64,000 nucleotides of DNA, from the NCBI GenBank assembly GCA_026770705.1, contig JANJGN010000035.1, positions 7,006,001 to 7,070,000 on the forward strand. The letters are read 5' to 3'. This stretch comes from Isurus oxyrinchus. Taxonomy: Eukaryota. Shown piece by piece: positions 1-64,000 of this stretch. Each line of letters opens with the position of its first letter. Positions within the stretch are counted from its first letter, which is position 1. A model generated the notes under the pieces. The model had not been told where the DNA came from. It ran no database searches and worked only from the letters and a program-made list of their open reading frames with translations. The position numbers and the translations under genes are program-made.

Positions 1-1589
1 TATGTTTCCTTAAGTAAGCAACCCTGTAGCAACTATTCTACACTGATCAGTTTATTGAATATTATAAATGACTATTCAGGGAACTACTGCCCCATAAGCC
101 TGGTAGTCTTTCTTATCAGAAACCACAGATTTGCAGTCATATCTCGCTCACACGCACTAAACTCTCGTTACTTTTATTTTTCTCTGTGATCCTGTCCTTG
201 CACAGCTTTCTTTGGCAACAGCAATGTTTTATTTTTGTGCTTTGTATACACATATATTTTTTCTCGGGGATCGCTAAACCTGCAAACATTTTAACCAAAC
301 TCTTTGAATTTATTTGTTGTAAAAGCCCACTAAAATGAGCAACCAAATGAACACTTGAACAACCAAACCTAAGAGAACTGAACTTTTAGGCTGGAGTATG
401 TTCCCGAAACCCAAGCGCCAAGTCTCACAATCAAAATGCGTGGAACTGAAACTATTCCACGATTTTTAGCAGGCAAATGAAAATTTGATGTATGCATGTA
501 TAAAAATGTATGCATTGTTCATAATAGTGCAAACACAAGCTTCTGCTAACCATGGATTTGATATTGTCATCACTTCACACCTCTGCTAGAGACAATGCCA
601 TGTGATTCATCCCCTTCACATCCGGTGTTGAATTTCTCATTCCCTTTGAAAAGTTCCAGGAGAATGATTAATGAGATGCACAACTTTTTCGAAAGGTTCT
701 TCTGCTTGTAATCATCCATAACAACAATATTTTGCCCAATTATTATTGTTGTTACTTAGTGGCAATTGCACTTTTTTGTTTCAGATTGTCAGCACCGGGT
801 GTTGGATGGTGTGGATTGTCCAATGCCCCACAATGACAATTGGTTCCCTTTTGATACATATTAAAAAAAAGTTCTCAGATCGACAGCATTAAGATATTCG
901 CACAAGTATTACCCATATTAATGACTATTACCAAATTCCATGTTCATCATCCCTTGTAACTGAATTACGAAAAAAAAAAGAGTTCTGCACTAATGTTATA
1001 CAAGGTGCCGTTGCACAGTCGACTAAAATAAAACCGAACGGGGTTCACAAAATACTTATTGTGTTCTGCTGCATTCTTTCTTACATATATTTACTTTAGA
1101 TGGTGTATTCATAGTGCACCTTTAATCGTTCCAAGGAGCGCATCAGGTTACATCACCCAAGACATATTTCATTGCCCCCATGCCGTACAGTTCACAAACT
1201 ACATCTCGTGGCCGAGTTATTCAATTTCCTGTGCAGTAATTTAAAATCACCATCCATAGGAAAACGCTAAGGGGTCACCATTTTCCCTTTCTATCAAAAT
1301 TTAACACGAATCAAACAGCCCAATCATGGCTAATGTCAATTCTGACCTGATGTTTCGACATTTAGTGAGCTAATCACATTTTTCGCATTTTGCTTCAGTG
1401 ATAAATGTAATAATGAAGATTCCATTTGCAAATATGAACAATTGCAATTATTGGAATGTGATGTCTGGCAGCAAATAAAACTGAGGGCCACGCTAAACAC
1501 AGAAGATTCGAAGGAAGGTGATAAAGCAGATAAAATTTGCAAAGGGAGAAGTAAAATAAGGTGGCACCCAGCATAAATGGGAATAGAGA

Positions 1590-2190
1590 ATTTTTCGATG
1601 AGCATTTAAATATTTAATGGATGTAAAAGGTGGAAGAGGGCGAATTTGGAAAAGAAGGAGGATGTGCACTTGGAGACAGCGCAGAGATATTAAATTACTA
1701 ATTTGTCTCTGTCTTTACCAAGGAACAATATGCTATTAGGGCTATGTACGAAGTGAAAGTAATTGAAAATAGAATTGAAACAATTTAAACGCTTTCTGAA
1801 TTGATAACGAACATTTTTGGATAGCTAGCCTGTACCTCAACTTGATACGAGCTCAGGATAAGATGAACTAGATGGAAGGATGCTGTGCTAAGTGAAACCG
1901 AAAGTGGCACGGACAGACGTGGTTTAATAAAAAGAAGCCGGCGTGGATTTCCAAAGAGAAAATCAGGTGTGATGAATTTGTTGGAATTTTCGATGATGCA
2001 ACAGGGAGAGTTAATTATAGCAATGCTCTTGATGTGGTGTAGGCAGAATTAAAAAACGGCTTTTGATGTATTGCCTCTGAAAAGGCTGTTCAGCAAATTT
2101 ATCGGTAAGGTTTAAAAGAGAGTGGAGATATGGATGTGGAATTAGCTGAGAGACAGGTAATAGAGATCAGTCGTTGATGCTTTTTCTCCA
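1590..2190 (+). mobile_element. CR1-type LINE ORF2 fragment (degenerate RT)
   Basis: Degenerate coding for SVFTKE and GF.K.KS.VMNLLEF.DD...RV..SNALDVV...AFD, the CR1 RT N-terminal motifs; many stops and frameshifts. Confidence 0.8.
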
Positions 2191-2196
2191 GATTAC

Positions 2197-3125
2197 ATTT
2201 TTATTATTCGTTCATGGGATCTTGCATTCGTTGGCTGGGCCGCCATTTATATCTCATCCCTATTTAATGTTAATAAGTTGGAGGTGAGCAGCTTTCAACA
2301 ACCGCTGCAGCCCATGAGGTGTATGCACAACCAAAGTGCTTTCAGAAGGGAGTTCCAGTATTCTGACACAGCCCGGTGAATGCAGTGCAATATCTTACCA
2401 AGTCACGATCGTGATTGAATTGAAGGGGAACTTTCCTGAGATGGTGTTGCCTTCTCCCAGCTCTATTTGTCCTTCAAGTTGGTAATGATGGCGGGTTTCG
2501 CAGATGCTGTCAAATAAGCTTTAGTGAATTCCTGCTGTGCATCTTGTAGATGGTACACACTGATGCTATTGTGCATCAGTCCTGAAGGGAATGAATGATT
2601 TTGGATGCAATACCAATCAAGTGTGCTGAATTTTCCTGGACGGTGTCAAGCTTCTTAAGTGCTGTGGGAGCTTCACTCATCTAGGCAATTGAGTGTAATC
2701 CAATACACTCCTAACATGTGCATTGTAGATGTTGGATAGGGTTTGGGCGTCAGAAGGAGAGATACACTTCGTACGATTACTAGCCTCCAACCTGCTGTTG
2801 AAGCCATAGTATTTGCATTGCTAGTACTATTCAGATTCTGATCAATGTTAATGTTGATAACGGATGATTCAGTGATGTTTATGCCATTGAACATCAAGGA
2901 ATGAAGGCTGTCTGTTCCAATGTGGAAGTTGGTCATTGACAGACACTTGTGTGGTGCGAAAGCTACTTGCTAATAGTGAGGCAAAGTCTTAGTTTCGCCA
3001 AGGCCTTGCTGCATTAGGGCATGGGCTGCCCCAGTTTCTGAGGAATCATGAATGGGGCTGAAAATTTTGTAATCACCAGCGAGCATCCCCACGTCGGGCC
3101 ATATGATGGAAGGAATCTAATTTAT
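2197..3125 (-). mobile_element. CR1/L2-group LINE 3' fragment (elasmobranch family ending in HHHLLKGN-type C-terminus)
   Basis: Reverse complement gives a degenerate KLDTVQE..../CTIYKMHSRNS/WNSL C-terminal RT region plus the family 3' tail (+ strand ttattcgttcatgggat...gctgggccgccattta). Related copies lie at 20.2-22.4 kb and 37.3-38.2 kb. Confidence 0.75.
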
Positions 3126-3129
3126 GAAG

Positions 3130-4150
3130 CGAGATTGGCCCGTATACTCCTACTCCCTGTAATCTGCCTGTTAGCTAATTCCAATTTATGCCAATGTTTA
3201 ACATCCCATCTCATCTTCTTTATTTTTCTCCAACAATCGTCCTTTGGGGAATGTTATCAATGTCTTCCACTGACTCTCCTCAATGCATTATGTTAGCAAC
3301 ATGCTCACGAAACTCCAACATGCTACTCAAACTTCGCTTGCCATTGTTAACTTTGCCGAATCACATTCTTATTATTCAAGTATCTATTATTTCACTCACC
3401 AAATAGAATAATGCATTTTTGCCTGCAAAACTGTAATAATAACAGTCCTGCAGTTCCTGCTTTCTCTCACCCTCCCTTGACAAATAGTCGAGTGATTGTT
3501 ACATTGTAATCTGCAAGAATTATTCTGCAATCTATATAATATTGGGAGGTGATCAGTATTAGGCACACTTGCTTCATAGATACCTACATCACAATCTTAT
3601 GTGTACGTCATAATTATGTTGCCCGGACTCAGCTACCTTCAGACCATTAATTTGCCCAATTCAACTTTCACAAATATTGTATTTTGCCCCTTCTCCCATG
3701 TTGCTTGGTTCTCAAAATCTGGGAAATTTCTTGCATTATACACAGTAATGACAGACAAAAAGTAACCGCTTAGCTTCATGCCCTTTCTCCATTCCACAAT
3801 ATGATATCTTCTGATTATTCATGCACTTGACATACATTTGTTTTAACCAAGCCTTTCCTGAATTTGTACCTATAGAATCTTTGATTTTAAAAATGTTTTA
3901 CTATTTCACATTCATAATCTATTCTCACCTTCTTTATCATTTGAATTGTTGTCATTTGTTGTATTCCAAAGCCCTCCAACCCTCCGGTTTCTGGCTCTTT
4001 CTGGCAATTTCATTAGCCTTTCATTTTAATTGTATTCAATAATGTTCAAAATATTGCTACCCTTGACTCCCAAAGTTAGCCAGGTTGTCTGTATTATCTT
4101 GTTTTATATGTCATAAAAGCTTGTGTAATTTCTGCAAAACATTGAATAAC
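3130..4150 (-). mobile_element. Heavily decayed CR1 ORF2 fragment
   Basis: Minus strand shows remnants of the NVT..FVKGG.E..GNYRPVSLT region (3420-3510) and of the SQHGF/LLEF region (3310-3370). Confidence 0.55.
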
Positions 4151-4289
4151 TCTTTAAAGGATGTCCATTGTCTTTGTTCGATCATACACTTTAATGTAAG
4201 TTCACAATCCGCCTCAGCCGATTTGCAATTTGTAAAAGACTGCAAATAAATGGCCACCAACTTGTGAAAAGAACGCAGAACAACAAATC

Positions 4290-6185
4290 TGCAGAGACAT
4301 GCAGAAGGATACAAACATTATGGAGTATTTATGATGAATGTCTTTAATTACCCGAATATAGACAGGGTCAGTAGTAATGTAAAGGGCAGAGAGGAACAAC
4401 ACTTCATAGATGTGTTCTACAGAAGCATGTGCTCAATCTAATAAGTGAAGATGGACTTTTGGTTACATGGTTCTTGGAAATGTTGTGGGCCATGTAGATC
4501 AAGTGTCACTGGTGGAACATTTAGGATACAGGGATCACTTTATTTTTACCCTTTAGTGTGATGATATTAAAAGTAGGATAGGCAATCTTGAGAAAAAGTA
4601 AGTAACGGGAGGGGTGCCATTTTCGAACGGGCAAGAACTGTGCTTGGTCAGATAGGCAAGGATGAAATATTGGCGGTGAAAAAAAAGAAAAATCTGTATT
4701 TCATCAATTGGCTACCATGAAAAAAGAAATCGATCGGGCACAATCAAGATATAATCCATCGAACGAGAAAGGTAAGGTAAGCAACTCCATAACTCACTGA
4801 ATTAAAGAATAAATAAAACAAAATAATAAACTGACGCAAATTTTGACTTCAGCTATGGGCAAGGTTCTAGAAATAATTATTCGTGATAGATTTAATAGTC
4901 ACATGGAAAAAAGTATGGATTGATAAAGAAGAGCAGGCATGGATTTCTAAGTGGGAAATTGTGTTTACCTAACGTGCTGGAGTTTTTTGAAGAGGTAACT
5001 GAAAAAGCTGATGAGCGTAATGCTGTTGACATGATGTGCATAGACTTCGAAAAGGCATCCGATTGCCCTAAAACATTTTTTGTGTGTAAAGCTTTTCTTC
5101 GTGGTACTTAAGGGGCAGTAGCAACGTGGATACAAAATTGGCTGAAACATCGGGATCAGACAGTAATGTATAATGGATAACTTTACGTCTGCAGGAAAGT
5201 TTGTACTGGAGTTCCACACGGGTCGGCCTGCAATCCTTGCTTTAGTGATATACATTAATGATATGGATCTTGGTGTGCAGGGGACAATTACAAACTTTTC
5301 GGATGGGAGAGTTGAAAACTGCAAGAGAGACAGTGTGGAAGCTCAAAACGACATTGAATATTTGGCCGAGTTAACAGATAAATCTCAGAGGAAGTTCAAT
5401 GTGGGGAAGTGTTTGGAGATGCATCTTGTTAGGAAGAGAGTGGATAGGCAGTTTATAATGAGGGGTGAAATGTTTTAGGAGGTGCAGAGCAAAATTACCT
5501 GGCTGAATAAGTGCATAGATATTTGAAGGTTGCAGGATAGATGGACAGGATTCAATAAAGCACATAGAATCCTGGGCATTATTAAGAAGGATATAAAGTA
5601 CCAGAGCAAGGTGGCTATGCGGATCTTTTTTTTATTTGACGCTCTTTCGACCTCAGCTGAATCATTATATGCAGTTCTAGGCGCCACATTAAAGGAAGAA
5701 TGTGAACACATTGGAGAGAGCGCAGAAGAAGTTTATCAGGATGTTCCCAGGAATGAGAATGTTCAGTAATGAACATAGATTGGAGAGGATGGTAACGTTT
5801 TCCTTGCAGAGAATAAGGCTAAGAAGACGTTTAATGGATATATTCAAAATCAATTGGGGGCCGGGAAGAGTAAATAGAGGGAAGCTATTTCCATTCGTAA
5901 AAGAAATCAAGAACAAGAGGACACGAAAATAAAATGATTTGCAACTGAAGCAAATGTGACGTGAGAAAATGACAGTTTTCACACAACCAGTTGTTTGGAT
6001 CTAGAACGCACTGCCTGGAAGTGCTGGAGACCGCTGGGTGAACTTTTCAATATAAACACGCTCCAGGGGTACGGGGAAAATGTAGAGGAATGACACCAGG
6101 TCAGGATGTCCATTTGGAGAGCCGGTGCAGACACGGTTGGCCAATTATTCTCCTTCTGTGCCGTTATAATTATGTAATTATTTCA
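4290..6185 (+). mobile_element. 5'-truncated CR1 LINE (endonuclease C-terminus, RT, 3' UTR)
   Basis: VLGNVVGHVDQVSLVEHLGYRDH (endonuclease end); SRHGFLSGKLCLPNVLEFFEEVTEKADERNAVDMMCIDFEKA; IYINDMDLGVQGTI; LERAQKKFIRMFPGM; CR1 3' tail ccttctgtgccgttataattatgtaatt at about 6150-6185. Confidence 0.93.
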
Positions 6186-7089
6186 TATTTCCTTTTGTTC
6201 CAACTTAGCACCTTAACTTCTTACAGAAGTACCACATTTTCAAACATAAGATAACATTCTGCAATATTACGGTTCCTCATGCCAAAAGATTAGTTTGAAT
6301 CAAGTCTATCAATCAGCTTACTATTTTTGTTGCATAATTCTAAGCATAATATATTTTATTCTCTTGTCGGTTCCTCAACCAATTGCTCCAGAACGCCATC
6401 CCTACGGTCACCAGAAGTCCACCTCTACAGGATTAGTACGCATCATATTTCACCAGTCTACTTGCGTTTCATTGCTATATTGTCCATGCTACCGACTATT
6501 GTTACATCACAATGCCCACTTTATGTTCAATAAGCAATGTTGCAATATTTTCCTCTATGGGAAATACTGGAATTTCGTATTGTCTTAATTTCCGTGAACT
6601 GAATACTGAAATAACAATTTGTTATGCTTATACACCTTTGAGTTTGTCCGAGGTCAATATTATCCAGCGGCTGTTCACTCTATTCTGCAGCGAAAAAATC
6701 ATTTTCCAACATTCACATTTGTCATTTACAAAAGAGCTTCAGCTGTTCAAAATGGTCTTGTACTTGCAATCAGATCGATTCCTTCTTACATTGTTAACAG
6801 ATTCTTTAATCTTTGCGAGGTCATTATTTGCTTGGCCCTCCTCATAATATTTTGAATTCATTTCGTTTATTTCATACTTACTCTCTGCCAACACAACTGC
6901 ATCTTCATACCAGCACACAGGTGTGTGAACCTTACAATCGAGTTTCTAATTCATAATCTTTGAAATTCACGGCAAATGGATATGTGTTATGAGATTGCAC
7001 ATGACTACCGTCCCGAATCAATCATATGTTTTACATGGGATATATTCGCAATGTTCCAGTCTCATGTGCTCCTATTCGCAGAAACAGAA

Positions 7090-8040
7090 TTAACCAAACT
7101 ATGTTCCATTTCGTAGTTTCACTTTTGACTTGAACAGGATCAGAATGAATAAACCCACTGAATTACCAGGCTGTGATACCATTGTGTAATTTGAAGGGCA
7201 AGTTAAGCTTCCATGAATGAATCATGAGAGAGTTTCGCCTCACGCATCTGCCTCTTCTCCTATCATAGGCTTGTTCAACCAGACAGGACCCATAGATGGC
7301 AGGGAAATAAATCATTCCTGACAGCCTCATCACAGCCACCCCTATTCCCTTTGAAGGGCTTATTAATTTTCCTGGCCTACCTTCCACCACTTCTCGAGTG
7401 GACAGTTACACCTTGCCCCCTTTTAAGTTAGCGTTCCGGTTGGCATTCCCTTTGGTTACAATAACATTCATTTCCACTTTAGGTTTTCGGCATCGACTCA
7501 TGCGAGGTCAAGTCCAACCTATACATTAGTTATGCCCCCTCTCGAATAAGCTGCTAATGTCATTAGCTAATTCCTTTTTTCGTGTCAAATTCAATATCAC
7601 CAGCATCACCTCATTGAGCACACCAGTATGCAATATGTTCCCAGTAATTATGAACTCTAAACCATTCTATTGAATATTCTGTTTTCACCGGACAATACCT
7701 TATTCCCTCTCAAGTTCCATCTCGTTAATATACTGTACCTATCTTTCATTCTCTAGTTCATGATCTGGGAGAGTTTTCCAGGAAGTTCACTTGTCAATTA
7801 CCTCACTTAAGTCATTAAAATAAACTCATTTATAGACTGAAGAATTTTCCACATCTCTCCCTTTTGCTTTATCCAAATTTTGGATTAATTTATCCTAATT
7901 GCCTTACTCCAAATATGTTAATTGCTCCAACACGAATTCCCCCAACTTGAAAACTTTACGTTCGCTCCTTTGAAACATATTTTAACTCCGCAATTCAATT
8001 AAATGTCATTGCATCTCTTCAAGGAGCTCTCGAGAATCTT
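7090..8040 (-). mobile_element. Decayed CR1 ORF2 fragment
   Basis: Minus-strand remnants of the RT C-terminal region and of the CR1 3' UTR (about 7160-7330). Confidence 0.5.
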
Positions 8041-9019
8041 GGCATTCTACTAAAATATTTTCATGATTTATTTTTTCAACATGTATCAAACACATCTGAT
8101 TGATGTCAGGCACAAAAATGTTTTGGTGCTTTGTCCATTTTCGCATATAACATAAACCAGAAGTAAATTGTTGAATTACATTCCGGGTGTAAAATCACAA
8201 AAAAAAAAAATGCCAAATTCCACAGTGTTGGTGGTTGACATGCTTTAATCGTTTGTTCCTTCTTCCAGAAACAAACTGTCGTTCCTTTTGATGCTGAGAA
8301 ACATCGTCTCCTGCTTTCCCATTGAAAAATAAATAGAACATGCTTATCCCCTTAAGCATGAGATAAATTTCCAAAAATTCAAATTTTTGCACCAAATCTT
8401 TGTGGAAAGTTTAATACTCATTGGCCAATCCGTTTTCATCGGAGCTTAAAAGGTCAAACACTTTTTTCGGCAGGAAAATAAGGATGGGCCTGAAAGAAAT
8501 AACGATTCTCCTGAAAAAAATGCAGGCAAGTATTTTGGCTATGAAAGTGCTGCGACATGAAACAACTGCGTACAAGTTCCAAACATATTGATGCTGCTGG
8601 AAATCTTGGAATTCTGCAGAAAAATGATATGCCGTAGCAGTAGAAGGGGCTAACTCGCTGTTGCCTAATTGGAGAGCAGAGAAAATGTTCTCAGATGGGC
8701 TAAAGATGATGTCACCCCTTTAAAAAAAAAACACAGGGCACAGGCACTGCTATGTGTTCTAGTTTCTTTACAATGAAAATAGTACGATTCCTTTCAAACT
8801 GCTGATATATTTTGGATATTTGATATAAATAAATCTCTTCAAGTTTACCCGCACCCCAGAGGAAATTCTACAGACTTCAAAATATTTAAACACTTCGTAG
8901 CGCATGTCTCACCCAAGATTAAAATCGAACTCGACATTTGATGTTTCTAAATTCCTACGAAACATTAAAATTACGATTTTGTTAAAATTATGAACTCTTT
9001 TTTCAAAAATCAGGACAAA

Positions 9020-9362
9020 TCCAGTACAGCCAGTAATCGCCCAACCAATCTATTCGTGATCATCAGTAAAATAAAGGAAAGGGTCATCAACAATGCAACC
9101 AAGCGACAGGTGGCTAGCAATAAATTGCTCACTGACGCCTAGTTTGGCTCCCGCCAGGGCTATTAGCTCCTGACCCATTACCGCCTTGGTTAAAACATGT
9201 ATATAAGAGCTGAACTCCGCACGTGATGTTAGAGTGACCTCCCTTGACAGCAAGGCTGCATTTGGAAGAGCGTGGCATCAAGGAACCCTAGCTAAATCAG
9301 CAATGTGAATAAGGGCAATGCTCTTCACTGGCTGGAGTCATACCTAACACCAAGGAAGATTG
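9020..9362 (+). mobile_element. CR1/L2-group LINE RT fragment
   Basis: LLTDA*FGSRQGY*LLTHYRL..KELNSARDVRVTSLDSKAAFGRAWHQGTLAK...LHWLESYLTPRKI, a degenerate QFGFR / LDIKAAFDRVWH RT motif set. Confidence 0.85.
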
Positions 9363-9371
9363 AAACATATA

Positions 9372-9473
9372 AGCATGATACTGCGGATGCTGATAACCTG
9401 AAAAAAAATGAACATGCTCTCAAAACTCAGCACGTCTAGTAGCATTTCGCCAGAGGGAAACAAAGTTAACGTT
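9372..9473 (-). repeat. Penelope-like element terminal-repeat fragment
   Basis: atactgcggatgctgataacctgaaaa...actcagcacgtctagtagcatt...gttaacgtt is the reverse complement of the terminus seen at 21780-21885 and 32870-32949. Confidence 0.65.
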
Positions 9474-11461
9474 ATAATATTAATAATAATAAATAAAAAT
9501 TAACTTTCATGTATCATGCTTCCAGACCACATATTTTTTTTTAATTTAACGATATAAAATTATATTATGATTGAAATCAACTATTTTCCATTTGGTTCAG
9601 TTTGTTCTGTTGTGCTGGGAGTGCGTGAGGTGTGTCTGGGAAGGCAGTAGGTATGCTGATTAATCTATTCTTCTAGGTATAATGATGTCAATCACATACT
9701 GATGGGCAACTTGTTGTGCAACTAGCTGATAGGAATATCAATGCTGGAAGAATCTAAAGAGACAAACCGTGAGAATCTACCTGCCCAACAGAAGCTAGAA
9801 TTGCATGAGCAAGAGCCGAGCAAGTGCGCTCCCGGATGTGCTCTGGGTCACCATGACGGAAGAAAATAAGCAGTGGAAGATTTAACACCACTTTTTTTTC
9901 GAAAGGCCCACCTTATATTGTACAATAAACCAGGTGAAATTTACGTATATCATTAAGAAATCCATGCCTATTTGTTGGGCCATTGTGTGCAAATGTGGCG
10001 ATGGTGTAACATTTCTCATTTTAAAACAATATTTATGTCATCCACTGCATTTCAGGGAGGGTAGCCGTATATTGCTTTGAATACCTAGTGAATGTTTCAA
10101 CCAGACTTTCAACGACGGCTGAATTCACATTCAGTAACAATGCTCCCTTTGCTCTATTGTTAGGCTGCAACAGCCACACTTTCAGTGACCTGTGACGTGT
10201 TAATCAGATTAATTGGTTTATCATTGATACTCTCATAAATGGTCGGAAAAACATTTAGGTTATGCAACGGGTCCAAAAACACATGCTACTGTTGGAATAA
10301 TGCACTGCCAACAGTGCTTATCACAAAAGTATTGATATCCTCTATCTGCGCAACAATGATTGTTCAAGTAACTGTAATATATACCTGCCAGGTTCAAATA
10401 ACAAGATTTAGGGGAAATATATTACCGCTGCTAATCGTATTTGCCCTGTCCATTCACATCCATTAGTTATTTGGAGAACAAACAAGAACGTGTACATTGT
10501 TTGGGAGATCAGGAATGTTTGGTTAGAATTGCTGTCCAGATAAAAAAAAAACATCGACAGAATTAGAACATATAATGCGAGTTTCGTGTTGGCAGGTAAG
10601 CAGTACATATATGGCTATGTAACGTGCTCTTCTGTCTGTTCCTTAAAATACCAGGATACATATGACCAATACTGAAGGTTCTATACTAAGGCTTTGCAAG
10701 AATTGAAGAAAGAAGACTGGTGAATATAGGGATAACTGAATGCTTAAATGAGATGGGAACGATTGAAACGGTCATCAGTTAAAATCCCTATCAGCTTTTA
10801 TGTTTCATTAAGTATTTCAATAGCGTTTTAACAAATTGCCAATGGGTTTGTTGTTGTTTTGTGGCCGCGTTCTTTTCCAATTTCGCCCACACTCTTGTGA
10901 TTGGTGGTAGAGTTGTGGTTTGGAGATTTACATGCCACAGGGGGCTAACATTTCAATGGCTAAAATAAGATGCAAAAATGTCTCAAATGTTTCCCTGCGC
11001 AATCCATAAATTTTGATCTCCTAGTGACTAAATTTAATTCAAGATGACGCACAATAGTTACAATGAAAAACTTGTCATTAGGATAGCAAACTGAGCCCAA
11101 ATCTCACACATAACTGTAAAAACACGAGAACAACAAATAAACAAAAAAGAAGATAACAGGCTTAGACGGGCCTGTGTTAAGAATATTTCGAATAAGTGTC
11201 CAAAAAAATAAGACCAAATAAAATCCGTTGAAATGTGCTGATGCATGGCAAGTCAACATCAATACAGGAAACTGCAAAATGATACAAATGAAGAAAGATT
11301 GCTGTGTGAAAATATAGACGGTCTGTTACATTGATTGTAGTTGCCCCACGAAGAATGGCAAACTTAAGAAGGCATACCTAACCTTCCTCATTTGAAATGT
11401 CGAGACAAAGTACATAAGGAAGAGAAGTGTAGGAAATCTAGTTCAAACATGAATAAAGCCC

Positions 11462-11600
11462 CAGCTAGATGAAGGGCTTTACAGACTCAAAACATCAAGT
11501 GTATCTGTCTCTGCAGATGCTGTCAGACCTGTTGCGTTTTTCCAGGTATTTTTGCTTTTGTTCTGGATTTCCAGAATCTGCTGTATTTTGCTTTATTTCC
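11462..11600 (+). repeat. Penelope-like terminal-repeat fragment
   Basis: gatgaagggctttacagactcaaaacatcaa...cagatgctgtcagacctgttgcgtttttccagg...gatttccagaatctgctgtattttgcttt matches the other Penelope termini in the window. Confidence 0.7.
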
Positions 11601-11849
11601 AGATAGAGATTCTTGGACAATTATGCACAAAACTCTGGGAGGGTGTTAAAGCATTAGACCAGATGCATAAGAAAGCTTCTAAAAATGTAGCAGTGAAGCG
11701 GATTTTGCATTTGCATTGTACTATTAAAAATCTTGAATATTCACATCAGAAGATAAAACATGGAAGCGAGATTGCAGAGGTATATTTGGCGAAATATTTC
11801 ACTGATTGAGCTGGTTTAGAGGGAAGCAAAACACGTATCTGGAGTTAAA

Positions 11850-12068
11850 CGTCTGACGATGACCATAAAACCATTTCCGTTGTCTTAAAAAACGTCAAGT
11901 TCACTAATGTCCTCTAGGGAATTAATCTGTTGCCCTTACATGATCTGACCTATATGTGACTCCAGACACACAGCAATGCATTTTACTCTTTCATGTCTCC
12001 CGAATAAGGTTTGGGAAATACATGTTGACCTCGCCAGAGACGTCCACATACTACGAACGATTAAAAAC
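11850..12068 (+). mobile_element. SINE fragment sharing its 3' tail with the CR1/L2-group LINE
   Basis: gttcactaatgtcc...acctatatgtgactccagac..acagcaatg; reverse-complement homologue at 63530-63775; ends in gccagagacgtccacat...aaaa like the LINE tail. Confidence 0.7.
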
Positions 12069-13927
12069 CACACTAGTTTTAACTAAAAAAGCAATTTTAT
12101 TGCGATTATAAATGGGGCACAGGAGACATGTGGATGGCGGTGGTGTTTGGGGGGGTGTATTGGTGAGGGGTACAAAAAATCAGTTTTTACTAATTGAAAA
12201 TTAAGCCTGATACAGTGCTGAAGGATATCGAAAGTTAACTTTAAAGAGGACAAAGAAAAATACTTGCAGGGGGAAAATGCTATGCTGAAAGAGCAGTTTG
12301 ACAGAAGCCACTTCCAAAGATCATTAACATTTTCAGTAAAAGGTTCGATTGGTTCAATAACATTTATCAATGCTATAATATTCCTTAATAAGGCAGGGTC
12401 ATCAATATCGTTTGTGTTGTTGAGATCATGTAACACTCGTTAAATCTAAAGCTCAAAGATAGCAGGCAGTTGACAAGCCTTCCTCTCCGCATTTTTATCC
12501 ATTAACTGCAGGCAAAGTCTAACCCATGGAGTGACTCATGAAAATTCATACAAAGTTCAGTGGATCTATTGCCATCGCTGTCTGTTAGAGAAAAAAAAAA
12601 ACACCAGCATGAGTTTAATGATTGTGTGAATACAGCCGGCATAATGTAATATTTTGGAGATCAAGTAAAATAATCTGTATGGAACCGGTCGCAAGCGGTA
12701 ATCAAATATCCTCCACCCTGCCTAATAAAGGAAAGTTCATCATCACGTTCTTTGCCCCATTACTTCGGAGAAAGAAAATATTTGGCATTGGCTTTTGGAC
12801 GGATATTACAAATAATACTGATGATGCGGACCACAAGTTCAAATGAAACCCACACCTAAGCAGTGATGGTGAAACAAATAACCTATCCCACCGTAATTTG
12901 TTCGACAACTAGGCTTTGAGCAGGCCAAATTTATTTGACAACTAACAAACGTGGACTGCTCTTACAATTTTCTCATATCTTTTATTTTAAATCGCAATAT
13001 CTGGTCTTTCGATAACATTGCAATGCTTTTGTAAGCAAGGATAATTTTATGCCACCCTTATCAGAGTGTTCAGGAATTTATACCAGTGGAACGATATTTG
13101 ATCCTCCTTATCATTATAGACTTTAGTCGCTATTTTGCAACCCAGCGATGACGCACATCATTCTACCACTCCCTCAAAATGCGCAATAGAGATTGAGCTT
13201 TGCTTTGCTGATCAATTTTCAGGGCATGCTACAGACAACACTTTATTTAGGTGCCATTCTGAATCAGTGCGGAAAATTGACCAGGGAATTAATGGTGAAA
13301 GCAGCAGGAACTTTCCAAAGGTATCCACAAACTTGCGTGCAGGAAATTGCATTTGCTTCTCCCACAATAGTACCACTTACTTTTGATATTTTTCATTGCA
13401 TGTGTACTGATCTAGCAAATGTCCTCTTTTACAACATTGGATAATGCAAATGTGTATTACTTGACAGGACTTCTGCTATGTGATTGTCTGGATTTTGCTT
13501 TTTTAATCTTAAAAAGGCCTAATTGTATAACTGACAGACGAAAAGAACATTCCCTTTTAAAACTCCTACTTAAAATTAACATTTCACCTCCACTTTTGAA
13601 ACAAAGAAAGCAAAAAAAAAAAATGATTATCACAACATACCAGCGCAAAACAGTCATTCTGTTCAATGAAGATTAATATGTACCGGAATGTGCACTATTG
13701 ACCAAATCTATTCTTGGAAAAACTTCCATTATTCTTCGCGTTGTATAATATGCTTCAAACCTGCATTCTATCACTGAATTGTGATCCTAAGATAATAGAA
13801 TGTCCATCTCCTTAAAAAATGGCAAACAAGTTCAAGTTATGTTAAGTGCGCAATTTCATAATTGTATTCAAATGTTCACGCTACAATCGCTGATTTGTAA
13901 AGTTTAAACAACCTTTCAGTTGGGCAT

Positions 13928-14082
13928 TGAAAAACAGAAAGCCCCGGAAAAACGCAAGAGGCCTGGTGGACCGTGGAGAGAGAAGCAAAGTTAATGTATC
14001 GAGTTTGTAAGTCCTTTCTTATGATTTGCAGATTGCCAGGTTCAGGTTTTGTAATTTCCAGCATCAGTAGTGTTTTGCTTTT
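13928..14082. repeat. Short Penelope-derived terminal fragments in opposite orientations
   Basis: 13928-14020 is a reverse terminus (gtggagagagaagcaaagttaat); 14040-14082 is a forward terminus (atttccagcatcagtagtgttttgcttt). Confidence 0.55.
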
Positions 14083-15529
14083 CTCCTTCTGTTGGACAGT
14101 TTGACGTACCTCCTATAAGTAGTGAACGGCAAGATATGTTTTAAACATCGACCTAATGGATTGAGCTATAAGCGCTCATTAGCTTGGAAATCATTTGCAT
14201 ATTTTGGCATAGCAACATGAATGTCACAGCCCATTGCGCATTTCCAAAATTGGCAGTTACACTCTTAGGAACCTTACTCATCTCGGTCCTTATTTCATCG
14301 ACGGACCCAGAACAACACTCATTCTTGCTTGCATTTTTTCCTCATTACAAAACAGGAACTGATTTTGTAGCTAGCTAATAATTATGTACCTTGTAGTTCT
14401 GCAGTTGCCTTTCTCAAAATTATTATTCAATTTTTTCATCATGTCTATCCATACCATCTAGATTAAATATTTTACATAACTCATTTTTATAATGTAGTCA
14501 CTGAACTATTTCCTGTGCGATGGTCATTACAGAAAAGAAAAACAGTTTTATTTTAAAAAATCCAATCATCTGCCCTTCGTTGTCTACGTTAGGCGTTTAT
14601 TAAAGTAAAGTGTCATTCATTTCTATTACCTTTACATCGTTGACAAGTTGGCTTCATGTGTCTTCCCACCTTGAAATTAGAAATTAGTGTACATTATCGT
14701 GGAGATTCACTGGAATCATCACAAGCACTTGTACTTCACTTTCCTGAACGTTTATTGCAGTATATATGTAGCATATAAAAGGTACAAACGTTCAGCAACC
14801 TGATCAATTCAGGATTAGTCACACATCGTTTTTGTTTTTTGTAACCCAATTAATGGTGCAGCCATTACAGAGAGAAACAGAAACAACAATTTTCCCGCAT
14901 CACTGCATGTCTCACATTCAGATACTGACACATGGCGCTTAAAACCAACCACATGAACATTCTGTCCTAAATAGCTAGCCTCAGCTGTTGGTAACGTCAA
15001 GAACGTCCTAAATTTGCTTCCTGTTAATGGAGTTCATCGTTTAAGTTCACAATAGTCTACATTCCATTCTCAAGTGCTCAGCTGTTGGGTGAACGGTTTA
15101 GGTAACTTATCTGCCCCTCTTACATAGCACTTTGCCGGCAAGCAGATAATTCCAATCTCCGTTGACATATCAACAGCTGGTAAATCTTCATCGTGCCCAT
15201 TCTAAACTACCAAGGTAGATTTTTCCACCACATTTACTAGCCCCTTCCTCAAAAATCCCATGGCCACTTTTCTGAAGGTTTTGGCGTTTATTAGAACCTT
15301 TGGTGTTGCATCCTCAACATACACGTGAGGCATTCCAAGTTAAATAGCACCGCTTACTGGGCTACTGCCACAATATGGGAGAAAGGTCTGATCCATGGTA
15401 GGATCCGTACATTGGGCCTCTATTCCAGAAGTCCTCCCACGAAGTAATAGCATTCCCTGGCTCTCTATTCTGAGTTATGTCCTTGCTGTTCTGTTGCAAT
15501 CTGCTGTAGGCCCTGTGGATCATCTCAGC

Positions 15530-16205
15530 ACAGGTGCCGCTAGTCATATATAATTTGTATGGCCCTCCCATTTTGCCTGGTATTCCGCTTTCCTTGGGAG
15601 GATTATGATCATTATCCTGTTTCCTACTGGTGGGTACTTGCCTAGGTTAATTAACAAAGCAGTTCGATTCTGGTGCTTCTGTTCTCTTGTACCCTCAATT
15701 GTTGTATAAAATCTTTTAGTTGTTGGCATATTTGATTCACATATATACCTACACTATCTTTATCTGCTCCAATATCGCACCCGCCCATAAGTGGTTCTTC
15801 TGCTAATCATATAATGCTACATTCATGAGTTTTTATGGCATGATGCCAAATGTCCTGTGCATCTTTTCTCTGAGTCGCAGAAGCAAGACAGGTGACATGT
15901 TTAAACACCGTTGCACACTTTCAGCTATTGATTTACTTATAGCTGTTTTAATTTCATGATCGTTCGTTCCACCATTCCCCAACTTTGGAGCTGGTAGTCA
16001 TGTGGAACAGCTGTGTGAGTCCAAGTAGTCAGGATGCCTCTTTCATGATTTTGCTGGTACAGTGTATTCCCTGATCATTTTTGATCTGTATGGCTTCTCC
16101 TTATGTGGGTGTTGTATCTTCAGTCAGGACGTAGCCGACGGTGCTGGTAGTCCAAAATCCTGATGCAAATACGTCTGCCAGCCGTATAAATTGGTCCATT
16201 ACCTC
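15530..16205 (-). pseudogene. Retroviral-type integrase remnant (DDE core plus GPY/F module)
   Basis: First catalytic-strand motif VMDQF at about 16200, (S)DQGxHF-like NDQGIHC at 16068-16079, TGLTP-like TFGIMP, and WEG-PY at 15554-15570; several stops and frameshifts. Confidence 0.85.
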
Positions 16206-18076
16206 AGGTTTGCTGTCTTTCACCCGCTGTCCGTTAACGGTGCAATGAAACTCTTCTGGATATTTTTTTTTTCCATCCAGTTCCCCTATCTTGCCTTATT
16301 TCTTCCCTGCTACATTAGCTCGCCCGTGAATGTCTGTCAGGTTCCGTTTTTATCCCCCCTCCTGATGGGTCAGCTTATAGGGGCTTCCTCATCAGTTGCT
16401 AACCGCCTGAAATCAGCATTTCTTTCCCTTCTCTAATCCGGTAGTGATCTTCTGATTGACATTGATCTCCGCTACTGTTATCTCTATGGCCAGTCTAGCT
16501 GCAACTTAGAGGTTCATACGTAACTTTTGGTACTTTATATGCGCCCAACCGCCCCCCCCCCAACTCCCCCCCACCCCGAAAAAACTTATTCCCGCCTACT
16601 CTAGACTCTACATAATGGCGCACCACCCAATATCCACAGCTACTGTCTGTGTACATGTGGTGAATTTGGTGAAATGTTTACAAACTTAATTATGCTACAG
16701 GTTCATCCACAGTCTGCAAATCTGTTATAGCTATAGATTCGAAGTGAAAGGCATCATTTCCCAGAATTACCCTGCAATTGATGTGTCCGTAATTTTTTAG
16801 TTTCCTTTTTTTAGTTTTAATCGCCCGTTCTTTCAGGCCTTTTACTTTTTTGCTTGCTTCCACGTTCAAATTCACAACATTCGAATTAAGCACAACTTCG
16901 TTCTGTTCTGCTGTTAAAAGTGGCCGGAACCAACATCCCCAATCCTTAGCGTGAAGTTTTAATCTAATGTGCATCGAATCCGATTTACATTTATTTAAAA
17001 ATTCATCCATATAATTCAAAATAGGGCACACATCCCATTAATTGTAACCACTGAAATCCTTTATTTGTTTTTACTATGATATATTATAACTTCTTCTATT
17101 TTTCACAATCGTTTCGGAAATCTTCAATCAGATCCACTTCACACAAATTCAGATTTACCAACAAATTCCGAAATCAAGAAGAGAATAAATGCATCGTCTT
17201 ACACTTACAGACAAGCAGAGTTATAGACATACACAAGCACGTGTTTCCTTTTTTTTTTTCTTTTTCAACGTCACTCGAGGCCAAGGTACTGTTTCCTCTT
17301 CTGAACTACCCCAATCCAAGTGCCCTGACTTCCCGAATATTGTCGATTTCGGGAGTCCCGGCAAATCACTAATATCGGCTTCTAAATAAATTACATGGAT
17401 TGAATGACGATAAGTTTATCCTCTTTATGATTCTTCTCCTCTGTCCGCCATTGTTTTTGCTTTTTCATGTCCCCAGTAGGGGTTCCTGTCCGACACTTTC
17501 ATTCCAATGTCAGTCTTCTTTTGCTTTCCTAATATGAATATTGTTAAATGATCTTCAATTCGGTTTCTACGTCCATTCACTAGTTATTAATTAAGGCACC
17601 TAGATATGCCAACACTTAGCCCCATATTCATGACCTCAAATACCGCTTACAGTGGTCGGATCGTGGTGCATTAACAAACTTCCGTCAGTCGGATCTCGAC
17701 GTCACAGCCCAAATCGTGTGACGCACAGCATCCTATAGACAACCGTCTGGAACTCAGTCTAGGCGTGATACACCAAGTCTAGTGACGAAATTCGGCCCGA
17801 AACTGCCAACACACGGCATGGACCACAGTTCCCTAACTATTTCCTGGTTGCCAGATCAGGAGCCTCGTGCCTCATGGACGGGCTCCCGTTGGTCAGCCTC
17901 TGGTCTTGCCTCCCTGACAAAGAGACCCACTGTGTCCCCTTCAGTTATGCATTGGTCCGTGCACACTACTCCAATGTGAGCAACACAACTCTGCCTAGAA
18001 TATGTCATACATAAGGGTCTCCCAGAGTTAAGTAACTCAACTCACCCAAGACAGGTCTTAAACGGATATTAAATAT

Positions 18077-18094
18077 AAACCGCCAACCACGCCA
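18077..18094 (-). promoter_or_regulatory. Primer-binding site, tRNA-Ser-like
   Basis: TGGCGTGGTTGGCGG versus the tRNA-Ser 3' complement TGGCGTAGTCGGCAG: 12 of 15 match, and all three mismatches are transitions. Confidence 0.65.
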
Positions 18095-18096
18095 CT

Positions 18097-18452
18097 TGTT
18101 GTTGAGGTTCATTGGAATTAACTGACGGAATCGGCGCCTCACGTTCAATAGTCCAGAGTATATGCTGGAGAATTGAGGTGCAAAAATTTGGCATTCATAT
18201 ATTTTGGGGCTTATTCAGACATCGCATGTGTTCATTAGTAACTCGGTTAGTGGTACAGTCAAGTTTAAAGAAGAAAATAAAATAAGAAAAATACACTACT
18301 TAAATCATTTTTCATTCGCCCCTTCGGTTACCCATACCAGGAGATTAAAGCTAACCCCATGAACATCGTGTCCTAGTTATGCTGTTGTTAAAGGCAGGTA
18401 TATCCCTTAAGAATATGCCAAGCATTCCAGCAACACCACATTTACCGTAACA
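18097..18452 (-). repeat. Putative 5' LTR (356 bp)
   Basis: Minus strand starts TGTTACGG (18452) and ends CAACA (18097), then a 2-nt spacer and a PBS-like sequence. Confidence 0.65.
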
Positions 18453-20149
18453 TGCATTAAAATTATTTTTTTTTCACGAAAACAACATTGGCTCTGCCGC
18501 ATAAATGTGAAACCTCGAATTCGATGTGGCGTGGCTCTCTTCACAATCTTTGTCTGATTTTACTTTGGTGGTGCCTATCAGTCCAGAATAGTCTCCCTCA
18601 GTTTGAACACCTAAACCCGAATTTTCTACACTGATACTTTCTCCGCCTGCTGAAAGGTTTTTTGAACCTTCATCAGCATTTGTCACGATCAAACTGAACT
18701 TAAATGAATCGCTATTTTTCTGAATTTATTGCAGCATAGTAGAAATAAGTCTTTAAAATAATGAATTTGTCAAAATGTATAGTGCTATTTTTTTGGAAAT
18801 AATCATTGCACTATTTTTTCCCGCTGCCATTTTCAGTGGTATTACACAGAGAATACAAGGTTTAGTGACTAATTAATCCGCTATTTTTTTTATTTTTTAT
18901 GCGCAACCACGTTCATGTTTACATATAAGGGGCTTCAAATGTTTACACTTCAAAAGCATTACGTGTGTGTTTGCGTGTTTGTGTTTATATGTGTGGGTGT
19001 GTCTTTTTCCGTGTGGGGTAGGTGGAAGCTTGATTCATTTATTTCATTTGTGCACTCCGTCAAATCAGTGAAATGTCATTTTTCACCGATTAAATGTCAA
19101 GACTATGATCTTTCCTTCCATCATTTCATTCCGAAAAAAAAAAACAATGCTCCCTTGAAGAGTGGACAAAACTTTCCAGCAATTCACCCGAATAACGTAG
19201 TCGAAGAAACCCACAATCATAATCCATGGTAAATAAATTGTGAGGGTGATTTCAGGTTGGGGATTCAAGCGCTTTCAACGAGTGATGGCACAACGTATTG
19301 CTTATGTTCAACTCGGGATATGTCTGAAGTGGAGGGGGACGAATGGAAAGTTTTGTCGCAACGTACCTGCTTCTCTGATCCTTCGTCTTTATGGATTTCT
19401 CTGGGGTGGTAATGGTCGGGTGGGGTGGTGTGGTGGTGAGGGGTGGGGTGGGTGGCGGTGTGGTACCAAACAAGGCTGCGTGACATATTCAAATTGTTGC
19501 CTATTGCAGCCACATTGCACGAGCTTTAGGATGGAATCATATTTTAGGAGGTGCGTTGAATGTTCATCTAATGAACAGCTTTTTTTTCTAAGTGTTATTG
19601 ACTCTCAGAACATCCAGAGACTGTCCGTTACTAGTAAAAGTAGAATTCCTTTCGGATAACTGGACGATAGTTATTCTGTAGGAGCTAAATTCAATAGAAT
19701 GCTTTATACGAACCGAGAAATTAATGGAGGGAATGTAACAGTCTGCAACATTCTGCAAGGCATGCCATGTCCCCTAGTAATTTAATGCAATTCCTTTTGG
19801 TGCTGCGACATTTCATTAGCTTGATACAATTATTTACCTTTTTGCTAACAATTGTGCATTTGTTTCTTCGATAGGTGTTAAATAATCTGATATTCGCGAA
19901 AAACATGGAAATGACGACATGCCCATAGATTTTAAAAATGTATTATTTAACACGCCAAAACATATTTGTCAACAGAAATGATACAGTTTAATGAAATGTA
20001 GCATGAAAGGGGATGGCATTGATTCTCGCCCGTGGTGTAAATAATTCTAACGAAATAAATGTTAATTTTATACCGAATCCAACAGCACTATAAATGGTAA
20101 AAATGTGACTGGATGCTTAAACCTGATCTTTACCCGATGAATGCAGCAT

Positions 20150-22380
20150 CACACATGGAAATCACCAGGTAATGGAATTCATTCCATCTGATATGAATAA
20201 AGGACACAAAGCTTTTTCTAGTGCAAAACCAACTGTTCCAGACAACTTCTGGGCAAATGTAATGAGAAGTGTGCTGCAGAAGTTACTGCGTGAACAGAGA
20301 ACCTATTTACAAAATCTAAAATAATGGCATCAATACGGCATGTTCAAAAGGGCCCAGATTTGACCATGCATACAAAACAGAATATTCCGATTCCAACCAA
20401 TATCTATGACATCAACTAACTATTGATCATCAGCAACGCGATGGGAGATGCCGTCCACACTGCCAGACATTCAGCATTTCACAACACAAGCCTAATCATT
20501 GAGGCTCATTTTGCATTCCAGCATGGGCGACTTGGCTTCTTTTCTCACTGCTCCCTTTGTGCAAACATAGGAAACAGGGCCCCATTTTAGCAGAAGAGTT
20601 GAGACTCACTGTCATTGACATCAAGGCAGCATTTGACTGAATGGGACATTAGCGAGCATTGGCAAAATTGAAACAAAAAAGAAATTGGAGAAATATATCC
20701 ACAGGTTGACTTCATGCATAGTAACAATGAAGGTGTCATTGGCTGATAGGGGCCAACCATCTTACGTTATTGTTTCGGGATTCACTCTGGGCTATGTCAT
20801 AGGCCCAATCATAATTTTGTTGTTTCAAAAATCTTTTCCTTCCTTCGTAATATCAGAAGTAAGCGTTTTCGCTGATGATTGCACAATATTCAGCACCATT
20901 GTCGACTCCTCATATACTGTGTATGGGCACCTGGGCAAAAATGAGGTGTGGGCTGATAAGTAGCGATTTAATTCTCTAACCACCAATCTAACGACCTCCA
21001 TTGTCATTAAATGGGGCAATTGTTGCTAAAACATTGACCAGAATATTCCTGCAAATAACCAATAATCAAAAACGGAGCTTATCCTACAGTGTAACTATTG
21101 TCGCTACAAGGGACGTCAGAAGTTCAGACTTTAGCTGCTAGTACTTAAATGCCTTGATCGCTGAGGCTTGACAGACATCTAAAATGCTCGATTAAGAAGT
21201 AAAAAAAAAATGTTTCTTTAACACACCACCCGGTTCTCATGCCCACATGTCTGTCCTTGGGCTACTGCAATGTTACAGTGAGGCTCAACTGAAACTGGAG
21301 GAAGGACAACTCATCTTCCGATTAGGCAATTACAGCCTTCTGGACTTAATGCAGAGTACAACAACTTTAGTTCATGAAATCTCTTCTTCATCTCCAACAC
21401 CTTTCCGAACCCTCTTTTTCCAGTAATGCATGCATATTTTCTTTTACCACCTATTTCCAACATTTTAAAATGCATTTCCATCCATTGCATTATCTCTAAC
21501 TTTCAGCCTATTTCGATTGTTTCCCCCCGATCCACACTCACTAGGACTATCTGTCCCTTGCTCGTGCTTCTTTCTACTCTTAATCCAAACAGTAGCACAT
21601 TTTATAGCTAATATCACCACTATCAACACCCATTTAACCTATTGCCTATGACATCTTTGGCAATCTCCACCTATCACTGGTCCTCTATCCAGCTCTGCCA
21701 GTCCCACCGCTCTTCAACCAGCTTATATTTCACATCTTTTCTGTTTTCCTTTGCTCTGATGAAGACCCGTATGGACTCAGAACGTTAACTCTGTTGATCT
21801 CCACAGATGCTGTCAGATTTGGTGGTTTTTTCCACTTATTTTTGTTTTTATTTCGGATTTCTGGCATCCACACATTTTTGCTTTTATTAAGAAATATTCA
21901 CCTCTTTTCTGGTTTAGTCGTCTTACTCCAGTAGCACATCTGATAGTCGATGCCAACTAGGCAAATTTATCCGAAGCAATCAGCTCCAACTACACACATT
22001 TTTAAAAAAGTGTTTGATTCTCTCCAATTCTGACATACAGTTGTAGGAAAGTACAGTTAATTGACTGCCCTAACTCTTCCATAGAACACAACACAAATTG
22101 CCGAGAATGACATGGCAGCAGGCGCATGGACGTGCCATCAAAAAAAATTTTCCCATCCAAGGCACACAGTCATGTTTTGGCTTAATGTTGCCCTTGCGTC
22201 ACTGCTACATTAATAAAATGGACCTCCCTTCCCAACTGCATTGTGTGGGTAGGTGCACCAGTTGGACGACGGCGGTAAAATGAGGCAGATTTACCTCCAG
22301 ATTGCTAAGGGCAATTGGGTATGGGCAAAACATTGTGGACTTGTCAGCAATTCACACATCCAATCAAAGCATAGGAAAAA
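20150..22380 (+). mobile_element. Decayed CR1/L2-group LINE interrupted by a Penelope insertion
   Basis: LTVIDIKAAFD*MGH (20610-20650), VSVFADDCTIFSTI (20860-20900), VWADK; resumes after about 21890 and ends with ctaagggcaattgggtatgggcaaaacatt... Confidence 0.8.
21215..21885 (+). mobile_element. Penelope-like element 3' fragment (GIY-YIG C-terminus plus terminal repeat)
   Basis: HAHMSVLGLLQCYSEAQLKLEEGQLIFRLGN.QPSGLNAEYNNF, followed by the 3' region with ctctgatgaag...gttaactctg; possible ATTAAGAA duplication at 21191-21198 and 21886-21893. Confidence 0.85.
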
Positions 22381-25300
22381 CAATGGCAATGATCTGTGAT
22401 CTTGCGATGGTGGAGGGGACCTAGGATTATCCATTTCAGAAACTTTATATACACTGACCGTAATGATTGGTAAGATGAATGCAAATTTCGGACATCTACT
22501 TGGGAGCTGAACACAACCCTGTTTGGGAAAGTGGGAGCTGGTGCAATTTCAGTTACGGGACTGACTTGTGAACTCGATCATGATGATCGGAAGTATTTTA
22601 AAGAAATATTCCTAAATATTTTATTTTCTCTAAAGCATTGTGAATTGGTTTACGGGGCTCAACAGATTATATAAAGTTGCAAAGATGATTATGGTGCGAA
22701 CAGTAAATTGCATATCACCACATTTTGTATTTTTATTCTTCAATGTTAATGGCATGAATACTGAATGAATCATGTTGCGATTGAATATAACAATTACCTA
22801 CGGAAGTCCTGGAAAATATGAGGGAAATAGTAAGTTTCTTGCCAGAAGCAACTATATGAGTGATATGTTGAGACTTAAGAAAAAATAAACTTTTCCTCAC
22901 GTGTTAGAAACACAATTAATTGAATGAATCGATGGACAACGATGTATAGATTTATTGTTAAGGTGGATGAATAATTGGATGAAAAAGGGAGAGGAAAATT
23001 GAGTGGTGCAGTTGAATCAGAAAAAAAATAGAGAACATATTATATTATCTTATATTTTACTTAAGGGAACGTTGAATTCCACTTCTAGTATATGTTCTAA
23101 TTACCCACGAAGCTAGTGCATGGGGAAACTTAATTATTAATAAATAAATCGATTCGAATGATAAGTTTAGGAATATATTGTGTGCTCATGCGGGTGACCT
23201 GCAAGAAAATTACTGCATGCAATTCCTGTGACCTTATGTCGTGATTAACTGGATAACTGTTTAATGTTATACATTGTGTGAGAACTAGCAGTATCAAACA
23301 AAACTGTTGCCACTAGAAATACGAGATTTTGTCTAAGAAATTCTGCAGAAAGAAGGGAAAATAGTCCAGATAATAGATTTTAATTTTCCAGTACCGTGAG
23401 TTGAAATACTGAAATGCAATAGTGGCATCTAAACATTTGACGTAAATATAATAATTTGTCTCTCCGCCAGATTAACACATGAAAGAAGTGATGGTGGAAT
23501 GACAGGGAGCATGTTGTGTGTATGTTTCTGTGTGTGCGTGCGTTTGTTAACACAGGCAAAATTATTGCAGATTCATATAGGTTGTTTGCATGTGCTGGTG
23601 CCTTGGAATTTACAAAGGCCCTTGACTGAATGGTAATACGGTTTTGTGTTCCATGGTGACAGACACGGAGAAAATATATGATTTGAGAGGGTGAGAGCTC
23701 AGAAAGGATGGGGAGGTATTTTAATTTCACTGCTAAGAAGGCTAAAAGGCTCTTGCTGACAATATTGCCAGATAGTCAGTTGTAGGCCCATGCAAAACGA
23801 TCGGTTTAGGAGAGGTGTTACTGGGTGAATGAATTTATAGAACTAACTTGGCTGCTGTGCATTTGAAAAAAATAGTGAATTTAAGTTTAATTTTCTGGGT
23901 GCCAAGTCTAGAGCTACAATTTTGTTGAGAAGCATCAGATGAATGCTCAGAAATTCACCGAAGTGAACCGTTCAAAACTGGTGCCAGCTGCAAGTAAGAA
24001 GCTTCTGTGTCAAGGTTTTATTAGCACTTTACTGGTACATGTTTCTGTAAACATATTGCTCGTAATTGCAGAGTGGGAACTTCCGCATGTTCATATGCTG
24101 GTATTGGGATGTTTCTAACATTTCTCCAGTTTAATATTGTTCTTCATTTTACCATTAATAAATATTTTATTTTTAGAACTAACTCTACTTTAGCCCCCAC
24201 CTGTGACTATATTCAATATCTTCCATTCATCCTTTCTAATAAAAATGTAATTTTTATTAATTAAAAATGTAATTTTAACAGGTTCTGTGATTCACGTGGT
24301 AGCATTGAGGGTGGCGGGCCTTCGTAACTAGAATATGGATTGGCAAGGCACAAAGCCTCTCATTTCACAGATGCAGGTCATTGAAATGTTATTTTTTTTA
24401 TTTTTTCAACTGCGTGTTAATTTTTGCTGTGAACATATTTGCCTCATGGCTAGAAGAAGTATATCATCCATCGATTCACAATGCTCACATATAAAGTCCG
24501 AAAATCCTGAACGGCAATGACAATGATTAATTGCTGATAAAGAAAACCTAAGTTCAATTGGAGATACAAAAACATACAAAAAAACATTGTAAATTTTAGC
24601 AGGCATATCTAAATTCCAGATGTTTTCCAGCAATGAAGGATCCGTAAGCGTTTGAAATCGTGTTGTATCACAAGTCATACAATTATGGTAATTACTGCTT
24701 AAAGCTTCAGCCACCTTTTAGTTGGTGGTAAAAACTGTCCTTTGTACTTATATGCAAAAGGCAAGAACTAATCGCCCTTCCTCTTTCTTTCTCAAGCTGT
24801 CACATGTGCCAGTCAGTAAGTAAGACCCCCCCCTCCCCCGCCCCACCTCCGCCGAAAGGAAATCCTTACTAATCGAGCCGATTATGGTTGCTTAATTAAC
24901 ATTTATTACGTTCTTAATTGTCATCTCACTTATTATATTCGCTATGTAAGAATAAAGATTTCAGTCTGAATGGCTCCAATAACCTAATCCCAATAAGTGA
25001 TGCCATGCAAATGATGCAAACCGTATAGAAAACCGATTGTGCACCTGCCAAATAATTTGTCACCATTTTTTAATTTATGCCTCACTATAAAATTTGCGGC
25101 ATAACCCTAGTACTCCGTAGGCAGACACTGCTAAATGATTTATATTGCCAATGTTATATTTGATAGTTTGCATAAAGTTCGCCATGTTTGTCTGATGCCC
25201 ATTATGTCACACCAAGCTGGTCTGCTCTGATCCTTCAGTTGTCATGTTTCCTGCGTCAGTCATTCTTACCGTCCACTTTAACTGTTCCTGCTATTAAGAT

Positions 25301-25754
25301 GCATATGTTTGTTCTTTTTGAATATTGTGCCTAATCTGCTTCCTAAACTGATTTTGTGTTCCCTGCTTATTATCCATCTTGCTCTTCTGCCCTCATTGAT
25401 AGCATTGTGTGTGCAATTTCACTGATCCTTTTCGTATGTGCATAGACATTTCCTATCATATTACCATGCAGCATATTTATGCTTTCTTTAATATAAGGGG
25501 TAAAAAAAGAGTAATGATAGATTTTAAATAGGCAAGAGAGCCTAAGGCCCTTGGGTCTTATTGAATGCCACATCAGGCTGGACGGGCCGGATGGCCATCT
25601 CGTGCTCCTAAGTTTTGCCTCCTTATATTCCTATGACATCTCGTGCTTTCGCAAGTAACATAGCAATTTACTTATTTCTCACAATTGATGCTATCATTAG
25701 TAAACATTGCAGGACAGCTGAAAGTTTACTCCAATCTGTAATTGAGATGAATGT

Positions 25755-27020
25755 TAACTTACAAAGTTAGGAGCTGGAGTAGGCCATTCTTCCACTGGAC
25801 CATACTCCGCCATTCAATTAAATCATGGCTGACCTGTTTACGTCTCGAATACCATGTTCTCGTCTAACCACGATAATCCTTCATTCCCTTATCTAAAAAT
25901 AATCTGTCTATTTCCGCCGTAAACTTATTCAATGACCACACCTACACCAGAATTTGAGGCAAAGAGTTCCAAAGACGCCCAACCGCCTAAGAAAATTAAA
26001 ACCTGCCATCTCTTTCCTGAAAAGCGACTGCTCTAATTATAACAAAGGGACACTTAATTCTGGCTCCACTCACAATAGGCAACATCCTTTTCACATCCTT
26101 GTCAATACTGGTTTAGATCGTAAGTCCATCAATCAAATCAACCCGTACTCTTCTAAACTTTTCACTCTACTTAACCCCTAGCCAAATTTGTCTAAACTAT
26201 CCTCCATGGTCCCCCATTCGTTCCAGGTTTACATCTCGAAAACGTCTGGTGATCCGCCGCCTACATATCTACGTTCATTCTTACATATGAAGGACAAAAC
26301 AGCACACAACGTTTGAGCTGTGTTGTCAATAATGCCTTTATAACTGAAGCATAGCATCCTTACTGTTATGTTAAATTCATGTAGTGATAAAGGGTAACAT
26401 TCCATTCGTCTCCTTAATTGCATGCTGATCTGCACGAATATTTTGTGACATATGCACGGGAAAACCTAGACACCTCTGCGCCTCCGAATTTAGCAGCATT
26501 TTCGCCATTTAAGTAATACTCTACCTTTTCTATTTTTCTGCGAAAGGGAACAACTTTACATTTTTTCTAAATTATACTTCATCTGCCAGATTTCTTCCTT
26601 GTCATTCAACAAGTCTATGTTTATCAGCAACCCTTTTATGTGGTCCTCACAACTTACCTTCCTACCACTTTAGTGTAGCATGCAGAAATTGGCTACCATG
26701 TCTTAACTCCCCTCATTTTCTTCATTGGTATAAATTGATTAAATTTGAAGCCCCAGCGCTAACTGCTGTCTAACTCTACATGTCGTATCCTGCAAATCAA
26801 AATAAATCTCCATTCGTGAATGTTTTCTTTGTCACTGCCAGCCAACCTATTTTCCATCCACACCAATATATTACCCCCGGAACGGTGAGCGTCTATTTTC
26901 TGCAATAAAATTTGATGTTTCACATTATCAAATACCTTCTGGAAATCCAAGTAGGGTACAGGCGCAGGCTCACCTTTATCCACTGCGCAAGTGTTACATG
27001 TATGTACCATAACAAGCATG
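25755..27020 (-). mobile_element. CR1 LINE 3' fragment
   Basis: ORF 26759-27085 contains VDKGEPAPVPYLDFQKVFDNVKHQILLQKI..NILVWMENRLAG; 3' tail taggagctggagtaggccattc at about 25770. Confidence 0.9.
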
Positions 27021-27737
27021 GTTTTGAAAGGATAGGAACACCCGCTCCAGTTCTTGCTGTCAAACCTTTTGACTGGCACATGCATTCCTGCATTTGTTCA
27101 GATGGAGTCCAGAAGCTCAGCTTAATACCCATTGTTTGAAGTTTTTGCTGTTATCAAAGTGCAGAAAAGCTGATTCACTTTAGTTGGTCCTTAATATTGT
27201 TTGAATTCTAATTCCGCTGGTTTCTATTCACTGTAACTTAAATCGTTTTCCATTAGTCTTATCTATGCTTCATTCTGGTCAGATATCTGTTATTATGGAG
27301 CACCATCGATGTTGAGGCGTTGTATCAGTTTATGAGATGGCGAGGGTGATTTAAAAAAAAATGCCTGTTATGGCTGACACCGATTCGGAGTCGTTCTTAA
27401 TGCACAACCCTGAAATGGTCAGGTAACAGAATACTTGCGCTGGAAAGAGTGCAAGTTTTAGTGCACAGGGTGAAACTTCAATAGGTAATTATCCCAAATT
27501 TCTCCTTCGAAAGAGCCTGCAATGATGATGAAAGATGTCAATACTGAGAGGCAAAAATATTTTTAAAATTAAATTGTTCATTGAACGTGCTCATCACAGT
27601 TACATTCAGCATCAAAAGGTCTAGCCTGCAGTTATTAATGGTTATTAATTATTCTTTCTCCCCCACCCCCCGCCCCAGAGTAAGAAAGCCTTCCATGTTG
27701 ATACAACCCAACTGAAATTACGAATGTGTGATCACAG

Positions 27738-28193
27738 GAAAGCACCTTTGCCGTTGTAATGAGTTGAAAAATGAAAGCATCATGTCGGATCACATCACAG
27801 ATTATCCGCAGCATCCACCAGATCACAGACAACACGACACATGTGGAGGAAACGATACAACACCGCAGGATCTTTTTCTCAAAGAAAATTGTAGTGAAGA
27901 AGAGGAGAACATAGAGAATGCATTTTGAGGTTCTGGCAGCCAGAATGGAACAGCAGGAGAAATGGTTAAGTATCGCACCACAGAAAGTGAACAAAACATT
28001 CACACCGGAAGTGAGTCAGAACCCAGTATAATTTCGAAGACTGGACCTGCCACTAACAAAGACCGTCCTGAAGATCTGAGCGGCCCATGCACTGATAGTG
28101 ACACCATCCTCACTAACATCGTGAACGAAGGTCGCATTCCACTGTTTCAAGGAGAAACACCCAATGAAAATGACAGAAGTGCAAGCTCATCAG
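27738..28193 (+). pseudogene. Exon-like polar/acidic low-complexity reading frame with one premature stop
   Basis: ORFs 27728-27928 and 27962-28225 are in the same frame, separated only by TGA 27926-27928. Acceptor cacAG at 27737; 456 nt as a phase 1-1 exon; the donor looks mutated (CTgtga). Not recognisable as a repeat. Confidence 0.5.
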
Positions 28194-28456
28194 CTGTGAT
28201 TGTTACTTTTTCTGAATTCATTTAAGAGTCAGCATTTACACTGAAACTAGCAAGCTAGGTGCCTTAGATTGTTTGTAATACTGTTGTGAATTCCAACTTA
28301 CCTGAGACTGTCTGTGTACATCTATACCAGTGATTTAAATGACCCTTTAAACATTACTTTAGTGTTGATTTTTAACGTGTTTTATCTTTGTGAAATGTAA
28401 CATTCCAGTTCCAATGCTTCTAAAGTTATCATAATACCCCGCTGAATATTATAGAT

Positions 28457-29715
28457 TGTTATGATCACCTCTCAGGTTAACCCTGGGCAAGCTTGATCCC
28501 AGTTGGAACCCAGGTGATAGGTCCTAAATTTAGGTGATGGATGGCATCTACGGAAATGAGCCATAGAGGCGGCTAATCAACTTTCAGCAAAATGATAACA
28601 CATTTATTAAAATAAAAATTATGAGTTCTCTTTCAGTATTCCTTCTTCCAAAAGCATACCTTTACTGATGTACACAGATTTAAATGATAACACAAGTTAG
28701 AAAATAATAACCTTATGATCTAATATGCATACTAAGTACACATTGAAACTAACAATAGGCACCCTGTTGTCAGACACACCACACGCTGAAACAAAGGGAG
28801 AGATGCCATCGCAACCGGATGCTATGGATCATTCGTCATTTCCTCAATGACGATTCGCACACTTTGAGTTAACTGGAGTCTCACTGTACTCCGTCTTTCA
28901 GAAGAGGGATTCCAATCTTCGCTCTTGAAGAACTCACTTTGGAAGCTTCTCCTAAACCAACAGCTTCTGACAGATGCCTGCAGCAAGGGTGCTCTACCAG
29001 GACATTGGACCCCACTTGTCATGTCCCTTTCCTCGGGGTCACCACATGGATTCAAGCAGTATTCAACACACCCTTTCTCACCGTCAGAGGCATCAAGGAC
29101 ACAACTGCTTCATATCTCTATTGTAAGGTGTTACTGACTTTTTAAAGTCTCTTTGGACATCGTTGCCTATTGCAATCTCTTTTCACTTTAATTCTGCTTT
29201 CTGCACATTTCATCTCCGTACATTAACTGTGAAACTTATCCTCTGCCCTTAATATTATCTGCAATTAAACATAAATTGTCACTCTTCCTTTGGAATCAGA
29301 AAGCGTGCTTGTGCCTTTTCCCATTTTCACACCTTTCAATTTGAATTTTTGTCTTTAGTTCCAGATTCGTTATATATCCCCTTTGCTTCAGTATCCCTAG
29401 GCAGCTACATTCAATATCATTGAAGCGAATAGCTTCCAAAAATCAATCTGTTGTTTCTAGCTGTTCTACATGTGAGAGGCACATGATTCTCTGGACTCCT
29501 CTTGCCAGCCAGTGGTCCAATTCTTCAACTCGTGTTGGCTTATTTCATCTACAACAGTTATTACAACGTAATTAGAACTGCAAGTACCTTTTGAAAGACA
29601 AGCTAAAACTCTGTCTGACCTTCCTTAACAGGCAGGTGAATAAATATTAACCAAATTAAACACACTCCTAATGACAATGCAGTACATATATAACTTAAAT
29701 AAACAATTTCTATTG
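28457..29715 (-). repeat. 3' LTR of the Gypsy element (far end approximate)
   Basis: + strand starts TGTTATGATC; shares tgatcccag..tggaaccca, caataggcaccctgt and aggcaggt blocks with 35082-36357. Confidence 0.75.
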
Positions 29716-32086
29716 ACTAAGACCATACCGTTCGGAAAAAAAGACAAGTTCACAACAACATACGTTTCTTTTCAATAACTTTACATCCGCCTGATGCAAA
29801 CTCTTGAACATAACATTCCATGAATAGTGCAATTACAAAAATTTACATAGAGAAAGTTAATAAATGCAAAAACATTAGCTGAATTTGCAGATAATTGTCA
29901 TATCATACCTCAACATTTAGTTTCATTTTGCTCTAACTTTCATTATGTAAAGCACCAAGGAATGTTTCATTTAACTCAATGTTTCAACCTTTTTTTATTC
30001 TCTCTGTAGGTATAATTCAACCCTGAGGATCATTTTCCAAACCCAAGTCTGATATATTATTTTTCTCTTTAGCAAAAGAAGAATGGCCTTTATGTGCATT
30101 TACATCTCATCTCTTCTTTTGGCAAAACCTATTTTTTTAGTTTCAACGATATTATTGTGATGCTTTTCTGCGCATACAAAACTGTTCCATATTCCTGCTT
30201 GGTTTCATCATTGAATTTTATCTGACATTGTTGTTTCTTTACGTCCCATTTTGAACAGGTTTTCTTCACATTTTTGTGCAAGGTCAATTATCTTCTACGT
30301 GTGGAGTGTCATAATTCGTTCAAATCCTTTACTTCCATTGCATAATCCACAAATTATATAATCCCGCTCTTTTTCAGGATTTGGATGGTGTTTTGCAAAT
30401 TGCCCACTTTTTTTGAATTCCAACTGCTATATTTTGTGCGTTAGCAATGGCAATCAGTTGTAAAACAATGTCTCAGTTCATTGACTTGGTGTAGCCATTT
30501 CTGAATTTTATTACTTTCTGTTTGATATTCTTGATTTCAAATCTGCATGCTTTTTAGTTGTGTTCATGTTGTCCATGACTGAGATAACGTTCTCAGTAAT
30601 TTTATTTAGATCAGTTATTAGCTCAGGTGGACCACAATTTAGCAGAGAGGTTTTATTCACAAGAACGACCTTCGAACTTTGAAACTAGATGCCACACATG
30701 TTATTAAACATTTGCTAGATTGCTTTGCGGTTCAAACATGTTATTGCCCTTTCCAAAACGAAGTTGGGATAATTGTTATTTTTTTTTTAATATGCATCCA
30801 AAAAATTATTCTCATTTACCAGCAAATCATTTTCCTCTTGAAATCATTTTGCATGTTATTTTGTTCTAACATTGGATACTTGAAGTTCGTTCGTTTTTTA
30901 CTGGTGTTTGAACATTCCTCCAACTAATTTAACACTTAGAAATTTCAAGCCATCAATCACGTCTTCTACATTCTGTGACTGCTTCTCAAATGATCTCTTC
31001 TGTTCTCTTCTTTCGTTAGCAAACTCCAATTTCATACATGGCAGTTGATTTTCTATGTTTAGTCGTTTTATCTTCAATTGCTTGCAATCATTTTTGCCCA
31101 CAATAATTTTGTGATTATGGCTAAGGTTAGCATGATGAAACACCTGATGCAACATAATCACTGCCAAAGTACTGTGTCCACCAGCAAAATCATTTCCGAG
31201 AATAAAATGCATTCATTCCTGGGGTGAGGTAGCAGCAATTCCGAACGTCACAACTGAAATACAAAGTGGCTTTACAATTTAAATTTACACAAAGGAACAG
31301 ATTCATATATTCCATTAATAAAGTTTCATAATTTTTTTCCATTCATATTCGACGTGAAACATGAATTGTATCATCAGCTCAGTTCAATGATTGATCTGCC
31401 CCTGCATCGCCGAAACATTAATTTGTTAGCTTACTTTGTTGGAGGCGTGAGGGACCACTTCTCCCTTGACACCAGCATCCCAAATCTCTAATACTCTTGA
31501 GTTTCCTTCCCAGCAGTGAAAGAATAATTCTCTGAACTATCCTAAATCATGTTCCGCTTTCCTTTATTTTCTGCATGAACACAATTTACCACTACTAACA
31601 AACATTTAACAAACTTTTCTTTTTCTGACCCATCCTTTCTGATGATTCCTAACGCTATCCTGCTACTGCAACATGTCAACTACGTAATCTCGAGCAATCT
31701 GTCCTAACTTGCCCCACCTGTTGGAATGAAAATACTTATACGTCTGAAAGTCACTGCGACCCTGATACCTTGCTTTCTAAGAAATGGCCCCGGAATTCCA
31801 AACTGCCCCTTCTCTTATCTCGCTACTTGCTGACTTTTAAACCTCCCACCTTAAATCCTTCCCGGGTGTTTGGGAATGTCAGAAAAAAGGGTTTAGAATT
31901 CTGGACCAGTTCATAGACGTCAGCCACCTTTGTTGCCTGGGTAGCTGATTTCACCTTCTAGTCTTCAACAAGGGGTCGAACGAAACGAGGAAGTGAGCCT
32001 ATACATTCTTCCAATATTTTATGTCACAAAGAACTCCATACATCTTCCAAATATTTAAAGTCCTGATACAGCAATCAAAATAACTT

Positions 32087-32949
32087 CCACTGCATTTGTT
32101 GCTCCCAACGTGGTCTCCACTACATTGTAGAGACTAACGTAAACTGGGCGACCACTTTGCAGAGCACCTGCGGTCTGTCCGCAAGAATAACCCAAACGTC
32201 CCTGTCGCTGGCCATTTTAGCACTCCACCCTGCTCTCTTGCCCACATGTCTGTCATTGGCTTCCTGCATTTTTTCCAGTGAAGCCCAACGCAAACTGGAG
32301 GAACAACACATCATCTTCCGACTAGGCACTTTACAGCCATCCAGACTGAATATTGAATTCAACAACTTTAGGTCTTGAGCTCCCTCCTCCATCCCCACAC
32401 CCTTTCTCTTTCCCCCTTCATTTTGTATTTTTTTTCAATAAATTACATAGATTTTTTCTTTTCCCACCTATTTCCATTATTTTTAAATATTTTTAAATCT
32501 TTTATGCTCCCCCCACCCCCAGTAGAGCTATACCTTGAATACCCTAACATCCATTTTTAATTAGCACAATCGTTTAGATAATATCACCAACTTTACCTAT
32601 GTGTTCTTTTGTTCTATTGTGAGTGACTTTTTTGATGATCTGCTTCTATCACTGCTTGTTTGTCCCTACATCCACACNNNNNNNNNNNNNNNNNNNNNNN
32701 NNNNNNNNNNNNNNNNNNNNNNNNNNNNNNNNNNNNNNNNNNNNNNNNNNNNNNNNNNNNNNNNNNNNNNNNNNNNNNNNNNNNNNNNNNNNNNNNNNNN
32801 NNNNNNNNNNGCTTATATTGTAACTCTATCTTGGACTCACTCAATTTCTGTCGAAGGTTCATGAGGACATGAAACGTCAACACTTTTGTTCTCCGCCGAT
32901 GCTGCCAGACCAGCTGAGTTTTTCCAGGTAATTCTGTTTTTGTTTTGTG
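32087..32949 (+). mobile_element. Penelope-like element (GIY-YIG domain plus terminal repeat) inserted into Gypsy gag, 13-bp TSD
   Basis: HCICCSQRGLHYIVET.RKLGDHFAEHLRSV...SSEAQRKLEEQHIIFRLGTLQPSRLNIEFNNF; ATCAAAATAACTT occurs at both 32074-32086 and 32950-32962. Confidence 0.92.
32678..32810. other. Assembly gap (133 N)
   Basis: Run of N inside the Penelope 3' region. Confidence 1.
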
Positions 32950-33243
32950 ATCAAAATAACTTTGCCTGTTCCCCTCAAAGACAATGTGTTTCTACCCAGG
33001 TTCTTTCCTTATGTTGTGAAACTTCTGCCAGAATGCTTCAAGGTCTAACTCATATGCATTCATCACAGCCATTTTCAGTGCATTATAATCCACCTACTGC
33101 TCATCTGAAAATTAAGCATAAACCTCGTGTGCTCTATAAGAGTAATGTCACGATTTATTCTGGCTTCTTAGTTTGCCTGGCTACCTTCTCAATCGAAATA
33201 AATAATGCCATGTAATCCCTTTCAACAAACTTTACGAGAGCTT

Positions 33244-34297
33244 AGAAATATTGAAACAGATGAAGCAGGAGCAGGAGTAGGCAATTTGGACCTTCGAGTC
33301 TGCTACGCCATTCTATAATATCATGGCTGATCCTCCATTGCAACGCCATGTTTCCAGTTTCTCCCAATTCTCTTGCTGCCTACAAACATCTCAAATAATG
33401 TACTTTCTATTGAATGTACTCAGTGAGCCCCCGGCCTGCACAGCCTTCTGCGGCACAAAATTTGAAAGGCTTTCCACTGACTAAGTGAAGACATTTGTCC
33501 TCACCTCAGTACTAAATGGCATTCACGATATTCTGTGACTGTGGTCCCTGGTTCTAGACTGCCAGACAGAGGAAACATCATCCCTGCATCCAGTCTTTCT
33601 AAAATCCAGTCTATTGGAGTTTAATACATTTCAATCAGGTCCCTTCTAAATTTTATGAACCCGACTGAATAGAGGTCCGGTCGAACCAATCTCTCCTTTA
33701 TGACAGCACTGCCATCCCGACATCAGCTTAATGAAAATTCTTTGCATTACCTCTATAGCAAGCGCATCCTTTCTTCTTCAGAAAGTCCAAAAGTGCATGC
33801 AATACTCCAGGTGTGGTCGCACTAATGCACTGTATAATGGGAGCAAAACATTTGTTTGCCTTTCCAATTGCTTGCCTCACCTGCCTGTTTTCTTCCATTG
33901 ACTGGTGCACGAGGACACCCATATCATTTTGAAGAACCACATTTCCCAATATATCACCACTTAACCAATATTCAGCCTTTCTGTTTTGTCACACGAAGCG
34001 TCTAACTTCAGATTTATCTACGTTGTACTGCATTTCCCAGGTGTTTGTCCACGGACCCCCTCAAGGCACCTTGTATCGTTCTCAGAACTCACAACCCCGC
34101 CCAGTTTTGTGTCGGCAGCAAACTTGAAAATATTACATTTCGCTCCCTCCAATTCTCATCCCTTGCCAAAATATTTCCCCCTTTAATAAAATCCAGTAGC
34201 GTCTGATGTGCGACATTGACAAAAGCCTTCTTGAAATCTAAATGCACAAAATCTAGTGGAACTCCCATACCGATTATACTATTTGCACCCTCAAACC
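33244..34297 (-). mobile_element. CR1 LINE 3' fragment inserted into Gypsy gag
   Basis: Tail gcaggagcaggagtaggcaatttggaccttcgagtctgctacgccattc; IFKFAADTKLGG at about 34095-34135; AGCTT flanks both sides (33239-33243 and 34298-34302). Confidence 0.88.
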
Positions 34298-35062
34298 AGC
34301 TTGCACAACCTTAAGCAACTCACGAAGAAGTTTCTGGTTGCAGATTTTTTCATCATCAGAGGTTGCCTCAGAATCTGAGAAGTTTTGTTCAGGTCCAGCT
34401 TTTTAAGCTGATATTGACTTTGCCATTGCTTCTTGCTTTCCTGCATTGCTAACTTCCCTGTCTGGACGTCGAGGCTTTGCATTTCCTATTTTGTTAGAAA
34501 TACTTTCTCTTTTTCCTTTTCCTTTTCCTTTAGCCTCTTGCCTTTCCAATTTCAATTATTTTTATTTTAATTTTGCCTCTAGTTCATTTTTTTTCTGTTT
34601 CCTTGCTTGAGCAAGATAACGCGTATTCATTTGCAACTGACACTTTAATTATCTCCCGATATGACATGCCCCCCTTCCCCGGGAAACGTGGTCTCCCTAC
34701 TATCCCTTCCAGTTTATAGTGCTGTGCGATTATTTTAACTAAGTCCACTTTCATTGCACGTTCACGTCATTCTAACTCCAATTTATCAATAAATCCCATT
34801 ACCTCGCCCATGGTTAATGTCTGAAAACCAGTCAGAGTTACATCCTTCTACTGAAAAGAAAGCTTCCACAACTTCCAAGATGCATAATATACCTCACAAC
34901 CACTCCAATTCCTATGTCTAGTAGTTGATTACAGCCATGACCCAGCATCATAAGCACTGAAAGTTCACACAGACGTTCAAGAATCTCTAGTAACGAGTGA
35001 TAATTTTAATCCTAACATATTTATTAAATCTCGTCAATTACATGCCGGCCTCTTTTCAAATA

Positions 35063-35078
35063 TCTGTTGAGCCCCCCA
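35063..35078 (-). promoter_or_regulatory. Primer-binding site, tRNA-Pro-like (degenerate)
   Basis: TGGGGGGCTCAACAGA versus canonical TGGGGGCTCGTCCGGGAT, located 3 nt from the LTR end. Confidence 0.65.
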
Positions 35079-35081
35079 CTT

Positions 35082-36357
35082 TCTAACGATCGCAGCTGAG
35101 ATTACGGCTGGACCAGCCTGATCCCAGAATGGAACCCAAATTCATAAATCATAAATTGCAATGTAGCTACTGAACAGAGTCAAAGGAGGCAGCTCATTAA
35201 AGTTTAACAAAAGGCTAAATCATACATTAAAATAGTAAATATTAGCTACATTACAATTTTCCTTCACGGACAACTATACCTTTCCAGAAATATACCGATT
35301 TGTAAGTGTAACACAAATATCAAAGGCTATCTAACACTAGAATTTCCACAGTGGCTCACAGTACATGATCCAATAGGCACCCTGTGTTCAGACGCAGATA
35401 CCAGTTGACAGATGCCACTTCAGCCATCTGCTTTGGTTCTCTCATCAATTCCTCCCAGACGCTTGCTACACCATGAGCCCAGTTACCTCACTACACTTCA
35501 TCTAATACACAAGGGATTCCAATGTACATTGTTGAACAATTCTCTTTGGAATCATCTCGTGAACTGATACTTTCTAAAACACCATCTGCAAGTGTTCACG
35601 TCCAGCATTTTGAATTCTCCTTCCGATGTTCATTACCTCTGGTTCACAACATGTTTTATAATTGTCCTCCACGCACAAGCAGTCGTTGTCTCAGCCACAA
35701 ACATTCCCACTGCTTCATCTATCAATACCCAAAAGTTACAGGCCTTCCAAAGTCGAATTCAATATTAACTCTTGTAAGCTGCTCTCGATTTAAACCTGAT
35801 TTTTGAAGCTTTTGTTTCTTTCAATCTGAATCCCAGGGCCCTTCTCCCTACCCCTCACTCTTAAATTCCCTTAAAATGATCTTATTTCCTGGTTGCTGTC
35901 TTTCTTTTTGACTAGAAGACATATTTGTAGCTTCCGCTTCTTCCACTCCCCTGGATTTTGGGGCATCGTCTTTAGCTTGGATCTGGTATTCTGCTCATTT
36001 TACTCCAGTATCTGCCAGTATCACTTTCAAAACAAACTGATCTGAAACTACTTTCAAAATCAAACTGCTTTTTCCAGCTTTTCCGTGTGCCTTTGGGTGG
36101 GGCCTGCTTCCCTGGACACCTGCTGTAAAGCAACAACCCTCTTCTTCCGCTTTTGCTTGTTAACTATAGCTGCAATAGTCGTAGAAAACTCATTAGAAAA
36201 ACAGGCATCTTTGTAAAGTGAAACTGATGTTCAATTTGACATTTCTTAAAAGGCAGGTACTGAAATTCTAATCAAACTAAAACATCAAAGCTAAACCTCA
36301 TTCCTTACATCCCAAAACTTGAAAGATAACATACTTAAGCTGTCTCTTTTTCTGAAT
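35082..36357 (-). repeat. 5' LTR of the Gypsy element (far end approximate)
   Basis: Collinear similarity to 28457-29715; on the minus strand it is followed by TGGGGGGCTCAAC. Confidence 0.75.
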
Positions 36358-37329
36358 AATTGCACATTTTATTTGTTACAGTGATATAACGTATGATATA
36401 TTTTTAAACAAAACTACTTAGTGAATATCGTTATGGAGGCAGGATAACATGCATAACATCAAACAAAATTACACTTCCAACAATTGATTTATGTCAGCTG
36501 TTGGCTAGCTGCTTCTCCATTAGCACTAGAGTATCTGTGCTTGACATTATTGTGCCTCCAGCTCTAAAAATGTTTAACTCTTGCTTTTTTATGCACATAA
36601 TTACTGTCGTAGAATAAAGGGACGCCGGATAATATGCATAATCAGTTAAATGTCCAACTCATTAGATTAGTTCAGAAGCCATTCGCATTCAATGCAATCT
36701 CAGTAAATATAGAGATTGTATTTTTTCTTGGTTTCCACATGTGATAAACGGGCTGACTTCTATAGTGCATGTAAATTCACGTGGTAAGTTGTCAATGTCA
36801 CTTCCTACAATCAGATATGGCAGCAACTGAGGCCCACGCATGTCTTCTGCAGCTTGCAAATATTCAATCTCTGCTGGGCAGTGTAAGCAATGAGCAAATA
36901 CTTTCAGGGAAATACGTATCAAAACGAGATTTTGTAAATCCATGGCTGGACATATCTGGAAATTGCTTGTGCAATTTTTTTGCTCTTTTTCTTAATAAAC
37001 ATATAAACAATCATGATTGGGAAGAAGGAAACGACGCTATCAGTGATGAATTTATACTGAAAATGAAACTACCGTTTGCTAACCATCTCTAAGTTTACGA
37101 TGTTGTGAAGGTTTTTAAAGACTATATGTAGAGGGGAAGTCTCCTTTTGTAGAAGAGGCTGATTGTTAATGCCAAACATAATTAAAATGCGCCAATCAGG
37201 AGAAATGTCTTAACTGGAAAATTGGACATCATGAAGAACTTTGTTCGACCACTGAAAGTTAAGGCAAATAGCTTCGATGCATTTCAAAGTAAGCAGCTTA
37301 AAGGGAACTTATAACACTGCACATAAACT

Positions 37330-38200
37330 GATAATTGGAGGGATTTGTAGGATTGTGTTCCAGTGATGAAGGAATGATGATGCATCCGCAAGTTTTGGTG
37401 GTGCATCTCAAGGAGAGTAGGGCGCAAGTGGAAGTAATTCGATCGGCCTACGTTTCTTGCCTTGCTAGGCATTATGTATCATTTGTTTGGAATATGTTGT
37501 TTGAGAACACTGGGCGAGTTGCTCCTGTATGCCTTGAAGATATACAGCTGCATCGTCATTGTAGCCCGTGAAGAAAGTGATGAATGTTACTTTGATGGGT
37601 GTTTTTTTTTCTAATAGAAAGTGAGGTGCTTTATTTTGATTTGTTTTGACTGTCTTGAATATTGCATAAGCTGCAATCATCCAAACAAATTTGAGCATTA
37701 AACCTCATTCCTGACTTGTGCCTTTTCGATAATGGAAATAATTTGGTGTATCAGTGCATGATGTATTTACTACAAATCTGTTCTTGAAGCTACTTTATTT
37801 AACTGGCGATTCTAGTCTGGTTACATTGATGATGCCAAGGATGCTGATTCTGTGGGACTCAAAGATGGCAATGTTGTTGAATTGCAAAACAGGATCTGAT
37901 GAGTACATGTTCGTGAATTGGCCTTAGAACGAATGAAAATTCTTTGAGAAATCTATTTTGATCATCGATGATCAGATTATTCATGAGTAAGTGGCGTTTA
38001 AAAAATCTGTTTGGACATCTTCCATCACTTTCCTAATAATTGAGCGCACAATGAATGGGCAGAAGTTGTCCGGGTTGGTTTTCTTCACTTTTTCTAAATT
38101 CTGTTTTGATTATAGCTGGGCATTTTTTCTTACTTTGGCAGCTACAGCCCTATTTATTGCTGTTTTCAAACATTTTGACAAGAAACGCGGTTTGTTCTGA
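37330..38200 (-). mobile_element. Decayed CR1/L2-group LINE fragment
   Basis: Same family as 2197-3125; minus-strand YIFKAYRSNSPSVLKQH and YRKGTSQE remnants. Confidence 0.65.
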
Positions 38201-39199
38201 GGCATAAGCCACCTTGACGATAGCTGGGAATTTGTTGAATTTAACAATCTTTTTACGTGTTCAGTTTTCTCAACCGTTATGTTTATATATATTTTTTTTT
38301 TGTTAGACTGTACTCAATTGGCAACAATGTTTGCACTCAGGATTTCGTCCCACTATTTTTGAAGATAAGCATATTCATGGAGCTTCTTCCTCATATCAAA
38401 GCGTTTTTGTTTTGTTCATGAACGTTGATGTCTGGATGTGGAAGAGTTACATAGTTTCAGTTTAATCTCTTGGTTGAAGATTCATCTGGTTCTCTCGGTG
38501 GCTTTCAGTTTTCACTCTGATGGGAATCCATTTGATGATGATCCATTTCGATTTATTCATTCCGAGTTTTCATATTTCATGTTGGTGTAAAATTTGCGAG
38601 CTGGTAGGCCCATACAACAGCAGGCCATTTAATTTCCCTTAATACCTTTTAATTATCCAACGTGACAGAAGTATCAATCAGGGAATCAACCAGCTCTTTC
38701 AACAGTGAGCCACTTTTGCTATTAACAATGACTGTACTTTGTCGAATAAAATCTAAGCCTCACTATTAGTTCTAAGTGGCATTCACCTTAGACCAATTCT
38801 GATTCACCAGTCCATCGAGGCTGGAACACTGTAATTAGTAGGACGTGGTCTTTCCAGCTCTTAACATATTTCGGGTGAATGTCTGAGTTCCGCATTCAGT
38901 GTATAGCACTTGCTGGGTCATTCCAGCGAGACGCTGATATGGTGGAAGTTTGCCCAAGGGATGTTGTTGCAGCGAAAAAAAGGAAATTTTAATTAATTCA
39001 CAAAAAGACCATAGAATAATCTGACTGATATTGGCATCCATCAGACAAGTGAATGTGATTGATTCCCTAATACGGTCTCAGTGCATTTATTGGGAAGTTG
39101 AGTTAGGGATTGCAACATTGCAGAGGTATTACATGACATGCAATGTGTGGTCTCACAGGATTTTCAAAAATGAAGGACTTTTTCTTGAAAATTGTTGAT

Positions 39200-40400
39200 T
39201 TGCATGTGGCGGTCAACATCAATTGATGTGTGCCATTTTTTACCCATTACCAAGGCAGTGACCGCCACATTTGATGCACATAAAAAGAGAGGGCTGACAA
39301 GTTTCAGGCCTTTCTGGCCTCCATTTCATCAGATCCCTGGTGTTGGCCACGTGATATTTTCCCATTCTGCTCAATCCCTAAAACTTCTGCATGAATTTCT
39401 AGTGCTTACAGCCAGTGGAGACTGTCTCCCAGTTTTCAATGCAAATGTCATATCTCGATTTCCAGACGTCATTGGAGCGTACGTGTGAACGCCTAGAGCG
39501 TTCTAACACTATGGCCAGTTGACAGCAAGAAGGTATTTCAATTACATGGTTGGTATCCATCTGGTGAACGGTTCCAAGGTAGCACAGGCGTGGTTGGCTT
39601 AGCCATGAGCGTATGCTCATTGAATCAACTGGCTCAATGATCTCAGAGCTGATGAAAGAGTCTGCCTGGATGTGCCGAGGATATGCGTGAGTCTTGGCGG
39701 ATTGAAACTATTCAGTATGTTCTGATCGAGCACACATTGTCTCGGTGTCATTTATGCGGGACAGTGTGTTGAAAACTCAGGCTTGGTTGACTGGAACTTT
39801 GCTGATGAAAGTCAGTTTCATGTTGTCCCGTAAGCACAGTTTTGACTTAACAACTGCAGCCTTTGTGATGCTTTATTTCTGTTGAATAAAGCACCGATGC
39901 CCCCCCCCCCCCACCCCCCCCACTTCGATTACACTATGCGTTCCAAAGGAAAGCAAAATACCACATTTGGGAAAATTCGATCGTTGGAATTACAAGGATT
40001 ATGATATATTTGGATATCACAGGGCCATTCGCTTGCACTCCACTCCAGATGTGTTTTTTTTTCGGTCAGCTCCTTCCCTTTTGCTTTCATCTATCCCAAA
40101 GTGTCCACCAGGCATTGGAGCGATACACTCATACCTGGAGTTTGGTTTGTAATTACCAAGTCAAGTAAACACACTGGTGGGACTGAGTAGTGCATGTATG
40201 GGTTTCAAATATTCTGCGATGCCCTCTGTATATTGTGTCTGGTACAGCATGAGGCACTGTTTCCATGTGTCCCAACGAAGGGCCACAAGTGAGGAATTGC
40301 CAATGGAAATCTTCTGAACGGACATGCAAGCACTTGCACATTATGCTCTATTTATTCAAATTTCGTGCCGCCAGTGGCGTTGGCTGACAAGGAAAAGCAA
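39200..40400 (-). mobile_element. RTE-clade LINE fragment
   Basis: ORF 39399-39620 SIRSWLSQPRLCYLGTVHQMDTN...RRSHVRSNDVWK...WETVS matches the RTE C-terminal LRWLGHV.RM..R.PK / RP.LRYKD motif pattern. Confidence 0.75.
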
Positions 40401-40859
40401 ACTCGCACACATAAGTGGGACACGTGCTAAATAGTTTTATCCATATTTCAGATGCACCACACCAATCTACTCGAGACATGTATTGGAGAGGGATTTCAAT
40501 TAATGTATTTCTTGAAACTGTCTCTTCTGAAAAGAGAGAAGCCTTTACTCTATTTCACCAGGATTTCTTGCACCCTAGTTTAAGTTTGAGCTCTTTTGTG
40601 TCTAGTGCTTTGCCGCAAAACATAAGCTTATTTTTTTTTTAGCAAGAGAAACACACAACGTGCAAAAAGGTACAAATATTATGAATAATCTCGATAATGA
40701 ACATTGAGGGCAGTTTGTACATTTAGAGAATAGCACATGGGAGAACCAGGCAATAGCTGTCTTCTTTTGGAAACTCGCTGACTCAGAGTCATTAAGTTGG
40801 GATTCTTGTTGGAAACAATGATGCGGGAAATTCAGGGTAAATATCTTAACAACTTGCTT

Positions 40860-41285
40860 TTTTGCTCATTACTAAAATCCACTGGTGAAAGTCATGTTCA
40901 GAATTCTGCTGGGTTGGGCAAGAATGTGGACAGTGAGGGCATCCCAGGTCAGATGTAAAATGATACCTAATGCCAAGCGCGATAAATACCGTGCACTGAA
41001 GATCAGTGGAACAGCTATCAGAGGCTGCAGGAAAATGCACACGGGTATCTTGCTGAAGCAGGCTGAATAACGTGGATGGAAGGATTTTGCGGGGAGGAAG
41101 GATAAAATTAGGAGTGGGAGGAGAAAGAGGATGAGGCTAAGGAAGAGACGACGTTCTGTTGAAGGGTCATGAGCAGTCCGAACTTCAACTGTACTCTCCT
41201 CCACCGATGCTGCCAGACTTGCTTAATTTTTCCAGGTATTTTTCTTTCTATTTTTGTTTTTGATTTCAAGAATCCACAGGGTTTT
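40860..41285. mobile_element. Penelope-like fragment (possible inverted RT remnant plus forward terminal repeat)
   Basis: 41153-41285 gttctgttgaagggtcatgag...ccaccgatgctgccagac matches 32846-32949; the upstream part weakly resembles Penelope RT on the minus strand. Confidence 0.6.
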
Positions 41286-42064
41286 TTTTTTTGGTTTACT
41301 TATTTTTTTTTTGCTTTTAATGAAGTATAATGCCACAGCTTTAGGTGACGTGATAATTAGAGTAAATACCGCCTATTTCAAAAGAGGTCCGAGAGAACCA
41401 CATTGTATGCAGCCAGTCTGGTTCCAGGGAGAAGGAATTCAATACGTCTCAAAAGTGTACATTATATGACAGCCATTTTTCAGACACTTTGTTCACATTG
41501 CACAGCAGGTTCTTTTGAATTCAAGAATATCACAAATTATGAAGTAAGTTTAAGGGTGATATTTCAACAACTTCAATAACTGGAATATTAACTATATCAC
41601 TTGAAAAATGAAATGAGCAGGTGGCATTGGTTGGAGGAATGACGTGGAAGACAGTGGTTTAATTTAAAAGGGCATACCAGAGAGTGGGTGAATGAATAAA
41701 CTGCACCATTTTTCCTATTACATCTGAACAATCATGGGATACTTATTCAAGGGCAAAGGATGCGCCGTGCAACTCGCTTTTGAAACAATTATTGCTACAG
41801 GTGAGTGGTGAAGAGTTCAACTGGTAAAAGTCACGTATAGAATCCTTCAAAAAAGGGTTGAGAGCAAAGAAGTGGCCAGAAATGTTTTTTTAGGCACTCC
41901 CACTAACGCTGCAATTGAATGGTGGAATATTTTTAAACCAGCAGAGAAAAATAGGAAAGTGGGGACAATATTGCCAAGGTTGTTTGGCCTTTTAGAAAAA
42001 CCAAAGAAATGGAAGGAACAACGTAAATAGTTTGCATGCAAATGTCAAAAGGAAAAGTACCCAT

Positions 42065-42450
42065 TCTGGCTGAATTGCTCGCCTCCTCGTACCAGATTGT
42101 CAAGGTTCCACTATGCTTCTCATGTCCGGGCTTCAGCACAAAAACCAGGATGACACTGCTGCACCTGTAATATTTCTGATGTGTTGTTAAACCATGACAC
42201 TGCCTTCTTTATTAGGCCGAATGCAAAATATACAAACTAACATGTTCGTAATCTGTCAGGGGACATATTCACAGTACCCTTTACAAATTTATCCCTCAGC
42301 CGACATCACCACAAATTGATTTTCCAGTTATTACCAAATGCTACCTTTGGACGTCATTCTTGCAAATTGGCTACATTGTTTCTTATATTGCATCCGTAGC
42401 TCCTTCTGAAAACTGCTCCTTCGTTGAACATATATAATTGAAAGCCATTA
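42065..42450 (+). mobile_element. Deu-domain SINE relic (AmnSINE1/SacSINE1-like)
   Basis: tgttaaacc...aatttatccctcagccgacatcacc...tgcaaattggctacattgtttcttatattgca resembles the recalled Deu core and L2-derived tail. Confidence 0.65.
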
Positions 42451-45394
42451 GTTTACAATGTAGGAAATGGAAACCAATGTTACGTCAGTATTTTCGGCTA
42501 AACATGCCGCGTTTTAGTATCTATATGAACGGCCAGGGCGAATTAATGAGCTAGGAAAGGCCTTGCTGATTAAGGATACATCATTTGAGCAGTATTGTTG
42601 GATTTGTTGATCTGCAAGCAAGCTGCAAAGATCTATTGCTCAGCATGGGAAGTAATTTGGTAAGCTATCTGAAGCAATGCATAGCCTCCCCCCTCCCAAT
42701 CCCATCCGCCACCCACCCAGCTGCACAATCTCCCACTCTCTGCAGAAATGAAGTGATAAAATGTACAAGTGCAAGAAATAGACAAACATATGGGAAAGGC
42801 AGAGTGCATTTTAATGGAACAGTTATCGTTCATGTTGAGATGGTTCCACACGAATCACAATGTTATTGACTTTATTATGTTTGTCCAAGGCCCTTGCCCT
42901 GCACCAAAATGTTGCTTAACTTGTTCACTGCAGTCCATTTTCTGGCATTTCAGCGGTTTGGTTTTTGTCGTTATTTTATTTTCTAACATCGCCCACCCCC
43001 ATATATCTCTGTCCCTGTATATTTTTGTTCATCTTTCAGATTGCACAGCATTTTGCTTTATACAAATTTAAACAGGGTTACGTAACTTTGAAATAACTAC
43101 TAATATTTCAATGAAAGGACGTCAATTCATTTTGCTTTTAACTAATTCCTGTGGATGTACGGAATCCATTTCACCAGAAGAGAACAGTGCAATGAATTCC
43201 ACTCCTCAAATGTTCAGCAGCAATATTTCTGGGATCAATAGTACTTCACAGAATAGATTGCTGGAAAAAAATGTTAAATTGAGATATTGTCATGTAACAA
43301 ATTACATCTGGCGGCCTAGAGAAATATGACGGACCCTAATGATGGAGCAACTACAATTGGTGGCAAAATACTTGAATTTAAGATGGAGAATAAGTTCGAA
43401 ATTTCTTTCCACCTATTTACGATCTAATCACTTCTGTTTTTACACACCACTTGTTTCCTTTAGTTTATTATTAAAGCCTACCTCTTTAACTAAAATTTTA
43501 AGGATTTCCTTACTCATTATTAATGCCTTTGCCCCAGTGTGTCCGTGTGCATGTGGTTGTGCCTGTGCATGCATCTGCCTCTGCATGTCTGTGAGTCTAG
43601 CCAAGTTACAGCAATCATACGAATGCGAATATTTGGCAAGGCATTATTGTTTTTATTAATAATAATAATAATAATAAAATGTATTTATCGGTGTGTGTTA
43701 AAGTTATTTATCCTCTCCACATTCTGCAATGCATCACATGCACTATATGAAATTGTGATTTTGGTTTAACCTATTCCATTCATTCATTAGCTTGGGATTG
43801 GAAATGTATTCATTAGTTTCCAAGTTTAGGAATATAAAGTTTTAAACTCTGTACTGTGCTACTAGCTGTGGGGTTTCCAGTTAAGACTAATTTGAGTGCT
43901 TTCGGCTTCACTTTATTGCAATTTGAAGCTCTTGTATCTTACTTCGTTCTAGGAAAATGTCTCAGGACCATGGGTTTGTGTGTGAATCTGCGTGGGGCCG
44001 GTGGTGGCTGATGGTTGCTGGGATTGGGATAAAAGTGAAAGAAAGACAGAGTTTGTTCTAAATATTTCCTTTTCTGTTAATATATCCATGCTGCTAATTT
44101 TTCTCTTGAAGCAGACATTTGACAACTACGTTTAATTAATTACAATTGTCTTGTAATTGCACTGAATCAAACCCGAACTAATTGCTGATTAGGTTTCGAG
44201 GCGTATGTTTCCATATTCATGTTTCCTGCAGCTACATTAACAGTTTTTTGTCTTCAATACTTGGCTCACCTGCAAACATTTGTTAGGCCTGTTGCAAGCT
44301 CAATGTTGTGCAGCATTCTACTTGTTGACAACGTCCACCGTTGTACCATGTATACATGTGGAACCGAGGCGCATTAAATTGTTGCCCCTTTCTTATTTTT
44401 TTGAATCTTCATTGGCATCTACAATTCCTTTTGCAAAATCTCCTCATTTATCTATAAAGCGCTTTTCACAGAGCTGTGCCCTGGCTGTTAGCTATGGTGC
44501 ATTCGTTCTTATACTCCAGACTTGGGATAGAGACATTAATTCCGCTGGTCGAACTTTGTTACAATTGTCTTCCACTATTTTTTTTCTTCCTTACTTCAAG
44601 CATCATAGAAATGTTTAAAGGCACAGACAATTCATTTTACTGATACACTAAAAAAACGACATCACCTATTCATGGTAACTGCCCAATGCAAGTGAGCAAG
44701 TGCTGTGGGAAATCCTACAACTAAAATCAATGGTAATGAGACCCAGTTCAGTTTATTCATTGTTACGCAGTTAGCAGGGTGTTTTATTTTCCTTTGGTTA
44801 ATTCCTTGGCAGGACATTCAGAGGCTGATATGTCACAAATATTGCCAAAAGATATGGATATCCAGTTGTGTTCAATAAGAGGCAGATACCCTCAAGCTGT
44901 GAAAAGAGTCTTGTGCAGAATTGACGAGGAGTATTTACTCGTTTCTTGAGGCAAACGTGTTGACCGGTGATGTTCAACAGATATGCTACGTCAATTGTGC
45001 AATCATATAGTGGGAAGTGAGTCATTTTATCGATTGTTTTTATTTCCATCGAGATTCAATGCAAATGCTGTAAACACAAGGCTTTATACCAGTGGTCATA
45101 TTTCAATCCTGCCTCTCAAATCCTGTGAAGTGCATTTCCAGCTCTTCTGTCTGACAAGTTAAGTTATAATGTAATTTCCAGTACCGCTTTATATACTAAG
45201 AAAAAAGAGTTCCACGTTTAATCATTAGCTTACATGTTTTGCCACGACAGTGTCCTTGGCCGAACTGCTGTTAGCTAATTTATCAGTGACGTATATTAAA
45301 GCGACAGAAATAATGCCGATCGTTGATTCTTACACAATGTTCTGCTCAGTTGAAATAAGAAATCAGCTTCTGTTCTTTCCACGTGAGGCAGCAC

Positions 45395-45560
45395 GTGGGC
45401 TACATTCAGGTTTATGCAGATGAGTGGCAAGTAACATTCGCGCCACAAATGTTTCTGCAATGACACTCCCCATAATAGATAGAACCTAGCATCACCTATT
45501 TAAGACTGAATGACGTTGCCATGAGCGAATCCTCCAGAATTATGGAAGTTAATGCTAAGT
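45395..45560 (+). mobile_element. CR1/L2-group LINE RT fragment
   Basis: IQVYADEWQVTFAPQ...IDRT*HHLFKTE.. matches the WADKWQVTFAPHKC motif. Confidence 0.7.
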
Positions 45561-48179
45561 AGAACTCTGACAATTCATGGCCAGCCGCCTTCCAGTTGAG
45601 GTAATTATATTCACTCCACTTCTGTCGAGGGTTTTTGGGAGCGGTGGAGGCAGTGGGGGCGTGCGTTGAGTTGGGCATGAAACTGGTTCATTCAAGATTG
45701 TAAAATTTAAAAAAAATTTCAATGAATCAAGTGGCTCTATTTCAGGGATTACAAATAACATTCCATGACACCTCGAAATGAATATTTAAATAAAATTACA
45801 CTGGGAAAAGTATCATGTGCTGGCATGCATATGTTTTGCTAACTTCCTTTCTATTTTAATTGAAGAATGTCGGTGACTTAAAAATGCAAAGTTGCAGTTT
45901 CCTCAAGGAAGAATGCCATTGACTGAAAAAAGATAATTTGCAATTTCCTCAAGGCCAATATTTCCTCCTCAATGATCATTCGAATCAGCGGACAATTCCA
46001 AAAAAACAAGCTAATTGCATTGACCTCTGTGTTCAGCAGAATTTCAACAACCAACTACTAATTAAAATATCATTTTCTCTATACTCGTGTTTCAACGCTG
46101 TTACCGCTCCTGTTTCTAACTAAGACGTTCTTAATTTCCAGCCAAACACAATGAGTGTTAACTCATCTATCACCAGCGCACAGCTCATTAATCCAGAAGG
46201 ATATGCCCGTACTGGCTGCAATTGGGACATTTCCTTGGATAACTTTCTTCAGTAGCTTACATTCTCTCAAGGCAGAACGACGGACAGTTCCACTTCCTTT
46301 AAAAGAAAATTCCAGAATTCTCTGAGTGACGACAATATTCCTGTTTTCCAATACTTCCTGCACATATAAAACAAATATGTAATACTCAAAATAATGAGCT
46401 GGTTCATTGAACGCCCAGATTATTTCATTGAATGCCTCAAAATATCTTGCAAATACATTTCTAGCTAAGTGAGTTACATAAGGCCAGGATTGAGCGTTAG
46501 AATGTATTGTCGCAATATATTAACAGAGTGATGCATTACAAAGAAAACAAAATAGAATAGCTGTCATTAAAACTTCAATCGCACAACTGGAAGCCAGGAA
46601 AGATATGAGGAATTGTTTATGAAAATATCTTAGATTGCAGGGGATGAGGCTGCAACAGAATTATTATTTTTCAATTTATATTGTGTTTAGTGTTTTAGAA
46701 AATGAAGTAACTGGCAAGAAGGAAACAGCTGTCTGATTGCAAAATGCAGCAATATCATTAAAAAAATTCATTCAGTTTTTACTGTGGAAAACATGATTTC
46801 AACGCAAGTGTGGAAGAGATGGAAATCTATCAGAAATATGCTCATGAAATCAAAACAATGTTTTGTTTGATCAATAACCGCAATGTTGGCCTTCTGGATA
46901 AATTCAAACACCCAGTGATTAACCAACAGAACCAAACGCAACGCTTCAAGGGAGAAACAATATTTACTCGATGCATAGGAAATTAAACAATAACTCCACT
47001 GCTAACGTAATACTCTAGGTAATAACCACCCATACAACAATTCCATTTTTTTTTTCATTTTTACCTCCCTCCAATTAATCTTTTTACATTAGGGAACTTT
47101 GGACGTTTATTCAAAACTTTATAGACCAAACACAAATAAGGCCAGATTTTTCCGCCGGAAATATCTTTGATTTCTGATCAGTTTCATTCAATCCTGGAAG
47201 GTATCATTTCGTAGTGGACCTTCCATCACGTTTTTACAAAAATAATCGCCAGTGTCTCATTAAAACCCCCTACAATTGGATAACAATTCAAACTTTGCCG
47301 TCACTACTTTACTGTATTGTGGGTTGGAAATCAAAACCACTCCAAGTTCCAAATGTCCCCTATTCTCATCGTATTAGAACTCTTATCCAGCATCCAGTAC
47401 ATGTCATTTCCCGGCCTTCTCAAATCTGAATCCTCAAACTGAGTGTTGGCTAAAAACTGCCTGCTTTCTGTAAGAATCGGACAGAAAAAAAAATAGTAAA
47501 AGGAAGCCATGTAAAAAACACCTGAAGTCGCCTCAAGGTCAACGTGATATACATATATATATATCTATATATATTGACCTGCAAACAAAACTATCAAATA
47601 ATTACTTTGAGTTGCTACATAACCATTTCATTCTTTGACGTCTATGAATGTTTTCTATGTCTAACGCAGATAATGGGTCTTCTTTTAAGATTTCATTCTT
47701 CCACCATGGAACCCCCTTCTTTAAAATGTGTTTTCACATTTATGTTCATCTGAAGAGTTACATGAATCATTCCTTTCACTTTCTGAAATATATATTTACC
47801 TTCTGAACATATCAGAAATTTCTGAGAAAATTTTGCACTGCTTAAGGTGTCTGAATTGCAAATCTGACCACTTTGTTTTTCTTTTGTAAAGACGTAACTT
47901 TGGATTCATAACTAGTCCAGGCTAGAGTCGCATTTATATTAATGTTGCTGTGAAGTTTCTTAGCCGTTTTTTTCTATATTAGTTCTACATTTATCTAAAT
48001 TTAATAAGTCAAATTAAAAACAAAAAAAGCAGATTTTACATCGCAAAAAGTGGGAGTATGAATACAGGCTCGCAGCTGACATAAAAACGGAATCACAGGT
48101 GTCCTAAAGTAATATACATGGTAAACTGTTGGCAAGAAGGAAGAGTGGGGGTTATTAGGGACGAAAACCTGGGTTTATG

Positions 48180-50015
48180 CATGGAGCAAGACACGTAGCT
48201 CAGGTATTGAATGAACACATGTGAATCTGTATTGAGCAAGCTAGAAGATACTAACAAGCTCATTGCAAAAATTAAGACAATCCAAACACTTAAAGAGTTT
48301 AAAATTGACAAGGAACAGGTATTGGTTCGGTTGTTTGTATTTAGGGTGACTACAATGCATCCAACCGTAATAAGGCCAGTCAATGTAGAAATTCCAAAGG
48401 AACTCGAGTTGTTCGTTCTTCTTAATCTTTACTCTCGGGGTGATTGCAAAGGACTGGAGAATTTCAAGCTTTATTCCTTTGATTAAAAAAGAGATGATCA
48501 CACAAGCTACATTTCGGTAATTTAAAATCGAATTGGTTTTTTAACGTTGGTGGGGAACCTTCCAGAAACAATGGTTAACCCCAAAATTAATTTTGACGTG
48601 GACAAATTCAGATTTATTTAAAAAAAAACAGTATGGATTTCTTAATGGAACACCGTTTCAACTAAATTACTGGGGTTCTTTCTTGAAGAATTAACAGAGA
48701 ATATTGAGGGAGAAAAAGTAATTGATTTTGTGTCAAGACTTTCACAAAGCTATTGATTCTTGACACGCAACTCAGTTAAAAAATTAGTTAAAGCTCAGGG
48801 AAGCTGTAAAAATGCAGAAAACGGAGAAATGGATCAATTGATGATGGAACGTATAAGAGGTGCGGTATGGGCTTTCAGATCTGACGCATTCAAACGGGAA
48901 TTAGACTCATGGGAAAAGGGAGAATGTGCAGGTAATGCGGAATAGAACGAATGCCAGTGATTTCAGAAGAATAAAAATGGATAAAGAATATGCTTAGTGA
49001 CATAAAGCAGACTACACAAAGCTCTTTTGGAGGGCTCATTTGAAGTAAACATCTCCAGGCGTCTGTTTTGGGACCCTGGTCTTCCTCACATAATGTAACA
49101 GCATAAGCCTTGCTGTAAAAGGCCGAGTTTCAAAGTACATTGATCATGTAAACTTGATAGCATTGTGAAATGTGAGGAGGATATTTTAGATCATCAAATG
49201 ACATAATCAATTTGCTAGAGTGGGCGGACAGATGGCGGGATAACTTCAATGCAGAGAGAAGTGGAATGATTTTGTTTGGGTAGGAAGAACATGCAGACAT
49301 AATATAAGCTAAAACGTACAATTAAGATAGGGGATGCAGTGGACCTTTATCAGTTTAACTCACTCTATGTGGTACTACAAGTTGACACAACTGCTAATAA
49401 AGAATAAATTAAGCTTGCTTTTATTAATAGGGGAACATAGTGCCAAAGCAAAGAGGGGTGAAAATGTATAGAACACAATTTCTGCCTCAGATGCTCTCTT
49501 GCATGAAGTTAGCGGCACTACACAGGGATATGAATGCTTTCGAAAGAATTCTGAAAGGATTCACGTGAATGTTTCCATGGACGAGCACCTTCACTTATGA
49601 AAATTGATCATTAAAGGTTGCTTTGCTGTATTTGGAGAAAATAAGGCTGAGAGGAGATATAATAGGATAGAGCTAATTAACATCCTGCGGCGTCTTGACG
49701 GGCGAGAGAGTGACAGAGTGTCCCTACTCAAGAAAGCACCAAGAACGAACGAGCACAGATTTAAATCAATTGGTAAAAGATTCTAACGCTACATATGATC
49801 TTCTTTTCATGCAGCGCGTTATACACATAGGGAATGCAGTTTTGGGCAGTGCAGTGCACGCATGTAGCGTCAACGAATTCAAAGGGTATTAGACTTATGT
49901 GTAAAGGCGGAATGTGCAGGGTAATGCGGTGAAAGAGGATGAATGCTACTGTTTAGGCGGGCTGATGCAGCAATGATGGGCCTCAGAACCTACTTCTGCT
50001 TTCTGACATTCCTGT
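48180..50015 (+). mobile_element. Decayed CR1 LINE
   Basis: LKEFKIDKEQVL; QYGFLNG; NLLEWADRWRDNFNAEREVE; RRYNRIELINILRRLD; 3' tail gatgggcctcagaacctacttctgctttctgacattcctg. Confidence 0.85.
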
Positions 50016-50829
50016 TGTTTTGCGCAAACATAGGACTTATGAACCCAAATCTTCAAAAGATTATACATTTATACGAATAAAACTGATTTTTGACGCGAAT
50101 GGGATAAAAACAATCTACCATGGAAATTTCGGGAGGGATGTGTATGTATACAATATTGGGGACGAAATATTAAGCTGCCAACTAGGATAATAAAAAATTC
50201 TGGAAACGCTCACGAAACGAGAACAAACTATTTAAAGCACACACCTAATCCCTCGCGCCTGCATAGCCAAAATAGAGACATTTTACAATTAAACGTATGA
50301 TGTCAAATGGATTATGTACCTCTTCCTAAAGAAGCAGAGAAAAGTAGCTAGAGCATAATTACTGAAAGATTGCGCTCCAAATGGTGCCAGATTTATTTAC
50401 TTTATTGAAATTTCAAAAGCACATCAAAGTTAAAACATGTAATTGAAGACCAAAGTTGTTTGGCGGTAAAGCATTTCGGGTTCATGTGGAGGGTAAATGA
50501 TTTACTGATAAGATTACGCCACTGATGGAGGTATCGAGGCTAAAGCTGAAGTACAATAAATAATTTCACGTCAATATACAAATATCCCACAGCATTGTAA
50601 AACGGTCTCCAATTCTTCATCATTCAGCTTTATGCTGCAGGCGAATCCTACGTGCAGCCATATGGCTATCTGTTTCTGAAATTTGAGGTGAGGAGTGTCT
50701 GCTCAGCTTTCCAAACCATTACAGGAATGATTTTTTTAAATGTTGTTATCCTATTTCTGAAAAACTGTGCCGACCCATTTTTGATAACAATTCTCCATCA
50801 AATTGTTGAACTATCTAATCTAAACCCGT

Positions 50830-51150
50830 TGCATTCATAAAAACTGTTCCTCATTACAGCTCTAAGTTGGTGACATTCTGATCGTCCGATGCTGACCCAT
50901 TAGCCCTTTCCCTTTGTACTACCAATTGCATATGTGCCATCAGTTAACTAGACAAAATAGATTGCAATACCCTACCTTAAACTTCCGGGAACGTCAGCAA
51001 CCTTCACTCCTTTAGGACGCTAATTAGGAAAAATCCCACTCTCTACTTTGGTAGTCATGTGTCCTCATATCTACTTCTCTTTGTGATACTTAATTTGATA
51101 ATATATGCTATGAACATTTTGCGACACTTTATTACGTGAATTGTTGTTTG
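50830..51150 (+). mobile_element. L2-like LINE 3' end relic
   Basis: caataccctaccttaaac...cactcctttaggacgct... resembles the L2 WNSLP..LR / SFKTLLK region and tail. Confidence 0.5.
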
Positions 51151-52599
51151 TTCATTTATATCCCATTTGGTGCAATGCTTCTGTTCAAGCAATGCCAACA
51201 TTAAATCCCTTATTTTTTAACCTCACACTGGGCGTTTTTTTCTTCGTTCAATCTGTGGGGAGGGAGAACATGAAGCGATATTTTTTAATTTTGATGTCAC
51301 CTTTTAAGGTACAACAGAAATATTTTTACGTCATCTGTCCTAATTTCGATTTTGCCTTTTTGAATTAAGATGTGCGTAGTAATCATGCCCGTGAAACTCC
51401 TGGTGCGATTTTACAACGTTCGTTGTTTCACTAAACTCGCGTTGGGCTACATTCCTCTCTGTATTTAAGGAGTGATTAAATCACTCCACCGGGAAACAAT
51501 CCTTTCCGTTTGCCATGGCAAAGTTGTTTCTCTGTTAGTGAGACTGAGCTAGTTGCATTAGATTGCTTTTTTCCCATACCTGTTTATATACATTTCTTCC
51601 CAGGCAATACTGTTTTTGTCTTTCGGATGATGATTTAATTTGCGTACAATGCTCTGTTAAGCCTCATTACTGTTGAATATACAAACAAATAAGCCGCAAA
51701 ATATCCTCAAATTATAAGCACTTATAGTAGCTTTTAATTACCTGAAGTCACTCACTACTTATCAGTCATGCCTTTCCTTGCAGCAGCTACTGCTGCAGCA
51801 AAGTAGACAATACTTGAATTTTGGAGTATTTTCTTCTTTGCTGCGAATTGCATGTTTATTTCATCAACCAGGAACTCTGCCTCCACGTTTAACTTACTTC
51901 CTTGGTCAAATACATCCTCACTGTTTACTCCTCTTTCTTTATTTTCTTTTCCATATGTTTTATCTACATTTCGTCTAGTTATGATTTGTCTTACTGGCAT
52001 CAGGGGCAGATTTCTTTTCTACTTCGCTTCATTTTTAACTCCACCGTCAACAAGGTATATCTTAATGTGTTTTTTTCTTGTCTTTCTATGTCCGGGCAGT
52101 TCCCCTCGACAGTTTCCGAACAAGCTAGTATTTACAGGCAGACAACCTCATTAATAGTTTTGCCAGGATATTTTTAACCAAAATTATTCGGCCAAGTTCC
52201 TTTCTCACATAATTGTACTGATGGTACACCAATATATTACTTTGATTCTGTAAGTTTTTTTATTCTATCCGTAACAAATTAAATGTTGTAGCATAACTTT
52301 CAGCATCCCCTGAAGACAGATAATAGACTTATACCATGCGTTCTGAATAATCAGTTCCAACAGAGCCTCCCTCTAGTTGGAGACAGAAAATACTTACTTT
52401 AGAAACTTTCCTCTGCTCTGCTATGAGTAAACAACCATTGTTAGGATTTCCCAAGTGGCAACTTTTTTTCGTTTTTGCCAGTTTGTATGGTTACCTTGAT
52501 TTTTTATTTCTATGTATTTTTCAAACAGTTTGGAGACTGACATTATACACATCACAGTCTCATAAGGGTCTTATCGGGAAAGTTTGCAGAGGTTGGGTG

Positions 52600-53070
52600 T
52601 ATATTCCTTGGTGTTCAGAAAAAATGAAAGGTGCCACAAGAATCAGAGGTGATCGCATTGATGCAAACATCATTCTGAGGAATCTTGTCAAGATAAACAC
52701 TGAGAGGATGTTTCACTTTTGGCGGTCATCTACCATTGGAGAGCTGAACTTCGAAATATGTGTTCATGTTTATTGAGACTGGAGAGTATTCGTTCTCCCA
52801 GAGATTTGCTGATATTTGAAATTCATTCCGGACAGCAGTGGGGGCTCCCTCATTTATGGCATTAAAAGTTAATTTAAAAGAAGTTTGATAAAAAATGGCG
52901 CAAAAATGTTTTTCTTATTAGTGGAGAGAGAAGCGCAGCTGAGAATGTAGCGGTAGGTAATATGATATTTAGTACAAACTCGTCAGCCATTATTATAATG
53001 AAATATGGGGCAGGCTCGAGGTGTGGGGCTGCGGGTCATCTCATATCACTTACTTTCTCATGTTTTAATA
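52600..53070 (+). mobile_element. CR1 3' fragment
   Basis: RIRGDRIDANIILRNLVKINTERMF (RGDLIE.YKI motif) followed by tcagccattattataatgaaatatggggcaggctcgagg. Confidence 0.8.
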
Positions 53071-53719
53071 GTATTATGTTCAGTCCCATCACAAAACACC
53101 CACCAATGTCCCACACCGCCGCTCCACCTTTCTGGACTTGAAGGATACTGATGTTGAATAGGGAGTCCTTGACAGAATCTGGGAACCCGTGTCCTTCTCT
53201 ACCCTAACATGACTGTTACCCCTTTACCTATCAGGAAAATTAAATTTCCAATATCATTCTCCAAAAGTGTTTAATATTATTGTAATTTTCTTGCGAATTG
53301 GACTCTACATGTCTTTCCTGCTATCTGCTTGTCTGCAGACTAGTTAAAACATGAATGACACACCTCTTTATTTTTCTCATTTAATTTCAGCCATTTCTCC
53401 TTATCCCTAAAACATGTGGGACTTGGGCTCATTCTAGAAGTGGCATGTTCTCCTCCATCAAATCAGTAACAGTAGCTCTCTCTTTTTTTGCTGCACATCT
53501 TTCGTGAACACCTTTTATCAAGGGCTTTTGTGTTACAAGGCTTGATTTTTTCAGCTAGGTGTGCGTCAATGCTACCATTTCAATGTTCTACCATGCACTT
53601 TAAATTGACTCTTGACCTCATTGCATTCCCTCTTAAATCGAAGTACTTAATAGCAAAGCATTTCTTATTCTCTTGCGATCTGACTCTCCCAATTCTTTGT
53701 GCAACAATTCCCTACTTTC

Positions 53720-56511
53720 ACTTTGATATTATGTCACGTCAATTTGACTAAAAACCTCTCAAATAAGATTGTGAAACCGTCAAAAACACGTTTCTGATGA
53801 ATTCCGAACAGGAATTGATAATTCTTCAGAACTTGAGTCATGGCATTTCTATTCATTTACCTCCAAAGGTAAAAGGGAAACATAGCTTTTTTTTTCCCAT
53901 GCAAAACCGATTTTGTACTAAAATTCGATCACTATGATTGCAATACACTTTAATTAGAAAATCAGATTTTTTGCTGAAAATTACCACCTAATTCATACTT
54001 CCTGATGGTTTTCAATAAGGTGATGCAAAAGAGAACTCAACAAGAACGAACAATGCCGAAAACATTTTCTAAGCTGTTGAATCCCAACTCCAATCTGAGA
54101 GAGACATTGTCTGCAATACCGACCAGACAGACGGAGTTAGAAAATGATCTGAAAGGTAAGCGTTATACAAATCTTACTTTCAGTCAGAATAAAATGAACA
54201 ACAAATGATAATTTCTGCGAATTGTCGTCAGTAGCTGAGTGTAAAATTTTGAATTGGACGGAATAGGAACTGGCAGAATCACAATTTCCGAATTTTGAAG
54301 CACGGAAACGGTCACCCTACATTTAGCGCTAATGTATCAGAATATGGAACCTACAACATAACAGTGACAGAAGAAATACAGCTGTTTTTATTTTTGCTTT
54401 TCTACATATCCCAGTATACATTAGGTTTGCGAACTCCATAAACATAACCTGACAAAGTCACAATTTCTAACGTAGGCATTATTAAATATTTTGCCAACGT
54501 GCTATTTAACCGCTGTAGCTTCAATAAATGTACATACATGCTACTTCGTTTGTGTTGGCATGTATATTTGAAGTCGGCAATGTGAGCAGGGCCAATTAAG
54601 GTTTTTTGGGCATTCGGTCCGTGAAAATGTAATTGGGAGGTAAAGCAGATCATGTACGCAGCTCTGTCTCTGTCTCTTTCTCTTTCTCTCTCTCTATGTT
54701 TCCCTTTCTCTCTCTCTCTCTTTATCTCTGCCTCTCTCTCCCCCTCTCCATCTCTTCCACTTTCTCTTTGGACAACGCAGATCAGTAAAATCAACGTTTT
54801 CTGCATTTAAATAAAGACAACAATGACATTGTTGGTTCGTTCATATTCTAGAGATAGAGCAAAAATACAAAGACAAATTCGAGCAACAGGTTATGAAGGT
54901 ACCTATCAGCACAACCGAATATTTGAGGTTTCAGCTCTGGATGACAAATTCGTTGAAGTGAAGGCAGTTTCTTTGGGTCTTGACCAATGGCTGGTAGACA
55001 ATGAACTGAAGGCTCGAGGTAGAGGAGATGAAGTTTGGCAGAGAAACAGTGGACAAAATTAATTTGAAGAATTTAACATTGATGACCTAGTGAAACACAG
55101 TTTTGATAACACAGGAAAAACGCATACCACCTTGGTACTTGGGGGCGCACGGATTGGGAAAAAAAAAAACATGATACAGAAAATATTGCATGATTGGTCC
55201 AGAGAGAAACTATGCAACATTTTAAATTTATCTTCTCTTTTACTGTTCAACAATTGAATTCATTAAGTGGTAAAATAAGCTTAAAAACTCTGATCCTGGA
55301 TTCATATCCAGATTTAGAAGATAAGTTGGAACATCTTTGGACATAACCTGAGGATATATTGTTTATACCTGATGATATAGACCAACTTCACCAAGTCATA
55401 GATTTTGCCTTTGATCAGAGAAAGTACGATCCTAAATACCAATCTTTGAGTCCCAGGTGCAGTAGTGAATTTTCAGATATTGTGCGCTGTCTCATACTTG
55501 GATACTTGCTCAATGCCTGCTCAGTGCTAATCACAAGCAAACATTGGAAGCTGGACTCTGTGCAACAGGTGAATATAAATCTAACCGTGGAAATCGGGGG
55601 TTTCACACACGGCAAAATATGGCAATTTGTTCGCATTTATTTTGGAAATGAAAGCCTTGCATCAGATATAATTGAGCACCTTGAGCAGAATGAGGCATTG
55701 TACACCATGTGCTTTAATCCACTATTCTGCTCAGTCGTTTGTGCATTATTAGTCTCACACTTCAAATATCGAAAGGGGAAAGAAACAATATTTGTCACCA
55801 GTGTGTAAGTTTTCTCAACTTTTATCTCAAGCCTCCGAGATAAATACGGCCGTGACACTGTAAGAAATTGTGACATGCTGCTGAAGTTGGGCGATTTGGC
55901 CTTCAAGGGCATTTGCAGAAAAAAAAACTTTGTGTTTAATCGTGATGATTTCCAGCACCGCGGATTGGAATTTTCCAATTCGCACTCTGCTTTTATGATG
56001 TAGGTCCCAGACAAAACTCAAGCCATCTACAAGTTGACACAGCCTGTTTTGCAGGACTTCGTTGCTGCCCTTGCAAAAATACCAAATACAGCAGGAAAGG
56101 ATGTGACACGATCACTAACTGAATTTCACACAAATGCTGACGACAGATTTAAGTTATTTTCAAGATTTCTTGTTGGGCTCTCCTCATGAAACTTAACGGG
56201 ACAGAGCCAAAAATTAATGGGTACAGTTCCTTCTGAATCGTCCTTGCGTGTTTCTGATTGGCTCAAAACAAATGTGCAAAGATGTGCTCAGAGCTTAGAG
56301 GATGGCCAGTCGCAAAAGACTTTCTTACAACTGTTAGATTTATTTCATGAATTTAGGGACTTGGAACTTATGGCAGCTTCATTAATGCCGTTAAAGAAAA
56401 TTATTCTCACAAAATGTCATCTTAAAACGTACGATTGCACTGTACTTTCAAGCATGTTAGCTGCTGTTGAAGTAATGGAGGAGCTGTATCTGGATCGTTG
56501 TGGTGTGCAAG
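53720..56511 (+). pseudogene. NLR (NACHT-LRR, NLRP3-like elasmobranch family) pseudogene: two N-terminal-domain exons plus the FISNA/NACHT exon
   Basis: Donor AAG|GTAAAA after 53868; exon 53958-54155 (AG|AAAATC...CTGAAAG|GTAAG); phase-compatible acceptor TTCTAG|AG at 54852 gives LK|EIEQKYKDK. Motifs: LVDNELKARGR, Walker A GGARIGK..MIQKILHDW, Walker B LFIPDDIDQL, CSVLITSK, LYTMCFNPLFC, LQDFVAALA, RFLVGLS, first LRR DCTVLSSML..ELYLDRC. Stops at 55060, 55344, 55806, 56001 and 56187, plus frameshifts. Start coordinate approximate. Confidence 0.93.
54662..54768. repeat. (TC)n-rich microsatellite in the NLR intron
   Basis: Imperfect TCTCTC tract about 85 nt upstream of the NACHT exon acceptor. Confidence 0.9.
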
Positions 56512-57367
56512 GTAATTAAAACTGTCATTAATGTCAGTATCTTCTAAAGATACATTGGTTTGAGGTGCTTCCATTGTTAGTTGGGTAGGAACGCCATTTT
56601 AAACTGTCATTTTCAGACACGCGAGGTATTTTGCCTGTCTTTTCACAGGATGAGGAACATCATGAGATATTGCAAACTATTTTGAACGCTTTAATTATTT
56701 GGACAGATTTTTTGCTAAGGCATAAAGTGAAAAGGCTTTCAGAAACACTGCGGGAGACAAAATCGAGGGAGCAGTGATAATGTGGGGAATCAGCGCAGTG
56801 CATATGTCACAAGTCCACGGTAGGCACCAATGGATAATTGTAGTTAGTTACACGTCATCAGAATGCCACCCCGGAATACATGCATCGAGGCTCAGTAGTG
56901 AAAGTGTGGCTAATATTAGAATACAAGTCTTTTCGTAAAGGAGCCTGTTTGTTGCATAAAGTAAGAGAAGAAAGATGAAGACCACGTACACGAGCAGAAA
57001 ATAGACTTTAACAATTGTCATGAAATTATAATAATATTCAGGATATTATCTTGTCAGATTTATTGTGGGCGCAAGTATTTTGGTCAGCATGTGTGCGATT
57101 TTGCTTGACATTCTAATGAGTTAATAAGGGTGCTGGCTGAACCTATAAGTTTTGGAAGGAATTAATTTTTTATTAGATGAAGGGATATTTTGATTTAAAA
57201 GGGATTTTAATTTGTTTACACCGAGCCAATTAAACACTGATAAGGATTGTGCTTACAGCTTTACAAAAAAATATATCGTGACAACATGAACGTTTTTTAG
57301 GTTTTGTGGGAGATGCAGTTTCAAAAACTTACGAAAACATAAAACTTACGTTTTGAAGGAGGGAAAC

Positions 57368-57370
57368 ATA

Positions 57371-57428
<58 letters not shown>
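57368..57428. repeat. (TA)n microsatellite
   Basis: About 30 TA units with one CA interruption. Confidence 0.98.
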
Positions 57429-57430
<2 letters not shown>

Positions 57431-58254
57431 AGTAGCAATGTCAGAAGAAGACATTGTTTTGGCTAACAGAAGTGTGTGAAATATCCCTAAAAGTATCTCC
57501 AGGATTTTGTGCATAAGTTTGCTGTCTAACGAACCTGAAGATGGATTAAAAACATTAGAAATTTCTTTGTCCAGGATACAATGTTAACTTCTTGGATCAG
57601 GTTAAAATATAAATTCCATTCTTCCAGTATAGCCTGAAAGCCTGTGCCATTGGGAATAAGTTTAATTAGAAATTTTAGAATTTATTTTAACTTTTTGAAA
57701 GCTTATGCATGTGCTGGGCATCGTTTCTTCGGTTCAAAACTATTTTAATTATTACTTTTTGATCTCTAAATATCTTGGCGGACTTATTTATTCTGAATTA
57801 AGTTAAGATACCTCGAAATAAACAGAAATTGCCAAACCGTTATGACCGTGTGTTCAGATGTTCTATTATGGCACTATCACAGGCTTGGCTTAAGTTAATG
57901 AGGGCCAGGAGATTAGTTACTAAGGACAGCAAGGGTTTAGAATTGATAAGGAAGGCAAAGAAGTGGCAATCGGGGAGTTTAATCATGCTGGCAAAAAGAG
58001 AATGTGAGAATATTTTAGTTGGTAGCGTACAATTTAACCAAATGACTGGTATTAACAATGCAAAGAAGAAGAATTAAATGGAAATTGCTTGTGTGTGCGT
58101 GCGTGTACAAGGGCATGTCTGGGTGGGTGGCTGTCTGGGTCTGTGTGGTGGAAGGGTGTTAGCAAAAAAGAGTTTAATATTTTCTCAGAGGTGTAGAAAA
58201 ATTACATTTTACTAATATTTTCCAAAGAAGAGGATTCTTCTGAAATATTGGTCA

Positions 58255-61200
58255 TTGAAACATAGAAAAATAGAAAATAAGAGCAGAAATAGGCCACTCA
58301 GCCCTTCGGGCCTGCTGTGCCATTCATTGTGAACACGGCTGATCATCCAACTCAATAGCCTGCTCCCACTTTCTCCCCACATCCTTTGATCCCTTTCACG
58401 CCAAGAGCAATATCTAACTCCTTCTTGAAAAATGATAAGGTTTTGACATCAGCTACTTTCTGTGGTAGCGCATTCCACAGACTGACCACTCTCTGGGTGC
58501 GGAAATGTTTCCTCACCTTAGTCTTAAATGGTCTACTCCATATCTGCAGCCGGTGATCCCTAATTCTGGAAACCACCACTATCGGCAACATCTTTCCTTC
58601 ACCTGCCCTGTCTAGTCGTGTTAAAATTTTATGTTTCTATGAAATCCCCCCTCATTCTCCTGAACTCCAACGAATATATTCCCAACCAAGTCCAGCACTC
58701 CTCATTTGTCAGATTCGCCATCCCAGGAATTAACCTGATAAACCTCAACTCCCTTGAAAGCAAGGAAATCCTTCTTCAGGTAAGGAGATCAAAGCTGCAC
58801 ACAATATTTCAGGTGTGGTCTCAAGAAGGCCCTGCATAGTTGGAGCAAGGCAACCGTGCTCCTGTATACCCGTCCTCTCGGTCTGATGACTAACATATGA
58901 TTTGCCTTCTTTAAGGCCAGCTGCAGTTGTATGCTAACGTTCAGCAAAGGGTATAGGAGGACACCCAGGTAACTTTGCAAATTCCCCTCTCTCAATTTTT
59001 ATTAATTTACATAATAATTTGCCTTTATATTTTGCTACAAAAAGCCTCACATTTATCCTTATTATATTGCATCTGTTATGAATTTTTTCACTCTCTCAGC
59101 TTGCACAAACAACATTGAAGCTTTTCTGCATCCTCCTCATAGCACAAACTCCCATCCAGTTTGGCGTCATCTGCAATTTTGGAGAGATTACATTTAGTTC
59201 CCTAATATAAATCATTAGTGTATATTGGGAGTAGCTGGGGTACCAACATCGATCGATGTGGCACCCTACTAGTCACTGCCTGCCATTCGGAAAAAAAAAA
59301 GTTTATTTCTAGTTTTGTTGCCTGCCTGCCATCCAGTTTTCACTTCATCGCAATGCACATCCCCCAATCCCATGTGCTTTAAATTTACACGGTAGTCTCT
59401 CATGTAGGCCTTTTCGAAAGACTTCCGACAGTCGGAATAAACGAGGTCCACTGGCTCCCCCTCATCAACTAACTCTCTACATCCATGAAAAATTTCAATA
59501 GATTTGTCAAGCAAGATTGGCCTTTCGTAAATTCATGTTGGCTCTGTTCGATTGTGCCACTCTATTCCCGGTACAAAACGATTAAGTCTTTTAATGGACT
59601 TTACAAATTATCCCACTTCTGACGTCAGGCGGACTGGTCTATAATTCCCTGTTTTCTCTGCAACTCCATTTTTAAATAGCATAGCAACATAAGCTGCTCT
59701 GCAGTCTGTAGGAACTCACCGATAGTCCACAGAGGTATTTCTACTACAACCTCCTTATGTACTCTGGGATGTAGATTATCAGGCCCTGGGTATTTTCCGG
59801 CCTACAATCCCATATGTTTCCCCTACACCATTCCCTTAATAATGCAGAACTCATTCAGTTCCTCTCTCTCACTAAACCCTGTAGCACCCAACATTCCTGT
59901 CATGTTTCTTGTGTAAATTTTGTGAAGACAGAACCAAAGTGTGCATTTTGTTGGTCAGTCATTTTTCCCCCATTATAAATTCACCTTTTTCTGACAGTAA
60001 GTAACCGCCATTTGTCTTCACCGATCTTTTTCTCTTCACACATCTATTGAAACCTTTACCGTCAGTTATGATCCCCACAACTTGCTCCAGTATTATGTTT
60101 TCTCCTTTTGTAAGCAATCCCTTGGTCACCTTTTAAACCGATCCAATCCTCAGGTGTGTTGTTCCTTCCGGAAAACTTGTAAGCCTCTTCCTTGAAGCTA
60201 TCACTATCTCAAATTCCCCTTGTATGTCATGATGAGGCAACCTATCTTGTTTTGCATTTTTGCTAGCTAGGGTTAAACAATTGTTGCAGTTCCCCCATGT
60301 GCTCTTTGCATGTTTGTCATTGGTTCTTTACCCGCTTCCCTTTAAGTAACGTTTCATAGACCATCATAGCCCACGTATGTGTCACACCATCGTAGCTTGC
60401 TTTAAAAAGATTCAGAACACTAGTTTCAGAATCTCTAGCGTCAATCTCCATCTTGATGAAGAAATCCATCATATCATACTCGCTCACACCTAAGGGACCT
60501 CGAACAGCTCGATTGCCAATTATTCTTTTCGCATTGCACAATACCTAGTCTAAGATTGCCTGCCCTCTAATTGGTTCCTTAATATATTGGTCTGGGGAAA
60601 AAAACACCCGCTGAGCACTCCAGGAATTCCTCCTAAACGTGGTTGCTGATTGATTTCAAAAATCGAAATGCAGATCAAAGTCACCCATAATTACAAATGC
60701 TCCTTTATTGAATGCATCTCTAGTTTCCTGTGCAAAACCATTCTCAAAATCAGCACGTCAGTTTCAAGATGAATATACAAACCCCACTGTTTCTCTGCTC
60801 TACCCACAAAGACTCCACACCGTTGGAGCTAATATCATTCTTCAGTATTGCGTTAATTTCCTCTTTAACCAGCTATGCAACTCCGGCACCTTTTATTTTT
60901 TGCCTGCCTTTCCTGAATGCTCAATACCCATGGATGTTTTTTCCCTATAGCTGTACACCCTGCAACCATGTCTCTCTAATCCCGATTATATCATTCCTGT
61001 TTAAATCTATTTGTGCATTTTATTCTTCAACTTTATTGCAAATGCCCCTCGTGTTAAGGGACAAAGCGTTAAGGCTCTTTTTTTAATTTCAAAACTACTT
61101 ACTCTGTTTCCATTCTTTTCAAATGAGGTCCTGTTTGATTTTTGCTCTTGTTTTCTCTGCCTATCACTTTTACTCTTCCCTTTCTGTCTTTTTTTCTTGT

Positions 61201-62460
61201 CCTTGACTCCCCCAGCTCTGACTCTTTGCATAGTTTCCCACCTCCTGACACTTTAGTTTAGAATCTCTCCAACTGCTCTAGAAAACAATCAACTAAGAAC
61301 ATAATTCTCAATACTGCCCATGATTAACCAATCCTGTTTCCATTGGTCGCAACTCCACCAGAAACGTTCCCAATGTCCTAAGAATCTCAAAGCCTCCCCC
61401 TCACAACATCTCATCAGCCTCGTATTCATACAAGGCATGCTTACTTTTCTACTCTTGCTAGCACGTGGCACTGATCCTGTGAACACCAGCTTTGAAGTCC
61501 TACTTCTCAGCTTCCTCACACATTTCCTATATACTGCTTTTTGGATCTCATCAATTGCTTAACCTTTGCTCTCTGTTTCAATGTGTACCACAAGCACTGG
61601 CTGCTCATCCTCCCCCAACAAAATGTCCTCTATCTGCTCTGGACCGTAGCACCAGGGTTGCAAAATACCATCATGGAGTTGCATTTGCGGCCACAGAAAA
61701 GCTTGTCTTTTACTCATACATTTGAAAACCCTACAGTCCTTCCATTCCCACAATTTCTAATCCTCGCCTTTGCAGCAGAGCCAATCGAGGTGCAACGAGA
61801 TTGGCTCTTGCTGCATTCCCTTGGGAGGCCTTTCCCTTCAACAGTATCCAATGCGTTGTGTCTGTTTTGCAGGGGAATAGGAAATGGGTTTCCCTCGGTG
61901 CATGCCTAGTCCTCTTGCTCTGCCTGGTCGTCACCGATTCACTTCCTGCTTGCGGGATTTTAACCTACAGTGTGTCCAACTCACTGCACGTGCTATCCAA
62001 CATGCTCTGCATCTCTAGGGTACACCACAGTGCCCCCAACGCCATTCCAGCTCCGCCACACGGGGAAATTGATACATTGCCCGCAGGCATGCTGGCCATG
62101 GGCATTGGAAATGTTCCCGGGTTCCCACATAGACTACGGGGTGCACAGCAAGGCTTGGAGCTTTCCTACCATGACTTTCCCCTTTAAATTAAATTAAAAA
62201 TTTTGGAAGATACTTAATATCCACTAACGTCAATACTCTTGGGCCCTTCTTCCCTATTCTTCGTTGGTAAAGAACATATACCTTACAAATGCTTAACCAC
62301 AAAATAATGACTTCAAATCTATAAATGATAAAACTATTCCATCGTACTCCGATCTTCCTCACGATTCTCAAAGGATCAGTTCGTTCCCTCCTCACTGAAC
62401 TCCCCCAGTCAACAAACTCCTACTTTATCAACTACTGCAGTCCAAAGCAGCACCCCAGTG
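58255..62460 (-). mobile_element. Near full-length but disabled CR1 LINE (ORF1 zinc finger plus esterase; ORF2 endonuclease plus RT)
   Basis: ORF1: LLCTP*SMWE...HACGQC (62080-62170) and EQIEDILLGEDEQPVLVVHIET (SGNH esterase). ORF2: VRGPLGVSEYDMMDF, VDEGEPVDLVYSDCRKSFEK, ISKIADDAKL, FLRPHLKYCVQ, RTQRVVSLWNALP. 3' tail catagaaaaatagaaaataagagcagaaataggcc. The 5' end is approximate. Confidence 0.95.
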
Positions 62461-63369
62461 TCGACAAAGGGACGAGGGGAGTTGGAACATGATGTTGCAA
62501 GTGATAGTTAAGATTTCCTGTGAAGCATGGTCATCTGTATACCAGATGGACTGAATGATGCACGTTGTATTACTGTAGACACCTAATGGAGCCGAGGGTC
62601 ATGATAGCGAAGAACTTTCCTTGCTTTCTTATATAAGGTTCAGTTGAAACAGGAATTAAAGGGGAACATGCCGAACATATTCAACAAATCTGGCAGAATC
62701 CGTAGAGATAGACAGGCTGGCAGAACCTGTCATTGTGGAGTACTGAGAGAGATTGCATTATTCAAGGAAACATAGGGCTGATCTGCAATAAAAAACAGAG
62801 TTTCAGTAATATACTAAAAAAAAATAATTAACCAGTGAAACTTGATTACGAAATATTTAGGATAATGTCCAGACGAATTTAGAAAATTGTGTTTGACAAA
62901 CGATATGTAAAAGAACGGTTAAACAATTTGAATTACAAAACATGTAATTGTCAACGTACGTTATTTTTCAACATCAACGAGGATAATTTAAAGTCATTCT
63001 GATAGGAAACCACTTTTCAATCTGGACAATAGTTGATATTATTGTCAGCCATTCGAATTGCTGTAATCCTGTCTTTGATGATAGTCTGCCTGGAGAGGGG
63101 TTCGTGGATTATCATCTCTACTGATCATTGAACGTCGCAGGGCATCCTGAGAAATTAGCAAATAATTCACGTGATATATGAACGTTTCAAATTGGTATCT
63201 TCAGTATAAGGCTTTGCTGTAAATATAATTATAAGGCTCTGGTTCAGACTCAGGAGGCGTTTTTTATCAATTCTGCCCACCATAATTTAAGAGTTATTCG
63301 AGTCTCCGACAGTGACTGCAAAACAGAATTTCCTGCGTAATTCCAGAAATTAAATGTTTTAGCTTTATT

Positions 63370-64000
63370 TTGGCTTGGAGAAGCTGGATTTGTTCTCTAT
63401 GCATCAAGTGACTTTGACGATTGGTTTGATAAATGTGTGCAATAACGTTGCAGCTTTATATGAGGCAACCAAAAATACGTATTCACCATTCGCCGTTGGT
63501 GAATGCTCAAGTTCACAAACACACATTTTTTATATTAATTCGTGGGATGTGGGTCTCACTGTTTTGGCCAGAGTTCAGAATTTATTGTTCATCCCTCATT
63601 GGCCGTGCACAGAGGACATTTGTTCTAAAGAGTCAACCACAGTGCTCTGAGGCTGGATTCAGATGAAGGTCAGAGCAGGTGAAGATGGCAGTTTTTCTTC
63701 GCAAAAATACATTGATGAACCACATCATTTCTTTGTGAAAATCGACTGTGGTGTCATGCTCATCATTAGACTTTAAACTTTTTTAAAAGAAATGTAGGGG
63801 TAATTTTATGAATAAATCTTAAACATCGAGCAATGGTGAACTGAAAAACGACGCCCCTAAAGGTGTTGGAAGCAGAGACTATAACTAATCACGAATAAAA
63901 TTAGATGGGCATATGGGAAAAAAAAAATGCAGGTCTGCAGGGATAGAATGGGGTAAAATATCAGCCTGCTACGTTCTGCAGAGAGCAGCCCTGGGCGTGA
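63370..64000 (+). mobile_element. CR1 3' fragment interrupted by a SINE
   Basis: LEKLDLFSMHQ..GLINVCN at 63375-63440; resumes after about 63790 with 3' UTR-like sequence. Confidence 0.7.
63530..63775 (-). mobile_element. SINE (same family as 11850-12068)
   Basis: ttcgtgggatgtgggtctcactg...aagagtcaaccacagtgctctgaggctgga...gtcatgctcatcattagact. Confidence 0.8.

Follow-up and report, generated by a model that had tools for sequence, protein, structure and literature searches.

A probable single-CARD NLR pseudogene within a large NLR cluster of the shark Isurus oxyrinchus

Gene content of the window

The window, a 64,000-nt stretch of Isurus oxyrinchus DNA, sits inside a large shark NLR cluster on contig JANJGN010000035.1 (C35); 91 NACHT matches were obtained in the genome, many of them on this contig. 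In all likelihood, the window holds a single decayed NLR pseudogene whose recognisable coding parts (Table 1) are one two-exon CARD, a NACHT exon, and, past the window's edge, a pair of LRR exons; a low-complexity linker exon probably came before these parts. An intact reading frame is absent, with stops or frameshifts in the NACHT exon and both CARD exons.

Table 1. Features of the decayed NLR gene and its upstream region (window positions unless marked C35)
Feature	Position	Strand	Remarks
Segment	13190..13320	+	AG and GT present; two homologous copies upstream of paralogue A
Probable low-complexity linker exon	27738..28193	+	Homologue upstream of paralogue A
Old repeat remnant, two related ~1.3-kb blocks	28434..36369	-	Recurs upstream of four paralogues
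CARD exon A, first CARD half, decayed	44813..44980	+	nhmmer E 3.8e-11; pairwise z 7.7
CARD exon B, second half of same CARD, frameshifted	53958..54155 (last 198 nt of island 53720-54155)	+	nhmmer E 2.8e-19; z 7.9
Large NACHT-WH-HD2-first-LRR exon, pseudogenised	54852..56564	+	Pfam NACHT E 4.8e-5 on fragment; similarity to Chiloscyllium P0002
Two LRR exons	C35:7,072,509-7,073,054	Same as NACHT exon	~10 kb past NACHT exon

The NACHT exon named in the original prediction is real; its end, first placed at 56,511, is an internal GT, and the paralogue frame suggests the later position in Table 1. Four stops interrupt the main frame (55,344, 55,806, 56,001, and 56,187), and the 5' part has one more stop and frame changes. 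The exon matches P0002, which carries NACHT, NOD2_WH, and HD2, at 43% over 433 aa. Two features that mark membership of the NLRs, a NACHT with winged helix and HD2 and C-terminal LRRs, are both present for the window gene.

A FastTree tree of 70 NACHT sequences places the window NACHT as sister to that of Chiloscyllium punctatum chiPu_0013730 (0.99; GCC35247.1, P0120, a partial hypothetical NLR, 44.7% identical), and the neighbour of this gene by locus tag, chiPu_0013731, groups with paralogue A (1.00). Since the window and paralogue A each pair with their own Chiloscyllium gene, the duplication is old. The locus likely arose by an old tandem duplication within a birth-and-death NLR cluster and decayed afterwards. 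The Chiloscyllium gene differs in being open where the window copy is broken, and its partial model starts inside the NACHT and does not cover the N-terminus. No intact orthologue of the window gene was found (best 45%), and the exons of the living ancestor are therefore known only indirectly.

A single CARD encoded by two exons

An nhmmer profile of the CARD exons was built from 14 paralogues with the window excluded. Subfamily CARD-exon profiles gave exactly two matches in the window, one A exon and one B exon in the correct order and strand, with 37.6 and 64.1 bits, respectively; everything else in the window scored at most 4.2 bits, and this profile scan found no second CARD. The best match among control sequences (n=10) had E > 1, and 27 of 28 held-out paralogue exons were recovered at 44 bits or more in a leave-one-out test. 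Exon A aligns end-to-end with C35:7,380,761, contains frameshifts and stops, and now has AT at the donor position of its paralogue-aligned end (44,980). No clean in-phase exon could be recovered there, and the match is not significant at the protein level. Exon B has kept the AG acceptor before 53,958 and its GT donor, is recognised by a protein HMM (E 8e-5), and aligns with C35:6,933,881 and 6,733,051. The two islands that contain these exons had been read as separate domains; the paralogue exons show that both are halves of one CARD. Because the gene is very decayed, an exon that is shorter or has diverged further might have escaped the search; exon A itself was found only with the DNA profile.

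The CARD exon pair is in phase 1 at its start and end, and the NACHT exon also starts in phase 1, which allows the pair to be copied or dropped as one cassette. Gain and loss of this cassette would explain why paralogues carry zero to three CARDs.

The domain encoded by the A and B exons of the family is predicted to fold as a CARD, yet it mostly escapes Pfam. The predicted structure (pLDDT 87) gave a best Z of 11.8, with an rmsd of 2.1 over 96 residues, and the matches at ranks 1-35 were CARDs or CARD-carrying apoptosome chains, except for one de novo design and one untitled entry. A Foldseek search with the family CARD model likewise placed CARDs at the top of the list, yet no match reached E <= 0.001, and a sequence search of the PDB with the CARD alignment gave weak CARD matches only (RAIDD, E 0.24). 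Pfam calls a CARD in four of 13 family members (best E 1.4e-6); among the Callorhinchus models, P0077 reaches E 0.034, P0079 gives no match, and P0083 is matched by Dark_CARD at E 0.058. The window exons match the A/B pair of a family whose N-terminal domain is modelled as a CARD, which places the window gene among the CARD-bearing NLRs of NLRC-type architecture.

Islands upstream of the NACHT exon

Nearly all non-repeat islands had been described as plus-strand reading frames bounded by splice sites. An AG precedes the start in eight of the 11 upstream islands and a GT follows the end in five, and both are present in only four (10655, 13190, 41894, and 44813). Open frames between an AG and a GT are no more frequent than chance would give: the 34,448 unmasked bases contain 48 such segments on the plus strand versus 44 on the minus strand, which is no strand bias. 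No frame is free of stops in islands 10655, 44813, 46419, 46699, and 53720.

Two islands, 13190 and 27738, have DNA homologues upstream of paralogue A in the same order (C35:6,600,813 and 6,619,079 for the former, 6,594,738 for the latter; 58-63% identity), and this one paralogue shares both. Colinearity of the window with paralogue A extends from 13 kb through the NACHT. Island 27738-28193 has one stop in 151 codons and lacks a donor; runs of 151 codons with one stop or none were counted 24 times across the six frames. In paralogue A, the homologue of 27738 stays open for about 110 codons up to a canonical GT donor in register, and shows a weak likeness to the N-termini of the bamboo and zebra shark orthologues of A (p 0.05-0.15 at best). 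A codon-position signal was not seen for 27738. The island is a probable linker exon, and it may have belonged to the same transcript as the NLR. Segment 13190-13320 is not a death fold (z 0 against the CARD exons); its copies in paralogue A contain stops, identity by codon position is 0.60/0.55/0.42 (42-43 sites each), and its status as an exon is uncertain.

The other seven islands (10655, 13515, 36815, 41894, 43340, 46419, and 46699) lack a homologue in the neighbouring DNA examined, match no CARD, PYD, or death-domain profile (z <= 2.1 against CARD exons), and match none of the annotated proteins compared. Searches of the genome itself with 53600-54250, 36700-37250, 12950-13520, and 46250-47000, and with a 72-aa frame at 41,812 and a 91-aa frame at 36,817, returned nothing beyond the window itself or short repeat pieces. 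Repeats dominated two longer DNA queries (the best 40 of 227 and the best 40 of 4249 candidates were scored), and an atlas search for two islands gave no usable match. Most likely, these islands come from introns or old repeats, and their splice-like ends arose by chance.

The old repeat remnant, probably a Gypsy-type retroelement given its gag/protease-like motifs, lies at the same position and in the same orientation upstream of four paralogues and thus marks the duplicated unit. The 1.3-kb block, common to five genes, was considered as a conserved exon and dropped, as it had no codon-position signal and many one-base gaps.

Alternative readings

The original prediction joined the islands into one receptor of mixed death folds, ordered as PYD-like, CARD repeats, linker, DD, two CARDs, and NACHT-LRR. 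Several islands do have AG or GT ends and helical-looking translations, and the contig does carry a PYD exon at another place (C35:4,725,004). However, none of 31 read-through frames matches a death-fold family, none of the genome-wide PYD (4) and DD (30) matches lies inside the window, the window stays at control level with local PYD and DD profiles, and Pfam finds neither PYD nor DD in 33 long relatives. The PYD search has low power (n=4 shark PYD exons, 8.7-28.8 bits in leave-one-out even when intact); the DD profile has moderate power (3.5-65 bits), and the region at 36,815-37,130 gave no match and scored below controls. An intact model with homologues of these exons in this order, the support named in the original prediction, was not found. 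For CARD, this reading is largely refuted, and as a whole it is very improbable. A more modest version, in which the ancestor carried at least two CARDs and the stretches 41,8xx-42,022 or 46,699-46,860 are further B exons decayed beyond recognition, gains some plausibility from paralogues C, F (7.40 Mb), G (7.65 Mb), and H (8.66 Mb), each with two or three CARD exon sets. An AG precedes both candidates; 41894 scored 10.3 against CARD-B in one frameshift-aware scan (maximum of six controls 8.8), and 46693 weakly matches the start of exon B (E 3.9). In the same scan, however, a LINE-like stretch scored 13.8, and both candidates drop to z <= 2.1 and are lost when the more sensitive subfamily profile is used. 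There is no partner exon A before 41894 and no second A between 46,860 and 53,958, and genome and atlas searches of both islands returned nothing, which leaves this version unlikely. Two other CARD-like matches were rejected: a minus-strand CARD-B-like match at ~4,090-4,176 (E 0.013) aligns with LINE-like sequence, presumably CR1-type LINE ORF2, and a weak CARD-A match at 49,534 (E 0.3) lies in a repeat-rich stretch; both are gone with the DNA profile. What stands is an NLR fossil with death-fold exons upstream of its NACHT exon and a probable linker exon; of the five or six stacked death domains proposed, one CARD is detectable.

Another possibility is that sequence left of ~36.4 kb (13190 and 27738) is a separate upstream unit or non-coding, the NLR coding having begun only downstream of the old repeat. 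About 1.4 kb downstream of this remnant, paralogue B has an exon that carries an ATG and a stretch resembling a signal peptide; all CARD exons of paralogues B, G, and H also lie downstream of the remnant, and 13190 and 27738 (58-63%) are no better conserved than the repeat itself (58-60%). Against this, the 27738 homologue in A has kept its open frame and canonical donor, and there is a weak alignment between the end of this homologue and the N-termini of A's orthologues just before their NACHT. We regard such a late start as a serious but doubtful competitor to a gene that included the linker exon.

Comparison with related receptors

NOD1, NOD2, and NLRC4 have a CARD-NACHT-LRR architecture. 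The window gene shares this order, and the CARD structures of NOD1 and NLRC4 match the family CARD model at Z about 10.5-10.9. In contrast to these receptors, the best matches of the window NACHT are NLRP3/12-like shark models, its LRR is short (two small exons found), and its CARD, encoded by two exons, carries an additional helical segment at the N-terminus. From knowledge of the family, the living ancestor may have worked as a NOD-type switch, in which the NACHT would exchange nucleotide and then oligomerise, thereby clustering the CARD to recruit a CARD-bearing adaptor or caspase.

Mustelus asterias XP_078087540.1 (P0090), named 'NACHT, LRR and PYD domains-containing protein 3-like', is without a PYD despite its name. 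It belongs to the same subfamily (38% to the window NACHT) and has the same CARD unit before its NACHT, but carries three CARD units that are nearly identical, together with a predicted membrane helix at its N-terminus, where the window has one CARD and no detectable membrane exon. Paralogue C (C35:6,729,464-6,804,113), ~270 kb from the window, has three stop-free CARD exon pairs followed by an intact NACHT. The suggestion of a multi-death-fold NLR in cartilaginous fish is unsupported for the window gene and holds elsewhere, in paralogue C and in the Mustelus RefSeq model. No transcript joins the exons of the window, and no RNA data set was listed for 53,000-57,300; four RNA runs from the same species gave short pieces without joints against part of paralogue C. 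These RNA results have no bearing on expression. A hydrophobic segment is present in 12 of 27 subfamily models versus none of 19 in the other clade, and a membrane helix is predicted in Scyliorhinus models as well as in the Mustelus one; a weak profile of signal/transmembrane exons found none on the window plus strand (best 3.4 bits). A literature search among openly accessible papers found none on tandem-CARD or membrane-anchored shark NLRs. A chondrichthyan-expanded NLR family near the NLRPs has been described in whale shark (PMC8455134, whose accessible part gives no N-terminal domain architecture); relatives of the window likewise bear NLRP3/12-like names.

We tentatively propose, at somewhat less than even chances, that the window fossil is a member of a shark-and-ray NLR subfamily in which a two-exon, Pfam-cryptic CARD cassette comes and goes. 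Under the same proposal, paralogue C would be a live three-CARD NACHT-LRR receptor (NOD2 plus one CARD) nucleating CARD filaments without an adaptor, and some relatives would do so from a membrane anchor.

Implications for cartilaginous fish

By itself, the window is an ordinary pseudogene within an NLR cluster. The interest lies beside it, in a chondrichthyan NLR N-terminal domain that is a CARD usually under the Pfam cut-off, including in three Callorhinchus models. In its accessible part, a 2026 preprint (10.64898/2026.07.03.736391) identified no CARD-containing NLR among 98 C. milii NLRs and infers that a canonical inflammasome is missing. If the CARDs described here recruit caspase-1 or RIPK2, cartilaginous fish would be equipped with numerous CARD-NLR sensors, some of them carrying three CARDs or anchored in a membrane; paralogue C offers a concrete, testable gene.

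Genomic setting and the NACHT exon

The NACHT fragment of the window has 91 matches in the genome, many of them on the same contig, C35 (JANJGN010000035.1). Shark and ray NLRs are the closest named proteins, so the window lies in an elasmobranch NLR cluster. The NACHT exon is genuine but dead: its main frame holds four stops, and its 5' part has a further stop and changes of frame. The intron separating the NACHT exon from the LRR exons contains a repeat insertion at window 58,239-62,404, which shares about 70% identity with copies in the neighbouring DNA.

Coordinates of the window, its NLR exons and two paralogous loci
Feature	Position	Strand	Remarks
Window	G000 (GCA_026770705.1):C35:7,006,001-7,070,000		4.98-Gb genome
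CARD exon A	window 44,813-44,980	+	frameshifted; DNA profile match
CARD exon B	window 53,958-54,155	+	frameshifted; DNA profile match
NACHT exon	window, start 54,852	+	directly after AG; 43% over 433 residues to Chiloscyllium protein P0002
Two LRR exons	C35:7,072,509-7,073,054	same as NACHT	outside window, downstream of NACHT exon
Paralogue A	C35:6,559,168	-	intact NACHT
Paralogue C	G000:C35:6,729,464-6,804,113 (L141, L052-L059)	+	three CARD exon pairs, NACHT, LRR exons

A CARD encoded by two exons

When a ray NLR's N-terminal domain was used as the query, the domain was found to be split across two exons in this genome, exon A (~51 residues) and exon B (~60 residues), each corresponding to half of the query. 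A structure model from an alignment of 13 family domains reached a pLDDT of 87, and its best structural matches were CARDs (Z 11.8, rmsd 2.1 over 96 residues). CARDs also topped the Foldseek list, none at E <= 0.001, and Pfam CARD matched 4 of the 13 aligned domains (best E 1.4e-6). Since the structural matches and the Pfam matches agree on a CARD, exons A and B together make up a single one. The start of exon A, the end of exon B and the start of the NACHT exon are all in phase 1, and these matching boundaries make the exon pair a symmetric cassette.

DNA profiles for exons A and B were each built from 14 paralogous sequences, with the window excluded. Each matched the window once, the A profile at 44,793-45,011 (E 3.8e-11) and the B profile at 53,936-54,171 (E 2.8e-19), and neither found any further CARD exon there above 4.2 bits. 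Ten reversed or shuffled controls gave E > 1, and leave-one-out recovered 27/28 paralogue exons with scores of at least 44 bits. With one A and one B match, the proposed pairs 43340 with 44813 and 46419 with 46699, and the long 53720 exon, which had been read as several domains, collapse to one CARD. Two results count against this one-CARD reading: exon A of the window was not detected at the protein level, and island 41894 slightly exceeded the controls in one CARD scan, but a LINE-like stretch did likewise.

A PYD and a DD had also been proposed. Pfam detected a death-fold family in none of 31 read-through frames from the 11 upstream islands, and the 4 PYD and 30 DD matches from genome-wide searches all lay outside the window. 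Local profiles, both protein and DNA, constructed from these matches scored the window at control level. The searches had low power for PYD and moderate power for DD; the missing signal is therefore absence of evidence, and the null searches do not exclude either domain. A PYD exon is present elsewhere on this NLR-rich contig, at G000:C35:4,725,004-4,725,207 (L200).

Remaining islands

Island-by-island homology was assessed against 1.2 Mb of DNA from neighbouring and paralogous regions. The window and paralogue A are colinear at 13,034-13,479, 14,090-14,427, 24,446-25,002, 27,745-28,311 and 28,434-36,369. The paralogue A homologue of island 27,738 has an open frame of ~110 codons, keeps the canonical donor and is weakly similar to the bamboo- and zebra-shark orthologues of A at their N-termini (p 0.05-0.15 at best). 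This island is probably a linker exon. Homologues of island 13,190 contain stops, and seven islands had no homologue in this DNA or in further searches. The block at 28.4-36.4 kb, which also precedes paralogues A, B, G and H in unchanged orientation, is presumably an old Gypsy-type remnant, which its motifs resemble. The claimed same-strand bias is absent, as splice-bounded open frames are about equally frequent on the plus (48) and minus (44) strands.

The window thus reads as a one-CARD NLR pseudogene. The NACHT exon, NLR origin, CARD and probable linker of the original prediction hold, while its many death-fold exons reduce to the one CARD detected and its stacked PYD/CARD/DD architecture is left without support.

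Multi-CARD and predicted membrane-helix relatives

The idea of a multi-death-fold NLR fares better outside the window, in paralogue C and in RefSeq models. The six CARD exons of paralogue C form three A-B pairs extending over 70 kb, all without stops and with AG/GT ends and compatible phases, followed by a NACHT frame open over 617 codons and by LRR exons. We infer that these exons belong to one gene, a candidate live three-CARD NLR. The Mustelus model XP_078087540.1 agrees with this pattern in having three CARD units, and two such units each are present in Rhinoraja XP_078286262.1, Pristis XP_051865185.1 and Hemitrygon XP_072894424.1. Two or more CARD exon sets, partly broken, also occur in each of paralogues F, G and H. 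In H, a second, decayed pair (G000:C35:8,708,784 and 8,695,704; L182, L181) lies upstream of the pair at 8,678,055 and 8,666,148. The Cetorhinus orthologue model of paralogue C (P0072, 77%) has its start within the final CARD exon.

Hydrophobic segments at the N-terminus are present in 12/27 subfamily models versus 0/19 in the other clade, counts that include related rows and isoforms and are not independent. Upstream of the CARD exons and intact NACHT of paralogue B, an exon at G000:C35:8,855,950 (L027, minus strand) has an ATG and a signal-peptide-like hydrophobic stretch; in the NACHT tree, this paralogue is placed with the Mustelus membrane-helix model. The top membrane-helix profile match (E 0.008) is a transmembrane-like exon at G000:C35:8,773,790 (L189, plus strand), located 2 kb ahead of a broken NACHT exon. 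CARD-like exons at G000:C35:6,543,049, 6,523,889 and 6,518,367 (L017-L020, minus strand), downstream of the paralogue A LRR exons, match the CARD-like C-terminus of Chiloscyllium P0008.

History and significance

A FastTree tree was built from 70 NACHT sequences, comprising the 55 best protein hits (at least 330 columns) and genomic copies (250-column cut-off), with amphibian or reptile rows included where matched. The window pairs with chiPu_0013730, a partial Chiloscyllium punctatum NLR, and paralogue A with chiPu_0013731. As each groups with its own Chiloscyllium protein, the two probably arose by duplication before the divergence from bamboo sharks. Gain and loss of the symmetric cassette may have produced the zero to three CARDs among the paralogues. 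From what is known of the family, the ancestor of the window gene would have been a NOD-type sensor signalling via CARD clustering.

A literature search yielded no paper describing shark NLRs with tandem CARDs or a membrane anchor. An NLRP-related expansion is described in the whale shark (PMC8455134), in passages that do not set out domain architectures. A preprint (10.64898/2026.07.03.736391) states that Callorhinchus has no CARD-containing NLR. The family CARD occurs below the Pfam cut-off in three Callorhinchus milii models (P0077, P0079 and P0083), which bear on that statement. The value of the locus lies in the neighbouring three-CARD candidate, paralogue C, and in the cryptic CARD of the family.
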